Source of the DNA: a bacterium
GTDB taxonomy: Bacteria; Patescibacteriota; Minisyncoccia; Phycocordibacterales; Zambryskibacteraceae
Reading direction: 5' to 3'
Length of the DNA: 64,000 nucleotides
NCBI GenBank assembly: GCA_023266935.1
Contig: JAHFOF010000001.1
Coordinates: forward strand, 27-64,026
Shown here: one piece after another, positions 1 to 64,000 of the stretch
Numbering within the stretch: position 1 is the first letter of the stretch
How the letters are laid out: every line of letters begins with the position of its first letter
The notes under the pieces: generated by a model
What the model was told of the DNA's origin: nothing
Seen by the model: the letters and a program-made list of their open reading frames with translations, nothing else
The model's database searches: none
Translations under genes and position numbers: made by a program

Positions 1-89
1 TCAATACGTTTAATAATTTCTCCGACCAATCCTCTTTGTACTCCATCGTGCTTTACTGCGACAAATGTTCTTTCTTTTTTTGGATGCAT
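1..89 (-). CDS. ndk: nucleoside diphosphate kinase, N-terminal fragment (gene runs off window start)
   Basis: Reverse-complement translates [29 protein letters not shown], matching the conserved NDK N-terminus (ERTF..KPDGVQRGL.GEII). Confidence 0.6.
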
Positions 90-123
90 AAATTAATTGT
101 TATTGAAAAATGATTATAGCAGA

Positions 124-891
124 TTAAGCTGTGAGCACAATGTGTCCTTCCTCGGTGATAGCCACAGTGTGTTCAAAGTGGGCTGAGCGAGAACCGTCCT
201 TTGTTTTAATCGTATAACCATCCTTAGAAAGTTTTATTTTCCCCGAACCTGTATTCAACATCGGCTCTATGGCTATAACCATTCCAGGAATTAATTTTTC
301 TCCATCACCGCTCACTCCAAAGTTTGGAACAAACGGATCTTCATGTACTGCGTATCCGACTCCATGTCCAGCAAGGTCTTCGGCCAAAGAAAATTTGGTT
401 TCATCAACTATTTCTGAAATAGCTTCGCCTATATCTCCAACGGTATTGTTAGGCAAAGCTTCCCTAATCCCCGCTTCTAAAGCACGTCTAGTGGCTTCTA
501 TTAATTTCCTCGCCTCGTCGTCTATCGCTCCAACACCCACAGTAATCGCCGAATCGGTGATTAAACCCTTGTGTATAAGCCCTAAATCAATTGATACGAT
601 ATCTCCACCATTTAAAATCCTTTCAGCTTCGTTTGGTATGCCGTGAACAATTTCATCATTAATAGAAACACACAAAGCCGCTGGGAAGGCTCTTTTGGCT
701 CCTGCAGGAGTATAACCAAGGAAAGCTGGTTTATCTCCACTCTCTTTTATTAGTCGCAGAGCTTCTTCTTCTAAGATAAGAGTGGATGTGCCTGGAGTAC
801 AAAGCTTGGCTAGCTCACGCAAAATTTCTGCGTGCCTTTTCCCTCCTTCTTTCATCGTTTTTATTTCTTCTTCTGTTTTAAGCTTTATCAT
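124..891 (-). CDS. map: methionine aminopeptidase type I
   Basis: 255-aa ORF with MAP-I pita-bread fold motifs (FLGY, VHGIP, metal-ligand D/H/E pattern); sits at the typical position after adk. Confidence 0.9.
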   Translation of the reverse strand: MIKLKTEEEIKTMKEGGKRHAEILRELAKLCTPGTSTLILEEEALRLIKESGDKPAFLGYTPAGAKRAFPAALCVSINDEIVHGIPNEAERILNGGDIVSIDLGLIHKGLITDSAITVGVGAIDDEARKLIEATRRALEAGIREALPNNTVGDIGEAISEIVDETKFSLAEDLAGHGVGYAVHEDPFVPNFGVSGDGEKLIPGMVIAIEPMLNTGSGKIKLSKDGYTIKTKDGSRSAHFEHTVAITEEGHIVLTA

Positions 892-1477
892 ATGCTTTCA
901 TGATATCTCTATGCACATTTTCAATCGTTTGTTCACCATTCACTCGAATATAGTTATACATCGGAGTTTTTTTGAAATATTCTATGGCTGGAGAAACATC
1001 CGCATCAAACCAATTCAACCTTTTGATAATTTTGGCGATGGTCTTGTCGTCCGATCTGCCTCTGGCCAATAATCTTTCTTCTGACCACTCACGAGAAACA
1101 TCAATATAAATTATTGTTGGTTTGTTTCGTTTATAAAATTCAAATGCGGTCGTGACCATATAGGCTTCTTCTAGTGAACGAGGAGCACCGTCGAAAACAA
1201 TATGCATGTTTTCTTCAAGTTCCTCGACGAGCATGCCGGCCCACATATAGCACCCAAGGAAATCTGGCTGTCGTTTGTCTGTGCTGTAATCTTCTTTAGA
1301 AAGCTTGGAAGAAAAACTTTCTCCTTCTATGAATTTTCTAAATTTATCTCCTGTTTCAACATAAAGAATTTGTTTCTTCTCGTGATCTTCTTTATGAAGC
1401 CAATCCTTAAACAACCCGGCTTGAGTTCCTTTGCCACATCCTGAACGTCCTATAAAAATAACTGTTTGTGGATTCAC
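878..1477 (-). CDS. adk: adenylate kinase (short form)
   Basis: P-loop GRSGCGKGTQ; conserved secY-adk-map order. Confidence 0.85.
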   Translation of the reverse strand: MNPQTVIFIGRSGCGKGTQAGLFKDWLHKEDHEKKQILYVETGDKFRKFIEGESFSSKLSKEDYSTDKRQPDFLGCYMWAGMLVEELEENMHIVFDGAPRSLEEAYMVTTAFEFYKRNKPTIIYIDVSREWSEERLLARGRSDDKTIAKIIKRLNWFDADVSPAIEYFKKTPMYNYIRVNGEQTIENVHRDIMKAYDKA

Positions 1478-1491
1478 TCTTCTATTCTACC

Positions 1492-2763
1492 TTAATATTC
1501 TCGAGCAGAAACTTGAGCGTCAACTTTCTTTACCAAATCAATCACTACAGAAACAACGATGAGCAGGGCCGTACCACCGATAGCCAGAGACTGAATACCT
1601 GTTGTCGCTCGAAGAATAAGTGGAAGGACAGCGATAAGTCCAAGGAAAAGAGCTCCGACAAGGGTTAATCGGGTCAGCACTTTAGAAAGATACATAGAGG
1701 TTGATTCTCCAGGACGAATACCAGGTATAAAGGCACCGGATTTCTGCAGATTTGTTGCTATCTGGTCTGGATCAAAGGTAATCGCAGTATAGAAGTAAGT
1801 GAAGAGAACCACCAAAATAAAGTAAGCTATTCCATAGAATAGTTGATTAGTAAGAAGAGCAAGGAGAGATGTGGCTATATGAGCAACTGCAACTACTTTC
1901 GCTGAAGTAAGAAACTGTAGAATCATTTGTGGGAACAAAAGAATCGAAAGGGCAAAGATAATAGGAATCACTCCCGCCTGATTCACTCGAAGAGGAAGAT
2001 AAGTAGAAACACCGCCCGAAGCAGTATTGCCTCTAATTTGTTTAGCATATGTTACTGGGATGGGTCTCTCGGCTTCAGAAACAAACACGACACCGAAGAT
2101 AACAGCGAGGATGAGAACAAGTGAGACCAAATAAATCGGAAGTTGAACAATATCAAAAGTGAAGATTAATTGGCCAATGTTCGTTGGGAGTCTGGAAACA
2201 ATACCAGCAAAGATAATAAGAGAAATACCATTACCAATACCAAATTCCGAAATTAATTCTCCAACCCAAACTAGAAGCAATGAACCAGCTGTGATTACAA
2301 TCAAGTCAAGAAAAAGATGTGAAGGGGTAAGGCCGGCCAAGACTCCTTGTTTTTGGAAAAGAGTAATAAAAGCAAATCCCTGAAGGAGAGCGAGGGGAAC
2401 GGTTAAAAGTCGAGAATATTGGGCAAAGCGACGACGACCAGCGTCCCCTTCTTCTTGGTACATGGCTTTTAGTTTCGGGATCATCAAAGTAAGAAGTTGC
2501 ATGATGATAGAACCTGTGATGTATGGTCCTACTCCGAGCATGACTATGGAGAGATTAGACAAACCACCGCCAGAAAAAACATTCAAAAGACTGAGAAATT
2601 GGTTGCCTGAAAAGAGTGTTTGAAGATGGGCCGAATCAATCCCAGGAATAGGAATGATGGCCAGAATCCTTGAAACAACAAGAAGTCCGAGGGTGATGAG
2701 AATGCCCTTTCGGATGACTCTGTCTCCGAAAATCAATCTTAACTTGTCTCTAAACTCTTTCAT
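1492..2763 (-). CDS. secY: preprotein translocase SecY
   Basis: 423 aa, 10 TM segments, conserved SecY motifs; follows rplO. Confidence 0.95.
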   Translation of the reverse strand: MKEFRDKLRLIFGDRVIRKGILITLGLLVVSRILAIIPIPGIDSAHLQTLFSGNQFLSLLNVFSGGGLSNLSIVMLGVGPYITGSIIMQLLTLMIPKLKAMYQEEGDAGRRRFAQYSRLLTVPLALLQGFAFITLFQKQGVLAGLTPSHLFLDLIVITAGSLLLVWVGELISEFGIGNGISLIIFAGIVSRLPTNIGQLIFTFDIVQLPIYLVSLVLILAVIFGVVFVSEAERPIPVTYAKQIRGNTASGGVSTYLPLRVNQAGVIPIIFALSILLFPQMILQFLTSAKVVAVAHIATSLLALLTNQLFYGIAYFILVVLFTYFYTAITFDPDQIATNLQKSGAFIPGIRPGESTSMYLSKVLTRLTLVGALFLGLIAVLPLILRATTGIQSLAIGGTALLIVVSVVIDLVKKVDAQVSAREY

Positions 2764-2764
2764 G

Positions 2765-3205
2765 TTATTTTATACTACCCCCGATTTTGAGAATTTTGGC
2801 TTCAGCACTCTTAGAAACAATCACCTTCTCAAACGATAGGGGTTTAGTTAGTTCGCCTGTGCCTAGAATTTTAACTCCTAGAACAGAAGCGTCTTTGGCC
2901 GAAATAATTTTCTTTTCTAAAAGAGAAATCTTGTTCACCATTTCTCCAGATTTATAATTTTTATCTATAAACCCTAGATTAAGAACAAAAGGTTTCGATT
3001 GAATTGATTTGAAAGAAGAAACTCCTCTACCTCGGAGCTTGGGAAATCTCTTGATAAAGTCTCGAAGCTCCGGACGATTTTTATGTCCAGCACGAGCATT
3101 CTGCCCTTTGGTTCCTCGACCAGAAGTTTTTCCTCGAGTACCTCCTCGTCCAACTTGTTTTGAGAGCACTCGTTTTGTTTTCGCTTTTAGAGTATGGAGT
3201 TGCAT
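2765..3205 (-). CDS. rplO: 50S ribosomal protein L15
   Basis: Gly/Arg-rich N-terminus GRGGTRGKTSGRGTKGQ; operon position. Confidence 0.9.
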   Translation of the reverse strand: MQLHTLKAKTKRVLSKQVGRGGTRGKTSGRGTKGQNARAGHKNRPELRDFIKRFPKLRGRGVSSFKSIQSKPFVLNLGFIDKNYKSGEMVNKISLLEKKIISAKDASVLGVKILGTGELTKPLSFEKVIVSKSAEAKILKIGGSIK

Positions 3206-3209
3206 AAAA

Positions 3210-3827
3210 TTATTTTGAATTTCTTATTTTGGTTCTCTCTAATTGACGAAGAGCAGAGACCGCAGCAAGGGCATTGTTCATGCTATTCTTGCTTCTTGAA
3301 AGCAGTTTGGCTGAAACTTCTCGAAGACCAGCAAGTTCAAGTACTGTTCGAACAGAGCTTCCTGCGAGGATACCCTTACCAGGAGCAGGACGAATAATAA
3401 CTCGTGAAGCGCTAAATTTGGCTTCAATATCATGAGGCACAGACATGCCTTTTGTGGTATTCACCGTTATCATATTCTTCTTCGCATCACGAAACGCTTT
3501 TTCTATAGCCAAAGGAGTATCTCCGGCCTTACCTAAACCAACTCCCACACTGCCCTTTCTGTTTCCTGCGACAACACAAACAGAGAAAGCGAATCGACGT
3601 CCTCCTGAAGTCACACGAGTCACTCGACGAAGACTCACAATTTTCTGATCAAATTCAGGTTTAGTTCTAGTATCGCGTCGAGGTCCTCGGCGGTTTGGTT
3701 TCCTTCCCCCACGGCTATCACCTCTTGTATCCCTAGATTGAGGGCGAGTATTAGGAGCAGGAACAACCGCAGGAGCTCCAACTACTGTTTCAGCTATGCT
3801 ATCGTTTATGATTATTGGTTCGTCCAT
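3210..3827 (-). CDS. rpsE: 30S ribosomal protein S5 (with N-terminal basic extension)
   Basis: S5 dsRBD and C-terminal domain; no rpmD (L30) lies between it and rplO. Confidence 0.9.
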   Translation of the reverse strand: MDEPIIINDSIAETVVGAPAVVPAPNTRPQSRDTRGDSRGGRKPNRRGPRRDTRTKPEFDQKIVSLRRVTRVTSGGRRFAFSVCVVAGNRKGSVGVGLGKAGDTPLAIEKAFRDAKKNMITVNTTKGMSVPHDIEAKFSASRVIIRPAPGKGILAGSSVRTVLELAGLREVSAKLLSRSKNSMNNALAAVSALRQLERTKIRNSK

Positions 3828-3829
3828 GT

Positions 3830-4144
3830 TTAGAATTTAAGTCCACCCTCTCGAGCGGCGTTGGCTAATGATTCAACCTTGCCTGTATAAATATAACCCC
3901 CTCTGTCGAAAACCACTCGACCAACTTTTTTAGACAAACCAAGCTTGGCTATCTCTGCTCCAACTTTTTTTGGATCTTTACCTTGAGCAGCGGCCAAAGT
4001 TACTCCCTTATCATCATCAATGAGTTGAGCATACAGAGCAATGTTTGATTTAAAAACAGAAAGTCTTGGACAATCCGAAGTACCAGAAATCTTCGCTCGG
4101 ATTTTTTTGTGGTTTCTGTTTCGTTTTAGAGTTTTTGTAGACAT
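3830..4144 (-). CDS. rplR: 50S ribosomal protein L18
   Basis: 104 aa L18 family; operon context. Confidence 0.9.
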   Translation of the reverse strand: MSTKTLKRNRNHKKIRAKISGTSDCPRLSVFKSNIALYAQLIDDDKGVTLAAAQGKDPKKVGAEIAKLGLSKKVGRVVFDRGGYIYTGKVESLANAAREGGLKF

Positions 4145-4168
4145 TTTATTTATAGTGAGATTGTCGAA

Positions 4169-4702
4169 CTATGCTGATTTTTTACCCTGTTTTCGTTTGA
4201 TAACTTCATCACTGTATCTCATTCCCTTGCCTTTATAAGGTTCAGGTTTTTTTAGTGAACGAAGCTTCGCTGCAAATTCTCCTACTACTTCTTTATTCGA
4301 ACCTGAGATAGTGATGTTGTTTTTTTCTGCAGTTACCTGTAGTCCTTTGGGAATCTCGATATTGACTGGGTGAGAAAAACCGAGAGCAAAGACGATTGAA
4401 TCACCCTTTACTTCTGATTTATAACCAATACCTTCGAGAATAAGTTTTTTCTCAAAAGCTTTATTCACTCCAGAAACCATGTTTTTCAAATGAGAAGCAT
4501 AGGTACCCCAAAGTGCTCTGGACTCGAGGGTTTCCTTTTTTGGATGTATCGTCACTTCATTGCCATTCACCTTTATCTCTATCATCGGATGCACACTTTT
4601 AGAAAGTTCACCCAAAGGACCTTTGACCAACACCGAACCAGCGGAGAGAACAATCTCTGTTTTTTCTGGAAGCGTGATGATTTGTTTTCCTATGCGTGAC
4701 AT
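4169..4702 (-). CDS. rplF: 50S ribosomal protein L6
   Basis: 177 aa two-domain L6. Confidence 0.9.
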   Translation of the reverse strand: MSRIGKQIITLPEKTEIVLSAGSVLVKGPLGELSKSVHPMIEIKVNGNEVTIHPKKETLESRALWGTYASHLKNMVSGVNKAFEKKLILEGIGYKSEVKGDSIVFALGFSHPVNIEIPKGLQVTAEKNNITISGSNKEVVGEFAAKLRSLKKPEPYKGKGMRYSDEVIKRKQGKKSA

Positions 4703-4729
4703 ATGTTTATTTATAGTGAGCCTGTCGAA

Positions 4730-5116
4730 TTACCAAATGGTGAATAGAATTTCTCCTCCGACCTTTTCTTTGCGGGCGTCTCGGCCACTAAGGATTCCTT
4801 TCGGTGTAGAAAGGACTACTGCTCCGTATCCATTCTTCACCAAACGAATCTCTGAAGCTTTCTTGTAGATTCTTTTTGAAGTTTTAGAAATGCGAGCCAC
4901 ACCCTTAACCTTTGGGATTCGATTCTCCATAAGAAGGCTGACGATGAGTGATGGTTTGCCTCCTACAACTTTCTTTTCGGCACCCTTAATAAATCCTTCT
5001 TTTTTTAGAACATTGGCTATATTTTCTTTAATCTTTGAATATGAAAGTACGACATGATCCCTGCCGGCATTACCTGCATTCTTTATCCCTATAATCATGT
5101 TTGCGATTGGATCCAT
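4730..5116 (-). CDS. rpsH: 30S ribosomal protein S8
   Basis: 128 aa S8. Confidence 0.9.
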   Translation of the reverse strand: MDPIANMIIGIKNAGNAGRDHVVLSYSKIKENIANVLKKEGFIKGAEKKVVGGKPSLIVSLLMENRIPKVKGVARISKTSKRIYKKASEIRLVKNGYGAVVLSTPKGILSGRDARKEKVGGEILFTIW

Positions 5117-5129
5117 TTGAAAATTTAAT

Positions 5130-5348
5130 CTACCAAGATGCTTTCTTCACACCAGGAATTTTGCCTTCATTCGCCATTTCTCTAAAGCATATTCGACAAA
5201 GGTCAAAATCCCTCATATAGCCCCGCCCTCGACCACATTTGAAGCAACGATTAGTAGCCCGAGTCTTGAACTTTGGGGTCTTTTTTGATCTTGCGACTAC
5301 TGAAGTTTTGGCCATATTTACGAAAAAAGCTTTGAAAAAGCTAGGCAT
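5130..5348 (-). CDS. rpsN: 30S ribosomal protein S14, zinc-binding type (S14Z)
   Basis: CxxC...CxxC motif (CFKCGRG...CRIC) typical of type-Z S14. Confidence 0.85.
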
Positions 5349-5405
5349 TTAGCTTATCAAGATAGAGAGGGGTTGTCAAATAAGGCTTAAATGGAGACTT
5401 ACGGG

Positions 5406-5939
5406 CTATTTCTTGAACGGGAAACCTAGATGTTCAAGAAAGGCTTGGACTTCTTTCTTTGATTTGGCTGTAGTCACTACCGTGATAGCAAGACCGAAAA
5501 CATCCTTCAATTCCTCATCGGCTGTTTCTGGGAAGATATTATGCTCTTTGATACCCAAAGTATAATTCCCCATCTCATCTGCAGAGTTTATAGAAATACC
5601 ACGAAAATCTTTGGTTCTAGGGAGAGAAATATGAATCAACTTTTCCAGAAAATCATACATTCTGTTGCCTCGAAGGGTGACTTGATATCCGACCACATCA
5701 CCTTGTCTTGATTTAAAGTTAGCGATAGCTACCTTGGCTCCACGAGGAGCAGCTTTTTGTCCAGTGATGCGAGCCAGTCTGTCTGCAATCACTTTCATCT
5801 TGTTTTTATCTTTGAGTGATCCGACTCCAACAGAAATAACCACCTTTTGGATTCGAGGTGTCTGCATTTTATTCTTATAACCCTGAGATTCTTTTAGAAC
5901 CTTGAACGCATTATTGATTTTTGTTTTTAAGTTTTCCAT
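5406..5939 (-). CDS. rplE: 50S ribosomal protein L5
   Basis: 177 aa L5. Confidence 0.9.
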   Translation of the reverse strand: MENLKTKINNAFKVLKESQGYKNKMQTPRIQKVVISVGVGSLKDKNKMKVIADRLARITGQKAAPRGAKVAIANFKSRQGDVVGYQVTLRGNRMYDFLEKLIHISLPRTKDFRGISINSADEMGNYTLGIKEHNIFPETADEELKDVFGLAITVVTTAKSKKEVQAFLEHLGFPFKK

Positions 5940-5963
5940 TTTATTTATAGTGAGTTCATCGAA

Positions 5964-6182
5964 CTATTTTGCCAATTTTACTGTCGAAGCATAAATCGGC
6001 ATGGCTTTCTCTATGATTTGACCTTTGCCATCTTTCTTTTTGGCTTTCTCATGAATCTTTTTGATATTTATTCCTTCAACCACAACTTTCATTTCTTTAG
6101 GAATAGATTTCAAAATCTTGCCGGACTTACCTTTGTCCTTGCCTGAGAGTATTACCACATTGTCGCCTTTTTTTACGTGCAT
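5964..6182 (-). CDS. rplX: 50S ribosomal protein L24
   Basis: KOW motif KKGDNVVILSGKDKGKSGKI. Confidence 0.9.
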   Translation of the reverse strand: MHVKKGDNVVILSGKDKGKSGKILKSIPKEMKVVVEGINIKKIHEKAKKKDGKGQIIEKAMPIYASTVKLAK

Positions 6183-6191
6183 ATATTTATA

Positions 6192-6563
6192 TTAAACAAC
6201 CTCTGGAGCCAAGGAAATAATTTTTTGGAAACCTTTTTCACCAATTTCTCGAGGAATCGGTCCAAAAACACGTCCCGCCTGTGGTTCGCTCTTCGCTTTG
6301 TCCAAAATCACTACCGCGTTCTCATCAAATCTAAGATACGAACCATCTGCTCGACGAAAAGGGGCTCGTTGTCGAACTACCACGGCATACAAAATATCCT
6401 TCTTTTTCACCGTTTTTCGAGGCTCGGCTTTTTGCACAGAAAGCACTACGATGTCTCCGATTCCCGCTGTTCTTTTCTTTGAAGCTCCGAGCACTTTAAA
6501 AATACGCCCGATTTTACCTCCGGAGTTGTCAGCTATTTGAACGATTGTGCGAGGTTGAATCAT
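6192..6563 (-). CDS. rplN: 50S ribosomal protein L14
   Basis: MIQPRTIVQIADNSGGK start is the L14 signature. Confidence 0.9.
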   Translation of the reverse strand: MIQPRTIVQIADNSGGKIGRIFKVLGASKKRTAGIGDIVVLSVQKAEPRKTVKKKDILYAVVVRQRAPFRRADGSYLRFDENAVVILDKAKSEPQAGRVFGPIPREIGEKGFQKIISLAPEVV

Positions 6564-6569
6564 GGTGGC

Positions 6570-6818
6570 TTATACTATCATAAAGTGCTTATCCTTTGAT
6601 ATGGGTTTGGTCTCGATAATTTTTACCTTATCACCAATCTTTTTAGTGTTTCCTGCATCGTGAGCTTTAAATTTTTTCCTATACTTGATGAACTTATCGT
6701 ACTTTGGATGTTTCTCATATCTTTCAACTGAAACTACCACGGTGTCTTTCATCTTGTCAGATGTCACAACGCCAGAGAGAACTTTGCCTTTTTTAATTTT
6801 TGTTTCTTCTTTTTTCAT
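6570..6818 (-). CDS. rpsQ: 30S ribosomal protein S17
   Basis: 82 aa OB-fold S17. Confidence 0.9.
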   Translation of the reverse strand: MKKEETKIKKGKVLSGVVTSDKMKDTVVVSVERYEKHPKYDKFIKYRKKFKAHDAGNTKKIGDKVKIIETKPISKDKHFMIV

Positions 6819-6819
6819 A

Positions 6820-7005
6820 TTACTTGAGTTTATGAAGCTCGGTCATAATGCGAGCAATATCTTTTTTGTGTTTGATTCCTTCTTTCACATTTTTCATCTT
6901 CGAACCAGCCGTGCCAAATCGAAACTCTCGAAGAGCTGTTCTCTTTTCTATAAGAGCTTTTTTAAGTTCTACCGCTGATTGTCCGATGAATGAGGTTTTT
7001 TTCAT
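6820..7005 (-). CDS. rpmC: 50S ribosomal protein L29
   Basis: 61 aa helical L29. Confidence 0.85.
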   Translation of the reverse strand: MKKTSFIGQSAVELKKALIEKRTALREFRFGTAGSKMKNVKEGIKHKKDIARIMTELHKLK

Positions 7006-7009
7006 ATAT

Positions 7010-7429
7010 TTACATTCGGGGAACGATTTTTGTCTTTACTGGAAGCTTCGTGCCTGCCTTACGAAGAGCTTCTCTACACACAGCTGCATCTGGACCATCT
7101 ACTTCGAAAATGATGCGCCCCGCTCGAACTGGGGCTACATAGCCCTGGAGGTCTCCTTTACCCTTCCCCAATTTCACTTCAGCTGGCTTCGCAGTATAAG
7201 GCATATCAGGGAAGATGCGAATCCAAAGACGACCAGATTTGCCCATTGAACGAGAAAGGACTTTTCGAGCAGCTTCAATTTGATTTGATCTGATACGAGC
7301 TTGATCGAGAGCTTTTAATCCAAACGAACCAAAAGCCACCGTCACCCCACGAGTAGCTGGCCCCACCTTCAGAGGATTTTTCCTCATCGTTTGCCACTTT
7401 CGATATTTAACTTTTTTTGGAGCCAGCAT
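7010..7429 (-). CDS. rplP: 50S ribosomal protein L16
   Basis: 139 aa L16. Confidence 0.9.
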   Translation of the reverse strand: MLAPKKVKYRKWQTMRKNPLKVGPATRGVTVAFGSFGLKALDQARIRSNQIEAARKVLSRSMGKSGRLWIRIFPDMPYTAKPAEVKLGKGKGDLQGYVAPVRAGRIIFEVDGPDAAVCREALRKAGTKLPVKTKIVPRM

Positions 7430-7467
7430 AGTATTTGATAATAATTATTTATAGTGAGCTTGTCGAA

Positions 7468-8145
7468 CTATTTTTGAGTTGGAGCGTCCTTCTCAAAGAT
7501 GTCTCCTTTATAAATCCAAACCTTCACTCCGAGTGTCCCATAAGGCATAACTGCTTTGGTTGAACAATAATCCACATCAGCGCGGAAAGTTTGGAGCGGG
7601 ATTCGTCCGAGGTGACGATCCTCTGTACGGCTCATGGTTGCTCCTCCGAGTCGTCCTGCAAGGAAAAGACGAACTCCTAAAACATCTCTGTTCGCCATCA
7701 CCTTTTCAAGAGTAGACTTGGCCACACGTCGGAAAGGTAAACGCTTTTCTAGACCTTCAACCACCATTTGAGCAACAATTGTCGCATTTGATTCTGGAGA
7801 TTTGATTTCTTTAATATCAAGCTTCACTTCAACTTTTGGATTCAACAGTTTATGCTTGGCCAAAAGTTTTTTTATATCAATGAGAAGCTTTTGAGAACCA
7901 TCTCCGCTTCGACCAATAATCATACCTGGGCGTGAAGTAGAAACGATAATACGAAGAGCCTTTTCGCTTCTCTCAATTTCCAAATCAGCCACATAAAATC
8001 CCTTTAACTTTTTTTCCAAGAATTTGCGTATTAAAATATCTCCCCGAAGATTCTCTTGGTATTTGCCTTTAGGAGAAAACCATCGACTTTTCCAGTCTCT
8101 GAGAATTCCTAATCTATGTGAATATGGGTGAACTGTGTGTGACAT
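7468..8145 (-). CDS. rpsC: 30S ribosomal protein S3
   Basis: KH domain plus S3 C-terminal domain. Confidence 0.9.
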   Translation of the reverse strand: MSHTVHPYSHRLGILRDWKSRWFSPKGKYQENLRGDILIRKFLEKKLKGFYVADLEIERSEKALRIIVSTSRPGMIIGRSGDGSQKLLIDIKKLLAKHKLLNPKVEVKLDIKEIKSPESNATIVAQMVVEGLEKRLPFRRVAKSTLEKVMANRDVLGVRLFLAGRLGGATMSRTEDRHLGRIPLQTFRADVDYCSTKAVMPYGTLGVKVWIYKGDIFEKDAPTQK

Positions 8146-8149
8146 AAAA

Positions 8150-8536
8150 TTAGCTTTTAGGTTTTAGTTTCTGGCTTTTAGCTTTCGACTTTTTAACTTT
8201 CGGAGTTTTTTCTCCGAGAACTACATCAACATGACTAGTACGCTTTCGAATAACAAACGCTCGACCTCTAGACATGGGCAATCTTCGATAAAGAATCTTG
8301 CCTCCATTAACACTCACTTCCTTCACAAACAAATTTTCAAGAGGAATAGAGAGTGATTTGGCATTTGCAATAGCTGAAGCGAGAAGTTTCTGAACTGGAC
8401 CAGCTGAACGCTTTGGCACGAACGCGAGGATGTTTTGAGCATCTTCAATCGACTTGCCTCGAATTAAATCCGCCACACCTCGAACTTTGCGGGGAGATTG
8501 TCTGTAGTTTGAAAGTGTAGCTCGAGCGTCAGTCAT
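8150..8536 (-). CDS. rplV: 50S ribosomal protein L22
   Basis: 128 aa L22. Confidence 0.9.
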   Translation of the reverse strand: MTDARATLSNYRQSPRKVRGVADLIRGKSIEDAQNILAFVPKRSAGPVQKLLASAIANAKSLSIPLENLFVKEVSVNGGKILYRRLPMSRGRAFVIRKRTSHVDVVLGEKTPKVKKSKAKSQKLKPKS

Positions 8537-8541
8537 ATAAA

Positions 8542-8883
8542 TTATTTTTTACTTTCAGTGGCACCCTTGGCTGCTTGAGCAGCACTGATTTCTGCTTCTT
8601 TTTTCTTTTGTTCGAGATCCTTCTGCATCTTACCTCCGTGTTTGGTGAACTTGCGAGTTAAAGAAAATTCACCGAGCCGGTGTCCAACCATATCCTCGGT
8701 GATAAATACTTCTATGTGATCTTTGCCGTTGTGTACTCCGAAGGTAAATCCGACCATTTCTGGAGCTATCTGGCATGCTCTGGACCAAGTCTTAATAACA
8801 CCGGTAGTACCGGGTTTCTTGCCCTCAATCTTTTTCAAGATTCGTGGGTCAACATATGGACCTTTTTTACTAGATCTGGTCAT
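8542..8883 (-). CDS. rpsS: 30S ribosomal protein S19 (C-terminal extension)
   Basis: S19 core GHRLGEF; lysine-rich C-terminal tail. Confidence 0.9.
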
Positions 8884-8918
8884 TAGAAATAAAGAAGCTC
8901 AAGACGAGCTGTCGAGAT

Positions 8919-8947
8919 ATAGTATAGAAATCAAGGCATATTGTCAA
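8919..8947 (-). promoter_or_regulatory. sigma70-like promoter for rpsS and downstream operon
   Basis: Minus strand reads TTGACA, 17-nt spacer, TACTAT; lies just downstream of a terminator hairpin and upstream of the rpsS ATG. Confidence 0.55.
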
Positions 8948-8956
8948 TAAATTCAA

Positions 8957-8982
8957 TGAAAAAGCCAGGAATGAATCCTGGC
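8957..8982 (-). terminator. rho-independent terminator after GC-rich gene 9010..9630
   Basis: Hairpin GCCAGGA-atgaa-TCCTGGC followed by a T-run on the minus strand. Confidence 0.6.
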
Positions 8983-9009
8983 TTTGGACTAGTACAGTCC
9001 CTTTTGTCG

Positions 9010-9630
9010 CTAGATCCCCTCGAGTTCCTCGAGAAGAACTGTCGCGATCCTCGCGTCTTCTTCTTCCTCAGCAATGAGCCGGTCGGTCTTGACGATTATC
9101 AACTCGCCCTTTCGTGTGACGAGAGCCCCCAACGGTTCGACGCCGGGCTGACGTTGAACCAGGTCAACACATACCAACCCATTCGGGTTCAGCCATGTGT
9201 GACAGGTCCAGACCGCGTCAGTCGCCAGAGTTCGAAGACCGGCTCGTGCCTCGATCGGAATCTCCGGCGCCGTCTCACCCTCAGCGAGCCGACGGTACTG
9301 AAGCACCGTTGCATGCCTGGTGGGCTTGCCCTGACAAACCAGATTGAAACTGTGCCCATCCACGAGATGCAGACCGTTCGCGGTGAGCCCAACTCGGAGC
9401 ATCGCCACCTGAATCTTCTGCATGTTGTTCATGGCCTGAACACCGCGTCCTACTCCGTTCTCGCGACGACGAGCAAGAAGTTCCTGCTCAGTTCTGCGCT
9501 CAATCGAGCGAATGCCCGGAGGAATTGATCTCAAACTCGGTGAAATGAATTTCACCGTGAGATCATCGATCATCCCAAGAGGAATGGGGTGGCTCTCGCC
9601 CGGTCGAGCCGAAGCGATTCGATCAAACAT
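9010..9630 (-). CDS. hypothetical protein; GC-rich (~58%), probable foreign origin
   Basis: 206-aa ORF; GC content far above surroundings; GGAGAG Shine-Dalgarno before the ATG; own promoter and terminator. Confidence 0.6.
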   Translation of the reverse strand: MFDRIASARPGESHPIPLGMIDDLTVKFISPSLRSIPPGIRSIERRTEQELLARRRENGVGRGVQAMNNMQKIQVAMLRVGLTANGLHLVDGHSFNLVCQGKPTRHATVLQYRRLAEGETAPEIPIEARAGLRTLATDAVWTCHTWLNPNGLVCVDLVQRQPGVEPLGALVTRKGELIIVKTDRLIAEEEEDARIATVLLEELEGI

Positions 9631-9703
9631 TTGATACTCTCCGTGGTGTTGAAGGGAAAAAGGAGACTTGGAACGAACACTGGATACTACTTATCTACTT
9701 TGT

Positions 9704-9732
9704 AGAGTAGCACACTTGATTTAAAAAGTCAA
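9704..9732 (-). promoter_or_regulatory. promoter/operator, copy 1 of duplicated element
   Basis: Minus strand TTGACT-TTTTAAATCAAGTGTGC-TACTCT; near-identical to the element at 10507..10535, including the downstream AAGTAGATA(A/G)G. Confidence 0.55.
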
Positions 9733-9750
9733 ATGGAGAATTTATTTATA

Positions 9751-9781
9751 TAAACAAAAGCCGCCCGATGTTTTGGGCGGC
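9751..9781 (-). terminator. rho-independent terminator after gene 9826..10449
   Basis: GCCGCCC-gatgtttt-GGGCGGC hairpin followed by TTTTGTTTAT on the minus strand. Confidence 0.6.
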
Positions 9782-9825
9782 CAGACTTTTAAGAAAAGTC
9801 TCTAACCTACTGCTCGCTGACTATA

Positions 9826-10449
9826 CTAGGCAGCGATGTCCTCGAGTTCCTTGGACAGGTCCTCAGCGAAACCTTCGTCCATCACCTGCTCCTGCAGAGC
9901 GACGACTTGCTTGACCTCGCTCTGAAGAGCAATGAGGTACTGATTGATCTCGTTGTAAGCCACAACGAGATCCTCGTAGGTGGCGTTCGACTTCGGGTCC
10001 AGAAGGTCGCGAAGCCGTGTCTGCAGAGAGAAAATCTCGTCGGCCTTGGCTTCCAGCACCTCCGGTGCCGTTTTTCGGATCACTTGCATCACGTTGTCCT
10101 GATGATCAAAGGTTCCTGAAAGGAACCCCTCGAACTTGTCATACAGCTCATCCGTGATGCTCTGCGCCATAGAAATGACGCGAAGGATCTGGCCGTCATC
10201 TGTCTTCTGCTTCGCTCGGACCTTGTCCACCTGCGCATTGCAGAACAGAACGAGCCTCTTGATGCTGTTGTCGGGGCCAGAGGGAAGCCGGAACCCGCCG
10301 AGCAACTTCAAGATGCCAAGGATGTACTTCATGTTCTTGATCGCGACGACGAGTTGCGCAAGCGGACGATCTTCCGGCTTTGGCTTGGACGTCTTTCCCC
10401 TACGGGTGATCCTTGCCTTCTTCTGATGTTTCTGCGCACTCGGGGTCAT
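9826..10449 (-). CDS. hypothetical protein; GC-rich; lysine-rich N-terminal tail and C-terminal coiled-coil
   Basis: 207-aa ORF; strong AGGAGG Shine-Dalgarno 5 nt before the ATG; GC ~58%. Confidence 0.6.
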   Translation of the reverse strand: MTPSAQKHQKKARITRRGKTSKPKPEDRPLAQLVVAIKNMKYILGILKLLGGFRLPSGPDNSIKRLVLFCNAQVDKVRAKQKTDDGQILRVISMAQSITDELYDKFEGFLSGTFDHQDNVMQVIRKTAPEVLEAKADEIFSLQTRLRDLLDPKSNATYEDLVVAYNEINQYLIALQSEVKQVVALQEQVMDEGFAEDLSKELEDIAA

Positions 10450-10506
10450 GATGCCCTCCTGGGCAATGTGTGTAGAGCGGTAGGCGTTTTTGCCTATCTA
10501 CTTACC

Positions 10507-10535
10507 ACGCTAGCACACTTGATGTAAAATGTCAA
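10507..10535 (-). promoter_or_regulatory. promoter/operator, copy 2 of duplicated element
   Basis: Minus strand TTGACA-TTTTACATCAAGTGTGC-TAGCGT. Confidence 0.55.
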
Positions 10536-10552
10536 GCATTTTATTAGACACA

Positions 10553-10580
10553 GAAAAGGGCTCTGTTTAGAGCCCTTTTC
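10553..10580 (-). terminator. terminator after the membrane-protein gene
   Basis: GGGCTC-tgttta-GAGCCC hairpin flanked by A-run and T-run. Confidence 0.55.
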
Positions 10581-10615
10581 CAAACTAATTTGAGTATTAT
10601 CTAGCGAATACTCTC

Positions 10616-11305
10616 TTAATTCTTTCCACCCATTTCTCCACGAAGTCGTTCGATGAATCGGCCAGCTGCTTCCTGTCCCCCGAGACCAAATGAAAGGCCA
10701 AGAGCGAGAGAGATAGCAATCACTATACCAGTGAAGAGAGTTTGGCTGAATGCTGCTGCAATACCAAGCTGAGAAAGAGCGACGAGTACTGCGAAAATCC
10801 AAACTGCCCACTTGGCCAAAGTTCCTGCGAAATGCGCAGAACGAACTTCAGCAGTCTTTGCTGCAGTAACCACGATTCTTTCTGTGACATCACCCACAAC
10901 ACCTCCAACCAATAGGATGAGGGCTGCGACGATAACACGAGGAAGATACGCGATAACTACTTGTTGAAGGAAAAGGTTAACTTGTGTGAGGCCTAAGATA
11001 TCAAAGGCTGCCACAAGGAAAACCAATATCACAAACCACTTGACCAAACCACCGATGAAAGCACCTGAATCGAGATTTACTCCACCTCGTCTTAGGAAAC
11101 TCTCAAATCCTGCTCGGCGAAGTGCCTCGTCCACACGAAGTGAACGGAAAACTTGCCAGATTGCTCGGCCGAAGAGTGCACCGATAAGCCATCCGAGGAT
11201 GACGATGATAAGGGCGATAACAAGGTTCGGCACAAAGTTCACTACTCCCAACCAGAGATTCTGGAAAGAAAGAGTCAACACTTGTTGCCATGTGTTTAGA
11301 ATCAT
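10616..11305 (-). CDS. membrane protein with conserved TM-helix repeats (MscS-associated TM_helix type, no channel core)
   Basis: 229 aa; repeated hydrophobic helices with AxxLG/FG motifs resembling the pfam TM_helix repeat; no Shine-Dalgarno. Confidence 0.65.
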   Translation of the reverse strand: MILNTWQQVLTLSFQNLWLGVVNFVPNLVIALIIVILGWLIGALFGRAIWQVFRSLRVDEALRRAGFESFLRRGGVNLDSGAFIGGLVKWFVILVFLVAAFDILGLTQVNLFLQQVVIAYLPRVIVAALILLVGGVVGDVTERIVVTAAKTAEVRSAHFAGTLAKWAVWIFAVLVALSQLGIAAAFSQTLFTGIVIAISLALGLSFGLGGQEAAGRFIERLRGEMGGKN

Positions 11306-11428
11306 ATGTTCTTAACTGAAAAATACTTTAAGCTTTTAAATACCACTATATAGGGAACGTATTTATTATATACCTCTTTATTTCTAAAAAATGGCTTAAC
11401 CGTGTGGACTGTGGATAGAGAAACAAAT

Positions 11429-11989
11429 TTAAATGCCTAATTTATTGAGGATTTTGTGATTTTGAGAGTCTAGTATGTCTAAAATAAGCTTGTCATACAT
11501 CCCAAATCTATAGTGGAAATCTGCTGTTTCAAACGCGGCATAGCGAATCTCTTTACCTAATTCAGCTTCTATCCCTGAAATGGCTTTGGTAATCTTGGGT
11601 TTCTTCAAATGATCCCCTACTATTAAAAGATCCACTCGTGCTTCATTATCATGAAGAAAAATGCCTGAAACTAAAATAAGTTTTACTACTCCGACCTTTG
11701 CTAATCGTTTAACTATTTCTTTATCAGAAATGGGGCCTACATCAATTAGAAAATCTTGGAGAGGTTTAAGATGCGGATAATCTTTATTCAATGAATATCC
11801 TCGAGAACGCTTCTTTAAAAGTTTGGCTTTAATTAATTCGTTTAAACTTCTTCGAACAGTATTAGTTCTTTCTTTCGTACGATCAGTTACAGTTCTAAAC
11901 TCATAGGTGCTATCAGGATTAAAAACAAACATACGAATAATCTTCACCTTGGCCTCCCCTCCGAATATGCTAGATACTGATTTAGTCAT
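11429..11989 (-). CDS. hypothetical protein with N-terminal winged-helix (TrmB/MarR-like) domain
   Basis: 186 aa; N-terminal wHTH pattern; C-terminal domain unassigned. Confidence 0.55.
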   Translation of the reverse strand: MTKSVSSIFGGEAKVKIIRMFVFNPDSTYEFRTVTDRTKERTNTVRRSLNELIKAKLLKKRSRGYSLNKDYPHLKPLQDFLIDVGPISDKEIVKRLAKVGVVKLILVSGIFLHDNEARVDLLIVGDHLKKPKITKAISGIEAELGKEIRYAAFETADFHYRFGMYDKLILDILDSQNHKILNKLGI

Positions 11990-12008
11990 GCGCCCATTCT
12001 ACACTTAT

Positions 12009-12035
12009 AAAAAAGCAAAAACCACCCGAGGATGG
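12009..12035 (-). terminator. rho-independent terminator after rplL
   Basis: CCATCC-tc-GGGTGG hairpin followed by TTTTTGCTTTTTT on the minus strand. Confidence 0.6.
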
Positions 12036-12060
12036 CTTTGCTAATTCAACGATTTATGGC

Positions 12061-12450
12061 TTATTTTAATGTAACCTTCCCCCCTGCTTCCTCGATTTTC
12101 TTCTTGAGTTCTGCTGCTTCTTCTTTCTTCATGCCTGCCTTGAGCATCGAAGGAGCTGCATCGACGAGGTCCTTGGCTTCTTTCAAACCGAGTCCGAGGA
12201 CTTCCTTCACTACCTTGATGACTGCAATCTTCGCTGCTCCACCATCAGTAAGTTCAACATCTGCTGTTGACTTCTCATCCTCTGCTGGACCGGCTACTGC
12301 TGGGCCTGCGGCTGCAACAGCTGTAGCTGATACGCCGAATTTGTCTTCGAATACCTTGACCAATTCGTTTAACTCTAGGACGGACATCTCTTCGATTTCC
12401 TTCACTATCTTTTCGAATTTAGCTGGTACTGCTTTTGTTTCGTCTGACAT
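12061..12450 (-). CDS. rplL: 50S ribosomal protein L7/L12
   Basis: Ala/Gly-rich hinge; C-terminal domain [19 protein letters not shown]...GGKVTLK. Confidence 0.92.
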
Positions 12451-12461
12451 ATTTTTAATGA

Positions 12462-12950
12462 TTAATTTTTAGTTTGAGCAATCTGACTAAGCGCGACTGC
12501 GAAGCGCTGAATTGGAGAATTGATGATATTCACAAACTTACCTCGCAAAACTTCGAGCGTAGGAATGAGAGCGATGTCTTCCATCTCTCTCTTGGTCATG
12601 TATCGTCCTTCGAAAACTCCACCAAGAATGTTTAATCCTTCTGGAAATTTTTTCTGGAAACCATATACTCCGCGAGCTGGTGCAACGAGGTCTTCTGACC
12701 ATGCGACTGCGAGTTCGCCTGAGAGTTCGGGTTGTTCACCACCAAACTTTTCATCGGCGAGCACTCGTTTGGTCAAAGATTTCTTGGCCACAGTATATGA
12801 GACACCGTCACCCTTTAAGGCTCGGCGCATGGCTGAAGCTTCAGAAACTTTGAGTCCGTGGAAGTTCACGAAAACTAGAGACTTGGCTCCTTTGAGCGCG
12901 CTCTTTAGTTTATCTACAATTTCTCCTTTCTTGATTCGTGATATTGCCAT
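12462..12950 (-). CDS. rplJ: 50S ribosomal protein L10
   Basis: 162 aa L10 family; immediately upstream of rplL. Confidence 0.9.
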
Positions 12951-13135
12951 CTGATAAATAGCTTCTAGCGACTAGGTTTTAGCTGCTAGCTTAACTAATA
13001 AAAAAACACCCCTGTAAGGCGCCGACAATGTAAAACATTGAGAGTTAGTCTCGGCAGGACCTCTTGGGTTTCCTAGAAGCTTAAAGCTTGTACCTAGAAA
13101 CTACCCACGCCTGCTGTCTTTGACCTTACCTGCAC
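12951..13135 (-). promoter_or_regulatory. putative rplJ leader (L10 autoregulatory region) with weak upstream promoter (TTGACA at 13159..13164)
   Basis: ~180-nt untranslated leader with CAATGT-aaa-ACATTG hairpin and a T-run; position equivalent to known L10 leaders. Confidence 0.35.
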
Positions 13136-13253
13136 CACTTTATAGAAAAACAGAATTTTGTCAATTATTTTTCAACCTTGATTTTTTCTACTAATACAGT
13201 TCCTTTATACATATTGTTTTCAAATTCGGTCTCTTGTTTAAGAACTTTGGTAG

Positions 13254-13281
13254 ATAAAAAACCCGACTTTCATGTCGGGTT
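13254..13281 (-). terminator. rho-independent terminator
   Basis: ACCCGAC-tttcat-GTCGGGT hairpin followed by a T-run on the minus strand, directly after the stop of ORF 13283..13564. Confidence 0.6.
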
Positions 13282-13282
13282 G

Positions 13283-13564
13283 TCAGCGCTCTTTCTTGAG
13301 TCTAGAGGCGTGGAGTTTTTTGGGAAGTAACCTGCACACATTGGCAACTCCAGAAATAGCCCACGGAACTGCCACAATGCGATTGGTCACAACCCACCGA
13401 ATATAGACTGGTGACATTCCCACCATCCGATCAAATACGTCACGGTTATTGTGCTGAACAATCCTCTCACGAATGACTTGGAGAATCAGAACATTCTCCC
13501 TCTCTGCGTCATTCAACACTGTGCCGAAGAAGTTATCTGTCAGCACTCTCTTACCTTTGAGCAT
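13283..13564 (-). CDS. hypothetical small protein (93 aa) between rplB and rplJ
   Basis: ORF bounded by a terminator; no recognisable family; could be non-coding. Confidence 0.3.
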   Translation of the reverse strand: MLKGKRVLTDNFFGTVLNDAERENVLILQVIRERIVQHNNRDVFDRMVGMSPVYIRWVVTNRIVAVPWAISGVANVCRLLPKKLHASRLKKER

Positions 13565-13623
13565 TAATCCCCCAGAAAGAAGTATCTATCCACATCCTAC
13601 ATTTAGGATTAAGTCTGTCAATC

Positions 13624-13647
13624 AAAAAACTCCTTCGGGAGTTTTTT
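13624..13647. terminator. hairpin after rplB
   Basis: AAAAAACTCC-ttcg-GGAGTTTTTT palindrome. Confidence 0.5.
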
Positions 13648-13674
13648 GATTTTACTTGTAGTAAGCTTGTCGAA

Positions 13675-14514
13675 CTATTTCTTGCCAACTTTTCTTCGGC
13701 GGACAATGTGTTTGTTTGAGTATTTCTTGCTTCGGCGAGATTTCTGACCCTTGCCTGTTGGCTTCCCATATACAGAAATAGCACGTCGGCGACCACGACC
13801 CTGACGACCTTCTCCTCCTCCGTGTGGGTGGTCTACTGGGTTCTGAGCTGTTCCTCGAACCGTTGGACGAACTCCAAGCCATCTGTTTCTTCCGGCTTTC
13901 CCAAGATTGATCAGTCTGTTTTCATCATTTGAAACTTCTCCAACAGAGGCCCACGCTGTTTCAAGAACCTTGCGAACTTCGGTTGAAGGCATTTTCAAAT
14001 CCACATAACCTCCATCTTTAGCAGAAACTTCTACATAATTTCCACCACTTCGAGCAATTTTCGCTCCGCCCTTTGGTTTGAGTTCCACATTATAAACAAA
14101 GGTTCCAACAGGAATATTTTTTAGAGGAAGGCGATTTCCGGCAGTCAAAGGTGCTGTTTCTGAAACTACATATGTATCTCCCACTCGGGCAGATTTATGA
14201 AGCAACACATAGCGTCTTTCACCATCTTTATAAGCGACCAAACCAATAAATCCACTTCTGTTTGGATCATATTCAACTGTTTTCACCGTGAAGGGCACAT
14301 TGATTTTGTTGTAAACGAAATCAATTTCACGAAAGAGTCGTTTGTGTCCACCTCCTTTGTGTCGAGTGGTGATTCGGCCTGTATTGTTTCGACCATTCGC
14401 TCGGCGAAAACCTTTGGTTAAAGATTTAGTAGGTTCATTTGTAGTGATGAACTTACTAAAATCAATCGATGAGTTCTGTCTCTGAGATGGTGATGTTGGT
14501 TTGTGTCGCTTCAT
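13675..14514 (-). CDS. rplB: 50S ribosomal protein L2
   Basis: 279 aa; conserved L2 C-terminal GGGEGRQ region. Confidence 0.95.
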   Translation of the reverse strand: MKRHKPTSPSQRQNSSIDFSKFITTNEPTKSLTKGFRRANGRNNTGRITTRHKGGGHKRLFREIDFVYNKINVPFTVKTVEYDPNRSGFIGLVAYKDGERRYVLLHKSARVGDTYVVSETAPLTAGNRLPLKNIPVGTFVYNVELKPKGGAKIARSGGNYVEVSAKDGGYVDLKMPSTEVRKVLETAWASVGEVSNDENRLINLGKAGRNRWLGVRPTVRGTAQNPVDHPHGGGEGRQGRGRRRAISVYGKPTGKGQKSRRSKKYSNKHIVRRRKVGKK

Positions 14515-14528
14515 ACAATTTATATTAT

Positions 14529-14822
14529 CTACATTACTTCAATTTTGTCTCCCTTTTTCAAGTAAACATAGGCTTTCTTGCCCCCGCCAGTAACACCGCT
14601 TTTACCTCGACGAAACACTTTTTTTGTTGGAATAGCCAATAGATGGACACGAATAGGAGTGACTTTGTATTGATCTCTAATCGAAGCAATAATCGATTTT
14701 TTTGTAGCTTCTTTGGTCACTTCAAACACATATGTGTTTTCTGCATTCGCTTTTAAAGCAGCCTTCTCGGTCACACGAGGTCGGAGGAGGACTGTTGGAT
14801 TTTTTAAATTAAGATTAGTCAT
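14529..14822 (-). CDS. rplW: 50S ribosomal protein L23
   Basis: 97 aa L23. Confidence 0.9.
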   Translation of the reverse strand: MTNLNLKNPTVLLRPRVTEKAALKANAENTYVFEVTKEATKKSIIASIRDQYKVTPIRVHLLAIPTKKVFRRGKSGVTGGGKKAYVYLKKGDKIEVM

Positions 14823-14847
14823 GATTATTTATAGTGAGCTCATCGAA

Positions 14848-15534
14848 CTATTTTGAAGTTTGGCCAGGCAACACTTTGAGCGAAGCTTCAGGATTTTCTA
14901 TTACCACATATTTATATTTGAGCAGAGCAAGAGGATGAAGGTTTCGAGCTTCGAGTACTTCATAATTCCCCAGGTTTGACATCGCTCTCTCTACTTCTTT
15001 ATTTTTATGGGCCAGAGCAACAATGGCTGAATTTCTTTTTTTAGAAAAAATATTTTCAAAACCTTTAATCTTTGATAGATCTACAAAAGTTTGCTTGGCA
15101 ATTTTTGTTTTTGGTTCAGAAAAATTAATTGAATCGATGAACAACACTTCTCCATCTCTGAATTTTCTAGAGAGGATAGTATAAAGTGCCTTGGCTTTCA
15201 TTGATTTTGAAACTTTGCGTTCAAAACTTTTTTCGTTCCTTGGCCCATGAGTGATACCTCCACCAACCCAAATAGGCGAACGACGAGAACCGTGTCTGGC
15301 TTGTCCGGTTCCTTTCTGTTGCCACGGCTTTTTGCCTCCTCCACGTACTTCTGCGCGGTTCTTCGTATGAGCAACGGCTTTTCTAATGCTCGAAGTAAGA
15401 GAGGTGGAAACCTGGTGAACCAAATCAGAATTCCAACGCAAGTTAAAAAGCTTTTCAGGAAGTTTGATGCTTCCACTTTCTTTTCCTTTTGTGCTGTAAA
15501 TTTTAGCTTCCATTTTATTTTGACTTGATTTCAA
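14848..15534 (-). CDS. rplD: 50S ribosomal protein L4
   Basis: 228 aa L4. Confidence 0.9.
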   Translation of the reverse strand: MKSSQNKMEAKIYSTKGKESGSIKLPEKLFNLRWNSDLVHQVSTSLTSSIRKAVAHTKNRAEVRGGGKKPWQQKGTGQARHGSRRSPIWVGGGITHGPRNEKSFERKVSKSMKAKALYTILSRKFRDGEVLFIDSINFSEPKTKIAKQTFVDLSKIKGFENIFSKKRNSAIVALAHKNKEVERAMSNLGNYEVLEARNLHPLALLKYKYVVIENPEASLKVLPGQTSK

Positions 15535-16147
15535 CCAAAGTTCCGCGTCGTCCAGGAACAGCTCCCATGATTAGAATTTCATTTGTTTCGGGCAGAATCT
15601 TCATGATCTTTAAATTCTTGAAGGTCACACGATCGTTACCCATTCGACCAGCCATGCGCATACCTTTAGCCACACGACCTCCAGCTCGCGCTCCTCCTCC
15701 AATAGATCCCGGTTCTCGTTCAGAGTGTTTTTGCCCGTGTGAACGACGACCTCCTCCGAAACCATGTCGCTTCACTACTCCTTGGAAACCTCGACCTTTA
15801 GAGATAGCCGTCACAGTCACTTTCTCTCCTTCTTTAAAGATTGAAGAATCTATTACATCCCCCACATTCATTTCTGTATCTCTTTCATCCAATCTGTACT
15901 CTTTCATATGAGCAAACTTTTCGCCCTTCAGGTGTCCGGTCAAAGCTTTGTTGATGTTTTTTTCTTTCTTCTCACCGAATCCAATTTGATGTGCTTTATA
16001 ACCATCTCGAGTGATAGTTTTCACTTGAGTAATCTTCGAAGGAGTAGCCGAGAGGACAGTCACAGCGAAAGACTTCCCGACTTCGTCGAAAATTTGGGTC
16101 ATATTCACTTTTTTAGCAAGAAGAAATTTCATTTGTTTCATCGGCAA
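15515..16147 (-). CDS. rplC: 50S ribosomal protein L3
   Basis: 210 aa L3. Confidence 0.9.
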   Translation of the reverse strand: MPMKQMKFLLAKKVNMTQIFDEVGKSFAVTVLSATPSKITQVKTITRDGYKAHQIGFGEKKEKNINKALTGHLKGEKFAHMKEYRLDERDTEMNVGDVIDSSIFKEGEKVTVTAISKGRGFQGVVKRHGFGGGRRSHGQKHSEREPGSIGGGARAGGRVAKGMRMAGRMGNDRVTFKNLKIMKILPETNEILIMGAVPGRRGTLVEIKSK

Positions 16148-16165
16148 TGAACCGACAGTTCGAAC

Positions 16166-16564
16166 TTAAACTAACTTCACATCAATGTTCACGCCCGAAG
16201 GCAAAGACAAGTTTGTGAGAGCTTCGATAATCTTTGGTGTGGGATTAATGATATCGATCAACCTGTTGTGGATTCGCATCTCAAATTGTTCTCGCGCATT
16301 TTTGTAGACGAATGCCGCACGGTTCACCGTATATTTCTTAATCGCAGTGGGCAAAGGAATCGGCCCTTGAATCTGCGCATCATAGCGCAGAGCAGTGTCG
16401 ATAATTTGCTTCACCGAAAGATCGAGTATCTTTGACTCGTAGGCACGAACACGGATGCGGAGTAACGATGTCTCCACTTCGGCTGATGCTTTAGGTTTAG
16501 ATACTTTTTTTACCTTTTCTCCTTCAATTTTAGGAGTTTTGGTTTTTGTGGCAATTTTGGCCAT
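16166..16564 (-). CDS. rpsJ: 30S ribosomal protein S10 (N-terminal basic extension)
   Basis: S10 core follows a ~30-aa lysine-rich extension. Confidence 0.9.
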   Translation of the reverse strand: MAKIATKTKTPKIEGEKVKKVSKPKASAEVETSLLRIRVRAYESKILDLSVKQIIDTALRYDAQIQGPIPLPTAIKKYTVNRAAFVYKNAREQFEMRIHNRLIDIINPTPKIIEALTNLSLPSGVNIDVKLV

Positions 16565-16591
16565 TGTAAGGTACTTCGGTTTAATTAGATC

Positions 16592-17785
16592 TTATTTGAC
16601 GATCTTGGTAACCACACCCGCACCCACAGTCTTGCCTCCTTCACGGATAGCGAAGCGCTGTTGGTCTTCGAGAGCAACTGGGGCTACAAGCTTCACTTGG
16701 AAAGTGACTGTGTCTCCTGGCATAACCATCTCTACTCCTGCAGCCAAAGTTACTTCTCCAGTCACATCTGTTGTTCGGATATAGAACTGTGGTTTATATC
16801 CAGTGAAGAATGGGGTGTGTCGACCACCTTCCTCTTTTTTAAGAATATAGACTTCAGCTGTGAATTCAGTATGAGGAGTAACTGAACCGGTCTTGGCAAT
16901 AACCTGACCTCGGTGGAGGTCTTCTTTCTTCGCACCGCGAAGAAGAATACCTGCATTGTCTCCTGCTTGACCTTCTTGAAGGTTCTTGTTGAACATTTCA
17001 ATACCAGTCACCACTGTCTTCGAAGTGTCTTTGATACCAACGATTTCTACTTCTTCACCAACCTTTACTCGACCTCTTTCGATACGGCCAGTAACCACAG
17101 TTCCTCGACCTTCGATTGAGAAGATGTCTTCAATCGGCATGAGGAATGGTTTGTCCAAATCTCGAACTGGAATTGGGAAATAAGTATCGAGAGCATTAAC
17201 CAAATCAAGAATCTTCATTGACCATTCGTCTGTGTTGTCCTTGGCTTCAAGAGCTTTGAGAGCTGAACCTCGGATAACTGGAGCATTTTCTCCATCGAAT
17301 TCGTATTTCTTTAGAAGATCACGAACTTCTTCTTCAACAAGGTCGATGAGTTCTTTATCAGGAACCATGTCACATTTGTTGAGGAAAACAATAATCTTTG
17401 GTACTCCAACCTGCTTTGCAAGAAGGATGTGTTCACGAGTTTGAGGCATCACTCCGTCTGTAGCTGCAACCACGAGGATAGCACCGTCCATTTGAGCGGC
17501 ACCAGTAATCATGTTTTTGATGTAGTCAGCGTGTCCAGGAGCGTCTACGTGTGCGTAGTGTCTTGTGTCTGAATTGTATTCAGAGTGAGAAAGGGAGATA
17601 GTAATACCTCGGGCCTTTTCTTCAGGTGTCTTATCTATATCATCCACGCTCTTAACCGTCGCTTCCTTGCCTGCGCGGTGAAGCACATTCAAAATTGCTG
17701 CGGTGAGAGTCGTCTTGCCGTGGTCAACGTGTCCGATGGTACCAACGTTGATGTGTGGCTTTGTACGATTAAATTCTCCTGCCAT
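16592..17785 (-). CDS. tuf: elongation factor Tu
   Basis: [14 protein letters not shown] and NKCD GTPase motifs; 397 aa. Confidence 0.97.
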
Positions 17786-17964
17786 AAAATTAGTAAATTA
17801 TTGTATTTAATTAAGTAATGTAAGTTTTGAAGCGAAGGGAGCGCGCGAGAACGGCTCTCTTCGACTCAGAACGGAAATTCTGCGAAAAGTGTTGTGTTTA
17901 TTGGATTTTTTAGATTTTTAGACTAAAAAAGGCCGAACAAAAATGCACCTAACGCGTAGGCACT

Positions 17965-17993
17965 ATCTTACGCAAAAGAGTGAAAATAGTCAA
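17965..17993 (-). promoter_or_regulatory. sigma70-like promoter upstream of tuf (leader ~180 nt with hairpin)
   Basis: Minus strand TTGACT, 17 nt, TAAGAT. Confidence 0.5.
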
Positions 17994-18010
17994 CTAGTAA
18001 GCCCTTATAA

Positions 18011-18045
18011 AAAGAAAAACCCGACTACCATTTGGTGTCGGGGTT
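18011..18045 (-). terminator. terminator of the ncRNA
   Basis: CCCGAC-accaaatggta-GTCGGG hairpin followed by TTTTTCTTTTTAT on the minus strand. Confidence 0.6.
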
Positions 18046-18420
18046 GCTTTGAAGCAAATGATTGAAACGAAAGAGCTCGCGTGAGCCCGGGGCGGCGACG
18101 GGTTGCGTACCGTCTACCGCGCCCGAGTCACGCTCCCGCGATGTGCCAAGCGCTTGGCCGACAACCACGGGGGTCGTACCAATGCCCTCTTGATTTTCGC
18201 TTTCTGCCTGGGGCCCGGGCTAAAGCTAGTTCCAATTTTTAACTACAATCACGAATGGGAGGTCTGGAACGAATGTTCCCTTTCCATCCGGCGGTACTGA
18301 TGCTTTTGGGGTTCTGCAGAACCCTACTAGGCTCCGCGATTCCTCTTTGGTTTGCTCCGCTTTTCTTTTGCTCGATGATCTTCGCTCAATTACACGGATG
18401 TCGAGCCACACCCGCTTCTA
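18046..18420 (-). ncRNA. unassigned structured, GC-rich non-coding RNA (~375-400 nt)
   Basis: Bounded by a TTGACA-16nt-TATTAT promoter (18427..18454) and a terminator (18011..18045), both on the minus strand; ~60% GC island in a 40% GC genome; no credible ORF. Confidence 0.45.
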
Positions 18421-18426
18421 TCTTCC

Positions 18427-18454
18427 ATAATACACCTTTCGGGTCTTTTGTCAA
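18427..18454 (-). promoter_or_regulatory. promoter of the ncRNA
   Basis: Minus strand TTGACA, 16-nt spacer, TATTAT. Confidence 0.55.
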
Positions 18455-18508
18455 GCGGTTTTATCATTTCATTTATCTAAATCCTAAAATACCCATAATT
18501 TTAGCCAT

Positions 18509-18533
18509 AAAAAAGCCCCGCGGGTGCGGGGTG
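18509..18533 (-). terminator. terminator after gene 18536..18826
   Basis: CCCCGC-accc-GCGGGG hairpin followed by CTTTTTT on the minus strand. Confidence 0.6.
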
Positions 18534-18535
18534 TA

Positions 18536-18826
18536 TCATTGATTGTTAGTGACGAGGTCTCGAGATTCGTATTTGGTCTTACGAATGGGTTCAAGGAGAC
18601 TCACTGCCACAATCCTGAACTTTTTGTCTTTGGACCTGTAGAGTACGAGTTCGATTCTACAGCGAAACTTCGTTCGACCGTCGCTTGGTTGCATATCTGA
18701 GGCATGAGCAACCACGTACTTCGTCACCATCCCATGCAAATGAAGTACAGATTGCCAATGAAAGTTGTCTTGGCTCCTATCACGCTCGTATCGAAATACG
18801 AGCTCGATAATCTTGCCCTTTTTCAT
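18536..18826 (-). CDS. hypothetical protein (96 aa), weak RelE/ParE-like pattern
   Basis: Basic small protein; C-terminal motif FRCRIELVLYRSKDKKFRIVAV loosely resembles the RelE/ParE toxin core. Confidence 0.4.
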   Translation of the reverse strand: MKKGKIIELVFRYERDRSQDNFHWQSVLHLHGMVTKYVVAHASDMQPSDGRTKFRCRIELVLYRSKDKKFRIVAVSLLEPIRKTKYESRDLVTNNQ

Positions 18827-18906
18827 ACGTTCCGAGAGTTGAAGGTATGAGAAACCGTGAACGTCTTATTTAAATCTGCCCCAAAGCAAGAAAATAGTCA
18901 ATAAAA

Positions 18907-19398
18907 TTATTCCTTTGCTGTCTTTACATAATCGACCACTCTATCCATATTGTTATTGATGTAGGCAATCCTATTGTATTTAGTCCACAATTCTTTTGCT
19001 TCTTCGTAGGAAATGGCTACCCCATCAACTTCACCAGTGATCACATCTTCATGAGTAGGTGACAAGCTGTTTATTTGTAATTCAGGTATAACATTGCCTG
19101 CGCTATCCAAATCTGTAAAACCCAATTTTGAACCCGATCTTGCAAATATATTTTTTAAAATAATTTTCTTACCATCTATTTCTCCAGTTATCACGGCTTC
19201 TTTCTGAACATCTCCGTTTTTTAAGTATGTTGGTTCGCTGATTTCTAATTTTAGATCTGTAGTTTTCAGTAATTCTCTTTCTTCGTTAGATAAATTGTTA
19301 AAGGCGTTTTCTCTCACAACAGAGCTTACTACTTGCTGTTCGTTCGCATTTTCGTGCAACATTTGCTGTGACTCTGCCCATGTTTTTGGTTCTTCCAT
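18907..19398 (-). CDS. hypothetical protein (163 aa)
   Basis: ORF between fusA and tuf; acidic; no family assignable. Confidence 0.45.
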   Translation of the reverse strand: MEEPKTWAESQQMLHENANEQQVVSSVVRENAFNNLSNEERELLKTTDLKLEISEPTYLKNGDVQKEAVITGEIDGKKIILKNIFARSGSKLGFTDLDSAGNVIPELQINSLSPTHEDVITGEVDGVAISYEEAKELWTKYNRIAYINNNMDRVVDYVKTAKE

Positions 19399-19489
19399 AA
19401 AATTTAACTATTTTTTAATTTATAAATTATAACATTAATAAAAAATCCCCGATTGGAGATTTTTTATTCTTCCGAGGAGACTCTCCGGA

Positions 19490-21655
19490 TTAGGCCTTCA
19501 CTCCTGTTCTCTGTTCAATAATAGTTGTGGCAACGTTTGGAGGAACGATAGCATAATGATCAAATTCCATAGTAGAAGAACCTCGACCTTCGGTCATGCT
19601 TCGAAGATTGGTGACATAGCCGAACATTTCAGAAAGAGGAACCATCGCTTTAATCACCTTTAATTCGTTTCTATCTTCCATCGCTTCGATCTGTCCACGT
19701 TTTGAAGAAAGGTTTCCAGTGATGTCTCCCATGAACTTTTCTGGGACAACAACTTCTACTTTCATAATTGGTTCGAGGATAACTGGTTTAGATTTTTTAG
19801 CCGCTTCTTGAAAAGCTTGTGAGGCTGCGATTTTGTAAGCGATTTCCGAAGAGTCCACATCGTGATACGAACCGAAATTGAGTTCACAAGAAATATCCAC
19901 CATCTTGTAGCCAGCGAGAATTCCACGTTCCATCGCTTCCTTCACCCCCTTTTCAACTGCAGGAATAAATTCTTGGGGAATAACACCTCCTTTGATCGCA
20001 TCGATGAATTCAAACCCTTCTTCTCGATGAGCATTCTTGGGAACTTTTTCTTCTGGATCATATTTTGGAAGAGGTTTAATTTTTATCTTGACGTGACCGT
20101 ACTGACCCTTACCTCCTGTTTGTTTAATGTATTTGTTTTCTACTTCGGCTTCACCAGTGATAGTTTCCTTATAAGCTACTTGAGGTTTGCCTACATTTGC
20201 TTCTACACTAAACTCGCGTTTCATACGATCAACGATAATTTCTAGATGGAGTTCTCCCATGCCCATGATAACTGTCTCGCCCGTCTCTTGATCTGATTTA
20301 ATTTTAAAGGTTGGGTCTTCATCCGAAAGTCGTTTGAGCGCCATACCCATTTTCTCTTGGTCAGCCTTGGTCTTCGGTTCGATGCGAAGAGAAATAACTG
20401 GTTCAGGAAAAGTGATTTGATCAAGAATTATTGGATTGTTCTCATCAGCAAAAGTGTGTGAAGTCTTTGCATCCTTCAAACCTACTGCAGCTGCGATCTC
20501 TCCGGCGAAAACTTTTTTCACTTCCTCACGTTTATCTGCTTGGAGACGAACGATTCGACCAAGTCTCTCTTTGTTTCCTGTAGTTGCATTATAAATATAG
20601 CTTCCAGATTCAATCGTTCCTGAATAAACACGAAAGAAAGTAAGTTGTCCGACGAATGGATCAGCTTGGAGTTTAAATGCGAGTGCTGAAAATGGTTCTG
20701 AATCAGAAGCGTGTCGAAAAACTTCTTCGCCTGTGTTCGCGTCAATCGCTTTAATAGGAGGGATGTCGAGTGGAGATGGGAGATAGTCAACCACAGCATC
20801 GAGCACGAGCTGAACACCCTTGTTTTTTAACGCAGAACCAGCCATGACTGGGAAAATTTTGTTGGCGATCACCGCTTTGCGCAGAGTTTCTTTGAGTGCT
20901 TCGATTGAAATTTCTTTCCCTTCCAAATAAGCATTCATCAGACCTTCATCGTTTTCTACTATTCGTTCAACCAATTCTCTTCGATATTTTTCTGCATCAG
21001 CTTTTAAATTATCTGGGATTTCTTTCTCAATGACTTGATTACCCATATTGCCTTCGAAGTAATACGCTTTCATTTTCAAAAGGTCTACAATCCCATCATG
21101 TTTTTCTTCTTCGCCAATTGGGATTTGGAATCTTACTGCTTTTTTTGAAAGTCTGTCGAGAATTGATTTGTATGAACGTTCGAACGATGCACCGGTTCGG
21201 TCAAGTTTATTGATAAAACAAATTCGAGGTACTTGAGCCTCTTCTGCGTAGCGCCAGTTGGTTTCAGATTGAGGCTCAACGCCAGCTACTCCATCGAAAA
21301 CCACAACCGCACCGTCGAGTACACGCAGAGAGCGTTTAACTTCTACGGTAAAGTCGATGTGCCCAGGAGTGTCAATAATATTAAAACGATATTTTTTTTC
21401 TTTATTCTGTCTATCAGCTTCAGGAAGATATGTTGGACCCCAGAAACAAGTGATGGCGGCAGCGGTGATGGTGATGCCCCTCTCTCGTTCTTGCTCCATC
21501 CAGTCAGTAGTAGTGTCTCCTTCGTGCACTTCACCGATTTTGTGTTGAGAACCAGTATAAAAAAGCACACGTTCAGAAGTAGTTGTCTTCCCAGCATCAA
21601 TATGCGCGATGATTCCAAAGTTTCGTACTCGTTCTAAAGGATAGTCTCGTTCCAT
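19490..21655 (-). CDS. fusA: elongation factor G
   Basis: 721 aa; AHIDAGKTT and DTPGH G-domain motifs; EF-G domains II-V. Confidence 0.97.
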
Positions 21656-21774
21656 ATAAGGTTAATTTTGGGCTAAAAATAAAAAGCAGTACCTGCTTAA
21701 GTAGGACTAGAATACAGGATCCAAAGGGAATAATCAAACAAAAACTCTCTTTCGGGAGATTTTTCTAATTATAG

Positions 21775-22044
21775 TCAGGGGGCTCTTTTTTCTTCTATAA
21801 ATGTTAAGAGTTCATCCAATTCACGAGCATCATTCAATGACGGGCCACCCACTATTTCTCTTGTACCCTCTTTCATAGCGCGCAACATCTCTTCAAATTT
21901 TTCAGAATATATACCTTTCTCGACCTCTTGAATAACTGACTCGTCTTCGGTTAACCTAGCCCAAAGAGATAATGCTGATGCCTTTTTTTCGTCAGACTCG
22001 TATAACTGTTTTTCAGGTTTTGGTATTTCTTCAGTTCCCATCAT
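21775..22044 (-). CDS. hypothetical small acidic protein (89 aa)
   Basis: ORF between the retropepsin gene and fusA. Confidence 0.4.
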   Translation of the reverse strand: MMGTEEIPKPEKQLYESDEKKASALSLWARLTEDESVIQEVEKGIYSEKFEEMLRAMKEGTREIVGGPSLNDARELDELLTFIEEKRAP

Positions 22045-22137
22045 TTTTATATTAAGCTACTATAATTAAATTATAACACGTAAAAACTCCCTCTCGGGAG
22101 TCTTCTGTTTACCAAGCGAAGTGAGTGAAAGCTTTGT

Positions 22138-22542
22138 TTATTTAAAATCTCTTTGTTTTAACTCGACCTCTTCTTTCAAGAGATCGAACTTAACTATAAA
22201 AATATCAAAGAATCTCCTTTGCCCAACCACCCCCCAGGGCATCACCCGACCAGCTACATCAGGCATAAACCCGGCCTCTATATCATAGGACCAACCGCCA
22301 ACTTCAATTTTAACTTTATGAAGAAAGTACAAAGAAGCTTTACCTCCAATACCAAACACTTCATTTTTCTTACCCTTTTCAATATCTATTCCAATAGCTC
22401 TGCCTATTTCTGCATCAAAAATGCAGAGATCTGCTCCAGAGTCCACGAGAACTTCATAGCCTATCTCTTTATCTCTTAACTTGAGTTTTATTGGTATGAC
22501 TGGTCGTAGAGTACTTCCGTATTTTGCATACCTAAATTTCAT
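22138..22542 (-). CDS. retropepsin-like (clan AA) aspartic protease
   Basis: VLVDSGADLCIF catalytic D-S-G-A motif plus GIGG flap-like motif; 134 aa. Confidence 0.75.
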   Translation of the reverse strand: MKFRYAKYGSTLRPVIPIKLKLRDKEIGYEVLVDSGADLCIFDAEIGRAIGIDIEKGKKNEVFGIGGKASLYFLHKVKIEVGGWSYDIEAGFMPDVAGRVMPWGVVGQRRFFDIFIVKFDLLKEEVELKQRDFK

Positions 22543-22544
22543 AG

Positions 22545-22757
22545 TTAAAAAGAACCCACAAATGCTGACAAATTTTCAGGTATGCGAGTGAGAAATGGAG
22601 TTTTTTCAGTTTTCTTCTGTGCTTTTAATAGAGCTTCTTTTAAGGTTTTTCCAAAACCAAGAACTGTCTCTTCGTCTTCTGCAAGAGCAACCCATTGCCC
22701 TTTATATTTTTTATATAGTGTAGTCCAATCTTTTGCCATACATATATTATTACACAA
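22545..22757 (-). CDS. small protein (DUF5678-like), partner of the retropepsin gene
   Basis: Motif YKKYKGQWVAL..ET..GFGKTLKEALLKAQKK resembles DUF5678-type small proteins; its stop is 3 nt from the protease start. Confidence 0.5.
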   Translation of the reverse strand: MCNNICMAKDWTTLYKKYKGQWVALAEDEETVLGFGKTLKEALLKAQKKTEKTPFLTRIPENLSAFVGSF

Positions 22758-22772
22758 AAACAGATGTAGGTG

Positions 22773-23243
22773 CTACCACGCAAAATGCGCGAAGGCTTTG
22801 TTTGATTCAGCCATCTTGTGAGTATTTTCTCTCTTACGAACTGCATCTCCTTCATTCTTTGAAGCAGAAATAAACTCTTCGGCGAGTTTCATATGCATCG
22901 GTTTGCCCTTCTTGGCTCTTGCTGCTTCTATAATCCACTTCATCGAAAGGAATTGTCGTCTTTCAGGACGAACTTCACGAGGAATTTGATAGTTCGCACC
23001 TCCAACACGACGAGAACGAACTTCCATAGTAGGTCCAGTGTTCTTCAAAGCTTCTTCGAAAACTTCCAAAGGATCTTTAACTTTCGCAAGTTCTTTAATG
23101 GCGTCGAGGGAACGATAAACCACAGCACGAGCAGTAGTCTTCTTGCCTTCGAGCATTAAATAATTAATAAACTTCGCGATCTTTTCAGAATTATAAACTG
23201 AATCTGGGGTTAATTTTGGTTTGGCTTTAAGTTTGCGTCGCAT
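22773..23243 (-). CDS. rpsG: 30S ribosomal protein S7
   Basis: 156 aa S7. Confidence 0.92.
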   Translation of the reverse strand: MRRKLKAKPKLTPDSVYNSEKIAKFINYLMLEGKKTTARAVVYRSLDAIKELAKVKDPLEVFEEALKNTGPTMEVRSRRVGGANYQIPREVRPERRQFLSMKWIIEAARAKKGKPMHMKLAEEFISASKNEGDAVRKRENTHKMAESNKAFAHFAW

Positions 23244-23270
23244 AAAATTATATATAGTGAGTTTATCGAA

Positions 23271-23684
23271 CTATTTTGCCTTAGGTTTCTTCATTCCGTA
23301 CTGGCTTCTTGATTGTCGGCGAGTCTCGACGCCGGTTGCATCCAAAACTCCTCGGACAATAGTGTATCGAAGACCAACATCCTTCACTCTTCCCCCTCGA
23401 AGCATAACCACGGAGTGTTCTTGAAGACCATGACCAATACCAGGAATATAGGCTGTCACTTCTAGGCCGTTCGTAAGACGAACACGAGCGATCTTGCGAA
23501 TAGCGGAGTTAGGTTTCTTCGGAGTCTTGGTGGTTACCTTGGTGCATACCCCTCGTTTAAAAGGAGAATTAAAGTAGGTAGGACGGTTTGTAATAGTATT
23601 AAACCCACGAGTAAGGGCCACCGCCTTGGATTTGCGAGTGAGTTTGTTCCTTCTTCGTCTTATTAATTGGTTTATTGTGGACAT
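23271..23684 (-). CDS. rpsL: 30S ribosomal protein S12
   Basis: [40 protein letters not shown] signature. Confidence 0.95.
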
Positions 23685-23735
23685 ACTATAGACAAAACTG
23701 GCCTCTAATGAGGTGCGCTAACAATACTAAAAACT

Positions 23736-24353
23736 CTAGATTAAAGCAATACCGGTGATAATTCTAAACAAAACATCTATAACTGGAGCGACGAATTGCC
23801 AGATAAAGAAAATGAAGAAAAAGACAAGGATAAGACCGTATCGTTCAAAAAACCCCCGTATTTGAAAGGTTTTCTCTGGGAAGAAGGCAAAAAGAATTTT
23901 TGAACCATCGAGCGGAGGTATGGGCATCAGGTTAAAGACCATTAATAGAATGTTCACGAAAACTATGAGGGAGGAAATGTGAAGGGTGGCCTCATTAAAT
24001 CCGTGGCCTATCCCATATCTCACAAATAAACCGAAGATAACAGCAAGAATAAAGTTTGAAGCCGGACCAGCGAGGGCAACACTCGCTTCGCTCCATCTCC
24101 CTGGACGAAGATTATACGGATTATAAGGAACTGGTTTCGCCCAACCAAAAATAAATCCCCCTAGGAAATATGAGAGGGCTGGTACGATGACCGAACCGAA
24201 TAGGTCTAGGTGTTTAAGGGGGTTGAGGGTCAGCCGTCCAGCGAGTTTGGCCGTTGGATCACCCAGTTTGTCTGCCACAAGACCGTGCGAAACTTCATGA
24301 ATCACCACAGACATAATAAGAATCGCGATTTGAAAGATAAATTCTACTTGCAT
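23736..24353 (-). CDS. site-2 protease family (M50) zinc metalloprotease
   Basis: HEVSHG HExxH motif within a TM helix; polytopic membrane protein. Confidence 0.8.
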   Translation of the reverse strand: MQVEFIFQIAILIMSVVIHEVSHGLVADKLGDPTAKLAGRLTLNPLKHLDLFGSVIVPALSYFLGGFIFGWAKPVPYNPYNLRPGRWSEASVALAGPASNFILAVIFGLFVRYGIGHGFNEATLHISSLIVFVNILLMVFNLMPIPPLDGSKILFAFFPEKTFQIRGFFERYGLILVFFFIFFIWQFVAPVIDVLFRIITGIALI

Positions 24354-24398
24354 AGACGAATTATAACATGTGTGCTACGATAAACCCCTAATAAATAT

Positions 24399-24641
24399 AT
24401 GGCGAAGATTTGCCCAATCACTAAAAAAGGTTCAATCATGGGTGGAGGTTACTCCAACCGAACTCGTGCTACCCAGTTCAACCCAACAGGTATGGTTCGC
24501 AAATATCCAAACCTCCAAAAGAAGCGCATTTATGTACCAGAATTAAAGAAAACCATCACTCTCACCCTTTCAACCAAGGCCATCAAAACTATTCAGAAAC
24601 GCGGTGCTCACTCTGTCTTGAAAAAAGCTGGGATTATTTAA
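24399..24641 (+). CDS. rpmB: 50S ribosomal protein L28
   Basis: 80 aa; MAKICPITKK..G..SN start typical of L28. Confidence 0.85.
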   Translation: MAKICPITKKGSIMGGGYSNRTRATQFNPTGMVRKYPNLQKKRIYVPELKKTITLTLSTKAIKTIQKRGAHSVLKKAGII

Positions 24642-25509
24642 TCTCTATAGTTTCACCGTCGGTTTCAAATTCAATAGTACCTAAGCCAGCAAGACCGCCG
24701 GCTGACTCGGTTGAAACAATTTTTATATTTAGTTTGTTGAAAATATCTAAGACATCTTTGTGTGGATGACCATAAGTATTATCCTTGCCCACAGAAATCA
24801 CTGCATATTCTGGAGCAACTGCTTCAACATAAGGAAATGATGAGGATGTGTGCGAACCATGGTGCCCAGCTTTCAGAACATTTGATTTTAAAATTGTTTT
24901 ATCCAAACCAAGTAAAATATATTCGGCTTTCTTCGTAGAATCTCCGGTTAACAAAAATGATTCGTCTCCATAAATTAATTTAGCCACTACAGACGCGTCA
25001 TTAGTCTCCCAATTTGAGACATCTTGATTGGGGAAAAGTATTTCAAGTCGTACACCATCACCCAAATCAACCGTCATCCCCCTTCGTGCGAGGACATCAC
25101 TGATATTTTTCTCACCAATTAATTCATGAATTATATTATCAATTTTATTTGGTGATTCAACACCGGGCTCCATGAACACGCCCACTTCGTATTGTTCTAA
25201 AACATCTACCAATCCTCCGATGTGGTCTGCGTCGGGGTGAGACTCAATCACCACATCTATCCGTCTGTCTCCAAAGGGCAAAACCTTACCCAATTCTGTG
25301 AGCACCTTTGAATTCGGTCCTCCGTCTAGGAGTATCCGTTTATGCGTTGGAGAGTCTATGAATATAGAATCGCCTTGGCCAATGTCTAAAAAATACACAT
25401 GGAGCAGGTTTGAAGGTTGGTCTGCCCGCACACTCCCCCAAACGAAAACATTGGCGAGCAGGAGCCCAACAAGGATGGATTCTCTCCAATAGTTTTTAAG
25501 AAATTTCAC
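24634..25509 (-). CDS. standalone ComEC-type metallo-beta-lactamase domain protein with signal peptide
   Basis: HxHxDH motif (ESHPDADHIGG), AGHHGS, downstream HPH; N-terminal signal/TM. Confidence 0.75.
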   Translation of the reverse strand: MKFLKNYWRESILVGLLLANVFVWGSVRADQPSNLLHVYFLDIGQGDSIFIDSPTHKRILLDGGPNSKVLTELGKVLPFGDRRIDVVIESHPDADHIGGLVDVLEQYEVGVFMEPGVESPNKIDNIIHELIGEKNISDVLARRGMTVDLGDGVRLEILFPNQDVSNWETNDASVVAKLIYGDESFLLTGDSTKKAEYILLGLDKTILKSNVLKAGHHGSHTSSSFPYVEAVAPEYAVISVGKDNTYGHPHKDVLDIFNKLNIKIVSTESAGGLAGLGTIEFETDGETIEIK

Positions 25510-25538
25510 CTCTTTATTATAAATGATAGAATATTAGG

Positions 25539-26141
25539 ATGATAAAACAATTTGAAGAAAAGAAATTTTCTATCCCAAAATTAAAAGGCATCTCAACGAA
25601 GATGATCGAGGAGCATCTAAAACTTTATGCTGGCTATGTGAAGAACACGAACCTGATTAACTCGATGATAGATATGTATTCTAAGGTGGATGATGAAGGG
25701 GGTAAATATTCTGTTTCAGAAATCACTCGTCGATTTTCTTTTGAATACAACGGGATGAGGAATCATGAGATTTATTTCTCTCATTTTGAAGGTGGACCAA
25801 AAGAGATTTCAAAAGATGGAGAACTGTATAAATCGATTGAATACATTTGGGGCTCATTCGATGTGTGGCTCACTCGATTTAAAACTATAGCCACCACTCG
25901 TGGAGTCGGTTGGGCGATTCTCTATTTTGATAAGAAAGAAAAAGTGCTCATAAACGCATGGGTAGATGAGCAACACCTCGGTCAACTCCAGAATTGTGAG
26001 GTGATTCTCGCTTTGGATATGTGGGAACATTCATTCGTCGCAGATTATCAACCTAGTGGCAAGAAAAATTATATTGAAGATTTCTTCGTTAATTTAAATT
26101 GGCAGACTTGTGAACATAACCTCGCAAACGCACTAAAATAA
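25539..26141 (+). CDS. Fe/Mn superoxide dismutase family protein (divergent)
   Basis: LDMWEHSFVADY matches SOD D-x-WEH-AYY; NHEIYFSHF matches NHTFYW; the first N-terminal His ligand appears replaced. Confidence 0.7.
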   Translation: MIKQFEEKKFSIPKLKGISTKMIEEHLKLYAGYVKNTNLINSMIDMYSKVDDEGGKYSVSEITRRFSFEYNGMRNHEIYFSHFEGGPKEISKDGELYKSIEYIWGSFDVWLTRFKTIATTRGVGWAILYFDKKEKVLINAWVDEQHLGQLQNCEVILALDMWEHSFVADYQPSGKKNYIEDFFVNLNWQTCEHNLANALK

Positions 26142-27660
26142 CTCCATAGAAAACATAAACCAATACCATTCCCCATATTGGGAACGAGGAAATTTTTAGA
26201 CTGGCCCAAGAAAGATTGCCGAGTATATGGGCCACGCCGAGTATCCAAGAGAGAAAAATGTGAGCAACAAGTGTGAATGGAAGCGAGATAATCGTTGAGA
26301 CATAGGAAAGAGTTGTAGAAACAAATCCAATGAGCATGGTGAATGGGACAAAGGCTAAAATCAAAATATTAGAAAGGAGAGAAACGACAGAAACACTACC
26401 CATACTGTATAAGAGAAACGGTAAAACAAATATTTGAGTAGAAATTGTGGCTGAAAGAATCTGTCTCATCCCCCACCTCTCTGTGATTTTAGTTAAATAT
26501 TTATCAACTACTGGAGAAACATAAATCATCGCGATAGTGGCGAGCATTGAAAGTTGAAACGATGGATCAAAAACTAAAATTTTAGGATTTTGAATAAGCA
26601 TCATAAATCCTGCGACGAGCAAAGCACGAGAAACAGAATAACTTCGCCCAAACATCTTGCCCGAGATAGCTATGAGAGCCATAATCCCCGCTCGAACGAT
26701 GGTCGCACTCGCGCCGGTCATCAAAACAAACAAAATGACACCGAAAATTGAAATACTCGAAGCGATTCGGAGAGAAAGAAAACTTAAAATCCTACGGAAA
26801 AATTCTGCGACTATCATAATGTTGTATCCAGAAAGAACTACAATATGAATCACTCCCGCGTTTTTGAATTCATCCAAAATAGATTTAGGCAAGGCCTGTT
26901 TACCTGAAACAAGTAACCCCGCGAGGAGAGATGCTTTGGGCTCTTCTAAAATACTCTTCATTTTAGCCACAAAACTACCTTTGACCCATAGTAGAGAGGA
27001 TATAATTGGATTCGCCTTGTTATATGAATCGATGCTAGTTTGAGCAAAACTCATCGTGTAATAAATATCATCTTTAGATAAATACTGCCCATAATCAAAA
27101 CTTCGCCCCGCATCACTATCAATTATTCCTGGCTTTTCTAATTTTCCTGAAATCCTTATTTCATCACCATATTTAATCTCTGAATATAAATCTGTACTGA
27201 CTAAAATTCTTTCTTTGCCCTCCGAAGCCTTGGCAAAGGTGGGTCGTTCAACCTCAATCACAAACCTCGTATCTTTTTCTCTTTTCTCTGGTTCAGTCAC
27301 GACTACACCATTTAAATTTATTTTTGTACCAACGCTTTGTTCAAACTCTGCATCAACTTCATGAAAATCCTTTATATCAAAACGTAAAATCCCAAAACTA
27401 AAAGCGACTAGTCCTAAAATTATTATAAAAACTAATTTTGATACATTTTTATTCCAGATTTTTTCTGAAAAATAAATACCGAGGGAAATAATAAAAAATA
27501 AAAGCGACCAAATCGGTCGTATTTGAATAATCGATGAAACAAAGATTCCAAAAATAAAACTCCAAATGAAAACAAAGATGCTTAAATGCTTATGCTCGTA
27601 AAGAAATTTTATATTCGTGCTTGGGTCCATTGTACAAATATGGTTTGGCTCCATCAGCAA
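26089..27660 (-). CDS. comEC: ComEC/Rec2 DNA-uptake channel, membrane domain only
   Basis: N-terminal DUF4131-like region and competence polytopic domain; no fused MBL domain (encoded separately at 24634..25509). Confidence 0.8.
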   Translation of the reverse strand: MLMEPNHICTMDPSTNIKFLYEHKHLSIFVFIWSFIFGIFVSSIIQIRPIWSLLFFIISLGIYFSEKIWNKNVSKLVFIIILGLVAFSFGILRFDIKDFHEVDAEFEQSVGTKINLNGVVVTEPEKREKDTRFVIEVERPTFAKASEGKERILVSTDLYSEIKYGDEIRISGKLEKPGIIDSDAGRSFDYGQYLSKDDIYYTMSFAQTSIDSYNKANPIISSLLWVKGSFVAKMKSILEEPKASLLAGLLVSGKQALPKSILDEFKNAGVIHIVVLSGYNIMIVAEFFRRILSFLSLRIASSISIFGVILFVLMTGASATIVRAGIMALIAISGKMFGRSYSVSRALLVAGFMMLIQNPKILVFDPSFQLSMLATIAMIYVSPVVDKYLTKITERWGMRQILSATISTQIFVLPFLLYSMGSVSVVSLLSNILILAFVPFTMLIGFVSTTLSYVSTIISLPFTLVAHIFLSWILGVAHILGNLSWASLKISSFPIWGMVLVYVFYGVILVRLRGYVHKSANLN

Positions 27661-28069
27661 AGCTGGTGGCTATCTCATCACACCTCTCGTTCGCTTGAAC
27701 ACCCGCGTGACCTTCAACCAAGCTCCAATGAATCTTTTTATCCACGCTCGCTTCATACAAATCCATCCATAAATCTTTGTTCTCTACTGGTTTCTTTTGA
27801 CTTGTGCGCCAATTATTTTTCATCCAACCATGTATCCATTCGGTGATACCCTTCACCACATAAGTCGCATCAGAATACAGAGTGACTTCCACACCTACAG
27901 GCAACGATTCTAGGGCTTTAATACAGGCCATAAGCTCCATTTTATTATTCGTCGTGTGTTCGTCTCGACCCCCTATTTCTTTCACCTCATCACCATGCTG
28001 AATAACCGCCCCCCAGCCTCCGGGTCCAGGATTCCCTTTCGAAGATCCGTCTGTGAAGATAATTATCAT
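27590..28069 (-). CDS. rnhA: ribonuclease HI
   Basis: TDGS...E...D...HxGxxxNExxD catalytic pattern; ATG overlaps the RT stop (TAATG). Confidence 0.9.
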   Translation of the reverse strand: MIIIFTDGSSKGNPGPGGWGAVIQHGDEVKEIGGRDEHTTNNKMELMACIKALESLPVGVEVTLYSDATYVVKGITEWIHGWMKNNWRTSQKKPVENKDLWMDLYEASVDKKIHWSLVEGHAGVQANERCDEIATSFADGAKPYLYNGPKHEYKISLRA

Positions 28070-29049
28070 TATGAAAGTATATCATTAACTAATTTTGTAA
28101 TTTTATAAGCATCTCCGTGCTTAAGTAATCCTAAATAAGACTCAATGGTTTCCGGCTTAACATCTTCTTTCTTCAGATTCTTAAACATCCTCTTCTTAGT
28201 CGAAGTCCTCAATACTCTGTGGTTAAAAAAGTTCACCCAACCCAGAAAATCCACTCCTGAAGCAAGAGTTTTAATAAAAACCTTATCCGGGTGCAGTTGT
28301 AGTTTTAATTTATTATTTAAAAATTTATTTATTTCCACCAACAAATTCTCCAAATATTTCTTATCTTGAGACATAGTCACAAAATCATCGGCATATCGAA
28401 TATAATATTTCACCTTTAATTTATGCTTCAGATATTGATCAAATTCATTCATATGGATATTCACTAGAAGTTGAGAGGTTAAATTTCCTAATGGTAGGCC
28501 TGTATTTTCCTTTTCTGAACTAAAGCTTCTAATGATTCTTTCCAAAAGCCAGATGGTGTCTAGGTCTTTAATATGTTTCCTCAATATGGTTAGGAGTATT
28601 CGATGATCAATACTGGCAAAGAATTTCCTGATGTCACACTTCAGAATCCAACATTGCTTAGTATTATTTTTGGATACTTTATGTCCAAATACTCTAAATC
28701 TGTTTATCGCTCTATGTGTTCCTTTGTTTAGTCTGCAGGAATATGAATCATGGATAAACTTTTTGTCGAAATATGGATACAAAACTCTATATAAGCAATG
28801 ATGAAGTAATCTGTCTCGGACTAAAGCTTTGTGAATATTTCTTGGTTTTGGGTCTGAGATATTGAAGGCGTGGTAGGAGCTATGGATATAGGATTTATTT
28901 ACTAAATCTTCATGTAGTTGGAAGATGTTTGAAGAAAGGTTGTCAGCAAACAACATTACATCTTTTCTTTTGCGTTTACCTTTTAAAAACTCCCGCCAAG
29001 CATCCAATAGATTTTCGATTGATATGATATTCTCATACATATGTATCAA
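28069..29049 (-). CDS. diversity-generating retroelement reverse transcriptase
   Basis: LPLGNLTSQ (DGR-specific motif 4) and YIRYADDFV (YxDD); 326 aa; adjacent TR/VR pair. Confidence 0.9.
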   Translation of the reverse strand: MIHMYENIISIENLLDAWREFLKGKRKRKDVMLFADNLSSNIFQLHEDLVNKSYIHSSYHAFNISDPKPRNIHKALVRDRLLHHCLYRVLYPYFDKKFIHDSYSCRLNKGTHRAINRFRVFGHKVSKNNTKQCWILKCDIRKFFASIDHRILLTILRKHIKDLDTIWLLERIIRSFSSEKENTGLPLGNLTSQLLVNIHMNEFDQYLKHKLKVKYYIRYADDFVTMSQDKKYLENLLVEINKFLNNKLKLQLHPDKVFIKTLASGVDFLGWVNFFNHRVLRTSTKKRMFKNLKKEDVKPETIESYLGLLKHGDAYKITKLVNDILS

Positions 29050-29431
29050 TCTAATACTATCAGTACCCCCCCCCGCAAAAGTACCTGCGGTACTTTTTAG
29101 AACAAAAAATATATATTCAATTTGGTTAAATCTTTATAGAAAATTTCCTAAACCGGAGCGATTTGGTATCGGTGAAAAAATAGATATTTTGTTTCTTGAT
29201 ATTCTAGAACTCGTTTTTATATTTAAATTTGCCAAATTATTCGAGAAAATTTCATATACAGAATCAATTATTTTAATAATAGATAAATTAAAATTTTTTA
29301 TGGAAGTTGCTTGGGAGAATAAACTGATTTCAAGCAAGCAGTATAGTGAAATTCTGATAAAACTCGAAGAAATCGGAAAAGAGTTTGGTGGATGGAGAAA
29401 ATCATTAACAAAAACTCCTACCTTTCGATAG
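29024..29431 (+). CDS. Avd-like four-helix-bundle accessory protein (start uncertain)
   Basis: FPKPERFGIG...EEIGKEFGGWRKSL matches the Avd/23S-IVS four-helix-bundle family pattern (FPKEERYGL...EIGKML.GLIKSL); unusually on the opposite strand to the RT. Confidence 0.5.
   Translation: MIFSYICINLILSVPPPAKVPAVLFRTKNIYSIWLNLYRKFPKPERFGIGEKIDILFLDILELVFIFKFAKLFEKISYTESIILIIDKLKFFMEVAWENKLISSKQYSEILIKLEEIGKEFGGWRKSLTKTPTFR
29066..29074. repeat. homopolymeric C(9)/G(9) tract
   Basis: Nine consecutive C on the plus strand, between the RT start and inside the putative avd 5' region; followed by the hairpin at 29077..29097. Confidence 0.8.
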
Positions 29432-29449
29432 GAGAAACTACAATAGTAA

Positions 29450-29562
29450 CGAGAAACCACATGGTTGTCTGCATTCCACCTGTTCGGATTCTCGACGGAG
29501 TTCGCGTTCAAGTTCCAACCGTCGTTGTTGGCGTTCCAGTTCGCGTTCACAGCCCAGAGTCG
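29450..29562 (-). repeat. DGR template repeat (TR)
   Basis: 113 bp homologous to 29824..29936; every one of 21 mismatches is a minus-strand A in this copy. Confidence 0.88.
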
Positions 29563-29785
29563 TTTCGTGTGAGAAACCATCTATGCCACCATCCCTTGAA
29601 TACTCTCGGGGTTGAATTTTATTCGGCATCATAATGCCAGAGTATCTCACACCAACTATTTTTGTTTTTTGGTCGAAAAAATATCGACACTATCTGCCAC
29701 CCCAAACCTTGGTCGGGAATGCCAGCAGACTTGTTTTTATTATATATGAAAATGGGCACCCTTTCGGAATGCCCATTCGTCCATC

Positions 29786-29804
29786 ATCCCGCCCATGGCG
29801 GGAT
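29786..29804 (-). promoter_or_regulatory. GC hairpin flanking the VR 3' end
   Basis: ATCCCGCC-cat-GGCGGGAT, 8-bp stem, immediately after the target stop codon. Confidence 0.5.
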
Positions 29805-29816
29805 TTCAAGGGAACA

Positions 29817-30365
29817 TCAGTTGCGAGAAACCACACGGTCGCCCGCACCCCACCCGTGCGGATTCCCGACGGAGTTCGCGCGCAAGCCCCAACCGTCGCG
29901 GCCGGCGCTCCAGTCCGCGCGCACAGCCCAGAGTCGACCATCCTTACCACGAAGGTAAAAGATGAACCACTCGGTGCTCCCGCGGTTGTCCGCAAGGAAC
30001 TGCTTGAATTGGGATACCGATGTTTCCGCCTTGTCCCCCAGCTCGGTGAGGATGGGAGCATCGAGTGACGACTGCTCGAGCTTCCTTACAGCAAGCTCGG
30101 CCACATCGGTGACGGGAACTTCGAGGCCAAGGAACTGGCTCTCAAAATTGTTCCCGAACCACTTGGCCCCAGCTTCTGCAAAATACTGCTTCGAGGTGGT
30201 GACTGCCGGTTGGGCAGGCATCCTCACCGTGCGGAGAAGGGTGAGGAGGGTCTTGAAGACGATCTCGCCCTGACCACCGATAAAGCGAAGGAAGTTCTCC
30301 CAACCGCCCATACGGTTGATGCAAGCTTCCGTCTGCCCAGCGGTTACATCGTTGTACTTGGCCAT
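29817..30365 (-). CDS. DGR target protein (variable C-terminus)
   Basis: 182 aa; GC-rich; GGGGAG Shine-Dalgarno; last ~40 codons (RLWAVRADWSAGRDGWGLRANSVGNPHGWGAGDRVVSRN) overlie the VR; the TR-frame translation has Asn at the varied positions. Confidence 0.8.
   Translation of the reverse strand: MAKYNDVTAGQTEACINRMGGWENFLRFIGGQGEIVFKTLLTLLRTVRMPAQPAVTTSKQYFAEAGAKWFGNNFESQFLGLEVPVTDVAELAVRKLEQSSLDAPILTELGDKAETSVSQFKQFLADNRGSTEWFIFYLRGKDGRLWAVRADWSAGRDGWGLRANSVGNPHGWGAGDRVVSRN
29824..29936 (-). repeat. DGR variable repeat (VR)
   Basis: Copy with G or C where the TR has A (minus strand); lies inside the 3' end of the target gene. Confidence 0.88.
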
Positions 30366-30592
30366 TGTGTTCTCCCCAGCTCAAAGCTGAAGTCATCCCT
30401 CTATCCGAGGTTGTAGGAGCTTGGCAACCGAGTGTCGCCATAGCACTAGAGAAATAAAATTTACATCCCTAAGGCTATGGCGAATTGCAACTGATTTAAA
30501 TGAACTTTTAACTGTATATAGTATATACCTAAATTAGTAGTTTGTCAAATGATTCATGCCAAGGCCTTGCCTCGTCAGATTATAACCTTATT

Positions 30593-32260
30593 TTAAGGCT
30601 TTATTTCAATAATCCTTAATCGAAGCTCCGGGCGATTTCTAAAATATGATTTTTCAAGATGGGCAGTAATGGTGCAAGAGATGCCTGGTGTAGGAAGCAC
30701 AGAATAGGAAGTGGGGGAAGAAAAAAAGGAAATAGCTTTAATGTTTTTTCCTTCTTCGGTTGAGAAGGTTAATTCGAGGTGATTGTTTTCTTTACCAAAT
30801 TGTTTGGCTGATTTAATTTTTGCTTTTGGGATTTCAAAAATTGGTTTTGGATTCCCTGTGCCGAACGGACCGAAAGCGGAAATTGTTTCCCAAAGTGTTT
30901 CTCCGATATGACTAAGTTCTATGATTATATTTTTGTTTTCTCTCTGCACTTCTCTCTTTGAATTTTCTCTAACTTTATCTACAGCGAGTGATAATTGTTT
31001 TTCAAGAGTTGTAAGTTGTTCAAGGGTTACAGAAAACCCCCCTGCACCTGCATGTCCGCCGAATTCTAAAAATAATCCAGGCACTTCACTCATAAGCATG
31101 TGCAAATCTATATCATCTGTTGTTCTACACGAACCTTTGAGGATATTATCTCCGTCCCTCCCCCACACGAACACTGGACGGTTATATTCTTCGACAAGTG
31201 AGTTGGCCACGAGTCCAGCGAGTGATGGTCGCCATTCTGGATTGCCAACGACAATTACTTTTTTTATTTCCACACGTTCGGATAAATGTTTCTTGGCCTC
31301 TTTTACCAACGCAGCCACAGTTCCCTTGCGTTCATTGTTTATTTTCTCAAGGTGATCAGCGAGTCTGTCCGCTTCTAATAGATTAGTAGTAGAGAGTAGT
31401 TTGAAAGCATCTTCTGGTTTCCCCATCCTCGACGCCGCATTTATACGTGGAGTAATCATAAAGGCCACATCATCTTCGGTTAAAAATTTCTGCTCAATAT
31501 TTAATTTATTTAAAAGCCTTACCAATCCTGGTCGAGGAGATTTCCTCAAAACATCCAAACCAAATTTGGCCAGAATTCTATTTTCATCAACGAGAGGCAC
31601 CATGTCCGAAAGGGTGGCTATACCCACCATATCCAAAGACCATTTTTCTTGACCTTCTTTAATCCCAAAATTTTCCTTTTCCAAAATCGCTTGAACAAGT
31701 TTATAAGCGAGAGCTGCTCCGCATAATTCTTTAAATGGATACTTGGAATTTTTTAATTTTGGATTGACTATCGCATAGGCTTTGGGCAAATTTTCCTGCT
31801 TGCCCGTCAGAAGGGAGGGCTCGTGGTGGTCAGTAATTATCACATCCATCTTTTTCTTATTCGCATGAGCCACTTCTTTGATATCAGCCGTACCGCAATC
31901 AACTGTGATAATAAGTTTCGTGCCTCGTTCTGCGATCTCATCTACAGCTTCAGTATTCAAACCAAATCCTTCGTCGTGTCTATGAGGAATATAGAACGAA
32001 ATATTTTTATAATTCGCCCGATTAAAAAAGTCTGAAAGTACTACCGCCCCAGGAATTCCGTCCGCATCATAATCTGAAAATACGACGATGTGTTTATCAT
32101 TCTTCATTACTTCTATAACCCTATCTCTCGCTTTCCCCATATCAGGCAAAAGTAGTGGGTTATGAAGTTTTTTATAATCAGGTTGAAGAAATTCGTCTCT
32201 AGATTCCCCCACGAGACCTCGTTCAGACAGAAGAGCTTCGAAGATTTCAGGGAAGTTCAT
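30593..32260 (-). CDS. recJ: single-stranded-DNA-specific exonuclease RecJ
   Basis: DHH (DYDADG, ITDHH) and DHHA1 domains; 555 aa. Confidence 0.9.
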   Translation of the reverse strand: MNFPEIFEALLSERGLVGESRDEFLQPDYKKLHNPLLLPDMGKARDRVIEVMKNDKHIVVFSDYDADGIPGAVVLSDFFNRANYKNISFYIPHRHDEGFGLNTEAVDEIAERGTKLIITVDCGTADIKEVAHANKKKMDVIITDHHEPSLLTGKQENLPKAYAIVNPKLKNSKYPFKELCGAALAYKLVQAILEKENFGIKEGQEKWSLDMVGIATLSDMVPLVDENRILAKFGLDVLRKSPRPGLVRLLNKLNIEQKFLTEDDVAFMITPRINAASRMGKPEDAFKLLSTTNLLEADRLADHLEKINNERKGTVAALVKEAKKHLSERVEIKKVIVVGNPEWRPSLAGLVANSLVEEYNRPVFVWGRDGDNILKGSCRTTDDIDLHMLMSEVPGLFLEFGGHAGAGGFSVTLEQLTTLEKQLSLAVDKVRENSKREVQRENKNIIIELSHIGETLWETISAFGPFGTGNPKPIFEIPKAKIKSAKQFGKENNHLELTFSTEEGKNIKAISFFSSPTSYSVLPTPGISCTITAHLEKSYFRNRPELRLRIIEIKP

Positions 32261-32290
32261 GGGGCTAGTTTACCATGCTAGAATAGATTT

Positions 32291-33271
32291 ATGAGAAAAA
32301 AGCATCAAGGAGGTTTCATAGAAGGCCTTATTATGGCTCTCGGATTATTGGCCATATTTCTCCTCTTTATTTTGCCCAAAACTCCTCCCGGACCAACAAC
32401 AAATTTGCCCAGTTTATCTGGAAAGACATACCCCACAGAATATCAATCTCCTAATACGAATGAGCCAAATACAAATAATGTGGTGAAAAACTCATCCTTC
32501 TCAAACACGATATCTATCTATAGTGGCAATGCTCCATATTCGTATCAACCAGCTGATGAATATATCACCTTGACTAACAATAGTGATAAACCAATCACCC
32601 TTACTGGCTGGGCACTTCAAAATGCGAAGGGAGACAGAACCTACGTTCTGGGCGGATCAGTTCAAAGATATGTTTCAGATTCAGTAGTCATCCCCACAGG
32701 AGTTCATATTCTTTCCCCAACAGGAAATAACCAATTAGAAAACATTGTTTTGAAACCAAGTGAATCAGCCGTGGTGACAACTGGTTCGATTGGGGTTGTC
32801 ACTCCTTATAAAATTGTGAGTTTTAAGGAAAATCTCTGTACAGGATATATTCAAAATCTTCCAGATTATTCTTTCACTCCCCCACTTCAATCCAACTGTG
32901 TTTCGCCGAGGAACGAACCAGGTGTGAGAAACCTCGACACACAGTGTCAGGACTATATCTCCAGTATGTCGAGTTGTCATACTCCCAAATATGATACCGT
33001 CGATACACAAGGTCGAACAGCAGATAGACAAGGTAACACTTGCAACGGATGTGTGGATGGTAATAACACTCTGTCTAATTCTTGTATTTCCTTCATTAAA
33101 GCTCATTTCAGCTATCAAGGATGCTTGGCTTATCATCAGAATGACTCAAACTTTTCAAGTCGTAATTGGAGAATATATTTGAACAAGCAATGGGAACTGT
33201 GGGCCAAGAGTTATGAAACCATTTCTCTCTTTGATGCGTATGAAAAACTGGTTAATTATCAATCGTACTAG
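32291..33271 (+). CDS. membrane-anchored secreted Cys-rich protein with lamin-tail-like domain
   Basis: N-terminal TM; EYITLTNNSDKPITLTGWAL resembles the LTD motif; many Cys in the C-terminal half. Confidence 0.55.
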   Translation: MRKKHQGGFIEGLIMALGLLAIFLLFILPKTPPGPTTNLPSLSGKTYPTEYQSPNTNEPNTNNVVKNSSFSNTISIYSGNAPYSYQPADEYITLTNNSDKPITLTGWALQNAKGDRTYVLGGSVQRYVSDSVVIPTGVHILSPTGNNQLENIVLKPSESAVVTTGSIGVVTPYKIVSFKENLCTGYIQNLPDYSFTPPLQSNCVSPRNEPGVRNLDTQCQDYISSMSSCHTPKYDTVDTQGRTADRQGNTCNGCVDGNNTLSNSCISFIKAHFSYQGCLAYHQNDSNFSSRNWRIYLNKQWELWAKSYETISLFDAYEKLVNYQSY

Positions 33272-33295
33272 TTTCATTACCTCTTTCTAAATAAA

Positions 33296-33706
33296 ATGCA
33301 CGATCCAAATTGTATTTTTTGTAAGATTGCCAAGGGCGACATCCCTTCTCATAAAATTTATGAGGATGAAGATGTTTTTGCTTTTCTGGATATTGAACCA
33401 GTAAACATAGGTCACGCGTTGATTATCCCTAAAAAACATTATGTTTCGATGGAAGAAACACCCGACGAACTTCTATCAAAAGTATTCATCGTTTCCAAAA
33501 ATCTTCGCCCAAAAATTAAACAGGCTCTTGATGCCAACGTTGTTGCCCTTACAGTAATTGGTCTCCACGTTCCTCATTTCCATGTTCAATTAATCCCCAG
33601 ATTTAAAGACGATGGTCTTGGTGGTTTTTGGCCCACTAAAAAATATAAAGACTCGACCGAAGCAGAAACCACCGCAAATAAAATCCGCTCAGCTATATCC
33701 TCTTAA
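33296..33706 (+). CDS. HIT family hydrolase
   Basis: Histidine triad HVPHFHVQLIP. Confidence 0.85.
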   Translation: MHDPNCIFCKIAKGDIPSHKIYEDEDVFAFLDIEPVNIGHALIIPKKHYVSMEETPDELLSKVFIVSKNLRPKIKQALDANVVALTVIGLHVPHFHVQLIPRFKDDGLGGFWPTKKYKDSTEAETTANKIRSAISS

Positions 33707-34727
33707 GAGCTTCTATACCCACGAGTGTGCCGGTGGCCAGAAAATCTAACATCGCCCCTCCTCCAGTAGAAACAAAACTAAATTTATCCAACAAACCAAG
33801 TTCCTTTATAGCTGAAAGTGTATCTCCCCCACCAACAATCGTTTCTGCTTCAGAGTTCGCGATTAATTTAGCTAATTCAAGTGTCCCAGTTTTATAACTT
33901 TTCTCAAATTCTCCGAGAGGACCGTTCCATAAAATAAATTTTGAACTTTCAATTCTTAATTTTAAATTTTCAATCGTCTTTGGTCCTGCATCTTCTATTC
34001 GTGTCCCATCTAAAACAGTGTCTATCGGCAAAATGATTTTCCCTTCCTGAATTTTTTCTTTTAACCCAAAATCTCCATCTGATACTAATGAATCTCCCAC
34101 ATCTTGACCCATCGCTTTAAAAAAATTATTCGCCAGTGCTCCCCCAATAAAAATATCGTCAGCAATATTTAAAAATTTATCTATTAATGAAAGTTTGGTT
34201 TCAAACTTCGCTCCTCCAAGAATAAAAAGGAAGGGGTGTTTCGGATAAAAAGCATTAGAAAGTCGTTTTACTTCCTCATTAAATTGGAGCCCCGCAAATG
34301 AGGGCAAAAGTTTGGGCAAACCAACAATAGAAGCATATTCTCTGTGTGATTCTGAGAAAGCTTCGTTCACAAACAAATCTACTCCGGAGGCCAGTTTGAC
34401 CGCCAAGTCGCGCAAATTTTCTTTTTCTCCTTTCTCCATTCGCAAATTTGGAAGTAGCATTAAATCACTTGGTTCTATGAAAGTCAGCGGGAGAAAACCT
34501 TTGACATATTCGTATACAGTCTGCAGATTTTCTGATTCTGAATCATGATGACTAATTAAAATTATTTTCGCACCTGCTTTTTGTAAATATTCAATTGTCG
34601 GTAAGGTCTTTTTGATACGAAAATCATCTACTACTTTGCCATTTTCTATAGGGACGTTCCAATCCACACGGACCAAGACTGTTTTACCTTCAATATTTCC
34701 TGCTTCAAGGATAGTTTTGAAGTCCAT
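33693..34727 (-). CDS. pgk: phosphoglycerate kinase (short)
   Basis: N-terminal VLVRVDWNVP; Rossmann C-domain GGGDT... Confidence 0.85.
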   Translation of the reverse strand: MDFKTILEAGNIEGKTVLVRVDWNVPIENGKVVDDFRIKKTLPTIEYLQKAGAKIILISHHDSESENLQTVYEYVKGFLPLTFIEPSDLMLLPNLRMEKGEKENLRDLAVKLASGVDLFVNEAFSESHREYASIVGLPKLLPSFAGLQFNEEVKRLSNAFYPKHPFLFILGGAKFETKLSLIDKFLNIADDIFIGGALANNFFKAMGQDVGDSLVSDGDFGLKEKIQEGKIILPIDTVLDGTRIEDAGPKTIENLKLRIESSKFILWNGPLGEFEKSYKTGTLELAKLIANSEAETIVGGGDTLSAIKELGLLDKFSFVSTGGGAMLDFLATGTLVGIEALKRI

Positions 34728-34728
34728 A

Positions 34729-35493
34729 TTATTTTTTTAATAAAGCTTGGGCAATTTTTCCAAAATTTTCTGGATCGAGTGACGCCTGACCAACCAAAAA
34801 ACCATTAATACCTGTTCGTACCAAACCTTCAACTCCACTTTTTTCTACTGAACCTCCATAAAGGATAGGAATCTTGTCGGCCGTTTTTCTATCATAGATG
34901 TCCGTCAAAACTTTTCTAATAAAAATAATCATTTGGGCTAAATCTTCTGGGGCCATCGCATATTTCGCTCCTTTGTCTATAGCCCAAACTGGTTCATAAG
35001 CCACAACTAGCTTTGTTGCATTTTCTTTTTTCTTTATACCACCAAGAGATAGTCGAATTTGGTGTCTAATGAATTCTAAAAATTCTCCTTCTCTATCCCT
35101 TTCATTCTCCCCCACACAAACCAAAGGGGTAATCCCCGCTTTTAAAGCTACTTTTATTTTTTCTGTCACTTCTTCATTGGTTTCCCCAAGGGCTCTGCGG
35201 TCAGAGTGACCAATAATAGAAAGCCGAACACCGAAACCCTGTAGAATATCTACCTCTACTGCTCCAGTCGTGGTCTTTTTGCCTATAGAAATGTCTTGGG
35301 AAGCTAATTTTGAGAAAGTTTTTGTTTTTTTGGATACAGACTCAAAATATGCAAGCGGTGGAGCAATGAAAGTGTTGAGTTTTTTATAAACATCGGATTT
35401 TTTAGAGAAACCCTTAAGTATTTCATTCGCTTTCCCAAGTGAATCTGGACGGTTTTTCCAATTTGCAACCAATATCGGTTTTGTCATTCTCAC
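34729..35493 (-). CDS. tpiA: triosephosphate isomerase
   Basis: VANWKN, VAYEPVWAI, GGSV motifs. Confidence 0.85.
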   Translation of the reverse strand: MRMTKPILVANWKNRPDSLGKANEILKGFSKKSDVYKKLNTFIAPPLAYFESVSKKTKTFSKLASQDISIGKKTTTGAVEVDILQGFGVRLSIIGHSDRRALGETNEEVTEKIKVALKAGITPLVCVGENERDREGEFLEFIRHQIRLSLGGIKKKENATKLVVAYEPVWAIDKGAKYAMAPEDLAQMIIFIRKVLTDIYDRKTADKIPILYGGSVEKSGVEGLVRTGINGFLVGQASLDPENFGKIAQALLKK

Positions 35494-35523
35494 TATTATA
35501 GCAAACTAGACCAACTAACGTCT

Positions 35524-36039
35524 TTATTTCTTCTGAACGACCATTATGTGAACGGTGGTTTGCTTATTCTGAACTGAAACAAGAACAGAGAGTTCCTGCC
35601 CTCCTTTTTCTCCATATAAAGTTCCTTGGGCTTGAACACTTTCTTCTTTTTTAAGTTGAAAACCATCTTTAATCATAAAATCACTATATTCTTTCCATTT
35701 TTGAACAACTGTTTTCTGACTTGTGTAACCAACTGTATATTGAACATACCCTGCGTTCCTGTATTCGGTATTATAGCTTTCAAAAATGTTTGAAAGTTCA
35801 ACAGGAATGGTGTTAGGAAATCCCGTGGGAAGGTTCAGGGCAGAAGTTGAGGTGCTCTGACTCGACTGATTAACGACAACATCGCTTACTGGTGCAGAGT
35901 TAACTATTGGTGCAGGGGCAGAAATGAGGGTTGGGGCAACATAAATCTTTGTGCTGGTATACCAAAAATATCCGCCGATAAACAAAACAAGGATAAGAAG
36001 CCCGAGCAGTCCTCCTTCAACTTTTTGTTTTTGATCCAT
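35524..36039 (-). CDS. membrane-anchored hypothetical protein
   Basis: N-terminal TM; Ser/Thr-rich linker. Confidence 0.45.
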   Translation of the reverse strand: MDQKQKVEGGLLGLLILVLFIGGYFWYTSTKIYVAPTLISAPAPIVNSAPVSDVVVNQSSQSTSTSALNLPTGFPNTIPVELSNIFESYNTEYRNAGYVQYTVGYTSQKTVVQKWKEYSDFMIKDGFQLKKEESVQAQGTLYGEKGGQELSVLVSVQNKQTTVHIMVVQKK

Positions 36040-36119
36040 AGATTTAAAGAAAAGATAAGTTTCTATTTAACTTTTCAAATTATATCATGTATATAGTCTC
36101 ATTGTGGTAGCATTAGTTT

Positions 36120-36899
36120 ATGGCAAAAGATTTTTCTATCATTAGCTGGAACGTAAACGGCCTACGAGCAGTGCACAAAAAAGGTGCTTTCGATCAAATT
36201 CTCGAAGAAAAACCTGACATTTTGTGCATTCAGGAAACGAAAAGCTTGCCAGAACAACTTCCCGAAGAAGCTCGCTCTCCTGTTGGTTATCACTCTTATT
36301 TTCACTTCCCTGTCATAAAGAAGGGCTACAGTGGTGTAGCCATATATTCTAAAGAAGAACCACAAGGAGTCGTGAATGACCTTGGGATAAAAGAGATGGA
36401 CCAAGAAGGACGCTTAATCGTGGCTCATTATAAGGACTTTTCTCTTATTAATATCTATTTCCCTAATGGTGGAGGTGCTCCGGAGAGATTACACTATAAG
36501 CTTGATTTTTATGATCATTTTCTTGAATTTGTGGACAAATTACATAAAAAACAACCTAATATTGTGTTTTGCGGAGATGTAAATGTGGCACATACAGCCA
36601 TCGATCTCGCCAGACCGAAAGAGAACGAAACTCATGTTGGGTTTTTACCCATTGAGCGAGCTTGGATGGACAAACTAATTTCTCATGGTTGGACAGATGT
36701 TTTTAGACATTTTTATCCAAAGAAAATTGAGGCTTATACATACTGGGATATGAAAACTTTTGCTCGAGAAAGAAATGTTGGATGGAGAATTGATTATTTT
36801 TTTGCTTCTCCAGAAATGCTAAAAAAAATTAAAGATATAAAAATACTTGACAACATTTTAGGTTCAGACCACTGCCCTATCAAAATAACCCTTAAATAG
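36120..36899 (+). CDS. xth: exodeoxyribonuclease III (AP endonuclease)
   Basis: SWNVNGLRA start; EEP-fold catalytic residues; ends ..GSDHCPI. Confidence 0.9.
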   Translation: MAKDFSIISWNVNGLRAVHKKGAFDQILEEKPDILCIQETKSLPEQLPEEARSPVGYHSYFHFPVIKKGYSGVAIYSKEEPQGVVNDLGIKEMDQEGRLIVAHYKDFSLINIYFPNGGGAPERLHYKLDFYDHFLEFVDKLHKKQPNIVFCGDVNVAHTAIDLARPKENETHVGFLPIERAWMDKLISHGWTDVFRHFYPKKIEAYTYWDMKTFARERNVGWRIDYFFASPEMLKKIKDIKILDNILGSDHCPIKITLK

Positions 36900-37064
36900 A
36901 GCCATATAATAAAAGGACAAAATAATTTCGTTATCCACAGTTTTTATTTAGTACATTGTCCTTTATGGGTATATACTATTCACAGACGCAATTCGGTGAA
37001 AGTATTCCCCTCTGGAACGCAAGATCCGATAACAGCATTGGTACAAATGTCGACACCTATATTT

Positions 37065-37290
37065 TTGGGAGTCGGCCGACTCCCCCGAAAGGAGTGCCTG
37101 GTTTGAACCCGTGTTTGGTGGAGGCTACCTTTCCTCAACCTTTAAATTTGCGATAGCGTTTAGCTTTCGCCACTCGAGTTCGTTCTGGGACTTACTTTTA
37201 TTCGAGCATTGTCACCGCCTTTGGCGGGACCTCGCAAAATGCGATGGCTCGACACACGCCCGCGGATCGCCCCGCCGGCGTTTTTGTTTA
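37065..37290 (+). ncRNA. candidate small RNA / structured leader (low confidence)
   Basis: GC-rich island in an AT-rich intergenic region; mutually exclusive hairpins (GGGAGTCGGCCGACTCCC versus ACTCC-cccgaaa-GGAGT); GC hairpin plus TTTTTGTTT at ~37262..37290. Confidence 0.25.
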
Positions 37291-37489
37291 TAAATTGATT
37301 AAATGTCTCTCATTCGTCCCTTAACTTTTGATGTTAAAATATAAAAAGTGCTAAAAACTCTTTGTTATAGGCACAATTATGACACAAAATTTTAAAACTG
37401 TGGATAAGTGTGTGGAATGTGTGTATTAAAGACATGTCTCTAATAATATATAGTCTAATTGTCTCTAATTTGAGCCATATTTTAATAAA

Positions 37490-37933
37490 TTGTCTTCACG
37501 TGAAACATTTAACTATTTGTTATTCATGAAACTAGATAATCGCACCGAAAAACGAAAATTGGGCGATATTGGCGAAAACATCGCTTGTGATTATTTGATT
37601 AGACACGGATTTGAAGTTATAGAAAGAAACTATCTTAGAAAATGGGGGGAACTAGATATTATAGCTAAAAAGAAGGGGACTATTCGTTTTGTGGAGGTAA
37701 AATCAGTTTCATGTGCAACTTTACCAAATAATGTTACTCATGTAACAGATAACTACCGTCCTGAAGAAAATGTTCATCCACAGAAGTTAAAAAGATTATC
37801 CAGAGCCATTCAAACTTATATACTCGAAAAACGTTTGGATAATGTGGATTGGCAATTAGACATCATCACGGTAAAAATCGATCAGACTAACAGAAAAGCA
37901 AGAGTTGAGATGCTTGAAAACATTATCATCTAG
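37490..37933 (+). CDS. yraN: YraN-family (UPF0102) endonuclease
   Basis: GE.IA..YL...G..I..RN.R...GE.DII motif; true start probably an internal Met. Confidence 0.75.
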   Translation: MSSRETFNYLLFMKLDNRTEKRKLGDIGENIACDYLIRHGFEVIERNYLRKWGELDIIAKKKGTIRFVEVKSVSCATLPNNVTHVTDNYRPEENVHPQKLKRLSRAIQTYILEKRLDNVDWQLDIITVKIDQTNRKARVEMLENIII

Positions 37934-37996
37934 GTGCCCCTGGCAGGAATCGAACCCACATCACTTGTTCCGAAGACAAGTACTTTATCCATTAAG
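37923..37996 (-). tRNA. tRNA-Arg (anticodon TCG)
   Basis: Cloverleaf on the minus strand: acceptor GCCCCTG/CAGGGGC, anticodon loop CTTCGGA, T-loop TTCGATT; 3' CC encoded. Confidence 0.8.
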
Positions 37997-38023
37997 CTAC
38001 AGGGGCATGCCTCGCCAACAGGC

Positions 38024-38096
38024 TACGGCCGAGGGTGCGACCAGGGAGAATCGAACTCCCATCTCATCCTTGGCAAGGACGTGTTCTACCACTAAA
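38024..38096 (-). tRNA. tRNA-Gly (anticodon GCC)
   Basis: Acceptor GCGACCA/TGGTCGC, anticodon loop TTGCCAA, T-loop TTCGATT. Confidence 0.8.
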
Positions 38097-38201
38097 CCAT
38101 GGTCGCGAACTAAATGATAATAACTTATATCGCTCAAAAAATCGAGTATTAATCGAGTGAAATTGGTAATTAGTTTTCCTCGTGTTAGGATACTTATCTA
38201 G

Positions 38202-38272
38202 CGGGCTGTATTATAGAGGTATTATTCACGATTCGGGTTCGTGGGACCCGGGTTCGATTCCCGGCAGCCCGA
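38202..38272 (+). tRNA. tRNA-Pro (anticodon CGG)
   Basis: C1:G72 acceptor (CGGGCTG/CAGCCCG), A73, anticodon loop TTCGGGT with G37, T-arm CCGGG-TTCGATT-CCCGG; D-arm atypical. Confidence 0.6.
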
Positions 38273-38288
38273 AAGTGAATAGGACAAA

Positions 38289-38359
38289 CGGGGCGTAGTA
38301 TAGTGGTAGTATACTTGCTTTGGGAGCATGTGGTCCGAGTTCGATTCTCGGCGCCCCGA
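38289..38359 (+). tRNA. tRNA-Pro (anticodon TGG)
   Basis: C1:G72 acceptor (CGGGGCG/CGCCCCG), A73, anticodon loop TTTGGGA with G37, T-loop TTCGATT. Confidence 0.6.
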
Positions 38360-38371
38360 AAGAATACCAAT

Positions 38372-38442
38372 GCGGGATTAGTTTAGTGGTAAAACGACAG
38401 TTTTCCAAACTGTAGTCGGGAGTCCGATTCCCCCATCCCGCA
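38372..38442 (+). tRNA. tRNA-Gly (anticodon TCC)
   Basis: Acceptor GCGGGAT/ATCCCGC, D-arm GTTT-AGTGGTA-AAAC, anticodon stem ACAGT/ACTGT, loop TTTCCAA. Confidence 0.65.
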
Positions 38443-38476
38443 CAAAATTTCTTGTGCGTACCGTATACTAAATACA

Positions 38477-39940
38477 ATGGATAAATTAGTTATCCCCAAG
38501 TCGATTAAAAATGTTTCTAAAATTCTCTCGGATGCTGGGTTCGAGAATTTTGTTGTGGGAGGATGCGTTCGAGACATAATCATCGGCAGGGAACCAAAGG
38601 ATTGGGATTTAAATACAAATGCTACCCCAGAACAAATTATTTCTCTGTTTTCAAAAACATTTTATGAAAATGAATTCGGCACGGTCGGAGTAGTAAATGA
38701 AGAAGAAGAAAATGAGGCCTTAAAGATTGTTGAGATCACTCCATACAGAATTGAATCTGGATATTCTGATTTTCGTCGACCAGATAAGGTTGAATGGGGT
38801 AAAACACTTGGACAAGACCTCGCTCGTCGAGACTTCACGATTAATGCACTTGCTTATGATGTTCAAAACGAAAGATTAATTGATCCTTTTGATGGGAAAA
38901 AAGATATCGAAAAGAAAATGATTCGCACAGTAGGAAAGCCCGAAGAAAGATTTCATGAAGATGCTCTTCGAATGCTTCGCGCATTACGCTTTGCTTCAAC
39001 TTTAGACTTTGTCATTGAACACGAAACTCAAGAAGCTATAGAAAAAAATGCTTACCTCCTCGAACACATTAGCAAAGAACGAATTCGGGATGAGTTTATA
39101 AAAATAATAATGTCTGATTCTCCGGCTATTGCTCTTGATTTATGTGCTCGGCTCAAACTTTTAAAATTTATCTCTCCAGAATTTGAAAAGGGGATAGGTG
39201 TTGAACAAAACAAGGCTCATGCTTATACCATTTGGGAACATCTTCTTCGTTCACTCGATCATTCAGCCAAGAAAAACATGCCATTGCATGTTCGCTTATC
39301 AGCTCTTCTTCATGACATAGCCAAACCACACACGAAAAAATGGCTAAATGGTCAGTGGACTTTTTATGGACATGAAGTAGTGGGTGCGAAAGTTGCTAAA
39401 AACATTTTGGTCGACCTCAAATTCCCCAAGGAAATCATAGATAAAGTGGTTAAATTGGTTCGTTGGCACATGTTCTTCTCTGACACCGAAGAGATATCAC
39501 TTTCGGCTGTCCGCAGGATGGTTAAAAATGTCACCCCTGAACTAATTTGGGATCTCATAGATGTTCGCACGGCAGATAGAATAGGGACTGGTCGTCCAAA
39601 GGAGACACCCTATCGTCTTCGAAAATATAAATCGATGATAGAAGAGGTGATGCGTGATCCGATATCTGTTAAACAGCTCAAGATTGGCGGAGGGGAGATA
39701 ATGAAACTAACAGACGCTCCTGCTGGTCCTCATATAGGTTTCATACTTGAAATTCTCTTGTCTGAAGTACTAGAAGATCCAACTCTCAATACAAATGATT
39801 ACCTCGAAAAGAAAGTTCTCGAGTTATACACACTCAAACTAGAAGAATTAATGGGGCTCGGGAGAGAAGCAAGAATGAAGAATGAATCAGAAGAGGAGAA
39901 AGAAAGTGAAAGGGTAAAAGAAAAATATGGTGTAAGGTAG
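38477..39940 (+). CDS. cca: CCA-adding enzyme / tRNA nucleotidyltransferase with HD domain
   Basis: GGCVRD..G....DWD nucleotidyltransferase head; HD domain (HDIAK); 487 aa. Confidence 0.85.
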   Translation: MDKLVIPKSIKNVSKILSDAGFENFVVGGCVRDIIIGREPKDWDLNTNATPEQIISLFSKTFYENEFGTVGVVNEEEENEALKIVEITPYRIESGYSDFRRPDKVEWGKTLGQDLARRDFTINALAYDVQNERLIDPFDGKKDIEKKMIRTVGKPEERFHEDALRMLRALRFASTLDFVIEHETQEAIEKNAYLLEHISKERIRDEFIKIIMSDSPAIALDLCARLKLLKFISPEFEKGIGVEQNKAHAYTIWEHLLRSLDHSAKKNMPLHVRLSALLHDIAKPHTKKWLNGQWTFYGHEVVGAKVAKNILVDLKFPKEIIDKVVKLVRWHMFFSDTEEISLSAVRRMVKNVTPELIWDLIDVRTADRIGTGRPKETPYRLRKYKSMIEEVMRDPISVKQLKIGGGEIMKLTDAPAGPHIGFILEILLSEVLEDPTLNTNDYLEKKVLELYTLKLEELMGLGREARMKNESEEEKESERVKEKYGVR

Positions 39941-39949
39941 TTTCATAAA

Positions 39950-39977
39950 CAAAAATCCCGACATTGGTCGGGATTTT
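39950..39977. terminator. bidirectional terminator between cca and hup
   Basis: ATCCCGAC-attg-GTCGGGAT hairpin flanked by A-run and T-run. Confidence 0.6.
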
Positions 39978-40020
39978 TGTGAGTGGACGAAACAAAATCT
40001 ATTCTAGTGATTCATAAATT

Positions 40021-40308
40021 TTATTTTACTGCGTCCTTGAGAGCTTTCGCCGGGCGGAACTTCGGTACTCGCATCGAAGGGACCGAGATAGATTCGCCTG
40101 TGCGGGGATTCCTAGCTTGCCTTGCAGCGCGAACTTTGGTCGAGAAGATTCCGAGACCTGCAATCGAGACTTCACCGCCCTTCTTCAAAGTTTGGACGAT
40201 AGATTCGATCACTGTGTCTACGACTTCTTCTGCTTGCACTTTCGTGCTGCCAAGTTTGCCGTGCACTGCGTTTGCGATGTCTGTCTTGTTCATTTTAATT
40301 CTCGTCAA
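40021..40308 (-). CDS. hup: DNA-binding protein HU
   Basis: GFGxF and RNPxTG motifs (GLGIFSTKVRAARQARNPRTGE). Confidence 0.9.
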   Translation of the reverse strand: MTRIKMNKTDIANAVHGKLGSTKVQAEEVVDTVIESIVQTLKKGGEVSIAGLGIFSTKVRAARQARNPRTGESISVPSMRVPKFRPAKALKDAVK

Positions 40309-40398
40309 ATTATTTCTAAAGTTCTTAGCGCCCGGTCAAGGGGTGTAAGACAATAATAATTATATCCTAAGCCGTATTTTCTCGCCAGTAGGTCCGGG

Positions 40399-41928
40399 TT
40401 ATCGAGCAAACTCTATTGCCCGTGCTTCACGGATAACATTCACTTTTATCTCTCCTGGATACTTGAGGTCTTTTTCTATTCGGATGGCTATTTCTCGAGC
40501 CAAGTTCTTCGCTTCTAGGTCTGTGACCTTCTCTGGAGTAACAAAAACCCTTATTTCTCGACCTGCCTGGAGGGCATAGGCCTTCTCAACACCATTAAAG
40601 GACAAAGCGATGGCTTCTAGGTCTTCTAGACGCTTTAGATAGTGTTCTACAGTATCTCGTCTGGCTCCTGGTCGTCCGCCAGAGATAGCATCAGCTGTTT
40701 GCACAATGATGGATTCGATAGTTTCATAAGGATATTCACCATGATGAGCTTGCATGGCCTTTATCACTTGTTCATCAACATTAAACTTTTGGAGTATTCG
40801 ACGACCAATTTCTACGTGTGTCCCTGAGACCTCGTGATCAAGGGCTTTACCTATATCGTGAAGAAGGGCACCTGTCTTGGCAATAGTTACATTCGCTCCT
40901 AGTTCTTCGGCCAACATACCCGCAAGGTGAGTCATCTCTACAGAGTGGGCCAAAACATTTTGACCATATGAGGTACGAAAATGAAGTCGCCCGAGAATTG
41001 CTAGGAGTTTCGGGTCAAGGTTATAGACTCCACACTCAAAAGCAGCAGCTTCACCTTTTTCCTTTATGATTTTATTAACCTCGGCTCGAGCTTTTTCTAC
41101 AAACTCTTCTATTTTCGCCGGTTGAATTCGTCCGTCTGTAATTAAATTCTCCAAAGACATCTTGGCCACTGCTCTACGGACAGGGTCGAAGGAGGAAAGG
41201 GTAATAGAGCCAGGAGTATCATCCACAATAACTTCTACTCCCGTGGCTCGTTCAAAGGCTTTGATGTTTCTTCCTTCCTTGCCGATTATTTTGCCTTTCA
41301 GCTCGTCAGAAGCAAGAGGAACTGAAGTAGCCATCACTTCTCCAGTCACAGAAGAGGCGAGACGTTGAATCGTGGTCGCAAGCATGTGACGAGCTTTCTC
41401 TTCTATTTTTTCTTCACTTTGAGTCTCCAGCTTTTGCATTCGGATAAGAATATCTTCTTCAGATTGTTTCTCTATCATATTTAAAAGTTCTTCACGAGCT
41501 TCCTTTGGAGAAAGTCCGGCCACTTTAGCCAACTCTTCGTTTCTTTTTTGGATTAATTCATCGGCTTTTTCTCTGATAGCTTTGATTTCACTGACTTTCT
41601 CTTTCACATATTCAACTTCTTTGTCTATATCGACCTGCCTGTTGTCCAAAAATTCTTCTTTTTTTATTAAACGATCTTCGTTTTTCTTCGCTCTATCCTC
41701 TCGTTCAGCAACAGTGTCTTCAGCTTTCTTTAAAATTTCCCCTGCTTTAGTTTCTGCATTAGAAATAACTTCTTGGGCTTCCTCACGAGCTTTGAGCTCC
41801 ATCTGTTTGATGTCCAACTCCATTGAACCCTTCTTGCCCAAAGAGATAATGACACGCAACAAATAACCGAGACCAATCCCGGCTGATGCAGCAAGCAAAG
41901 CTAGCAAAAAGGCTAATTTAAGTGACAT
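40399..41928 (-). CDS. rny: ribonuclease Y
   Basis: N-terminal TM plus coiled-coil, KH domain, HD domain (LLHDIGK). Confidence 0.9.
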   Translation of the reverse strand: MSLKLAFLLALLAASAGIGLGYLLRVIISLGKKGSMELDIKQMELKAREEAQEVISNAETKAGEILKKAEDTVAEREDRAKKNEDRLIKKEEFLDNRQVDIDKEVEYVKEKVSEIKAIREKADELIQKRNEELAKVAGLSPKEAREELLNMIEKQSEEDILIRMQKLETQSEEKIEEKARHMLATTIQRLASSVTGEVMATSVPLASDELKGKIIGKEGRNIKAFERATGVEVIVDDTPGSITLSSFDPVRRAVAKMSLENLITDGRIQPAKIEEFVEKARAEVNKIIKEKGEAAAFECGVYNLDPKLLAILGRLHFRTSYGQNVLAHSVEMTHLAGMLAEELGANVTIAKTGALLHDIGKALDHEVSGTHVEIGRRILQKFNVDEQVIKAMQAHHGEYPYETIESIIVQTADAISGGRPGARRDTVEHYLKRLEDLEAIALSFNGVEKAYALQAGREIRVFVTPEKVTDLEAKNLAREIAIRIEKDLKYPGEIKVNVIREARAIEFAR

Positions 41929-42037
41929 TTGGGTGTTTCGGAACCGTCAGGCAGGGGAGGGAAAAAGCAGAAAAAGTCAGGCGGAAAGTTAACGTTTCAA
42001 ATTTAATATAAATTGGAACACCCGAAGTGTACTATTT

Positions 42038-42613
42038 CTACAAAATCTTGTCAATTATGCCGTATTTTTTGGCTTCTTCGGAGTCCATGAAGAAATCTCT
42101 GTCACCATCCTTTTCTATCCTTTGTAACGTTTGACCAGTATTTTTAGCCAGTATTTTATTAAGAACCTCTTTTCTTCGGAGAATCCTCTTAGCACTTATT
42201 TCTATATCTGAGGCCATACCCTCTGCACCTCCTGATGGTTGGTGAATCATTACTTCTGCGTTTGGAAGGATGAATCTCTTGCCTTTTGCCCCTGCAGAAA
42301 GAATAACTGCGCCCATTGATGCTGCGAGCCCAACACACACAGTAGAGATATCACATTTAAGATGATTCATTGTATCAATAATAGCCAACCCCGCAGTGAT
42401 AACCCCACCTGGAGAATTTATGTAGAGAGAAATATCTTTCTTTGGATCTTCAGATTGGAGAAATAGAAGTTGGGCTATGACAATGTTTGCTGAATCATCA
42501 TCTATGGGACCGGCAAGGAAAATAATGCGTTCCTTAAGTAGACGAGAGTAGATGTCGTACGCTCTTTCACCATTTTGGCTCTTCTCTATGACTGTAGGGA
42601 TAAGATAACTCAT
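42038..42613 (-). CDS. clpP: ATP-dependent Clp protease proteolytic subunit
   Basis: GxSxG-type Ser-His-Asp triad region (GLAASMGA); 191 aa. Confidence 0.9.
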
Positions 42614-42649
42614 GCGGATAGATTATATTAAACCAATAAAGGAATCAAG

Positions 42650-43615
42650 CTATTTCAAACCTTCCAGAAACTCAAAAACTTTTTCGTTGCGCATCATAGT
42701 GAACACATAAATTCGGGCCCGAAGAGGATCGGCATCCTTATAATGTTCGAGTAGGTGAGTGACTTCATGATTTAGTTCAGCTTCAGTTGGTTCTATTTTC
42801 TCTTCAACTGCAATTTTTGAAACGATTAATTCTGCTTTCGCCCGTTTCACTGCGTTTTCCTTCCACTCTTCTCGGATATTCTCTTCAGTTTTTTTAATAT
42901 TCTTTAAATAATCTTCCCATTTCATTCCCGCATGAGCGACATCATCTTTAAATTGTCCCATCATCTTCAGCAATTCTGATTCAATGAGTATTTTTGGCAC
43001 TTCTATCTCTGTTTCTTTAATCAAAGTGTCGATAATAGACAATCTTTTCTTCTCTTTGTTTTTTATTTCCTTTTCTTTCAGTAAATTTTCTTTAATTTTT
43101 GTTTCGATTGTTTCTCCTTCTTTAAGTTCTACTTTTATATTTTGCTTTTTTACCTCTTCGACCACTTCTGTCACTTCACCATCTTCTACTTTTGTTTCTA
43201 AAATTTCTGCATTTATTTTTTCTGCGATTTTTTTGTAGTCTGGAAGTTTAAATTCTGGTTCAATGGCCACAACCATCTTGAATTCTAGAGGAATGTTTTC
43301 GGCTAGTTTGGTGATGGAGACCGTTGGTCGTCCAACAGCAGGAATCTTTAATTCTTTGATGATGTTTGGATATTCTCTACCCAAGGCAATCTCAGCAGAT
43401 TCTTCGAGTACTCCGAGTTCACCTACTTTTTTTACCAAAACATCTTCAGGAATCTTGCCTGGGCGAAACCCGGCTACTTCTGAGCGATTGTTTAATTCTT
43501 TCAGAGCTTCTTTTCTACATTCGACCAAAAAGGAGAGTGCTATCTCTCCAGTGATTTCTACTTCCGAATCGGGAAGCTTTTTGGTCTTTAGTTGATCGAA
43601 GTGTTTATGAGGCAT
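42650..43615 (-). CDS. tig: trigger factor (short form)
   Basis: N-terminal ribosome-binding signature GFRPGKIP; 321 aa, apparently lacking a full PPIase domain. Confidence 0.7.
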   Translation of the reverse strand: MPHKHFDQLKTKKLPDSEVEITGEIALSFLVECRKEALKELNNRSEVAGFRPGKIPEDVLVKKVGELGVLEESAEIALGREYPNIIKELKIPAVGRPTVSITKLAENIPLEFKMVVAIEPEFKLPDYKKIAEKINAEILETKVEDGEVTEVVEEVKKQNIKVELKEGETIETKIKENLLKEKEIKNKEKKRLSIIDTLIKETEIEVPKILIESELLKMMGQFKDDVAHAGMKWEDYLKNIKKTEENIREEWKENAVKRAKAELIVSKIAVEEKIEPTEAELNHEVTHLLEHYKDADPLRARIYVFTMMRNEKVFEFLEGLK

Positions 43616-43886
43616 TGATCTGTGAACCGAGATTGTTCGTATCTGTATTCTTTAGGTCACTCTGGATTGAAGCTGGATTATCAGAAGTTGATTGGGTGTC
43701 GATATTTGAAGTATCTACCGTTGGTTCTGCAGTAGGAGAAACCTGGTTGCCATAGATATCCGTGGTGGTATCTGTGCTTCTCTGTCCCCAAAAATACAAT
43801 CCCCCAAGGACTACTACCGCCAGGATGATGATGGTTGCGATAACTGGTCCTATTGAACCCTCACCGTTATTCATGTTTGTATCCAT
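43605..43886 (-). CDS. small membrane protein
   Basis: Single TM; Thr/Ser-rich. Confidence 0.35.
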   Translation of the reverse strand: MDTNMNNGEGSIGPVIATIIILAVVVLGGLYFWGQRSTDTTTDIYGNQVSPTAEPTVDTSNIDTQSTSDNPASIQSDLKNTDTNNLGSQINAS

Positions 43887-43892
43887 GTTGGT

Positions 43893-44522
43893 TTAGTTAG
43901 TGCTTTTAGTAGTGGTTGCTTCTTCGCTATCATTATCCTTCACTTTCACTTTCTTCTCTACTCCTTGTATTAAAGTAGTGGCCTTTATCAAATATTCTTG
44001 AGTAGCCTTCAAGTCTGTTTTCGCTTTCTGTGCATCAGCTTTAATACTATCCAGAAGAGTTCTCACGGTAGTACTTGATGTAGCACTAGTGAGGTCTATA
44101 GCAGAGAAAGCAGCAATGTCTGATCGTCCGAGAGCGAGAGATGCTTTGCCCAAAGTGAGTTGAGCTTCAATGTCCGTAGTTGTTCCTCCGGCCGCTTTTA
44201 TTTTGGTTACTCTTGATTCTATTCTGGTAACAATTTTATCTAATCTGTCAGCAGTGGCAGTGAAAACTTTTATATCTTGTCGAACTTTGTTGTTTAGTTC
44301 TCTGCTTCGAAGTTCAGCCACCTTATCTTTCACTTCACTCCTCTTATCTGCTATTTCTTGTTTCTTTTGTTCAATATCTTTTTTTAGATTGTCTCGAAGA
44401 GTTTTTACTTCAACCCTTGGTTTGGTTGGTTGTTCTGTAGTGTTTGTTGTTTGAGCGAAAACAGGAAGGGTAATTAACGTTGACATCATGAGGATTGCTA
44501 GGGCGATTCTTTTGCGTGACAT
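43893..44522 (-). CDS. secreted coiled-coil protein
   Basis: Signal peptide; heptad-rich. Confidence 0.45.
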   Translation of the reverse strand: MSRKRIALAILMMSTLITLPVFAQTTNTTEQPTKPRVEVKTLRDNLKKDIEQKKQEIADKRSEVKDKVAELRSRELNNKVRQDIKVFTATADRLDKIVTRIESRVTKIKAAGGTTTDIEAQLTLGKASLALGRSDIAAFSAIDLTSATSSTTVRTLLDSIKADAQKAKTDLKATQEYLIKATTLIQGVEKKVKVKDNDSEEATTTKSTN

Positions 44523-44640
44523 TTTGAGTATATTAATTAACTTTTATTGTCTGCCGTTCCCGTATTAACTTTTACATTTTAACATATTTCTCCTTAGAGA
44601 ACCAAATTAGATAAGACTGGTTGGTAAGGTCAGAAAAGCC

Positions 44641-45780
44641 TTATTTTACTTCACTAATTGCCTCTGAGGAAGCCAACTCTTCTCCTTTCGCAGATTGAAC
44701 ATCGATTTTCCAACCCGTGAGCTTCGCAGCGAGACGAACGTTTTGACCGCCCTTGCCAATCGCAAGAGATTGCTGGTCTTCGGAAACATTTACCACAGCG
44801 GTTTTTCCTGATTCATCTTCTTTAAGATCGATGCTCATTACTTTCGCTGGAGACAAAGCTTCTTCGATAAACTTTTTAGGGTCTTCATTCCATTCGATCA
44901 CATCAATCTTTTCTCCACGGAGTTCGCTCATCACTGTCGAAACTCTAACTCCGCGTTGTCCAACGAGTGAACCGACCGGGTCGATGTGACTATCTTTGGC
45001 CTCTGCAGCGATTTTTGAACGATATCCTGCTTCTCTGGCAATCGCTTTGATGGTGACTGCACCGTTTTGTAATTCAGGAGCTTCAGCTTCAAAAAGCTTT
45101 TCCAAAAACTTTGGATGCGAACGAGAAAGTCGGAGGAATACTCCACGAGGAGATTCTTCTACGCGATAGAGGTATGCGCGGACTCGCTCACCTTGGGCGA
45201 AGTGTTCTCCGGGAATTTGTTCTTCATAAGGCAGAAGGCCCGTGGCTCGTCCCATGTCTACGAAGATGTTGCCTCGTTCGATTCTTTGGACCGTACCAGA
45301 AACAATCTCACCTTCTCGTTTACCGAATTCGGCGACCACAGAGGTTTTTTCTGCTTCACGAATCTTTTGCATAATCACTTGCTTCGCAGTTTGAGCAGCG
45401 ATGCGACCATAGTCACCCTTGGATTCAATAGGGAAGATGATTTCTTCACCAACTTGCGCGTCTCTTTTAATTTTCTTCGCATCTTCAAGGAGAATATGTT
45501 TTTCTGGGTCATAAATCGCTCGCTCGTCTCCTTCTTCAAGTTCTGCATCTTCGTCGAAGACTACAGTGGATTTATCTACAACTTCTTTCACTTGAAAAAA
45601 TTCAACCGCACCATTCTTCACATCAAAAGTGGTTCGAATAATCTGTCCACGCTTGCCGTATTCCTTTTTGTAAGCAGTTGCGAGTGCAGCTTCTATAGCT
45701 TCTAAAATTTTCGCACGAGGAATACCTCGAACTTCTTCGAGCTCACCGAGTACTGAATTGATGACTTTTAGATCAAACAT
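44641..45780 (-). CDS. nusA: transcription termination/antitermination factor NusA
   Basis: N-terminal domain, S1 domain, two KH domains; 379 aa. Confidence 0.9.
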   Translation of the reverse strand: MFDLKVINSVLGELEEVRGIPRAKILEAIEAALATAYKKEYGKRGQIIRTTFDVKNGAVEFFQVKEVVDKSTVVFDEDAELEEGDERAIYDPEKHILLEDAKKIKRDAQVGEEIIFPIESKGDYGRIAAQTAKQVIMQKIREAEKTSVVAEFGKREGEIVSGTVQRIERGNIFVDMGRATGLLPYEEQIPGEHFAQGERVRAYLYRVEESPRGVFLRLSRSHPKFLEKLFEAEAPELQNGAVTIKAIAREAGYRSKIAAEAKDSHIDPVGSLVGQRGVRVSTVMSELRGEKIDVIEWNEDPKKFIEEALSPAKVMSIDLKEDESGKTAVVNVSEDQQSLAIGKGGQNVRLAAKLTGWKIDVQSAKGEELASSEAISEVK

Positions 45781-45949
45781 ATTAATGATTTTCTTGAGCA
45801 GAGCGATTAGAAAATCTTAATCCCGCCTTGGCGGGATGTAAGAAATTTATACTCGTATACTCGTTAAATTTCTAATCATTCTACTAAAGAAGTCCGCCTT
45901 TCGGCGAACTTCTATTTACTCGTTTAGTATACACGATTGGTGTTTTTTG

Positions 45950-46882
45950 TCAAGAATTATTTCCCCTTGAATGAAACTTCTTATGCGTATCTCGTAGAGC
46001 TTTGTCGGTCACGTGGGTATAGATTTGAGTAGTAGCGATGTTTGCGTGGCCCAAAAGCATCTGGACTGAACGAAGGTCTGCGCCGTTAGAGAGTAAGTCT
46101 GTGGCGAACATATGCCTGACCACATGGGGAGTGACTCGTTTAGATATTCCTGCTTTAATCGCCAATTTTTTTATAATGCGTTCAACCGAGCGGGAAGTGA
46201 GTCGAGTTGGTTCTTCACTCTCATTCACAAACAAAGCATCGTCCATATCTTTTCTTTTTTCCAAATATTTTTTTATAGCATCTTTTGATTCATCAGATAA
46301 GAAAACTACTCGCACTTTCTCACCCTTACCTCGAACAGAAAATTCATCACTCTTTAGATTGATATCTCTGGGTAGGGAACAGAGTTCAGACACACGCAGA
46401 CCGGTGGAAAAAAGAGTTTCTACGATGGCTTTGTCTCTCAACCCTTGGAGAGTCGCAGTATCTGGCACTTCGAGAAGTCGAAGAAGTTCTTCATGAGTGA
46501 TTAAATCAATCTGCCTCTCTCCAACTTTGGCCAATTCAATCACTTCTGGAGAGATGACCTTTTCACCCCTCTTGGCCAAATATTTCAAGAATGCCCGCAA
46601 AGCGATGAGGTAATAGTTTTGGGTTTTTTTCTTCAGTGTGTTTTCTCCAGAATAAGAACTGCGCTCTCGCGTGCCTTGTCTGTTCAACCACAACCTAAAC
46701 TCTCGAATCAAATCCTGAGTGATGTTTTTAGGATCCTTGACCTTTGCAAACCCAAGAAACCGAGTGAGGTAGTGGTCATAGTTTTCTACCGTTTTCAAAC
46801 TGCGTCCTCTCTCTATTTCTGTATATTCGAGGAATTCTCGCTTCAATCGTTCAAGTTCTGTAGTAGTTGCCATGTCGCACAA
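45950..46882 (-). CDS. xerC: tyrosine recombinase XerC/XerD family
   Basis: R..H..R..Y catalytic residues (HVVRHMFATDLL, LLGHANIATTQIYTHV). Confidence 0.85.
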   Translation of the reverse strand: MCDMATTTELERLKREFLEYTEIERGRSLKTVENYDHYLTRFLGFAKVKDPKNITQDLIREFRLWLNRQGTRERSSYSGENTLKKKTQNYYLIALRAFLKYLAKRGEKVISPEVIELAKVGERQIDLITHEELLRLLEVPDTATLQGLRDKAIVETLFSTGLRVSELCSLPRDINLKSDEFSVRGKGEKVRVVFLSDESKDAIKKYLEKRKDMDDALFVNESEEPTRLTSRSVERIIKKLAIKAGISKRVTPHVVRHMFATDLLSNGADLRSVQMLLGHANIATTQIYTHVTDKALRDTHKKFHSRGNNS

Positions 46883-46930
46883 TATTATACCTCACTTGAT
46901 TAAAAATGGCTTGTATGCTATCATTATTCG

Positions 46931-47197
46931 GTGATTTCAAAGACCAAAAAAGCCAAAGTTATCAAAGAAGCCCAGATCCACGATAAGGATACGGGTTCTG
47001 CAGCTGTACAAATTTCAATACTTTCGAAGCGCATAGAAGAGCTCGCTGCTCATTTAAAGAAGAACAACAAGGACAACCACTCTCGCCGAGGATTACTCGC
47101 GATGGTTGCTGACCGACAGGCGCATATGAAATACCTTGAGAAGAAAAGCCCTAAAACAGCCTTGGCTCTCCAAAAGAAAATCGGTCTGAAGAAATAA
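46931..47197 (+). CDS. rpsO: 30S ribosomal protein S15
   Basis: 88 aa; HLKKNNKDNHSRRGLL motif. Confidence 0.9.
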   Translation: MISKTKKAKVIKEAQIHDKDTGSAAVQISILSKRIEELAAHLKKNNKDNHSRRGLLAMVADRQAHMKYLEKKSPKTALALQKKIGLKK

Positions 47198-47292
47198 GAA
47201 ACAGCTTCAAGCTGTCAGCTTCTAGTGATTAGCTTTGATTCTAAATTCAAAAGCTATAAGCTAGCACCTAAAAGCTAGAACCTATTTAAATA

Positions 47293-47853
47293 ATGACAAT
47301 CATTAAACATAAAGCCCAACGTGTCGGCGTATTCATAGACACTCAAAACATTTATCATAGTGCGAAGAATCTTTATCATGCGAAGGCGAACTTCGGCGCG
47401 ATTTTAAAAGATGTCCTCGATGGACGAACTCTCGTTCGAGCCATCGCTTATGTAGCCACTACCGAAACAGGTGAAGAGAAAAACTTTTTCGACGCTCTTT
47501 CAAAGGTTGGGATAGAAACTCGCACTAAACCTCTCCAAATTTTCATCGGTGGAGCCAAGAAAGCTAACTGGGACATCGATCTGGCCATGGATGCAGTCAA
47601 ACTCGCGGGACATTTAGATACTGTGGTTATCGCTTCTGGTGATGGTGACTTCGTTTCGCTGGTAGAATATTTACAAAACACTCACGGCACTCAAGTAGAA
47701 GTTGTAGCTTTCGGCAAATCTTCATCAGCCAAATTGATTGAATCCGCTGACGATTTCTTCGATCTCGATGCCAATCCAAAAAAATATTTAATGGGTTTAG
47801 AAGATAGGCGTCCTCGTGAAAGATCTGTTAAATCAGGTAATATAGGGTTATGA
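47293..47853 (+). CDS. NYN-domain (LabA-like) protein
   Basis: VGVFIDTQNIYHSAK and SGDGDF motifs. Confidence 0.8.
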   Translation: MTIIKHKAQRVGVFIDTQNIYHSAKNLYHAKANFGAILKDVLDGRTLVRAIAYVATTETGEEKNFFDALSKVGIETRTKPLQIFIGGAKKANWDIDLAMDAVKLAGHLDTVVIASGDGDFVSLVEYLQNTHGTQVEVVAFGKSSSAKLIESADDFFDLDANPKKYLMGLEDRRPRERSVKSGNIGL

Positions 47854-48755
47854 ACCCTGAGGAAAATTCCCCTTTAAAACAAATCCGCACCTTCCAAGGA
47901 GATGTGGCTGAAGCCTTGAAAAATCAAGGTGAATCGGTCATGTCTATTCGCCGAGCTGAATTAACCAAGCAAGGCGGTGGAAACGAATTCGCACCACAAC
48001 CAACTCCTCAAGAAGAGTTGGAGAAAAAATCTAGAGAAAAAATAATTCTTCTTATTGTTGGAACATTTATTCTCATTGCCCTTGGTGGAGTAGGGATGTG
48101 GTATGCCTATAGTGGTTATAAAGAAAAAACTGCCCTTCCTACAGTCATAGTTATTCCAAATAAATTTATTTCAACCGAAACTTCTTCAGAAATAAATGTC
48201 TCTGGACTCGCTCGAGAAACTTTTTTCTCTGCTTTTAATTTAGAGAAAAATACTGAGGTAAAAAATGCAACTTTGAAACAGGTACAACTCATAAAAGATT
48301 ACGCGACGACTACCAGACTAATTAAAACCACAGAATTTTTTGATATTTTGAATACCAAAGCACCTTCGAGTCTTATTCGTGCCCTTAATCCGATGTTTAT
48401 GTTTGGAGTGATAGGAGACACATCGGATGCAAGCTCGACGCCTCATACTTTTATTATTTTTAAATCCGATTCATTTGAAAATACTTATGCAGGCATGCTT
48501 GGTTGGGAGAAAAACATGTCAGAAGATTTGCTTCCACTGTTTGTTTCTGAAGATATCTCTTTGAACTTCCCATCAGATACACCTTTCATAGATTCAACCA
48601 TCCAAAACAAAGATGCTCGAACCTTAAAAGACACAAGCGGGAAGACAGTAATGCTGTATTCTTTCTTCGACAACAACATCCTCATTATCACAGACAACGA
48701 ATCCAGCCTTAGAACTCTGGTAATCAAACTAAATGCAGATAAACTCTCTCGCTAG
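47850..48755 (+). CDS. membrane-anchored hypothetical protein
   Basis: Single TM after a ~60-aa cytoplasmic N-terminus. Confidence 0.45.
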   Translation: MNPEENSPLKQIRTFQGDVAEALKNQGESVMSIRRAELTKQGGGNEFAPQPTPQEELEKKSREKIILLIVGTFILIALGGVGMWYAYSGYKEKTALPTVIVIPNKFISTETSSEINVSGLARETFFSAFNLEKNTEVKNATLKQVQLIKDYATTTRLIKTTEFFDILNTKAPSSLIRALNPMFMFGVIGDTSDASSTPHTFIIFKSDSFENTYAGMLGWEKNMSEDLLPLFVSEDISLNFPSDTPFIDSTIQNKDARTLKDTSGKTVMLYSFFDNNILIITDNESSLRTLVIKLNADKLSR

Positions 48756-48787
48756 GCGACACCCGAACGTTTTGATACAATACTCGT

Positions 48788-49147
48788 ATGATAAAAGATG
48801 CAAAATATTTCAAAGAAAAACTTCTAGCAGAAAAAGCTACTCTTGAAGAAGATCTGATAGATGTGGCCAGAGAAAATCCTGATCAACCCGGAGATTGGGA
48901 AGCTATTCCAAACGAACATGACACAGCTGCTTTTGAAGAAAATACTGCTGGTGATGCTGTGGACGGATACGAAACCAACAATGCAGTAGTGAACACCCTC
49001 GAACCAAGACTTCGAGATATAAACGCTGCTCTAGAAAGAATCGAGAAGGGAACTTATGGTGCTTGCGAGATTTGCGGAGAAGAAATAGATAAGGACCGAC
49101 TCGAAGCCAACCCAGCTGCCACGACCTGCAAAGATCACATGAAATAA
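48788..49147 (+). CDS. DksA/TraR-family C4 zinc-finger protein
   Basis: CEICGEEI...CKDH zinc finger at the C-terminus. Confidence 0.75.
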   Translation: MIKDAKYFKEKLLAEKATLEEDLIDVARENPDQPGDWEAIPNEHDTAAFEENTAGDAVDGYETNNAVVNTLEPRLRDINAALERIEKGTYGACEICGEEIDKDRLEANPAATTCKDHMK

Positions 49148-49157
49148 TTTTAACGGG

Positions 49158-50681
49158 ATGAGCTTTTCAAAAGTTTATAGCGCTCAAACCCAACTCCTCT
49201 CAGTCACCCCTATTTCTGTTGAGACAGACATCTCTCGAGGATTATACGCCTTTGCCGTTGTTGGTTTACCTGATAAGGCAGTCGAGGAAGCACGAGACAG
49301 AGTAAGTGCAGCGATTAAAAATTCTGGATTCACTTCTCCTAAGTCTAAAAATCAAAAAATAGTTATTTCCCTTGCCCCAGCGAGCGAGAAAAAAGAGGGT
49401 CCAGCATTCGATGTAGCTATCGCCCTTTCGTATTTACTCGCGTCAGAAGAAATAAATTTTGATCCTGAGAAAAAATTGTTTCTTGGAGAACTTTCACTCG
49501 ATGGCAAACTTCGTTCAGTACGAGGAATTCTCCCCGTAGCCAGATTTGCAAAAAAAACTGGGGTAAAAGAATTGTATGTACCGATTGAAAATGTCGAGGA
49601 AGCATCTTTAATAGAAGGGATAGAAGTATTCGGAGCGGATTCTCTTGTAACTCTCATTAAACATTTAACCAAAGAGAAATTAATTAAAAAATCAGAAACC
49701 ACCAAAATAAATAGAAGGGGAAATAATACACAAGTTGATTTCTCTGATGTCCGTGGACAAGAAAGAGCAAAAAGGGGATTACTCATCGCTGCAGCCGGTG
49801 GTCATAATGTGGCCATGTATGGCCCTCCAGGAACAGGAAAAACGATGTTGGCCAAAGCTTTCGCGGGGATACTGCCCGAATTAACTTTCGATGAAATGCT
49901 CGAGGCTACGTCGATTCACTCTGTAGCCGGCATACTTTCTGAATTCATTACCGAACCTCCGTTTCGTTCTCCGCACCATACTGCATCATATGTCTCGCTC
50001 GTCGGTGGAGGAGCAACTCCGAAGCCTGGAGAAATCACCCTCGCACATAGAGGAGTACTTTTTATGGATGAATTTCCAGAATTCGAACGACGAGTCATAG
50101 AAAGTTTACGCCAACCGCTTGAGGAAAAAACTATTTCGGTCGCCCGAGCAAAGGGTACGGCTCATTTTCCTGCAGATGTTCTCCTGATCGCAGCGATGAA
50201 TCCGTGTCCATGTGGAAATTATGGGTTCAGAGGAAAGCAGTGCATCTGCACCCCAACTTCTCTACAGAGATACAGAAGGAAAATGTCTGGGCCAATCATT
50301 GATCGTATAGATATTTGGCTTGAGGTAGACAGGGTGAACACAAATGATTTGAGTGGAGAAAGTTTAGGAGAAAAAAGTGACTATTTTAAAAGAAAAGTAG
50401 AAAACGCTCGCACCCTACAAAGAATTAGATTTGATAAAAACAAAAAACTTTCAAAAAATTCTGACATGGGTGCACGAGATTTGGTTACGATGGTAAATTT
50501 AGATAATGATGCTCGTTCTGCCTTGAACCTTGCTTCTGAACGACTTGGATTTTCTCCCCGTGTGTATCACCGTATGATTAAGGTCGCTCGCACCATAGCC
50601 GATTTAGATAATTCCAAAGAAGTCACTCGTGACCATATCTTAGAAGCGGTAGAATATAGACCAAAGAAATTCGACGTTTAA
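49158..50681 (+). CDS. YifB/ComM-family Mg-chelatase-like AAA+ ATPase
   Basis: Lon-like N-terminal domain; Walker A GPPGTGKT; 507 aa. Confidence 0.85.
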   Translation: MSFSKVYSAQTQLLSVTPISVETDISRGLYAFAVVGLPDKAVEEARDRVSAAIKNSGFTSPKSKNQKIVISLAPASEKKEGPAFDVAIALSYLLASEEINFDPEKKLFLGELSLDGKLRSVRGILPVARFAKKTGVKELYVPIENVEEASLIEGIEVFGADSLVTLIKHLTKEKLIKKSETTKINRRGNNTQVDFSDVRGQERAKRGLLIAAAGGHNVAMYGPPGTGKTMLAKAFAGILPELTFDEMLEATSIHSVAGILSEFITEPPFRSPHHTASYVSLVGGGATPKPGEITLAHRGVLFMDEFPEFERRVIESLRQPLEEKTISVARAKGTAHFPADVLLIAAMNPCPCGNYGFRGKQCICTPTSLQRYRRKMSGPIIDRIDIWLEVDRVNTNDLSGESLGEKSDYFKRKVENARTLQRIRFDKNKKLSKNSDMGARDLVTMVNLDNDARSALNLASERLGFSPRVYHRMIKVARTIADLDNSKEVTRDHILEAVEYRPKKFDV

Positions 50682-51545
50682 CTAGAAAGGATTCTTTGCT
50701 CCACGGATTTCGAAGTGGACATGAGGACCGGTAGATTTACCAGTGTTACCAACAGCACCGATGATTTGGCCTTGTTCAACATGCTGACCAACCCTAACTA
50801 TATCCTTAGACATATGCCCATATACGGTTTGTGTTCCGTTAGTGTGACTGATAACCACATATGTTCCATATCCACCGTTGTATCCACCCACTTTCGAAAC
50901 GATAACTACACCATCCGCCGATGCATAAATAGGTGTGCCCACAGGAGCCGCGAGGTCAACAGCGTTGTATCCATGCAAACCTTGAGATTTATGACCCCCA
51001 TTGATTGGTCTCTGATAATACCCAGCGAATGAAGGAAAATTGTTCACGTTTAACAATAAAGGTTCTTTAGACGACCCAGAGGATGACGGAGAAACGGTAG
51101 CCAATTCTCCATCTGGAACGATAACCACATCCCCGATGTTTAATTTCGTATCAATCGTGATGTCGTTATAAGAAAGAATGTCGTTCGTGTCTGCTTTATA
51201 AAGCTTGGCTATAGATTGGATAGTATCTCCCTTCTTTACTGTATGTTTGATACCAGAAACAGGGAGAATAACGAGCTGATCACCTTCACTTATCACTCCA
51301 CCCCTTAAACTATTCGCCCAAACAATGGTATTCGAAGAAACACTAAACATTTTAGCTATGCTTGCAAGTGTGTCTCCCTTTCTTACAACATAAATACTGA
51401 TTTGACCTGTGCCAGCCTTGCCTGCATCGATAAATGATGTCCCCACGTCTCCCTCAGAAGATATCGCGCTGTCATCCACAATAGCCAACGGAGCACTTGG
51501 GGTAATACTTGGATCAATATTTAAATGAGCCTCAAGGAGAGCCAT
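50682..51545 (-). CDS. LysM-domain M23 peptidase
   Basis: Two LysM repeats; M23 HxxxD and HxH motifs (GPHVHFE). Confidence 0.85.
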   Translation of the reverse strand: MALLEAHLNIDPSITPSAPLAIVDDSAISSEGDVGTSFIDAGKAGTGQISIYVVRKGDTLASIAKMFSVSSNTIVWANSLRGGVISEGDQLVILPVSGIKHTVKKGDTIQSIAKLYKADTNDILSYNDITIDTKLNIGDVVIVPDGELATVSPSSSGSSKEPLLLNVNNFPSFAGYYQRPINGGHKSQGLHGYNAVDLAAPVGTPIYASADGVVIVSKVGGYNGGYGTYVVISHTNGTQTVYGHMSKDIVRVGQHVEQGQIIGAVGNTGKSTGPHVHFEIRGAKNPF

Positions 51546-51824
51546 GGTTTGAGAATTTTTGGCCTCAACAACGTCTGGGATTCTCGAAAAAATAGTGTTT
51601 TTGGCTGTAGCAAAAACAGGAACAGCAATTAAAATAGCCCCCAGGAGAGCAATAAAAACACCTTTTGGTCTTATTTTCTTATTAATAAACGAGAGTTAAA
51701 TTTGTATGGTTTCAAACAGTGGCTCTGTATAGCCCTTTTTGGGCTGACCGGATTAATCTGAATTACCCATTCATTATACGCCTACCCCCAAACCCCGCAA
51801 TCGACATATCCCCCATGCTATAGT

Positions 51825-53777
51825 GTGAGAATAATGTTAAATGATAAGCAAAAAGAAGCCATTTCTACAACCGAAGGTCCTCTTTTAATCCTCGCGGGAG
51901 CCGGTGCGGGTAAAACTAAGACTATTGCTGAAAGAATAAAGCATCTTGTTCAAAACGGAGTAGCTCCATCAAAAATTTTGGCTATCACTTTTACCAACAA
52001 AGCTGCTCGAGAAATGAAAGAAAGGGTGGAAAAAATGCTCGATGAGGACAAGGTATTAAACAGACCGGTTTCGATGAATGAAAGACCTTTCGTTTCTACC
52101 TTTCATTCTTTGGGAGTTCACATCATCAAAGAACAATCTTCAAAATTGGGTTTAAGACGACATTTCACTATCTTTGATAGAGACGATAGTAAAAAAGCCA
52201 TAAAGGAAGCTCTTGAAAAGTGCGGACTTGATGTCAAAACTCATGATCCTAATCGTGTCTTATCTATTATCTCTAAAGAAAAAGGACGAGGATTAACTGC
52301 GGAAGATTACGAGAACCGAAGTGAGAGGGGATATTTTTCTGATGTGGTTGAAATGGTTTGGAAAGAATACGAAAAAATTTTAAAACGTGATGGAGCATTG
52401 GACTTTGATGATTTGCTTCTAAAAACCGCCCGATTACTTCGTGCTGATTTAGATGTTCGACATTATTATCAAAAAACTTGGGACTACATTCATGTAGATG
52501 AATATCAAGATACTAGCGGAGTACAGTATGAGATCTGTAAACTTCTCGTTGGGCCAAAAAGAAATTTCTGTGTGGTGGGGGATATAGATCAAAATATTTA
52601 CTCTTGGCGAGGAGCAGACATAAAAAATATTCTTGATTTTGAAAAAGATTATCCTGAAGCCAAAATTATTTTACTCGAAGAAAATTATCGCTCGACCAAA
52701 ACAATTCTTGATGCAGCAAATGTAATAATAGAGAAAAACAAAATTCGCAGAAAGAAAACTTTGTTTACTTCTCAGGGCACTGGAGAAAAGATTGGCATCT
52801 TTCAAGGATTCGACGAATCGGCCGAAGCAGAATTTATCGCCTCTAAGGTTGAACAGATGATAGACGAGGGTGCCGAGCCTAGGGACATCGCCGTTTTATA
52901 CAGAGCCAACTTTCAGTCTCGAGTATTGGAAGAAGCATTTATGGGGCATCGTATTTCATACCAGCTTCTTGGTACGAGATTTTTTGAAAGAAAAGAAATA
53001 AAAGATATTTTATCTTATCTTCGAGCAGGATTAAATCCCGAAAGTCTCTCTGATATAAAAAGAATAATCAATGTTCCCACACGAGGGATCGGTAAAAGTT
53101 CTGTAGCCAAATTATTCTCTGGTGCTGAGGTAGATGTTTCAAACTCCACTCAAGAAAAAATAAAAGATTTTTATAAGTTGCTCAAAAAAATAAAATCCTG
53201 CGCAGAAGAAAAAAATCCGAGTGAAACGATCCAGTTTATTCTTAAAGAATCTGGTCTAGAGGATGAATGGAAAGAAAAGAAGGGAGAAGAATTAGATAGA
53301 CTCGAAAACGCTTATGAATTGATAGCCTTTGCGAAGAGATATGACAGCTTATCTCTTGGCCAGGGGATAGAAGAGCTTCTGTCAGATTCGGCCTTAAATA
53401 GTGACCAGGATGAGTTAAGAGAAGAGAAAAATGCTGTAAGGTTAATGACAGTTCACGCTTCAAAGGGTCTAGAATTTGGTACGATTTTCATCGCCGGCCT
53501 TGAAGATGGTTTGTTCCCTCATCAAAAAATCACAAAAGAAAATATCACCCCGGAAGAAGCCGAGGAAGAAAGAAGGTTGTTCTATGTAGCTCTCACCAGA
53601 GCCAAGAAAAAAATATTTCTCTCGTATGCTCAACTTCGAACTGTTTTCGGCTCGAGACAGGTGAACATTCCTTCAGAATTTATCTTCGATATCCCCGAAG
53701 AATTGACTGAAGAGGAAACATTTGAAGGCGAAGATAGCTGGAAAGAAAAACCATTACTTGATATATCATTTGATTAG
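51825..53777 (+). CDS. pcrA: ATP-dependent DNA helicase UvrD/PcrA family
   Basis: Walker A AGAGAGKT; helicase motifs through VI; 650 aa. Confidence 0.9.
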   Translation: MRIMLNDKQKEAISTTEGPLLILAGAGAGKTKTIAERIKHLVQNGVAPSKILAITFTNKAAREMKERVEKMLDEDKVLNRPVSMNERPFVSTFHSLGVHIIKEQSSKLGLRRHFTIFDRDDSKKAIKEALEKCGLDVKTHDPNRVLSIISKEKGRGLTAEDYENRSERGYFSDVVEMVWKEYEKILKRDGALDFDDLLLKTARLLRADLDVRHYYQKTWDYIHVDEYQDTSGVQYEICKLLVGPKRNFCVVGDIDQNIYSWRGADIKNILDFEKDYPEAKIILLEENYRSTKTILDAANVIIEKNKIRRKKTLFTSQGTGEKIGIFQGFDESAEAEFIASKVEQMIDEGAEPRDIAVLYRANFQSRVLEEAFMGHRISYQLLGTRFFERKEIKDILSYLRAGLNPESLSDIKRIINVPTRGIGKSSVAKLFSGAEVDVSNSTQEKIKDFYKLLKKIKSCAEEKNPSETIQFILKESGLEDEWKEKKGEELDRLENAYELIAFAKRYDSLSLGQGIEELLSDSALNSDQDELREEKNAVRLMTVHASKGLEFGTIFIAGLEDGLFPHQKITKENITPEEAEEERRLFYVALTRAKKKIFLSYAQLRTVFGSRQVNIPSEFIFDIPEELTEEETFEGEDSWKEKPLLDISFD

Positions 53778-53801
53778 TTCAACATATTCATTATAAATAA
53801 C

Positions 53802-54602
53802 ATGATGTACGCAAAAAAATCCTTGGGCCAACATTTTCTCACCTCAGAATCTGCGGTGGATGTAATCATTGACGCAGGAGATGTCACAGCAGATGACATT
53901 ATTCTCGAAGTCGGTCCGGGAAAGGGAATGCTAACCAAAAAGCTTTTGTTTTTTGCTAGAAAGATAATCGCTGTAGAAAAAGATGCCCAGCTTGTAGAAA
54001 CATTGAAAGAAAAGTTCAAAAAAGAAATAAAAAACAAGAAATTAATTCTAGTCCATGATGATATTCTTGATTACAAGTTACAAATTAAAAACTATAAACT
54101 AATCGCCAATATTCCTTATAACATCACTGGTGTTTTGATTCGAAAATTTCTTGAAACTAAACATCAACCAGAAATAATGGTTTTGATGCTCCAAAAAGAA
54201 GTAGTAGAAAGGATTGTGGCCAAAAATAAAAAACCATTCGACTCAGCTCATGGCAAGGAAAGTATTTTGTCTATTTCAGTCAAAGCTTACGGTGAGCCCA
54301 AATATGTTCAGATGGTCAAAGCGGGTTCATTTAGCCCGGCACCCAAAGTCGATTCGGCCATTCTTCTAATACAAAATATTTCTAAAAAATTTTTTAAAGA
54401 TTTCCCTGAAAAAGAATTCTTTGGAATATTACACGCAGGATTTAAATCAAAGCGCAAAAAACTTTCTTCAAACTTATCTGTAGTAATAAAAAAAGAAAAA
54501 GTACTCGAGGTTTTTAAAAAATTAAACTTTGACCCAAACCTTCGAGCAGAGGATTTGAGTTTGGAAGGCTGGAGAAAATTATCGGAAGGATTATTCTACT
54601 AA
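53802..54602 (+). CDS. rsmA: 16S rRNA (A1518/A1519) dimethyltransferase RsmA/KsgA
   Basis: LGQHFL start; SAM motif EVGPGKG; NIPYNI. Confidence 0.9.
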   Translation: MMYAKKSLGQHFLTSESAVDVIIDAGDVTADDIILEVGPGKGMLTKKLLFFARKIIAVEKDAQLVETLKEKFKKEIKNKKLILVHDDILDYKLQIKNYKLIANIPYNITGVLIRKFLETKHQPEIMVLMLQKEVVERIVAKNKKPFDSAHGKESILSISVKAYGEPKYVQMVKAGSFSPAPKVDSAILLIQNISKKFFKDFPEKEFFGILHAGFKSKRKKLSSNLSVVIKKEKVLEVFKKLNFDPNLRAEDLSLEGWRKLSEGLFY

Positions 54603-54961
54603 AGCCCTGTTCCTACTTTTGTCATCAAACCCAAGGATGGAAGCGGGCAACAAGCAGGCCCACAAACAATCCAACACGCCTGAACTCCTGGTATGTAACC
54701 TCCGAGTTCCCAAGTAGAAGGAACCCCTATAGCATATTGGGCGAAAAGAATTGTCGAAAATGGTGAATAAACCAAAGGCCCAGTTATAGGCACATTACTC
54801 AAATAAAGTGGGGTAAAGTAAACCCATAGGGTTCCAGAACAGGTACAAGGTATTGAAAAATTTACAAAACCTCCAAAGGGTGAGCCAGGAACTTGAGCAA
54901 ATGTTGCAATAGGAAAGCCGAGAGTAACTACTGCAAATAATACCAAGATAAATCTTTTCAT
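54599..54961 (-). CDS. small Cys-rich secreted/membrane protein
   Basis: Signal peptide; several Cys. Confidence 0.35.
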   Translation of the reverse strand: MKRFILVLFAVVTLGFPIATFAQVPGSPFGGFVNFSIPCTCSGTLWVYFTPLYLSNVPITGPLVYSPFSTILFAQYAIGVPSTWELGGYIPGVQACWIVCGPACCPLPSLGLMTKVGTGL

Positions 54962-55632
54962 TGTATTTTTATATTAACAGAATAGGCGGTTTTAGAAACA
55001 CCGTGTTCGTTTTGGATAAATATCCAAATAGGTAATGATAATGATGCGGTTTTTTTGGTATTTTTCACTTTTAAATAATCTGATAAATCAGAAACCTTAA
55101 ACGAAAGTTCTGTCCCTGTAGTAGAGATTGCTCCGTTTAGGTTACCCATAGTGGTAATCAGGCCGTTTGTTGAAGTAAATCCTTTGCCTTTTAAAGTAAT
55201 GGTGTCGATGTTGAAAATTGCACTGGTTATTATTGGCTCACTAATCGGATTGGAGGTTATCTTTACAGAAACGGGGATGTTTGGGTTTTCTGAAGATCCT
55301 AGGATATTTGAAACAGAAAGTTTGTATGTGCCTTCGGAAAGCGTATTCGGAACCATGACTTTAAGATTAAAACCGTTTGTGGAAGTGGCTTCCACTTTTA
55401 TACCACCTCCAAATGAAACTGTATTACTTTTTGTACTAAAGCCTGAACCAGAAAGGTTTAAACTGCCTCCGGGTTTAACCTCATAAGGAAAAGCTTGAAA
55501 AAGTACTACTTTATTTGAAAGCATCCCGGGAATAGAGATCGTGTTCTTAGAAGAAGGGAGAGCAAAAGAGGGGATGGAAAGAGGAACAAAGGCAAATATT
55601 AGAAAAGGGAGAATACGAAGTCTCATAAGCAC
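54958..55632 (-). CDS. secreted beta-rich protein
   Basis: Signal peptide; Ig-like repeats. Confidence 0.45.
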   Translation of the reverse strand: MLMRLRILPFLIFAFVPLSIPSFALPSSKNTISIPGMLSNKVVLFQAFPYEVKPGGSLNLSGSGFSTKSNTVSFGGGIKVEATSTNGFNLKVMVPNTLSEGTYKLSVSNILGSSENPNIPVSVKITSNPISEPIITSAIFNIDTITLKGKGFTSTNGLITTMGNLNGAISTTGTELSFKVSDLSDYLKVKNTKKTASLSLPIWIFIQNEHGVSKTAYSVNIKIQ

Positions 55633-55675
55633 GATTATACCCTAAATGTTCTTAAAAATCTGATATACTTTATCT

Positions 55676-56464
55676 ATGTCGCGTCTGCAACTCAAACTTG
55701 CGATTCTTATTTCTGTTGTTCTGATCGGTGGAGCAACTGCTAATAGATTAATAAACTCTACTAAGGAGGCATCGAACCTGATAGCTCTAAAAAACACGGG
55801 TTCTGTTCAAAACAACGATACTTCTTTGCAAGACATCTCGCCGGCATATTCCACTTCTACTCCTTCTAGTATAAAAACAGAAACCTTAACCCAAACCGAC
55901 CTCATCGGTCGTCAATTGTTTTCTGATTATTTAAGTTTGTCTTCGAGTGGCCAGGCTACAGACGATAATATCAACGCCTTGGCTGGCTCATACGCAGAAA
56001 ATCTTTCTAACCTTAGTACTATAGCTGACATCTCAACCGACAAAATCACTCCAGAAGAAGACACGGTTGATAATCTTAGCGCTTACGGAGACTCCGTCAT
56101 CGCCATACACACAAAATATCAAAATCTCGCTTCTGCTCTTTCTACCAAAGGTGTCTCCGACATTAAAAGCGTGGCTTTTGTCTCTTTCGCCAATTCGATG
56201 AGTAGTTTGTACAGTCGAGCAGCATCAGAACTTTTGTTATTAAAGGTGCCTGCCTCTTTAGTCGAAAATCATGTGGCTCTTGTAAATAATTATTTATCTA
56301 GTGCCGACGCAGCGAAAACTTTAAGCACAATTTCAAAAGATCCTGCTGGAGCATACTCTGCACTCGTCACTCAACAAAAAAATTCTCAAGAAGAAATAGC
56401 TTTGTTCGAAAATATTCATCGAACTCTTATGTCTAATGGTATAATTACTAACAGCGGAACATGA
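55676..56464 (+). CDS. membrane-anchored hypothetical protein
   Basis: N-terminal TM; first gene of the plus-strand block leading into the secretion-like cluster. Confidence 0.45.
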   Translation: MSRLQLKLAILISVVLIGGATANRLINSTKEASNLIALKNTGSVQNNDTSLQDISPAYSTSTPSSIKTETLTQTDLIGRQLFSDYLSLSSSGQATDDNINALAGSYAENLSNLSTIADISTDKITPEEDTVDNLSAYGDSVIAIHTKYQNLASALSTKGVSDIKSVAFVSFANSMSSLYSRAASELLLLKVPASLVENHVALVNNYLSSADAAKTLSTISKDPAGAYSALVTQQKNSQEEIALFENIHRTLMSNGIITNSGT

Positions 56465-58197
56465 TTACGCGATGCAATATTTTTTTAGTTATTCCTCTCC
56501 TTGCGGTGTTTTTAATGCCGATACGAACACATGCCTTTGTGACAGAAGCTGCATGGGCAGCCCTTACAGCAACCCAGGCTTCATCAAATCTTTTTGTCCC
56601 AACAGTTAGCCCAACCCAAGATGTGAAGAATGTTGGTATAAAGTTCTGGGGATTAACCTTCCCCCCACTTGACCAAATAGCCATAGATATAGCCAAATTT
56701 GCCATAGAAAAGATAGTTGATTCAACAATCAATTGGATAAATACAGGAGCAGATGGAGGGCCGATATATGTTACTGATTCTCAACAATATTTTAAACAAC
56801 TTGGGGATGGTTATGCTGGTGAATTTATTCAAAAAGTGGTTGGAGCAGGGAATCTTTGTGCTCCATTTCAAGCTCAAATAGTGCTTTCTCTTAAACATTA
56901 CTATGCTCCGACCTATACACCTCAATGTACCTTCACTGGTATACAAAACAATCTAGAAAATTTTTATAATCATTTTTCAGAAGGCGGATGGCAAGGTTGG
57001 CTTTCGATGACCCAAGACAATGCGAACAATCCATATGGTTCATACATGGATGCAAAGATTTTGTTGGATACCAATTTACAAAACAAACTCGACCTGGCAG
57101 GGAAAAAACTTGATTGGAGCAGTGGATTCAAAAGCAAAGGCGACTGTCTTAAGACAAATCATTGGCCTCCCAACGAATTGCTGATTCAATATGAAAACGG
57201 AGAAATTAGTAACTATCCCGCACCATATAACGACACCGACTATTACAGTGAAGCCTACCCAGATGGCGCTTGTTTAAAATATGGCCCAGACAAAACTCCT
57301 GGAGTGGTCATAAAAGATACCCTTAATAAAGTTCTACCTTCTGGTTTTGATCAGCTTGTAAATGCTAAACAATTTGATGACCTTGTTAGCTCTTTGATGA
57401 GTACTGTGCTTCAAAAATATGTTTTTGGTTCAAAAGGACTGTTCACCACCAGTCCTGGAAAAGTGAGCGGGGGAGGAACCACCGTTGGTGGAGGGACAGC
57501 ATCAACTCAGTCGCCAGTAACTTGCGGAGTTTCTGTTCAAAAAGCGACAGTTGGAATAGATAGTGTAAATTGGATTGCCAACAGCACATTTGGTGGTGCT
57601 ACTACTTATTCTTGGTCTGGAGATGAAATACCAAATGGATCAGAGGGGTTGAACGTCTCCGTTGTTTATAAAACACCTGGGACAAAAAAAGCCAGTGTCA
57701 CAGCAACTAACATTGGTGTTGATGCTGAAGGTAACCCTGATCCAAGCACCCAGAAAACCGTCACCGCCACTTGTAGCAGTAGTGTTTTAGTCGCTCAATA
57801 TCAACCTCTCAACGTTTCTTGTAGTGTGGGTGTGGCTCATGCTCAGAAAGGAGAAAACGTTACTTGGACGGCCACGATTAGTGGTGGCTCAGGAGAATTT
57901 CTTCTCCAAAACACCATTTCGGCTCTCGACGGCATTAATGTAAATGTGCCTGTTTTATGGGATGGGGATGAAGCTTCGTATCCAAAAACAGACATCGCGA
58001 TGTATCCACGAATAAATGCCAATCAAGTTATTTCAAAAAATGGAAATGTAATCACCTCAAAGATAATTCGTTCTTATACAGACGATAAAAAGATTCCTGG
58101 AGCAAAAAGTGCGAAGGTGACAATCATAGACAAAGACCCGATGGTTGATCCTGTGGTAGGAAAGGCTTGTGATAATTCTGTCTATATCACCAACTAG
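56461..58197 (+). CDS. large secreted protein with PKD-like repeats
   Basis: Signal peptide; repeated TxxxTATN..G PKD-like segments. Confidence 0.5.
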   Translation: MITRCNIFLVIPLLAVFLMPIRTHAFVTEAAWAALTATQASSNLFVPTVSPTQDVKNVGIKFWGLTFPPLDQIAIDIAKFAIEKIVDSTINWINTGADGGPIYVTDSQQYFKQLGDGYAGEFIQKVVGAGNLCAPFQAQIVLSLKHYYAPTYTPQCTFTGIQNNLENFYNHFSEGGWQGWLSMTQDNANNPYGSYMDAKILLDTNLQNKLDLAGKKLDWSSGFKSKGDCLKTNHWPPNELLIQYENGEISNYPAPYNDTDYYSEAYPDGACLKYGPDKTPGVVIKDTLNKVLPSGFDQLVNAKQFDDLVSSLMSTVLQKYVFGSKGLFTTSPGKVSGGGTTVGGGTASTQSPVTCGVSVQKATVGIDSVNWIANSTFGGATTYSWSGDEIPNGSEGLNVSVVYKTPGTKKASVTATNIGVDAEGNPDPSTQKTVTATCSSSVLVAQYQPLNVSCSVGVAHAQKGENVTWTATISGGSGEFLLQNTISALDGINVNVPVLWDGDEASYPKTDIAMYPRINANQVISKNGNVITSKIIRSYTDDKKIPGAKSAKVTIIDKDPMVDPVVGKACDNSVYITN

Positions 58198-60343
58198 TAT
58201 GAAAAAATTCTTCTCACATACAATTACTTTCCTCCTCTTCTTCTCTATGATTTTCGGAGCAAGTGGAATTCTCTATCACTCAAGTATCCATGCGCAAACA
58301 CTACCAATAGTTACTGGTGCTGCAGCCACTATAGGCGCAAAAGTAGCGACATCTGGAGATGGTGTTCTGACAAAATTTTTAGGCGATGTTGTCGCAACAT
58401 TTATTGCTCCTATTGCACTCTTTGTCCTTAAACTTGTTTCTCTAATCACTGCACTTTCAGGAATAATTTTAAACTATGTCGTCAAATACACCGTTGTAGA
58501 TGTAGCAAAAAATTATGGAGATATAAAAACCATAGACATCGCTTGGACAACGGTTCGTGATGTGGCAAACATGGGTTTTATTTTTGTTCTTCTCTACGCT
58601 TCAATCGAACTAATTTTAGGAATTGGAAAAGATACTAGAAAATTGATTGTGAGTATGATTATTGCCGCTCTTTTAATCAACTTTAGTTTATTCTTTACAA
58701 AAGTAGTCATAGACTCATCAAATATACTCGCCATTACTTTCTATAATGCTATCGTCCCCGGAGGAACAGCGGGAGACGGTGGAGTATTAAATGCAGGACT
58801 TTCGAATGCATTGATGGAACCATTAAACCTTGCTTCCATTTTCAAAGCACCTGGTAGTCTTGACCTATCAAACGCAACAAATCTCGCAACCATCGGGGTT
58901 ATGGGGTCAATCGTCGCTCTGATTGCTGCCTTTGTCTTTTTCTCCATCGCTTTGATGTTTGTTATTCGATATGTGGTACTGATTCTTGTTCTCATACTTT
59001 CGCCGATTGCTTTTGTTTCAGGAATTATCCCTGGACTCGATGGAGCAGCAAAACAATGGAAAGAGGCTTTGTTCAATCAAGCATTCTTCGCTCCTGTTTA
59101 TATGTTGTTAACTTGGATTACTATAATAATTTTCCAGGGGTTACCCCCAAGCACAGGTTCCTTCTCTTCTGCACTTACAGCAACAGGAGGAAGTGCCAGC
59201 ACATACACGTCAAGCACCATGGGAATTTTGTTTAATTTTGTTGTAGTGATTGTCTTCCTAATAGCTACACTTCTCATTTCAAAAAACATGGCTAACAAAG
59301 CTGGCCCAGCAGTGAGCAAGCTTACTGGTGCTGCACTTGGGTTTGCTGGTGGTGCGACACTTGGCCTTGCTGCATCAGCTGGTCGAAGGACGATTGGTGG
59401 ATTTGGTGCCGCTGTGGCAAGTAGTGAGGGATTGAAAAAAGCAGAAGCACAGGGAGGTGTAAAGGGAATGGCTGCTCGTTTGAGCTTGATGGCCGGACAA
59501 AAAACAGCAAAACAGAGTTTTGATTTTAGAGGCACCGACTTGGGTGGTACTTTAGGTGCCGGCAAAGCAGGAGGTAAGGATGGCTATAATGAGATGGTTA
59601 AACAACAAGCAAAAAAGAAAGAGGAGTTTGCAAAATCTCTTGCCCCTTCGGATATTGTTGTTGACAGAGCAAAGCAAAATTTGGAAAAGGCCAAGGGTAC
59701 TCCAAACGAAGCCGCGGCTCAAGCTGAAGTTTGGAGACTTGAAGGAAATAAAAAAACGATTGAAGAAAATACTAAAAAAGAAGAGGAAAATAAGAAAAAA
59801 GAGATAGCCAAGATTAGAGAGGATGTTGTTTTAAAGGAAACACTAGAGAATGAAAAAACCCTTCGAGACCTGACGGCCAAACTATCTGTCGATATGCAAA
59901 GTGCGTCTGGGTCTGACAAAGATACAGCCCGAACTAAATTAAATGCGGCGGAACAACAACTCGAATCTGCAAAAGCAAAAACTGCTGAAGAAAGAACTCG
60001 TGTTGAAGAAAAAGTGAAGAAAGTAGAAAAAACATCTGAAGAAAGGGTTAAAGGGATTAAAGAGGGTGAAATCAAAGGTTTAGGAGAAATCAGATCTAAA
60101 GCGAGAGCAGAAGCTATATCTAACCCAGGTCCTGTCAGCCTTGATCGAGTATTTCTTGTTGGAAAAGTTAAGCGTGCCTCTCTTCAAGCGGCAGCCAACA
60201 TAAGAAAGGATAAAAAGGATGCCAAGAAACTGATGGAAGAGGTGCTAAAAACGACTGGCGAACTGAAAGAAGAAAAACCAGAAAAAGAATCTACAAGCTC
60301 AGAAACTCCACCAAAAGAAGCTGAGAAAAAATCTACTTCATAA
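58169..60343 (+). CDS. VirB6/TrbL-like polytopic membrane protein with long K/E/A-rich C-terminal tail
   Basis: ~6 TM helices in the first 400 aa, then a ~300-aa low-complexity coiled-coil. Confidence 0.55.
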   Translation: MIILSISPTSMKKFFSHTITFLLFFSMIFGASGILYHSSIHAQTLPIVTGAAATIGAKVATSGDGVLTKFLGDVVATFIAPIALFVLKLVSLITALSGIILNYVVKYTVVDVAKNYGDIKTIDIAWTTVRDVANMGFIFVLLYASIELILGIGKDTRKLIVSMIIAALLINFSLFFTKVVIDSSNILAITFYNAIVPGGTAGDGGVLNAGLSNALMEPLNLASIFKAPGSLDLSNATNLATIGVMGSIVALIAAFVFFSIALMFVIRYVVLILVLILSPIAFVSGIIPGLDGAAKQWKEALFNQAFFAPVYMLLTWITIIIFQGLPPSTGSFSSALTATGGSASTYTSSTMGILFNFVVVIVFLIATLLISKNMANKAGPAVSKLTGAALGFAGGATLGLAASAGRRTIGGFGAAVASSEGLKKAEAQGGVKGMAARLSLMAGQKTAKQSFDFRGTDLGGTLGAGKAGGKDGYNEMVKQQAKKKEEFAKSLAPSDIVVDRAKQNLEKAKGTPNEAAAQAEVWRLEGNKKTIEENTKKEEENKKKEIAKIREDVVLKETLENEKTLRDLTAKLSVDMQSASGSDKDTARTKLNAAEQQLESAKAKTAEERTRVEEKVKKVEKTSEERVKGIKEGEIKGLGEIRSKARAEAISNPGPVSLDRVFLVGKVKRASLQAAANIRKDKKDAKKLMEEVLKTTGELKEEKPEKESTSSETPPKEAEKKSTS

Positions 60344-60348
60344 AATTT

Positions 60349-60957
60349 ATGGAAGATATAAAAATACTAGAACAACAAATATTAGACTCTCCTGAGCAAA
60401 TTAGAAAATTTGTTATGGAAAAAAAATGGGTTCCCATAGTTGAAGATATCTCTAAAAAAAATAATTTTTCCCTTGAACAAAAAGCTGCTTTAGAAAACGA
60501 AACCATATTTGTGCTCGTTGGATTAGATTTGCTAGATAACTTAGAAAAGAATCTCCTTGAATCTTTGGGAATTGAACTAGTTTTAGTTAAAGTGATAGTA
60601 GCTGAATTGAATGAAAGAATCTTTTTTGAAATAAAATCATTTCTTCCAACCGAAATAGAAGAGGTTCTGCCCCAGACTGAACAGCAAAAATCTACTTCAA
60701 ACTCCATCTCTGACTTTCAAAGTCTTCCTTCAGTTAAAACCACCGAACTTGAAGTTCTTCCACAAATGAGTGTGGTACCGGAGGGCAAGGTAATGGACCA
60801 CCTTCCGCCCATAACACCAACCCAACCAAAAGTCACCGCCTCTGGCGGGACCCCGCAAAATGCGGTGGCTCCTACTCCAGAAACAATCGTTCCTTTCAAA
60901 CCAATCATCACGGGGTACGACAAGGGTAAAGACCCTTATCGTGAGCCAATCGAGTAG
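60349..60957 (+). CDS. hypothetical protein
   Basis: ORF within the cluster. Confidence 0.4.
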   Translation: MEDIKILEQQILDSPEQIRKFVMEKKWVPIVEDISKKNNFSLEQKAALENETIFVLVGLDLLDNLEKNLLESLGIELVLVKVIVAELNERIFFEIKSFLPTEIEEVLPQTEQQKSTSNSISDFQSLPSVKTTELEVLPQMSVVPEGKVMDHLPPITPTQPKVTASGGTPQNAVAPTPETIVPFKPIITGYDKGKDPYREPIE

Positions 60958-60980
60958 ATTCTGGTGTAGAATAAATACTA

Positions 60981-61406
60981 ATGCGATTCCAAGTTCCTCA
61001 ATTTATAGAGGTTGAAGACAAACTATTCGGACCTTTAACCTTCAAACAATTTATTTATGTCGCCGGGGCGATCGGCCTATCTGTTATCTTTTTTATCCTT
61101 TTGCCCACCTTTGTGGCTATCCTATTGTCTATTCCTGTCCTTATATTTGGAGCGGCACTTTCGTTTTTTAGAGTGAACGAGCGACCTTTTATACAAGTCG
61201 TCGAGGATTTCTTCCACTACACCCTTTCTTCCAAGCTTTATGTTTGGAAAAAAGAAGAAAAACAGCCAGAAACAAAAGTGGTTGAGCCTGGTCAACCAAC
61301 ACCTCAGATTTATGTGCCCAAACTATCTGAATCCAAACTTAAAGATTTGTCTTGGAGTTTAGATATAAAAGAAAATCAGAATCCGATAACCAAAGACACT
61401 GTATAA
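60981..61406 (+). CDS. VirB3/PrgI-like small membrane protein
   Basis: Two-TM hairpin immediately upstream of the VirB4-like ATPase. Confidence 0.5.
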   Translation: MRFQVPQFIEVEDKLFGPLTFKQFIYVAGAIGLSVIFFILLPTFVAILLSIPVLIFGAALSFFRVNERPFIQVVEDFFHYTLSSKLYVWKKEEKQPETKVVEPGQPTPQIYVPKLSESKLKDLSWSLDIKENQNPITKDTV

Positions 61407-61413
61407 TACACAC

Positions 61414-62055
61414 ATGGCTTCGAGCAAAAATTCAACTCAACAATTTGTTCCTATAAAAGAGGTCCGTGAAGGCATCCTTATGTTAAAAGACGGGGGAATG
61501 CGTGGAGTACTACTCGCTTCTTCCCTAAATTTTTCCTTAAAATCAGAAGATGAGAAGAATGCGATTATCTTTCAGTTCCAAGATTTTCTAAACTCCCTAG
61601 ATTTTTCTGTCCAAATCGTTATCCAGTCAAGAAAGCTCGACATCCGTCCGTACATCGCCCTCCTCGAAGAGCAAGAGAAAAAACAAATGAATGATTTGAT
61701 GAAGATTCAAACCAAAGAATACATAGAATTCATAAAAAGTTTTACCGAGACGACAAATATTATGACTAAAAACTTTTTTATCGTTGTTCCTTATTCCCCA
61801 GTTAGTCTTTCGGTAGGGAAGGTTCCTGGGATAGGTAACATTTTTGCCAATAAAACCAAGAAAGAAGAGGTCGCGGCAAACGAAGCCACTTTCGAAGAAA
61901 ATCGAACTCAATTAGAAGAAAGGATGAGTGTAGTAGAGCAGGGCCTTATTCGTACAGGCATTAGAGTCGCCAGGTTGGGCACAGAAGAGGTGATAGAGTT
62001 GTTCTACAAAGCCTTTAATCCGGGAGAAACAGAAAAACCCCTTAAAGCAAAATGA
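61414..62055 (+). CDS. hypothetical protein, VirB4 N-terminal-domain-like
   Basis: FVPIKEVREGILMLKDGGMRGVLL... parallels the N-terminus of the 627-aa ATPase (ILPQEIFEAGVLELKD...). Confidence 0.4.
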   Translation: MASSKNSTQQFVPIKEVREGILMLKDGGMRGVLLASSLNFSLKSEDEKNAIIFQFQDFLNSLDFSVQIVIQSRKLDIRPYIALLEEQEKKQMNDLMKIQTKEYIEFIKSFTETTNIMTKNFFIVVPYSPVSLSVGKVPGIGNIFANKTKKEEVAANEATFEENRTQLEERMSVVEQGLIRTGIRVARLGTEEVIELFYKAFNPGETEKPLKAK

Positions 62056-62079
62056 TTCGACAAGCTCACCATAAATAAT

Positions 62080-63963
62080 ATGAGTATATTTGATAAATTA
62101 TTAGGAAGGGAAGAGAAGAAACCAGACATCGCTTCTATCTTGCCCCAAGAAATATTCGAAGCGGGTGTTTTGGAGTTGAAAGACATTATCGCCCCGAGCG
62201 CCTTGTCCGTTTCTCCAAAAGAAATCAACCTTGGAGAAAAGGTTCTCCGCAGTTTCTTCGTCATTTCTTATCCGAGGTTTCTTTCTGAGAGTTGGTTTGC
62301 TCCGATTATTAATATGGATAAAGTTTTTGATGTTTCTATCTTCGTCCACCCAGTTGAAACTTCAAAAGTCCTTAGACAATTTCAAAAAAAGGTTGCCGAA
62401 GTTCAAAGCCAAATTCACACCAGAGAAGAAAAAGGCCTCGTACGTGATCCGATGCTCGATGTAGCCTATCAAGATCTCGAAAATCTTCGTGATCAACTTC
62501 AACAAGCTCAGGAAAAACTTTTTGATGTTGGTTTATACATCACTATCTATGCAGATAACGACGCTGAATTAGACAAAGTAGAAACGGAAATAAAATCAAT
62601 CCTCGATGCGAAGTTGGTTTATATCAAACCGGCCCTCTTTCAACAAGAACAAGGTTTTCAAAGCACTCTTCCTCTCGGAAACGATCTCCTCGAGGTTCAT
62701 TCAAAACTAAATTCATCGCCCCTCTCATCACTCTTCCCATTTACTTCATTCGACCTCACTAGTGATAAGGGAATTCTATACGGTATAAATAGACACAACT
62801 CGTCTCTGGTTCTCTTCGATCGATTCTCTCTAGAAAACTACAACTCAGTGATGTTTGCCAAGGCGGGTGCAGGAAAATCTTATGCCACCAAACTCGAAAT
62901 TCTCCGCACACTAATGTTTGATACAGATGTTATCGTGATAGACCCAGAAAGAGAATATGAATATATGGCCGAGGCCACGGGTGGAAGGTATTTTAAAATT
63001 TCTCTTAACTCTGAACATCACATCAATCCATTTGACCTCGCCCCTCCCGCAGAAGGGGAATCGGCCGCAAATGTCCTCCGTTCAAACATCATTAACCTCG
63101 TAGGTCTTTTCCGTTTGATGATGGGAGGATTAACGGCAGAAGAAGATGCAATTATCGACCGAGCCATCACCGAGACATATGCCCTGAAAGACATCACTGC
63201 TGATTCTGATTTTAAAACGATTGAACCACCTTTGATGTCAGACTTTGAACTCGTGCTCTCTGGACTCGAGGGTGGAGAATCTTTGGCTCAAAGATTAACT
63301 AAGTACACAAAGGGAACTTGGGCTGGTTTTATAAACAAACCAACAAATGTAGATATAAACAGAAAATTTATTGTCTTCTCTCTTCGAGACATGGAAGATG
63401 AATTGAAACCTATCGCAATGTACATCGTCACTCACTATATTTGGAATGCTATAAGAAAGGAGCTGAAAAAAAGATTGCTCGTGATAGATGAAGCTTGGTG
63501 GATGATGAAAACAGACGACACGGCGTCTTTTTTAATGGGTCTAGTTAAACGCGGGAGAAAATACTACCTCGGAGTAGCCACAATAACCCAAGATGTGAAC
63601 GACTTCTTAAAATCTCCGTATGGATTACCAATTATCACAAACTCTTCGATTCAAATACTCCTCAAACAATCTCCGACAATTATAGATAGCCTACAAAAAA
63701 CTTTTAACCTCACGGATGAAGAAAAATACCTCCTCCTCGAATCAGATGTGGGGGAGGGAATATTCTTCGCTGGATTAAAACATGTGGCTATTAAGAACAT
63801 CGCTTCATACACCGAAGACCAAATCATCACCTCCGATCCATCCCAAGTACTCGCGATGAAAAAAGCTCGTCAAGAGCTTGAAGCAGAAAAAGAAGTGCCC
63901 GCTGTGCCTCCTAATCCGATAAATAATGCCGAACCAAACCCAACAACCACAACAGGGCAGTAG
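62080..63963 (+). CDS. VirB4/TraE-family type IV secretion ATPase
   Basis: Walker A AKAGAGKSYAT; Walker B LLVIDEAWWMM (DEAW); 627 aa. Confidence 0.8.
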   Translation: MSIFDKLLGREEKKPDIASILPQEIFEAGVLELKDIIAPSALSVSPKEINLGEKVLRSFFVISYPRFLSESWFAPIINMDKVFDVSIFVHPVETSKVLRQFQKKVAEVQSQIHTREEKGLVRDPMLDVAYQDLENLRDQLQQAQEKLFDVGLYITIYADNDAELDKVETEIKSILDAKLVYIKPALFQQEQGFQSTLPLGNDLLEVHSKLNSSPLSSLFPFTSFDLTSDKGILYGINRHNSSLVLFDRFSLENYNSVMFAKAGAGKSYATKLEILRTLMFDTDVIVIDPEREYEYMAEATGGRYFKISLNSEHHINPFDLAPPAEGESAANVLRSNIINLVGLFRLMMGGLTAEEDAIIDRAITETYALKDITADSDFKTIEPPLMSDFELVLSGLEGGESLAQRLTKYTKGTWAGFINKPTNVDINRKFIVFSLRDMEDELKPIAMYIVTHYIWNAIRKELKKRLLVIDEAWWMMKTDDTASFLMGLVKRGRKYYLGVATITQDVNDFLKSPYGLPIITNSSIQILLKQSPTIIDSLQKTFNLTDEEKYLLLESDVGEGIFFAGLKHVAIKNIASYTEDQIITSDPSQVLAMKKARQELEAEKEVPAVPPNPINNAEPNPTTTTGQ

Positions 63964-64000
63964 GATTAGTAATACAGAATGGGGTTTGGTCATAGGGGCC

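Follow-up and report, generated by a model that had tools for sequence, protein, structure and literature searches.

A stop-codon-anchored intercistronic element in ribosomal-protein and other operons of Parcubacteria

A 26-nt, strand-specific module with the sequence (R)TAG-TTCGA-YNNR-CTCAC-TA(Y)AA(R)-TAA recurs between the genes of ribosomal-protein and other operons in Parcubacteria (Paceibacteria-type Patescibacteria). Its opening triplet doubles as the stop codon of the gene before it. Parcubacteria are very small, have not been cultured and do without the customary ribosome-binding site. We tentatively propose that the module is a transcribed, stop-anchored intercistronic signal that a trans-acting factor would read at or after termination, sustaining expression of the next cistron; we regard this as possible rather than probable.

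The window, by which we mean the whole stretch of 64,000 nucleotides analysed, was searched with the query TTCGANNNNCTCACTATAAATAA, allowing up to 3 mismatches. It holds nine copies of TAG-TTCGA-YNNR-CTCAC-TATAAATAA against a chance expectation of 0.05, and none of 100 shuffles reached nine matches. All nine are co-oriented with their own genes and lie directly 3' of a stop codon (TAG in seven, TAA and TGA in one each), which bears out the initial annotation both in its recurring element at ribosomal-protein junctions and in its view of the stop codon as part of the motif. An ATG follows within 0-15 nt in eight of the nine. The copies are as follows.

4146..4171 (23-mer 4146-4168), minus strand: rplF/rplR copy, 0 mismatches; TAG (rplF stop) + TTCGA-CAAT-CTCAC-TATAAATAA, rplR ATG 1 nt downstream; flanked by L6 and L18 (Pfam or gene list).
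4707..4732 (23-mer 4707-4729), minus strand: rpsH/rplF copy, 0 mismatches; TAA (rpsH stop) + TTCGA-CAGG-CTCAC-TATAAATAA, ATG 4 nt downstream.
5941..5966 (23-mer 5941-5963), minus strand: rplX/rplE copy, 0 mismatches; TAG + TTCGA-TGAA-CTCAC-TATAAATAA, ATG 1 nt downstream.
7445..7470 (23-mer 7445-7467), minus strand: rpsC/rplP copy, 0 mismatches; TAG + TTCGA-CAAG-CTCAC-TATAAATAA, ATG 15 nt downstream (spacer re-counted).
13652..13677 (23-mer 13652-13674), minus strand: post-rplB copy, 3 mismatches; TAG + TTCGA-CAAG-CTtAC-TACAAG-TAA, followed by an intrinsic terminator and no gene.
14825..14850 (23-mer 14825-14847), minus strand: rplD/rplW copy, 0 mismatches; TAG + TTCGA-TGAG-CTCAC-TATAAATAA, ATG 2 nt downstream.
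23248..23273 (23-mer 23248-23270), minus strand: rpsL/rpsG copy, 1 mismatch; TAG + TTCGA-TAAA-CTCAC-TATAtATAA, ATG 4 nt downstream.
53775..53800 (23-mer 53778-53800), plus strand: UvrD-type helicase/KsgA copy, weak, 3 mismatches; TAG + TTCaA-CATA-tTCAt-TATAAATAA, ATG 1 nt downstream.
62053..62078 (23-mer 62056-62078), plus strand: TraC-like/VirB4-like copy in a type IV secretion (T4SS) cluster, 1 mismatch; TGA + TTCGA-CAAG-CTCAC-cATAAATAA, ATG 1 nt downstream.

The seven minus-strand copies had been listed earlier and the two plus-strand copies missed; the names given to the flanking genes held (Pfam; gene list of the same genome), and the rpsC/rplP copy, placed at 7444..7469, exists one base away. 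The rplB copy had been called degenerate, yet it has only one true deviation, the rest being the variant CTCAC-TACAAG-TAA, which recurs in at least six other genomes. The CTCACcAT variant of the TraC-like/VirB4-like copy recurs in at least five other genomes, and the helicase/KsgA copy has decayed by G>A and C>T, the same pattern as degenerate copies elsewhere. The module is 27 nt long where its spacer is 5 nt. Each of its three frames has a stop codon, and none of the triplets ATG, GTG and TTG occurs in it. The initial observation is confirmed, and reaches further than first described. It has no match in Rfam and its sequence appears in no published paper, as the annotator, who knew of no described counterpart, had supposed.

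The exact 23-mer is present in more than 117 public contigs whose labels are nearly all Patescibacteria-type or uninformative, and every one of them that holds ribosomal-protein genes is Parcubacteria-like. Among 130 exact copies, 112 adjoin the stop codon of an ORF that is 40 codons long or more (TAG 103, TAA 8, TGA 1), where the ordinary junctions of the same loci use TAA 410, TAG 115 and TGA 74 times; the earlier claim that the element is tied to gene boundaries, and not scattered like a REP repeat, thus stands. Co-orientation with flanking genes holds for about 97% of the copies outside the window. About half of all copies precede a ribosomal-protein gene (L6 19, S8 8, L24 8, L22 6, S11 5, L2 4), and non-ribosomal sites lie between the halves of a split transketolase (C-half downstream in 7), between copZ and copA (a P-type ATPase downstream in 5-6), and at groES/EL (GroEL 2), pilB/C (PilC 4) and ATP synthase genes (2). 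These downstream genes sit in operons for tightly co-expressed proteins. Before the operon-first genes rpsL and rpsJ the element never occurs (0 of 4 each); it is rare before rpsS, rpsC, rplP and rplN, and frequent before rplF. Both observations count in favour of an intercistronic signal. The spread over unrelated operons excludes a single autoregulatory ribosomal protein; a binding site for an autoregulatory protein had been among the earlier suggestions. A stop/start role fails to account for the rare antisense or tandem copies (loci L025 and L027) and for a single copy lying ahead of a tRNA (L065).

The orthologous junctions of close relatives read either TAA-N(d)-ATG or TAG + 20/21 nt + TAA-N(d)-ATG, the element-free form being a short coupled spacer such as TAAnATG and not a promoter. 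At rpsC/rplP, a homologous 15-nt spacer comes after TAA in L240, which thereby differs from the window by an exact 23-nt block, and after rplB L240 has TAA and then the same aatcaaaaaac..terminator sequence, again an exact 23-nt difference. The rpsC/rplP junction carries the element in just one of 23 other loci, and the copy in the window is, on this comparison, probably a recent gain; the rplX/rplE junction lacks it in L238 and L240. The rpsH/rplF junction, by contrast, is a hot spot across Parcubacteria, filled in 9 of 20 loci ascertained via another copy. In the 20-kb ribosomal-protein region, L238 has seven copies in 12 kb and the close relatives L239, L240 and L246 have none, which makes the element dispensable; among sister lineages, some lack it and others, such as L245, L247 and L248, keep only decayed remnants. 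The expected conservation at orthologous junctions was thus found in L238 and in distant Parcubacteria, but not in L239, L240 or L246. The precise 23/24-nt block of presence or absence, the wide taxonomic spread and an internal covariation described below had not been foreseen.

Where the element is kept, it is kept closely. Between orthologous copies of the window and L238, 5 of 44 constant positions differ (11%), against 7 of 8 spacer positions and 56% of the fourfold-degenerate sites in flanking genes, so the element is under selection, in agreement with the proposal that both flanks are selected. Allowing up to 5 mismatches, there are 38 unascertained copies, of which 19 match at every one of the 19 fixed positions. 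Twenty-two fixed bases are more than a simple spacer would require.

These observations bear on a rather unlikely alternative, in which a self-copying or neutral 23/24-nt cassette inserts repeatedly at TA|A with duplication of the TA, persists only in "safe" positions, stop codons of compact operons for example, and owes its constancy to the copying machinery instead of host function. Filled and empty sites do differ by an exact block (TAA versus TAG+20nt+TAA) at four junctions, rpsE/rplO, rplB, rpsC/rplP and rplN/rplX, and the spread is patchy, as the counts in L238 and its element-free relatives illustrate. Apparent recent gains serve no downstream start: one is the rplB copy before its terminator, and the other is a 24-nt copy in L238 that lies on the DUF2238 stop, inside the overlapping 5' end of a beta-CASP gene, where it adds 8 residues in frame. 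Reverse-oriented and tandem copies adjoin start codons as CAT|AG (L025, L027, L107), and the distance to the ATG would be inherited from the empty site. Against such a cassette stand the strong purifying selection on orthologous copies and the rpsH/rplF copy common to lineages whose ribosomal proteins share only 44-87% identity with the window's. Spacer types are unclustered within genomes (9 identical pairs versus 10.5 expected), so bursts are absent. Orientation is biased about 30:1 even though reverse insertion is viable (murB of L025 ends ..YL-TAG), and ribosomal-protein junctions are enriched about 10-fold over their approximate gene share, by our own estimate. No mechanism of transposition is known to act on a unit of 23 nt, and IMG/VR holds no copies. 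REP/BIME, ERIC and MITE-type repeats such as Correia elements are likewise short, dispersed in transcribed intergenic regions, placed between operon genes or just after the last one, and polymorphic among relatives, and the TA duplicated at the flanks recalls TA-targeting MITEs. Those repeats, however, are species- or genus-specific, whereas the present consensus is kept across lineages with ribosomal proteins about 45% identical to the window's, and its individual copies are under purifying selection; at 23/24 nt it has no palindrome, hairpin or terminal inverted repeats, and it sits exactly on the stop in a fixed orientation.

The central four bases had been described as the only variable ones, but they are not free. 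The first and last covary (C..G 84, U..A 44, U..G 6, other 16; matched by 0 of 500 shuffles), positions 3-4 are purines in 92-97% of copies, and base pairing between these purines and the invariant UU would be possible (94% of cells paired). Taken whole, the element does not fold stably (MFE -1 to -4 kcal/mol, z about 0). The covarying bases bring to mind RfaH and its ops site, which is read as a mini-hairpin, and a highly improbable alternative is a non-template-strand DNA signal of that kind, exposed in the transcription bubble as a Y..R mini-hairpin and recruiting a NusG paralogue that couples RNA polymerase to ribosomes on cistrons without Shine-Dalgarno (SD) sites. In single-stranded DNA, a lone Y(NN)R pair closing a loop of 2-3 nt is sterically plausible, the element is strand-specific, presumably transcribed and within operons, and its decay in some lineages fits an accessory factor; but ops-type sites are found singly, in the leader of an operon, and not at many junctions, 22 fixed bases are more than a transcription bubble exposes, no NusG paralogue is linked to the element, and its stop-codon anchoring would go unexplained.

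Element-bearing genomes have no Shine-Dalgarno signal, and many of their genes start from leaderless-type promoters. In the window, SD sites precede 3 of 81 genes against 4 of 81 in the control region, as had been claimed for the native genes, and the signature TANNNT-N5-7-start precedes 27 of 81 against 7 of 81. Paceibacteria lack uL1, and the anti-SD motif is missing in about half of Parcubacteria (PMC12641178, PMC9297842).

The element might also be an internal promoter from which transcription starts just upstream of the next gene, read either by the host polymerase, using TATAAAT and the conserved 17/18-nt upstream block, or by a phage-type single-subunit polymerase (T7-like CTCACTATA). 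We judge this quite improbable. Canonical TGnTATAAT-N6-7-ATG promoters are often found at internal junctions of these genomes, the element contains TATAAAT, and the 17 or 18 nt from TAG to CAC match a promoter spacer in length. In L065 a terminator stands 55 nt ahead of the element and tRNA-Val follows at 37 nt, and the interval holds no other promoter; L056 shows the order terminator, element, gene, and L027 has a tandem array in a divergent intergenic region. Yet the element is absent before operon-first genes, and only 1 of 30 tRNAs in the loci examined has a copy nearby. It has no -35 box, TG extension or T at -7. With the ATG most often only 1 nt away, transcription of the sigma70 type would begin within the start codon or past it. 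Distances to the ATG peak at 1 and 4 nt, mirroring ordinary stop-to-ATG gaps and unlike the tight N6-7 of true leaderless promoters here. The distance therefore shows no constraint of its own, which also counts against the reading we prefer. Copies further occur between the halves of split genes, and about 6% are followed by a terminator instead of a gene (window 13652, L010, L017, L021, L098, L100, L105). Like T7-group class III promoters (TAATACGACTCACTATAGGGAGA), the element consists of some 23 conserved nt in one uninterrupted stretch placed before genes, and shares 9 of 9 positions of CTCACTATA and, in TAGTTCGA versus TAATACGA, 6 of 8 with T7 phi10 (NC_001604). A 4-5-nt insertion between the recognition halves, however, would break T7-type recognition, AATAA replaces GGGAGA at the start site, the element is stop-anchored and absent from operon starts, and no single-subunit polymerase gene was seen in the window. 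The element is not a canonical promoter. Four mechanisms had been offered unranked; a termination-linked, intercistronic role in RNA is now favoured among them, and a leaderless-type promoter or initiation enhancer disfavoured, because of the absence before rpsL and rpsJ, the ordinary ATG distances, the copies before terminators and the one inside an overlapping ORF.

An RNA-level role might also take another form. A lineage-restricted RNA-binding protein, guide RNA or endonuclease could bind the 22 fixed bases and cut the polycistronic transcript or protect its ends, as at PPR10-type chloroplast sites, or co-regulate a regulon of growth-related operons. A long, contiguous, unstructured and strand-specific conserved sequence has the look of single-stranded RNA recognition; remnants in L245, L247 and L248 and absence from L239, L240 and L246 fit loss of an accessory factor. 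For such a site a position ahead of a terminator or a tRNA (L065) would serve as well as one within an ORF, and copies are enriched in ribosomal-protein, groESL, atp and secY operons. We nevertheless consider it unlikely: no candidate factor emerged, a free-standing site leaves the exact stop anchoring and the TAG preference unexplained, two covarying Y..R pairs are unexpected under simple base-by-base reading by a protein, and the copZA, pilBC and tkt operons form no obvious regulon. PPR10-type sites are similarly single-stranded, unstructured, conserved over about 20-25 nt and intercistronic in polycistronic mRNAs, but each is unique to its junction and bound by a dedicated helical-repeat protein, whereas here one sequence serves many junctions.

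Under the stop-anchored signal that we prefer, the element would be transcribed within the operon mRNA and act as single-stranded RNA when a ribosome terminates on the upstream cistron. A putative sequence-specific trans-factor, for which candidates are the post-termination ribosome or RF1 complex, or else an RNA-binding factor restricted to the lineage, would read it. Handing over or re-loading ribosomes without SD pairing would then keep the downstream cistron of a stoichiometric operon in translation. The copies ahead of terminators, the L238 copy within the beta-CASP gene and the element-free ribosomal-protein regions of L239, L240 and L246 weigh against this reading. SD-dependent coupling likewise uses a gene-co-oriented stop-to-start site inside operons for stoichiometric proteins, presumably read on mRNA; the element, in contrast, has 22 fixed bases but no purine-rich SD core, is anchored on the stop and not at a fixed distance from the ATG, belongs to hosts without an SD signal, and has no significant complementarity to the 16S, 23S and 5S rRNA of Saccharibacteria, which is not an element-bearing genome. 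Closest in concept is TURBS of caliciviruses and influenza B, in that an mRNA sequence beside a stop/start junction would keep the post-termination ribosome, although TURBS is located within the first ORF, ahead of its stop, and pairs with 18S rRNA helix 26, whereas the putative signal of Parcubacteria lies downstream of the stop and showed no rRNA pairing in the Saccharibacteria comparison. If our reading is correct, the element would carry expression from one gene to the next in a novel manner.

When the window was searched with TTCGANNNNCTCACTATAAATAA at up to three mismatches, nine sites were recovered against 0.05 expected, seven on the minus strand and two on the plus strand. The seven minus-strand copies of the initial annotation were found at the coordinates assigned there, except that the rpsC|rplP copy had been placed one base off. 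Missed entirely were the two plus-strand copies:

53778-53800, plus strand: element copy between the genes for a UvrD-type helicase and KsgA
62056-62078 (62053-62078 with the stop codon), plus strand: element copy between TraC-like and VirB4-like T4SS genes

All nine copies start right after a stop codon (seven TAG, one TAA and one TGA), which bears out the proposal that this codon of the upstream gene forms the 5' end of the element. An ATG lies 0-15 nt 3' of the motif in eight of the nine, much as had been described, but the gap at rpsC|rplP is 15 nt and not 17; in the remaining one, after rplB, an intrinsic terminator comes next. Flanking genes were identified by Pfam as those for L4/L23, L2, S3/L16, L24/L5, L18, S12/S7, S19, L10, L12 and S10, and the S8/L6/L18 order by the gene list of the same genome. 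The rpsJ|rplC junction (16142-16165) reads TAA-GTTCGAACTGTCGGTTCATTGCCG-ATG, with GTTCGA directly after the stop and the rest of the motif gone, and may hold a very old remnant or a coincidence.

About 4.7 kb (8884-13650) splits the S10 operon between rpsS (8542-8883) and rplB (13675-14514), as also in three relatives (L240, L245 and L246), and rplJ adjoins neither rplK nor rplA. The str operon is interrupted (18536-22757), with the order rpsL-rpsG, three small ORFs, fusA, two unknown ORFs (18907-19398 and 18536-18826), tuf and rpsJ. The second plus-strand copy lies in a type IV secretion/conjugation-like cluster.

Genes in the interrupted operons and the secretion-like cluster
12462-12950: rplJ, S10-operon insert
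12061-12450: rplL, S10-operon insert
10616-11305: MscS-like gene, S10-operon insert, which also holds four ORFs without a Pfam match
22138-22542: retropepsin-like Asp_protease_2 gene, among the three small str-operon ORFs
55676-63963: T4SS-like cluster with PrgI, TraC-like, VirB4/TraG P-loop ATPase, TrbL_3-like and large unknown proteins

The consensus from a 150-row alignment is (R)TAG-TTCGA-YNNR-CTCAC-TATAAATAA. TAG belongs to the motif: it stands before TTCGA in 134 of 162 copies, some of which do not terminate a long ORF. Stop usage was TAG 98, TAA 15 and TGA 1 at element junctions, and TAA 410, TAG 115 and TGA 74 at other junctions. The spacer between TTCGA and CTCAC is 4 nt long, or 5 nt in about 8% of copies. 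Only this central stretch had been thought to vary; it is indeed variable, but its first and last positions covary (C..G 84, U..A 44, U..G 6, other 16; odds ratio 53) at a level that none of 500 shuffles reached, and the Y..R covariation is also present among the 5-nt spacers. A subfamily or burst model for this linkage was rejected, given that spacer types do not cluster within genomes. TATAAA and TACAAG form a second linked pair, seen in at least six genomes.

Stops occur in all three frames of the element, from which ATG, GTG and TTG are all missing. Coding or readthrough of the element was rejected because about 8% of copies have a stop as the in-frame codon following GAY, which equals random expectation, and because 5-nt spacers shift the frame. 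The element RNA is thermodynamically unstructured: no stable fold was found (minimum free energy -1 to -4 kcal/mol, z-scores -0.14 to +1.5), and the element differs in this, and in matching no Rfam model, from structured cis-regulatory RNAs such as r-protein leaders and riboswitches. Purines occupy spacer positions 3 and 4 in 92-97% of copies and are potential partners of the invariant UU in AGUU (paired in 94% of cells, with one-sided changes only); this weak AGUU/RRCU stem is compatible with the data and shows no two-sided covariation. An RNA-binding or processing site is a rather unlikely explanation.

An exact-match scan of public genomes, with one genome per species, returned at least 117 stretches, where about 4 were expected by chance from the collection size. 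Copies so found are ascertained as perfect, and for unbiased estimates only second copies and the relatives selected by L6 were used. Eighty of the at least 117 titles were nearly all Patescibacteria-type (Nomura-, Zambryski-, Kaiser-, Giovannoni-, Harrison-, Vogel- and Niyogibacteria, Paceibacterota), with one Roizman- and one Gottesmanbacteria; the rest were uninformative, with two non-Patescibacteria labels. We distrust the label "Saccharibacteria" borne by some MAGs, because their r-proteins are 55-87% identical to those of the window, the same range as in MAGs labelled Nomura- or Zambryskibacteria. Since, in addition, 813 kb of genuine TM7 DNA around rRNA operons held no copy, a "CPR-wide" spread was withdrawn. 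What can be stated securely is that the element is widespread among genomes of Parcubacteria/Paceibacteria type that have r-proteins sharing 44-87% identity with the window's; the L6 of the window itself shares 75-86% identity with proteins that bear the names Parcubacteria, Zambryskibacteria or Minisyncoccota. The 2.9 million viral contigs of IMG/VR gave no match, and a viral origin or use was rejected. As first supposed, no element with this sequence appears to have been described: no paper on the sequence or such a motif was found, and Rfam gave no match at E <= 1 over 3500-24500 and tRNAs only at the gathering score over the whole window. In practical terms, the element is a sharp taxonomic marker.

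Across genomes, 86% of exact copies (112 of 130) directly adjoin the stop codon that closes an ORF of 40 codons or more, and the orientation agrees with that of the genes in about 97%. About half of the genes 3' of the element encode ribosomal proteins; the others include the C-terminal half of a transketolase that is split in two, copA after copZ, and the genes for PilC, GroEL, ATP synthase, SSB and NusG. Among loci already ascertained via another copy, the element occupies 31 of 325 r-protein junctions, with a hot spot at rpsH|rplF (9 of 20). The element was absent before the operon-first genes rpsL (0 of 4 loci) and rpsJ (0 of 4 loci). Empty junctions have a short spacer such as tggTAAaaatATG and no promoter, and a terminator stands 3' of about 6% of copies. 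This association with gene boundaries had been proposed from the outset as the alternative to REP-like scatter, and it prevails. REP/BIME and MITE repeats are imperfect palindromes or have terminal inverted repeats that form a hairpin, and are scattered, species-specific and found in both orientations; the element, by contrast, has no hairpin and no inverted repeat common to its ends, is gene-oriented and stop-anchored, and keeps one consensus across the diverged lineages that carry it. It is like a MITE in its TA-flanked presence/absence block polymorphism with target-site duplication. Membership in these classes fails on palindromy, orientation, position and cross-lineage identity. Candidates rejected by inspection, for want of symmetry or pairing or for the stop-anchored, gene-oriented distribution, were a DNA-uptake sequence, a dif/Xer site, a DnaA box, a T-arm or tRNA relic and a sarcin-ricin mimic.

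Several public loci hold unusual copies. At L065 a copy stands between a terminator 55 nt upstream and tRNA-Val 37 nt downstream, the sole copy near any of 30 tRNAs; just upstream of it, between two tRNA genes (5600-5760), a canonical TTGACA-N17-TATATT promoter precedes an intrinsic terminator by about 120 nt, which marks a candidate small RNA. At L025 (4987-5041), two antisense tandem copies lie between murB and hpf; murB takes its final codons and its TAG (..IIYL*) from these reverse copies, which also border the ATG of a ribosome-hibernation-factor-like gene. L027 (6394-6470) has three diverged tandem copies abutting a divergent start codon (CAT|AG). Transcripts of these L025 and L027 5' regions, if made, would be complementary to all mRNAs that bear the element. 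Other Parcubacteria r-protein junctions hold different short tandem-like repeats, e.g. GATTTAGGATTTAAGATTT, AATTGAAAATTGAGAAC and CCTAGAACCTAGGACCTAG, and intercistronic "fillers" may be more general among these bacteria.

Other junction fillers
L248: 7385-7461
L015: 6308
L023: 1228
L012: 2345 and 3288
L113: 2986
L060: 4024
L030: upstream of rplX

Relatives were chosen by L6 similarity alone and are for that reason unbiased as to the element.

Element copies in the L6-selected relatives
L238: 7 copies in 12 kb
L239, L240/241 and L246: 0 copies in 20 kb each
L245: one decayed remnant
L247: 1 copy and 2 decayed
L248: 1 copy

Presence in relatives, a point raised by the initial annotation for close ones, is seen in L238, L247 and L248, but not in L239, L240/241 or L246. 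At four junctions compared among the window, L238 and L240, filled and empty orthologues are exactly one block apart (TAA <-> TA[G..20 nt..TA]A). One example, at rpsE|rplO, is aaaaTAAttttATG in the window and L240 vs aaaaTAG-ttcgataaactcactataaa-TAAttttATG in L238, and the same block pattern occurs at rplB, rpsC|rplP and rplN|rplX. Imprecise remnants are also found (TAAttcaaATG in L240 and TAAttcacatataaataa in L239). In L238, a 24-nt copy sits on the stop of DUF2238 and, as the two genes overlap, within the start region of a beta-CASP RNase gene, to which it adds eight in-frame residues (MN[SSTSLTTS]NPTLTC); gene calling is affected by such start codons and in-frame inserts. The block differences and this copy lead to the conclusion that each new copy is gained as one unit, at TA|A of a stop codon, with or without a start downstream. 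Flanking direct repeats are only mildly enriched, with TA as the minimum, and microhomology as a requirement for insertion was rejected (AAATA repeats of at least 5 nt flank 28% of copies, vs 18% in the background). A putatively diversity-generating reverse transcriptase encoded just left of the window (L243) was also rejected as the copying enzyme, being missing at that locus in the element-rich L238. The cassette (L243 3102-5548, between ndk and DUF2238) encodes a 213-aa RVT_1 reverse transcriptase and two paralogues with cysteine-rich C-termini, and looks like an ordinary, putative diversity-generating retroelement; its genes have clear Shine-Dalgarno (SD) sequences, in contrast to native genes, and it is missing at this locus in L238, L239 and L240.

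Between the window and L238, 56% of fourfold-degenerate sites differ, and the two copies that are orthologous between them show differences at 5 of the 44 constant positions and 7 of the 8 spacer positions. Half of the unascertained copies with up to five mismatches (19 of 38) are perfect, and the failure of spacer types to cluster within genomes means that recent bursts did not occur. Because constant positions change so little relative to fourfold sites, and bursts are not seen, selection is concluded to maintain both these positions and the Y..R linkage. A self-copying neutral insertion would share the unit-wise gain and the patchy presence among relatives, and would have to be squared with this selection; we consider it unlikely.

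An SD sequence is a purine-rich core complementary to the 3' tail of 16S rRNA (anti-SD CCUCC), about 5-10 nt from the start codon. The element has no GGAG, GAGG or AGGA, and its gap to the ATG is unconstrained, from 0 to >30 nt after the motif. Counted from its final TAA, the ATG most often lies 1 nt (33 copies) or 4 nt (16 copies) away, and the distribution has a long tail; these two distances are also the favoured ones among ordinary stop-to-ATG gaps, with 35 cases at 1 nt, 47 at 4 nt and few at 0. An SD-like site is thus excluded by composition and spacing. TURBS-type signals pair with small-subunit rRNA by a motif. The Saccharibacteria 16S tail GGAUUACCUCCUUUCU, from a lineage other than the element-bearing Parcubacteria, has no complementarity to the element. 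Against Saccharibacteria 16S, 23S and 5S rRNA, likewise of the wrong group, 25-37% of shuffles equalled the 26-mer in RNAduplex, and the longest exact complements in this wrong lineage (loci via a TM7-905 probe sequence) were 7-mers. The Parcubacteria loci examined contained no rRNA genes, and the TM7 loci no 16S introns.

The host genes themselves show no SD signal. SD-like 4-mers at -18 to -4 precede 3 of 81 window genes vs 4 of 81 in the control region, in agreement with the initial view of native genes, and show no enrichment over the 117 loci (96 vs 102 of 1120). One third of the 81 window genes have TANNNT 5-7 nt before the start, vs 7 of 81 in the control, a pattern that is the signature of leaderless-type promoters, and TATAAT-N5-7-start occurs 36 times in the 117 loci vs 5 in a shifted control. 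TGnTATAAT followed after 6-7 nt by ATG or GTG stands directly before genes at 24353, at 25509 and at many junctions of the public loci, operon-internal ones too. Paceibacteria are reported to be without uL1 and Der (PMC12641178), and about half of Parcubacteria, overlapping the uL1-less group, to be without the anti-SD motif (PMC9297842). It is conceivable, though quite unlikely, that the element is the cis half of a new SD-independent Parcubacteria re-initiation system and a portable cassette landing in TA|A. On terminating at UAG, the ribosome would itself read the 22 fixed bases, perhaps via RF1 or via the altered 3' end of the 16S rRNA in the lineages that have neither anti-SD nor uL1, and would then be passed to the next start codon; the 23/24-nt module would spread between junctions, landing exactly in TA|A stop codons.

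In sigma70 promoters the -10 hexamer carries A-11 and T-7 and is accompanied, at a spacing of 16-18 bp, by a -35 box or a TG extension. The TATAAA of the element has neither T-7 nor TG, the 6 nt in the place of a -35 box are variable coding sequence, and the genuine TGnTATAAT promoters of the same genomes are unlike it. Leaderless promoters stand at a tight N6-7 from the ATG, whereas the modal element lies 1 nt away after TAA (4 nt after TATAAA). A canonical promoter is unlikely because of these missing boxes and the unfit spacing, because the element is missing at operon starts, and because copies precede terminators and sit between split-gene halves; L065 and L056 are the exceptions to this placement away from transcription starts. 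An unusual promoter, for which phage T7 offers a likeness, is decidedly improbable. T7-group promoters are contiguous from -17 to +6, with the specificity region (-7 to -11) adjoining an AT-rich region (-13 to -17). T7 phi10 (NC_001604) agrees with the element in CTCACTATA at 9 of 9 positions and in TAGTTCGA vs TAATACGA at 6 of 8, and we keep this striking resemblance as a lead, but the two parts of the element are split by a 4-5-nt variable insert that breaks it, and the +1 region differs. No match to a single-subunit or other RNA polymerase was seen among the Pfam-scanned window ORFs, a set that leaves out several long ones. Upstream of the phi10 promoter (T7 22870-22910) the sequence reads TGATAGACTTCGAAATTAATACGACTCACTATAGGG, so that TAG and TTCGA also stand shortly before CTCACTATA there, which is probably coincidence but heightens the likeness.

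Elongation signals provide a further comparison. The ops consensus (RfaH) is GGCGGTAGNNTG, and boxA and ops occur once per operon, in the leader, whereas the element has several copies per operon, at junctions. With the boxA (NusB/NusE) consensus, GCUCUUUAACAA, the element agrees at about 9 of 16 positions, a partial resemblance. An ops-like signal in the non-template strand is very improbable.

Any explanation has to account for stop anchoring with TAG preference, fixed orientation and operon-internal location, and also for 22 selected, unstructured bases that are dispensable in sister lineages and copied as a unit. The best fit, which we put forward tentatively, is a transcribed signal read by a putative trans-factor at or after termination of the upstream cistron. 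The reading would serve to sustain expression of the next cistron in operons without SD sequences.

Patescibacteria make up a large share of bacterial diversity, and their gene expression is almost unknown; many of them are without SD/anti-SD pairing and several ribosomal components. The element is a 26-nt signal, nearly invariant across deeply diverged Parcubacteria and fixed to stop codons in the operons with the highest expression. It is gained and lost block by block, which provides natural with/without pairs in sister genomes and raises the question of how a repeat-less 23-nt unit is copied so precisely into stop codons. The element offers a concrete handle on the translation or processing of polycistronic mRNAs without SD sequences.

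Follow-up and report, generated by a model that had tools for sequence, protein, structure and literature searches.

In the 64,000-nucleotide stretch of DNA analysed here (the window, with positions counted from its first letter), the genes of the S10 ribosomal protein cluster lie on the minus strand in two halves. The upstream half, rpsJ-rplC-rplD-rplW, ends with rplB (L2; 13675-14514; Pfam Ribosomal_L2_N, 1e-29, and L2_C, 4e-47), while the downstream half opens with rpsS (S19; 8542-8883; Pfam S19, 3.6e-33) and continues as rpsS-rplV-rpsC-rplP-rpmC-rpsQ into the spc genes and secY; between rplB and rpsS lie 4791 bp (4.79 kb) with seven ORFs, terminator-like hairpins, and a separate promoter-like site for rpsS. 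The order in Escherichia coli and Bacillus subtilis is rpsJ-rplC-rplD-rplW-rplB-rpsS-rplV-rpsC-rplP-rpmC-rpsQ, followed by spc, and the E. coli cluster is a single L4-controlled transcript. All eleven genes (11/11) are present in the window in this canonical order and orientation, again followed by spc, but they are not contiguous, the series being interrupted after rplB. A sequence-only reading had described a 4.8-kb insertion splitting the S10 operon between these two genes; the split is borne out, and every element listed for it is found on the minus strand, but a single insertion is not what comparison with relatives reveals. Rather, the interruption consists of an old core of about 2.5 kb, the four genes rplJ-rplL-ORF186-msc, and of later, lineage-specific cargo in a variable gap of 0.1 to 4.3 kb on either side; in minimal genomes the flanking gaps are only 114 to 190 bp. 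Terminator-like sites numbered 16 in a scan, where shuffled sequence gave 4.5 +/- 2.1.

The downstream half has a predicted promoter of its own, TTGACA-17-TACTAT (8947-8919, minus strand; 10/12 matches), followed in the rpsS 5′-UTR by a short hairpin and a U-rich tract (8910-8896, minus strand). All S10-context loci displayed share the promoter and the hairpin, whose stem occurs in three alternative sequences; before rpsS, a related promoter and 5′ hairpin are also seen in two relatives with the module elsewhere (L068 and L070), so that the predicted promoter, being clade-wide and wider, is hardly the "fresh" one first supposed. Transcription from rpsS onward into spc would be driven by this conserved promoter (consensus TTGACw-17-TATACTAT), and with this promoter and 5′ hairpin conserved in front of it, the distal half cannot belong to one L4-controlled transcript as in E. 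coli. Directly after rplB lies a perfect 14-bp hairpin (100% complementary) between A- and T-runs, resembling a bidirectional terminator (13620-13651). A candidate for the insulating terminator proposed at this point is present in the window, but it is not general in the clade: the hairpin is absent in the minimal relatives, in which the rplB stop codon leads straight to the rplJ promoter.

The rplJ-rplL unit, ORF186 and msc

The core, like the rest of the locus on the minus strand, begins with rplJ (L10; 12462-12950; Pfam L10, 5.5e-17; NCBIfam L10 equivalog, 126 bits against a cut-off of 85) and rplL (L7/L12; 12061-12450; Pfam L12, 7.5e-25), preceded by the promoter-like site TTGACA-16-TAAAGT (13137-13164; 10/12 matches) and closed by a terminator-like hairpin found in the scan (12018-12039); relatives have a TTGACA- or TTGCAT-type -35 box and then (T)GTAAAGT upstream of the leader. 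The view that rplJ-rplL form a unit with their own promoter-like site, leader, and terminator-like hairpin is thus confirmed. The leader RNA itself (13005-13130) is matched by our covariance model R1 with 35.7 bits (E 3e-7), and R1 finds one match per locus, always upstream of rplJ and nowhere else, in 74 of the 83 sources searched. Its structure comprises an outer helix P1, an asymmetric loop (AAAGACA / CGAGAC), and a covarying helix P2 in which 5/6 pairs covary; 96.4% of the paired cells hold standard pairs (86% in shuffles), and double-change cells number 115 (28 in shuffles).

The leader core, AAGGUC-AAAGACAG ... CCGAGAC ... GGCCUU, closely resembles helix 42 of 23S rRNA, AAGGCC-CAGACAG ... 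GUCGAGUC-GGCCU (the comparison stretch was verified as that of E. coli), which is the L10-binding region of 23S rRNA; in the group itself, helix 42 has diverged further but retains the GACA / CGAGA loop. The Rfam L10_leader model (RF00557) has no match at its gathering threshold in the window and 8 relatives, nor any at E<=10 over positions 8400-14000, and R1 in turn does not match the E. coli rplJ leader. Of what defines RF00557, the locus accordingly lacks the model score and has the structured, helix-42-like RNA directly upstream of rplJ; on the strength of R1, covariation, and likeness to helix 42, we regard the proposed leader as real, though Rfam does not recognize it.

The complex L10(L12)4 regulates its own synthesis through the rplJ leader, by translational repression in E. 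coli and by attenuation in B. subtilis. A comparable feedback on rplJ-rplL may operate here, in which L10(L12)n would bind the helix-42-like leader. A hairpin and U-run follow the leader in the window and in many relatives; in the window the 3′ part of the leader (13005-13023) is itself a terminator-like hairpin overlapping the 3′ strand of P1, as the terminator arm does in the longer leader versions generally, whereas the shortest versions end 8-12 nt from the start codon without a terminator. This overlap differs from the three-structure scheme of B. subtilis, and because the hairpin and P1 share a strand, anti-termination, not repression, is predicted if L10 stabilises P1.

Next comes ORF186 (11429-11989), for which an N-terminal winged helix and a C-terminal alpha/beta domain are predicted. 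All of its 392 homologues are unnamed, with PF12840 precomputed for some of them. The AF2 model (pLDDT 86.6) is matched by Foldseek to the wHTH domains of IclR, MarR, and CggR (probability ~1.0, E ~7e-3) and also of LysR, its N-terminal winged helix aligning structurally with the DNA-binding domains of IclR/MarR-type regulators. The winged-helix gene seen in the first reading is thus present, and its N-terminal domain is predicted to have the fold of a DNA-binding regulator. ORF186 also matches PDC-M05A, a candidate defence component in PADLOC, over its full length (2.5e-14), but its neighbours are rplL and msc, with no evident PDC-M05 partner; of these three genes, the PADLOC scan covered ORF186. 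In nearly all of the 80 loci ORF186 stays with rplJL, and a gene that throughout the class keeps its place beside rplJL and msc, and in outgroups beside 23S, does not behave like part of a defence island.

The last core gene, msc (10616-11305), encodes a 229-aa MscS-type membrane protein, 74-97% identical across the clade, and bears out the claim of a membrane protein with conserved TM-helix repeats: PF05552 (MS-channel conserved TM helix) matches in two stretches (1.9e-14; 53.7 bits, gathering cut-off 22). It is only a partial relative of NCBIfam NF033912 ("msc"), scoring 74.9 bits against a cut-off of 100. Between 10552 and 10613, by eye, lie a clade-specific hairpin, GAGTATTCGCTAGATAATACTC, and then the msc terminator (about 10552-10579); the motif AGCTAGRTARTR just after msc occurs in 31 loci, all of them in S10 context.

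Variable genes at the two junctions

Both junctions of the core, rplB|rplJ and msc|rpsS, hold 0-4.3 kb of unrelated genes that vary by genome, among them a MazF/PemK toxin with a neighbouring gene, truD, a bPH-domain protein, and orphans. The rplB|rplJ gap of the window contains one such unit on the minus strand (13260-13621), consisting of a promoter-like site (13621-13594; 10/12 matches), ORF93 (13283-13564), and a terminator (13281-13260); ORF93 forms a singleton cluster, with no match in Pfam, NCBIfam, PHROG, or PADLOC and no homologue in 86 loci. The msc|rpsS gap contains two cassettes, also on the minus strand: cassette 1 (9759-10535), with a promoter copy (10495-10535), ORF207 (9826-10449), and a terminator (9782-9759), and cassette 2 (8959-9732), with a promoter copy (9692-9732), ORF206 (9010-9630), and a terminator placed by eye at about 8959-8984. 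The 41-nt promoter block upstream of both ORFs is the only repeated element. An integron-like array would have an integrase, attC ends, and promoterless cassettes; here there is no integrase, and each gene has its own promoter block and terminator.

The two genes had been called GC-rich and foreign, each with its own promoter and terminator. All of this is present, including the high GC, but foreignness is not clear, and for ORF206 it is doubtful. Over the 88 ORFs of the window the median GC3 is 0.35 (sd 0.09), while ORF207 has 0.74 and ORF206 0.61, and this contrast is one argument for regarding the whole 4.8 kb as a single recent genomic island or, short of that, for seeing recent imports from a GC-rich donor in ORF207 and ORF206. 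Others are that ORF207 finds only itself in 5.8 billion proteins and a single relative among the loci, in L002; that no DNA similarity links the gaps of the window to those of L002 while their flanks are about 78% identical; and that identity to L002 is 38% for the ORF206 homologue, compared with 97-98% for msc and rpsS. Nevertheless we think recent import unlikely. The core module is ancient, and the marks of a genomic island are lacking: the insert has no direct repeats at its boundaries, no tRNA nearby that could have been the target, and no integrase or transposase family match among its ORFs. Moreover, the ORF206 family (171 clusters at 50% identity; AF2 pLDDT 92.5, the predicted fold having no match in the PDB or a viral structure library) is found at this one position in nine genomes, frequently beside truD, behind native-type AT-rich promoters of one type, and with GC3 of 0.60-0.93 where the core genes of those genomes have 0.35-0.55. 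Shared slot, promoters, and GC3 argue that such genes have long been resident and have kept their composition, and argue against a recent import.

The junctions thus resemble chromosomal integration hot spots in that variable accessory genes gather at two fixed points between core genes, but they lie inside the most conserved bacterial gene cluster and show no integrase, transposase match, tRNA, or att-like repeats. One could imagine that they are expression slots for CPR-specific, fast-turning-over cassette genes, with ORF206 as the type case and the promoter and 5′UTR block homogenised within each genome, a speculation that we consider quite improbable. Were it true, selection might hold the coding at high GC, acting for example on the stability of the mRNA or on a translation that depends on rare codons and is coupled to the supply of ribosomes, or biased gene conversion during frequent exchange might be the cause, and the ribosomal-protein supercluster would harbour a new kind of integrase-less cassette system.

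Genomic contexts and history of the module

The source is an ultra-small CPR bacterium of the Parcubacteria/Paceibacteria type, from a Zambryskibacteria-related clade. About 40 other genomes have the order rplB-rplJ-rplL-ORF186-msc-rpsS, their S10 cluster being cut between rplB and rpsS by 2.8-9 kb, and when the four module proteins are placed on a neighbour-joining tree, all S10-context loci form one clade nested among 23S-adjacent lineages. Of about 40 relatives outside this clade, 31 have the 23S rRNA gene 0.3-0.6 kb past msc, and in two, L068 and L070, the module is flanked by fusA and tuf. In model bacteria the genes form an rplKAJL-rpoBC cluster, and it had been assumed that rplJ-rplL normally sit with rplKA-rpoBC; this does not hold for the present group, in which rplK, rplA, nusG, rpoB, and rpoC occur within 10 kb of the module in 0 of 80 relatives and the usual neighbour is the 23S rRNA gene. 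Nor did tblastn with E. coli L11, L1, NusG, SecE, RpoB, and RpoC match anything in the window and 86 loci (1.29 Mb), in which the control queries L10 and L12 matched 63 and 80 loci. Compared with the model cluster, the adjacency of rplJ and rplL and a structured leader are kept, but the linkage to rplK, rplA, rpoB, and rpoC is absent.

We consider it likely that, in the common ancestor of the clade, a self-contained module (promoter, putative L10-binding leader, rplJ, rplL, and terminator, then ORF186 and the MscS-type gene), which in most related lineages lies directly upstream of the 23S-5S rRNA genes, moved in between rplB and rpsS, that the S10 position has been vertically inherited since, and that the locus now works as a set of independent units. 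The landing site was probably a pre-existing boundary between transcription units; L068 and L070 also have a gap and a promoter before rpsS, and in view of such outgroup genomes an operon split at this point would have cost little.

The direction of this move is read from a four-protein neighbour-joining tree that has a midpoint root and no bootstrap. With such a root, and as both arrangements are old, the S10-embedded position could in principle be ancestral and the 23S-adjacent one derived; we regard this as very unlikely, because several deep branches, among them L080/L055, the "inverted" clade, and the sister group, have the module next to 23S while the S10 context is limited to one nested clade, and the reverse polarity would need several independent excisions to the same site upstream of 23S. 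It is still less probable that rplJ-rplL are here a surplus copy, arisen by duplication or horizontal transfer, while the functional one sits elsewhere beside rplKA-rpoBC. In favour of this stand the view of the source genome, which takes in 64 kb of a 149-kb contig, and the arrangement in model bacteria, from which the expectation of such a position comes; it is opposed not only by the 0/80 count for rplK, rplA, rpoB, and rpoC but by the best 80 L10 matches, each of which comes from a separate assembly, by the host-like GC3 of rplJ (0.40) and rplL (0.44), and by the retained and covarying putative autoregulatory leader.

An assembly chimera, in which mis-assembly or mis-binning joined the 4.8 kb to the S10 operon, is effectively refuted: the data are all metagenome-assembled and GC jumps to 53% at 9-10.5 kb (53% over 9001-10000, window about 40%), but the GC shift tracks coding-sequence boundaries, with AT-rich untranslated regions, and two further assemblies carry sequence identical to the window. 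These are a 35.9-kb ENA contig, which has the same gene order, and a Logan contig (L001), which is 100% identical over 6127 bp, covering the rpsS-side junction up to the end of rplB. Synteny in related genomes, proposed at the outset as a check, settles the matter, since the same order in about 40 genomes from the assemblies of many groups, all in one clade, excludes chimerism. The arrangement is therefore real and inherited, and what had been called an unusual rearrangement is indeed unusual, if not revolutionary.

Following the move of the module into the rplB|rpsS gap, the locus would be made up of separate units in series: (tuf-)rpsJ to rplB; rplJ-rplL; ORF186; msc; any cargo; and rpsS into spc. 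Both module junctions appear to have become spots of turnover for accessory genes, in the window ORF93 on one side and ORF207 with ORF206 on the other.

Interruption of the S10 cluster in the window and its relatives

On the minus strand of the window, the ribosomal protein genes run rpsL, rpsG, (three small ORFs), fusA, (ORF163 and a 96-aa ORF), tuf, rpsJ, rplC, rplD, rplW, rplB, and resume as rpsS, rplV, rpsC, rplP, rpmC, rpsQ, and then the spc genes, after an interval of 4791 bp (8884-13674) containing ORF93, rplJ, rplL, ORF186, a 229-aa PF05552 protein (msc), ORF207, and ORF206. Gene calls and family matches bear out the sequence-only reading that these genes split the S10 cluster between rplB and rpsS: rplJ has a Pfam L10 match (5.5e-17) and reaches 126 bits against the NCBIfam equivalog cut-off of 85, and msc contains two stretches of the PF05552 "MS channel conserved TM helix". 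A consensus scan found sigma-70-like sites (10/12 matches) ahead of ORF93, the rplJ leader, and rpsS, the last being TTGACA-17-TACTAT, and terminator-like hairpins 3′ of rplB, ORF93, rplL, and ORF207, with another inside the rplJ leader (16 such sites in the scan versus 4.5 in shuffles); further terminators 3′ of msc and ORF206 were read from the sequence.

The arrangement is not an assembly artefact. The exact L10 protein occurs on three contigs, and an ENA contig (35.9 kb) and a Logan contig have the gene order of the window, the latter with 100% identity over 6127 bp; cross-genome synteny weighs more than such identical contigs. An L10 scan limited to one genome per species yielded 80 loci, each in a different assembly and all in Parcubacteria/Paceibacteria-type MAGs, and about 40 of the 80 keep the order rplB-rplJ-rplL-ORF186-msc-rpsS when searched by tblastn with the window proteins. 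Few gene orders in prokaryotes are as conserved as that of the S10-spc region, which is used to anchor synteny comparison and binning of uncultured bacteria. Inside it, an entire CPR clade carries rplJ-rplL, a regulator-like gene, a membrane gene, and two variable gaps; a break between rplB and rpsS in this clade should not count as a sign of mis-assembly, and can be used as a clade marker.

The insert is composite, and the idea of a single 4.8-kb insertion had to be given up. In five genomes (L027, L029, L031, L039, and L048) the gaps between rplB and rplJ and between msc and rpsS measure only 114-170 bp, and the insert is the four-gene module alone, about 2.5 kb; clade-wide, the first gap ranges from 114 to 4264 bp and the second from 133 to 3956 bp, with unrelated cargo that includes a PemK/MazF toxin and a neighbouring gene, truD, a bPH-domain protein, and many orphans. 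Such cargo includes ORF93 (a singleton without family match), ORF207, and ORF206. Nor is a terminator after rplB a general feature, since minimal genomes, whose insert is little more than the module, pass directly from the rplB stop codon to the rplJ promoter. The flanking genes of the window and its nearest relative (L002) share about 78% DNA identity, and no DNA similarity was detectable between the two in either gap. Searches at the insert boundaries revealed no flanking repeats (only a duplicated promoter block), and no integrase, transposase family match, or tRNA.

Variable gaps punctuate the entire str-S10-spc supercluster. The rpsG-fusA and fusA-tuf junctions (19399-23243 and 17786-19489 in the window, and also in L002-L037) hold accessory genes, in the window a DUF5678 gene, an aspartyl-protease-like ORF, an 89-aa ORF, ORF163, and the 96-aa ORF; in relatives the fusA-tuf gap measures anything from about 0.17 to 3.5 kb, and one locus (L082) has three additional ORFs between rplE and rpsH. 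Within the window's fusA-tuf gap (18020-18480, minus strand), a promoter-like TTGACA...TATTAT precedes a GC-rich stretch of about 400 nt, in which that strand has no ORF of at least 60 aa, and then a strong terminator. The stretch is predicted to fold more stably than shuffled sequences (z = -3.9), it matches no Rfam family and no similar DNA among the related loci, and it is possibly a structured RNA of a new type.

Rearrangements of ribosomal protein operons are known; here the break lies inside the S10 cluster, between rplB and rpsS. No report of an S10-embedded rplJ-rplL arrangement was found in the searchable literature, and we regard it as a lineage-specific variant, in an unusually conserved location, of known phenomena: rearranged ribosomal protein operons, autoregulation by L10 through rRNA mimicry, and hot spots for accessory genes. 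The less ordinary parts are the class-wide linkage of rplJL, ORF186, msc, and 23S, the leader variant, and a high-GC3 orphan family.

The rplJ leader and the probable landing site at rpsS

The expected rplJ leader is present as a structured, covarying RNA upstream of rplJ, but the Rfam L10_leader model misses it: Rfam scans at the gathering threshold and at E<=10 found neither L10_leader nor any other relevant family. Nearly every locus has a common core in the 70-190 nt before rplJ, AUAAGGUC-AAAGACAG-nnGGC-[variable hairpin]-CCnnCCGAGAC-[linker]-GGCCUUAU. A covariance model built on 18 short versions matches 74 of the 83 sources searched, exactly once per locus and each time 5′ of rplJ, with no match elsewhere; the match in the window lies at 13005-13130 (35.7 bits). 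In the 74-sequence alignment, which was fitted to the model and so somewhat favours the structure, 96.4% of cells pair (86% in shuffles), 115 cells show double changes (28 in shuffles), and the covariation score is 0.385, compared with 0.18 for shuffles (0 of 500 reach 0.385) and <0.1 for slid partners. Five of the six pairs of helix P2 covary, and two segments, the distal GZCCUU and the adjacent GAGYC, each covary with base X of AAGGXC. A K-turn model of the leader loop was dropped, since its register is incompatible with the covarying pairs of P2.

Autoregulation by L10 through rRNA mimicry is known; the leader of this group is a variant with a core similar to the E. coli 23S stretch GGAAGGCCCAGACAGCCAGG...CUGGUCGAGUCGGCCU, which is 100% identical to annotated 23S rRNA and corresponds to helix 42, the L10-binding region. 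The group's own 23S helix 42 is more diverged, with the GACA / CGAGA loop kept. We conclude that the leader would be a functional analogue of the L10 leader, moving with its genes, and infer its mechanism from sequence as follows. In the shortest leaders, helix P1 ends 8-12 nt ahead of the start codon, an arrangement in which bound L10 may block ribosome access. In longer leaders, including that of the window, the 3′ strand of P1 doubles as the 5′ arm of a hairpin followed by a U-run (13005-13023), and P1 and the terminator should therefore be mutually exclusive. The L10 autoregulatory unit may be a portable block that travels with its genes, in a version missed by current Rfam models; no report of a CPR L10 leader was found in the searchable literature. 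CTAG-containing repeats are enriched in the leader region (5 in 250 nt versus 1.6 per kb in the window).

At the other end of the insert, rpsS is preceded in all S10-context loci shown by a terminator, a highly conserved promoter (TTGACw-17-TATACTAT), a short hairpin, and a U-rich tract. Compensating changes give the hairpin stem at least three forms (AGCUC/GAGCU, AAGCG/CGCUU, and CCCGC/GCGGG), and the hairpin may be a leader element serving the distal operon half. In the window, as in the other S10-context loci, it lies directly after the promoter (8896-8910, minus strand), and the U-rich tract reaches the start codon without an obvious Shine-Dalgarno sequence. In two relatives with the module elsewhere (L068 and L070), rpsS likewise comes after a gap (0.86-3.5 kb), a promoter, and a hairpin of this type; therefore the S10 cluster probably comprised two transcription units beforehand, and the module would have entered at a pre-existing transcription-unit boundary. 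Co-regulation of eleven S10 genes by one leader cannot hold here, the distal half having its own promoter and hairpin. The gap of L070 also contains an antisense ORF bracketed by the inverted repeat ACATAGGTCTTGCCTATGTAAA (L070 16940-17800), which may be a small IS-like element.

GC-rich cargo genes

The sequence-only reading had described two GC-rich foreign genes. GC-rich they are, with GC3 values of 0.74 (ORF207) and 0.61 (ORF206) against a window median of 0.35, and each has its own promoter and terminator; foreignness in the sense of simple recent import does not fit the ORF206 family. This family (171 clusters at 50% identity) occupies the gap between msc and rpsS in nine genomes, several times convergent with truD, and one additional member adjoins truD elsewhere in its genome; GC3 is 0.60-0.93 in nine members outside the window, compared with 0.35-0.55 in the ribosomal protein and module genes compared at the same loci; and protein identity is merely 27-51%, whereas the flanking genes are 84-98% identical.

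Sixty ORF206-family members have no Pfam match, and the confident AF2 model of ORF206 (pLDDT 92.5, pTM 0.86) has no Foldseek match in PDB or BFVD; a homologue search with ORF207 returned only itself. A metagenome scan with a 3-sequence alignment found one locus only (L088); a 60-sequence alignment offered no conserved stretch to serve as a query. PHROGs and PADLOC matched none of the cargo proteins, the exception in these searches being ORF186 with PDC-M05A, and a profile search ruled out other GC-rich cargo ORFs as remote relatives of ORF206.

Over 41 nt, the promoter blocks of ORF207 and ORF206 share 80% identity; both are matched exactly by a 25-nt degenerate core pattern drawn from them, with no third copy in the window, and L002 has its own near-identical pair. 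Although the two proteins are otherwise unrelated, each has at its C-terminus an acidic helix containing the motif (E/K)ELE(G/D)I; the 17-mers coding for it (9013-9029 and 9835-9851) are 88% identical. A third GC3-rich orphan (29817-30365, minus strand; 182 aa, GC3 0.72), without Pfam or PHROG match, has a TTGACA-17-TATACT promoter and a 5′UTR of about 165 nt reaching to about 30540; its UTR hairpin, TTCGCCATAGC...GCTATGGCGACAC, is found again, sharing an identical 13-mer, ahead of a GC-rich gene in the rplB-rpsS gap of L070.

Context and possible origin of the module

The four module genes stay together in almost all 80 loci, in varying surroundings. In 31 loci outside the clade (L033, L038, L040-L044, L049, L052-L059, L061-L067, L069, L071-L074, L076, L077, and L080) a 23S rRNA gene begins 0.3-0.6 kb past msc; L064 is the sole locus with a full-length 23S gene, and there 5S comes next. 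The spacer between msc and 23S contains a TATACTA-type promoter, a segment of roughly 100 nt that includes a tiny ORF, and the conserved terminator sequence CCGCTTTAAAAAGCGGTTTTT. A Taylorbacteria-type group keeps the order ORF186-msc-23S with rplJ-rplL inverted relative to them, and L068 and L070 have the module between fusA and tuf.

The usual association of rplJ-rplL with rplKA-rpoBC, which had been taken as the norm, does not apply to this group: E. coli L11, L1, NusG, SecE, RpoB, and RpoC gave zero matches in 1.29 Mb (window and loci), and the positive controls, E. coli L10 and L12, matched 63 and 80 loci, so that rplJL is uncoupled from rplKA-rpoBC group-wide. As a candidate rplK and rplA site, the region at 60.3-64 kb was rejected, for it holds a PrgI/VirB4-type secretion cluster; PrgI-family and TraG/VirB4-type ATPase genes (60981-63963, plus strand) form part of a type IV secretion/conjugation-like cluster, preceded by several large ORFs without family match (55676-60957).

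A neighbour-joining tree of the concatenated module proteins places the window and all S10-context loci in one clade, nested among 23S-adjacent lineages. The simplest reading would be one ancestral move from a position upstream of 23S to the junction of rplB and rpsS; because the tree is midpoint-rooted without bootstrap, we infer rather than demonstrate the direction of this move.

The class-wide rplJ-rplL-ORF186-msc-23S linkage draws attention to two uncharacterised, highly conserved genes, which may be tied to ribosome biology in reduced genomes. ORF186 has 392 homologues, all unnamed; its AF2 model (pLDDT 86.6) has an alpha/beta domain at the C-terminus and, at the N-terminus, a winged helix that Foldseek matches to DNA-binding domains from IclR, MarR, and LysR regulators. 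Its match to the PADLOC candidate component PDC-M05A is full-length (2.5e-14), and its motif SG-x10-RVDLLIVGD may be a degenerate nucleotidyltransferase signature. Among clade members msc shows 74-97% identity, and at most S10-context loci its conservation exceeds that of L10. Between the msc stop codon and its terminator lies a clade-specific palindromic hairpin, GTATTAnnTAGCTAGATAATAC (10592-10613, minus strand), found directly 3′ of msc in 31 S10-context loci.

Follow-up and report, generated by a model that had tools for sequence, protein, structure and literature searches.

Exchangeable GC-rich expression cassettes probably occupy a hypervariable slot among the ribosomal-protein genes of Saccharibacteria-type bacteria

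Between the genes for an MscS-like membrane protein and ribosomal protein S19 (rpsS), the 64,000-nucleotide stretch of DNA analysed here (hereafter, the window) carries two orphan genes that are predicted to be transcribed separately. We think it probable that these genes are expression cassettes akin to minimal mobile elements, lodged in a hypervariable slot that is conserved throughout the clade and encoding fast-evolving soluble factors that are swapped by homologous recombination. Each cassette would comprise a promoter of a dedicated class (TTGACW, 12-14 nt, TRTGMTA, TAnnnT -10), usually a hairpin leader, a Shine-Dalgarno (SD) site, a GC-rich open reading frame (ORF) and a terminator. Among close relatives, cassettes would be gained, lost, inverted and replaced through crossovers located within the conserved flanks and within the promoter repeats at the borders of each cassette, and the presence of ComEC in the window suggests that this exchange is probably driven by natural transformation. 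A C-terminal peptide shared by the two products may dock each of them to a common partner or export route. On the strength of their fast evolution and allele turnover, the products may act in interactions with the host bacterium or phages.

The order of genes in this region, L10-L12-186aa-MscS-like-[gene 2][gene 1]-(TruD)-S19, is repeated in independent contigs from ENA, JGI, Logan and NCBI. Nearly all family members that we looked up occupy the slot between the MscS-like gene and S19, one exception being a divergent subfamily member (L010/L011) that lies outside the ribosomal slot, next to TruD. A preliminary description of this DNA had given the coordinates of both ORFs correctly, and both lie on the minus strand (Table 1). 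They are the only ORFs between the flanks, where we found no integrase, transposase, flanking tRNA, att-like repeat or inverted terminal repeat. The MscS-like gene of the window is 97% identical to that of a relative, L012. The protein of 186 aa encoded nearby matches the PADLOC candidate PDC-M05A (E 2.5e-14); since its gene is conserved and native-like in composition, it falls outside the variable unit. Inspection of the neighbourhoods of homologues, which the preliminary description had advised, returned the same chromosomal slot in many Saccharibacteria-type contigs and no phage or plasmid context.

Table 1. Features of the two cassettes and their flanks (window coordinates)
Feature	Position	Strand	Details and basis
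rpsS (S19), downstream flank	8542..8947	minus	Pfam; own promoter TTGACA-N17-TATACT (8919-8947) from promoter scan; conserved in relatives
Intrinsic terminator, gene 1	8959..8985	minus	GCCAGGA-ttcat-TCCTGGC then TTTTT; read from sequence
Gene 1	9010..9630	minus	206 aa, soluble; ORF, orphan family (14 members, alignment A3)
End of gene 1 C-terminal motif (..EELEGI)	9013..9029	minus	17-nt direct repeat D2, 88% identical to 9835-9851
Shine-Dalgarno site, gene 1	9637..9642	minus	GGAGAG, 6 nt 5' of ATG; sequence, duplex scan
Promoter repeat, gene 1	9692..9732	minus	-35 TTGACT (9732-9727), TGTGC extended -10, -10 TACTCT (9709-9704), then AAGTAGATAAG
Intrinsic terminator, gene 2	9759..9782	minus	GGCCGCCC...GGGCGGC then T-run; terminator scan
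Gene 2	9826..10449	minus	207 aa; ORF, orphan family (22 members, alignment A5)
Gene 2 counterpart of repeat D2 (..KELEDI)	9835..9851	minus	17 nt, 88% identical to 9013-9029
Shine-Dalgarno site, gene 2	10455..10460	minus	AGGAGG, 5 nt 5' of ATG; sequence, duplex scan
Promoter repeat, gene 2	10495..10535	minus	-35 TTGACA (10535-10530), TGTGC extended -10, -10 TAGCGT (10512-10507), then AAGTAGATAGG
MscS-like membrane protein, upstream flank	10616..11305	minus	Pfam MS_channel_1st_1, NCBIfam msc; native composition

Elsewhere, the window encodes ComEC (26089-27660) and a VirB4/TraG-like ATPase of the type IV secretion system (T4SS) type (62080-63963). It also holds a diversity-generating retroelement (TR 29440-29562, VR 29814-29936). 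Genes 1 and 2 were considered as targets of this element and rejected, as a scan with the TR over both strands of the window, in which a target would match the template at all non-adenine positions, found only its own VR.

Cassette turnover is best illustrated by two related loci, L016 and L012. Their MscS-like tails differ by a dS of 0.07, and nucleotide identity is 96.8% as far as the -35/spacer region in the promoter of gene 2; beyond that point similarity is lost, and identity resumes, at 85.6%, just before the promoter of gene 1. The gene 2 alleles of the two loci are 31% identical and measure 200 aa versus 291 aa, whereas their gene 1 products are 96% identical. As read from the alignment, the gene 2 cassette has been replaced here, with junctions at the promoter repeats. 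This is the one event for which a clean replacement was mapped, the other evidence consisting mostly of discordant divergence, which rate variation can partly mimic. Cassette proteins are 29-51% identical where S3 is 78-96% identical: the window and L012 share 96% identity in S3 but 46% in gene 1 and 29% in gene 2, and the corresponding values for L012 and L009 are 82% for S3 and 67% for gene 1. L001 and L014 have gene 1 only and L021 has gene 2 only; one locus carries gene 2 in inverted orientation, and another contains an unrelated 45-aa cassette. The alleles of genes 1 and 2 assort independently.

These observations alter two elements of the preliminary description. The genes had been taken for a two-component module, a reading that is not supported, given that each has its own promoter and terminator, that each occurs alone and that their alleles are independent. 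They had also been called horizontally acquired, which would mean a foreign insertion of recent date, yet the same slot is used across relatives and no homologue was found outside the lineage or in phages or plasmids. Homologues in native, non-mobile contexts, which that description had itself named as evidence against such an origin, are largely what we encountered. Judging from the alignments, the horizontal part of the history is an exchange of alleles within the clade.

The locus thus conceived has its closest parallel in the minimal mobile elements of Neisseria. As described in PMC3787668, these differ from one close relative to the next in composition and gene content, sit between specific conserved genes and are exchanged via homologous recombination in their flanks after transformation. 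Like them, the present locus places variable, compositionally deviant content between conserved flanks (the MscS-like gene and rpsS), as seen in the L016/L012 pair and in the gene-1-only, gene-2-only, inverted and unrelated-ORF states. It likewise lacks mobility genes, the slot comprising two ORFs only, with no Pfam matches, inverted terminal repeats or tRNA. Whole-cassette replacement between near-identical genomes is represented by the single mapped event, whose junctions fall in conserved sequence of the flank and the promoter repeats, and a competence gene (ComEC) is present in the window. The locus differs from the Neisseria elements in that every cassette has its own promoter class, SD site and terminator, with the promoter repeat acting as an internal junction; that members of the same two families are found in the slot throughout the clade; that a uniformly high GC content marks the cassettes of all lineages; and that the setting is an epibiont of the candidate phyla radiation (CPR) and a site within the ribosomal-protein gene array.

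Tandem, exchangeable single-ORF units at one chromosomal site, with boundaries marked by repeats, also recall integron cassettes. Those are usually promoterless, whereas each cassette here has a promoter; moreover, no attC-type imperfect inverted repeat and no nearby integrase were found, and exchange looks homologous rather than site-specific. We therefore rejected an integron cassette array.

Both ORFs are real genes, as the preliminary description had assumed: their dN/dS is 0.10-0.5 (0.10 for the close pair), and AlphaFold2 returned confident models (pLDDT 81 and 89.5 for genes 1 and 2). The gene 1 model is beta-rich (pTM 0.80) and ends in an acidic helix (net -7 over 20 aa); residues invariant in its family include H93, H144 and an HxWxNPNG motif. 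Gene 2 is modelled as a helical bundle with a long C-terminal helix (158-206) and has a basic, disordered N-terminal tail (net +8 over 35 aa), which in variants of 260-290 aa is extended to K/A-rich repeats. The acidic C-terminus of gene 1, the lysine-rich tail of gene 2 and, as a coiled coil, its C-terminal helix had been recognised from the letters. In a scan, neither protein showed a Sec signal or a transmembrane segment. The two families share an acidic amphipathic motif at the C-terminus, an E-rich block followed by A..LL.EL..L, on two unrelated folds; it is the best hhalign segment between them, although short and statistically modest (E 0.02). A loose form is present in 9/11 and 12/21 family members, against 2/71 other window proteins, and is missing from the family members P0002 and P0015. 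Paralogy of genes 1 and 2 was rejected, there being no similarity beyond the C-terminal 24 columns.

This motif bears on one alternative, in which the proteins are exported effectors that act on or in the host and the acidic/hydrophobic C-terminal peptide is a candidate secretion signal, for a type IV system for example. Its recurrence on two unrelated folds favours such a role, as do the absence of Sec signals and transmembrane segments, the T4SS-type ATPase of the window, and a combination of fast evolution and allele exchange that fits an arms race; the motif may also resemble known C-terminal T4SS signals. In the gene 2 model, however, it belongs to a long, confidently folded helix and not to a free tail, and the two family members without it count against a signal. 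We regard export as unlikely.

The families comprise 14 members for gene 1 and 22 for gene 2, the latter from an exhaustive HMMER search with alignments, and all were found in Saccharibacteria-type contigs only. Beyond such contigs, collections of 5.8 billion and 1.84 billion proteins and 185,579 species genomes yielded no homologue, and IMG/VR and the phage and plasmid collections yielded no match; for scanning viral contigs, the variability of the gene 2 alignment was too great. Searches of Pfam, PHROGs, PADLOC and NCBIfam with both proteins and all family members gave chance-level matches only (e.g. EAD11, Phage_VG64, RDF, DUF499). A sequence-profile search of the PDB returned nothing for gene 1 and, for gene 2, only matches with E at least 0.12; neither AlphaFold model had a fold match in the PDB or BFVD. 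The earlier statement that the proteins belong to no recognisable family has thus survived both the profile and the structure checks.

A defence module of two genes (toxin-antitoxin, abortive infection or other) whose products work only together would account for adjacent, small, fast-evolving genes of variable presence under one promoter type, all typical of defence hotspots, and the PDC-M05A match of the 186-aa neighbour points the same way. That neighbour is nonetheless native-like, conserved and not part of the variable unit, and neither protein matched PADLOC, Pfam or PHROG profiles. Separate transcription units with their own terminators, lone occurrences of each gene and independently assorting alleles are at odds with the strict co-occurrence that such a module demands. 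We rejected a type II toxin-antitoxin or similar two-gene system on these grounds and consider a defence module in the wider sense rather improbable.

Nor is it probable that the genes encode lineage-specific housekeeping proteins of the ribosome, the translation apparatus or the nucleoid. The conserved position between rplL and rpsS, the strong promoter and SD site, and the Lys/Arg-rich tail of gene 2, which with the K/A-rich repeats of its longer variants resembles nucleic-acid-binding proteins, would suit such a function. Against it stand the very fast turnover relative to S3 described above, the loss or replacement of the genes in close relatives, the gene-1-only and gene-2-only genomes, which suggest dispensability, and a codon usage that is the opposite of that of the ribosomal-protein genes.

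Composition sets the cassettes apart. GC content, put at about 58% in the preliminary description, is slightly lower, at 0.57 for gene 1 and 0.55 for gene 2, but the excess over the window (40.8%) is real. GC at third codon positions (GC3) is 0.61 and 0.74, respectively, compared with a mean of 0.340 (sd 0.043, n=64) in native genes, which gives z-scores of 6.2 and 9.2. The shift is purely synonymous (AAG 88% in the cassettes vs 33%, CCG 60% vs 8%); amino-acid composition was rejected as its source, being native-like. It is also limited to the ORFs, the non-coding parts of the cassettes being AT-rich. In all loci examined the cassettes have a GC3 of 0.58-0.89 and their flanks one of 0.30-0.55, and family members are always GC-richer than their flanks. 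Synonymous sites are saturated between cassette orthologues (dS >1.3), and the GC excess is nonetheless the same.

Translation and transcription signals are equally distinctive. The SD sites noted near both start codons are present (Table 1), with anti-SD duplex energies of -7.0 kcal/mol for gene 1 and -10.8 kcal/mol for gene 2, the second strongest among the 73 genes scanned. With a native median of -1.0 kcal/mol, the earlier statement that SD sites are missing from native genes is true of most, not of all. SD sites are kept in nearly all orthologous cassettes. The contrast with native genes drawn in the preliminary description therefore holds for GC3, codon usage and SD strength alike, and we conclude that, in all genomes examined, GC-rich codons and SD sites are a lasting mark of this class of cassette rather than a vanishing remnant of recent transfer.

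Upstream of the genes, what had been described as near-identical regions of about 50 nt is a shared direct repeat of 41 nt with 80% identity, each copy containing a predicted promoter, TTGACW-N13-TGTGCTA. The proposed search with its 25-nt core recovered the two known sites alone in the 64 kb, where 0.00 chance matches are expected. The repeats are conserved in orthologues, most of the shared sequence consisting of the -35 box and a TRTG extended -10 box. Across about 250 kb, comprising the window and related loci, this promoter class is confined to the fronts of such cassettes, one further example of which occupies another slot, in L005. The shared promoter that the preliminary description had suspected is thus borne out, and the restriction of its class to cassettes makes co-regulation of genes 1 and 2 plausible. 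The accompanying operator palindrome, TTGA-N9-TCAA, exists in both window copies, but no more than 3-4 of the roughly 19 orthologous promoters retain it, and we rejected it. Promoter pairs within a genome are 0.64-0.67 identical (four genomes) compared with a between-genome mean of 0.49±0.09, which is suggestive of concerted evolution, although the values fall inside the between-genome range (maximum 0.72).

Each gene has its own hairpin terminator, as described. A short 5' hairpin leader is usual in cassettes; here it is found in gene 2 (TAGGC-aaaaac-GCCTA, downstream of its promoter repeat) and not in gene 1. We do not count it as cassette-specific, because native leaders such as that of rpsS also begin with a hairpin. 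Neither the cassette region nor an odd GC-rich stretch near 18.2 kb matched Rfam.

The strong GC3 and codon deviation, together with SD sites, promoters and terminators unlike those of native genes, would also be expected of a recent foreign island, a two-gene module from a high-GC donor that has yet to ameliorate. An actinobacterial host or its phage could be such a donor, as Saccharibacteria live on high-GC Actinobacteria (PMC9297842). The cassettes do resemble classical genomic islets or xenologs in their codon deviation (z = 6-9) and foreign-looking translation signals. They differ in being present and syntenic throughout the clade, in having no detectable donor lineage and in an ORF-limited deviation that persists despite saturated synonymous divergence. 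The same slot in many relatives with an equal GC excess, the lack of homologues beyond Saccharibacteria-type contigs in protein, genome, IMG/VR, phage and plasmid searches, the AT-rich non-coding parts and the absence of integrase, transposase, flanking tRNA or att-like repeats leave this explanation largely refuted and hardly probable, and we rejected a recently transferred island.

If the cassettes are long-term residents, their GC-richness would need some selective or biased process. Recombination-linked biased gene conversion is unsupported, since there is no GC3 gradient into the MscS-like flank; GC3 of S19 is raised uniformly, not proximally. A far more speculative proposal, which we hold to be very improbable, is that the cassettes are written in the dialect of a high-GC, SD-using actinobacterial host (G/C-ending codons, strong SD sites and a TGn-TAnnnT promoter) so as to be expressed in that host, and that their DNA would be delivered through the type IV system of the window, by analogy with the T-DNA of Agrobacterium. 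In a milder version, SD sites and GC-rich codons may define a separately controlled translation class in an otherwise SD-less cell. Bacteroidetes offer a possible parallel: there the anti-SD is sequestered and the few SD-led genes are specially regulated. As in that minority, a small distinct set of genes here has strong SD sites while most natives have none; unlike it, the set here is further distinguished by a codon usage and a promoter type of its own.

An artefact of chimeric assembly or binning that added GC-rich DNA, which the sharp compositional break might suggest, can be dismissed, as the arrangement recurs in assemblies made independently, from different samples and with different pipelines, and the breaks coincide exactly with ORF ends, with native-type AT-rich promoters and terminators between the ORFs.

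Of the genes through which Saccharibacteria, obligate epibionts whose genomes are tiny, interact with their hosts and with phages, few have to our knowledge been identified. Read as exchangeable cassettes, this locus offers two lineage-restricted families with confident predicted folds that have no matches and a common C-terminal peptide, a dedicated promoter class that marks accessory cassettes, and a clear case of whole-cassette replacement inside a ribosomal-protein gene array. It also poses a puzzle, in that a synonymous, ORF-limited GC excess is kept in every lineage while the organisms' own genes are AT-rich and SD-less. Were selection on expression the cause of this excess, CPR bacteria would have a second translation regime; were it a hidden gene pool, an unsampled reservoir would be indicated.

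Between an MscS-like membrane-protein gene and rpsS, inside the ribosomal operon and on the minus strand, lie the two GC-rich genes that a preliminary description had placed there. Gene 2 and gene 1 are led by the strong Shine-Dalgarno (SD) sites noted in that description (AGGAGG, 5 nt from the ATG, and GGAGAG, 6 nt, respectively), and each has its own intrinsic terminator, again as described. That native genes lack SD sites holds for most of them: anti-SD duplex energies of 73 genes have a median of -1.0 kcal/mol, and gene 1 and gene 2 are within the top eight. The slot holding the pair belongs to a larger insert that breaks the S10 ribosomal-protein array between rplB and rpsS and comprises a 93-aa ORF, rplJ-rplL, a gene for a 186-aa winged-helix-like protein, the MscS-like gene and gene 2 with gene 1, an order that is kept in relatives. 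The rplJ-rplL pair (L10, L7/L12) thus sits inside an S10-type array and not near rpoB, as it also does in related Saccharibacteria contigs. The 186-aa protein, encoded directly upstream of the slot, is conserved and of native composition; it is a full-length match to the PADLOC candidate PDC-M05A (E 2.5e-14), for which no partner component was detected, and may be a winged-helix regulator.

Coordinates of the slot genes, small cassettes and other features (window positions unless a related locus is named)
Feature	Position	Strand	Properties
Gene 2	9826-10449	minus	207 aa, 55% GC, GC3 0.74
Gene 1	9010-9630	minus	206 aa, 57% GC, GC3 0.61
MscS-like membrane-protein gene	10616-11305	minus	one flank of slot
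rpsS	8542-8883	minus	other flank of slot
186-aa protein	11429-11989	minus	
rplJ-rplL	12061-12950	minus	
93-aa GC-rich ORF	13283-13564	minus	rplB-rplJ spacer, GC3 0.52
Small cassette	L001 236-493		spacer after rplL
Small cassette	L005 594-1214		fusA-tuf spacer
Small cassette	L021 ~2319-2456		in slot
GC-rich stretch	~18030-18454	minus	~390 nt
96-aa ORF	18536-18826	minus	fusA-tuf spacer
CTCACTATAAATAA sites	4146-4159, 4707-4720, 5941-5954, 7445-7458, 14825-14838, 23248-23261	minus	
CTCACTATAAATAA sites	53787-53800, 62065-62078	plus	
ComEC-type competence protein	26089-27660	minus	
Diversity-generating retroelement (DGR)	27590-30365	minus, except Avd	complete
RNase H gene of DGR	27590-28069	minus	
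DGR reverse transcriptase	28069-29049	minus	32% GC
bAvd-like gene	28925-29431	plus	
DGR template repeat (TR)	29440-29562		
DGR variable region (VR)	29814-29936		
DGR target gene	29817-30365	minus	182 aa, GC-rich, GC3 0.72
Five-tRNA cluster	37933-38443	both	Arg-TCG, Gly-GCC, Pro-CGG, Pro-TGG, Gly-TCC
VirB4/TraG-like type IV secretion ATPase	62080-63963	plus	

Both ORFs are real genes of small lineage-restricted families. Initial searches returned two relatives of gene 1 and none of gene 2; a profile search brought the gene 1 family to 14 proteins, and HMMER, run exhaustively over 1.84 billion representatives, gave 22 for the gene 2 family. Nearly all members with a fetchable contig occupy the same slot, 3' of the MscS-like gene and 5' of rpsS, within which truD is interposed on the reverse strand in some lineages. 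The exceptions are divergent subfamily members (in the related loci L010/L011, L013 and L015) that adjoin truD, with the ribosomal genes outside view. No relative of the cassette genes was found in phage and plasmid collections, none of gene 1 in IMG/VR and, among 185,579 species (one genome each), none except in one Saccharibacteria MAG. The dN/dS ratio is 0.10 for a close pair and 0.2-0.5 for saturated pairs.

The slot holds autonomous expression cassettes, each a single GC-rich ORF with its own promoter, SD site and terminator, that are replaced, lost or inverted among close relatives, with crossovers in the conserved flanks and promoter repeats. Among the Saccharibacteria-type loci fetched for comparison, L012 is nearest to the window by its ribosomal proteins (S3 96%, S19 95% and MscS-like 97% identity); gene 1 is 46% and gene 2 29% identical between the two. 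For L012 and L009, S3 is 82% and gene 1 67% identical. L016 and L012 differ by a swap of exactly one cassette, with junctions at the promoter repeats: dS is 0.07 in the MscS-like tails, DNA identity is 96.8% as far as the -35/spacer region of the gene 2 promoter, similarity is gone beyond that point, and the match is back at 85.6% immediately ahead of the gene 1 promoter, with gene 1 itself 96% identical (dS 0.26). The gene 2 alleles encode 200 aa in L016 (50% identity to that of the window) and 291 aa in L012, and are 31% identical to each other across 121 residues. Since the gene 1 promoter of L016 resembles the gene 2 promoter of L012 (84% over 43 nt), the promoter repeats constitute interchangeable homology. 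L006, also an assembly of the L012-type genome, carries no call for the 291-aa gene 2: at 6859-8000 it has a 130-aa ORF in a different frame and then a 750-nt gap. Either a frameshift or a discrepancy in assembly or gene calling could account for this.

Gene 1 stands alone in the slot of L001/L005 and L014, and gene 2 alone in that of L021, ahead of an unrelated 45-aa GC-rich ORF of identical promoter, SD and terminator format. L019 probably also has gene 2 alone, the next ORF being AT-rich and truncated at the contig end, and in L020 gene 2 is inverted. Given these states, the pair is not an obligate two-component module, as each gene occurs without the other.

The near-identical upstream region proposed to be shared by the two genes is a 41-nt direct repeat of 80% identity, whose 25-nt core, TTGACWTTTTAMATCAAGTGTGCTA, has two sites in the 64 kb (0.00 expected by chance). 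Cassette promoters all fit cTTGACw, 12-14 nt, TRTGMTA, in which a -35 box is joined by an extended -10 box (TRTG) and by a degenerate -10 box (TAnnnT); native promoters, such as TTGACA-N17-TATACT of rpsS, are without the TG. The pattern occurs in the window at the two cassettes only (0.06 expected by chance), and in the 21 fetched loci it is confined to gene 1 and gene 2 family members, bar one site in L005 ahead of a different 206-aa ORF, GC-rich and SD-led, within the fusA-tuf spacer. This distribution supports common control of both genes. The proposed operator palindrome, TTGA-N9-TCAA, is retained in just 3-4 of ~19 promoters. Taken as a whole, the preliminary description holds in its observation, and its interpretation is supported in part. 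Promoter pairs within four genomes show a resemblance of 0.64-0.67, values higher than the between-genome mean (0.49±0.09) though within the between-genome range. A GATAG element a few bases past the -10 box has three sites (0.05 expected), in the promoters of gene 2, of the 93-aa ORF and of the GC-rich ~390-nt region near 18.2-18.45 kb, and units bearing it may be further members of one regulon. Leaders frequently start with a GGC...GCC hairpin showing compensatory changes; native leaders carry such hairpins too, and it was rejected as a cassette-specific feature.

Throughout the clade, the GC anomaly is synonymous and confined to the ORFs. The ~58% GC initially described for the two genes in a ~40% genome is 55% and 57% against 40.8% for the window, and the codon deviation was borne out on computation: native GC3 is 0.340±0.043 (64 genes), from which gene 2 and gene 1 deviate by z = 9.2 and 6.2, with codon choice inverted. 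Slot genes have a GC3 of 0.58-0.89 versus 0.30-0.55 for their flanks in all contigs. They favour AAG (88% versus 33% native), CAG (83% versus 29%), CCG (60% versus 8%) and ATC (57-87% versus 34%), and TTA is absent; amino-acid composition is approximately native, and the inter-ORF promoter, leader and terminator segments are 37-42% GC. The lack of a GC3 gradient in the cassette-proximal half of the MscS-like gene gives no support for spill-over of recombination-linked biased gene conversion. Synonymous sites are saturated between orthologues (dS > 1.3), and a single old transfer still awaiting amelioration therefore cannot account for the GC excess. Because the DGR target gene shows the cassette-type codon pattern but the DGR reverse transcriptase is AT-rich, this composition belongs to a gene class and not to imported blocks of DNA. 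The TR and VR of this element differ by 25 mismatches, 22 of them at TR adenines; 21 of these lie within the adenine-mutagenised stretch and one among the last four mismatches, which fall beyond the stop codon, where the copies diverge. In the five-tRNA cluster, tRNA-Pro(CGG) decodes CCG, the proline codon preferred in the GC-rich cassettes and rare natively.

Additional small cassettes, GC-richer than their neighbours, SD-led and with their own promoter and usually a terminator, are found in other ribosomal/EF array spacers and in the slot itself, with content that varies among relatives (GC3 0.67-0.85 in L001, L005 and L021). The 96-aa ORF has a mildly raised GC3 (0.52; native 0.34), a terminator of its own and no Pfam match; its SD-like score is weak, at -3.5 kcal/mol. 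The GC-rich ~390-nt stretch is preceded by a TTGACA...TATTAT promoter with GATAG and followed by a terminator, and a stable fold of -141 kcal/mol is predicted for the native sequence. It lacks a long ORF on the minus strand, gives no Rfam hit at a cut-off as loose as E<=1 and has no similar sequence in the relative L005; it is a candidate ncRNA. Elsewhere in the window, CTCACTATAAATAA recurs, often with TTCGAyrA ahead (8 matches at <=2 mismatches versus 0.74 expected). It ends 1-4 nt 5' of the start codon, in the SD position, at L18, L6, L5, L23, S7 and the genes at 53802 and 62080, and, for the site at 7445-7458, ~9 nt ahead of the S3 start; a possible role is in initiating or re-initiating translation without an SD site.

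Structure prediction with AlphaFold2 was confident for both slot proteins. Gene 1 is modelled as a beta-rich alpha+beta domain (pLDDT 81, pTM 0.80), and gene 2 as a disordered basic tail leading to a helical bundle and a terminal 49-residue helix (pLDDT 89.5); neither product has a transmembrane segment or signal-peptide-like stretch. H93, H144 and an HxWxNPNG motif are invariant in the gene 1 family and, we conjecture from this conservation, form a putative active or binding site. The two families are unrelated except for an acidic amphipathic motif at their C-terminal ends, E-E-E-D-x-x-I-A-x-x-L-L-x-E-L-x-S-L-R-V-A in gene 1 and A-x-x-L-L-x-E-L-x-x-L-x-V-A in gene 2. These 24 columns are the sole local hhalign match between them (E 0.02), a loose form of the pattern is present in 9/11 and 12/21 family members versus 2/71 other window proteins, and the coding ends of the two genes are identical at 15/17 nt. 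The simplest reading is that the peptide would serve a common partner, through mutual binding, one adaptor or one export machine. A VirB4/TraG-like ATPase is encoded in the window, and large ORFs directly upstream of it (56461-60343) have no Pfam match; a link between it and the peptide is speculation.

Our literature search found no paper describing such cassettes. The closest known kind is the minimal mobile element, a hypervariable islet between conserved genes, and the exchange mode proposed here matches the definition of such elements for Neisseria in PMC3787668. Unlike minimal mobile elements, the present cassettes are bounded by their own dedicated promoter class, comprise two orphan families recurring clade-wide, combine SD use, in a CPR genome poor in SD sites, with a GC excess that is uniform, synonymous and limited to the ORFs, and lie within a ribosomal-protein array. 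SD-led initiation may be required for their genes because GC-rich 5' coding regions would be structured, unlike the AU-rich native starts. Exchange would occur by natural transformation followed by homologous recombination, a route suggested by the ComEC-type protein encoded in the window. Cassette turnover itself, as the way in which the slot varies, has reasonably good support. The products may, at low confidence, be fast-evolving soluble factors that act jointly, or via one partner, in host/phage interactions.
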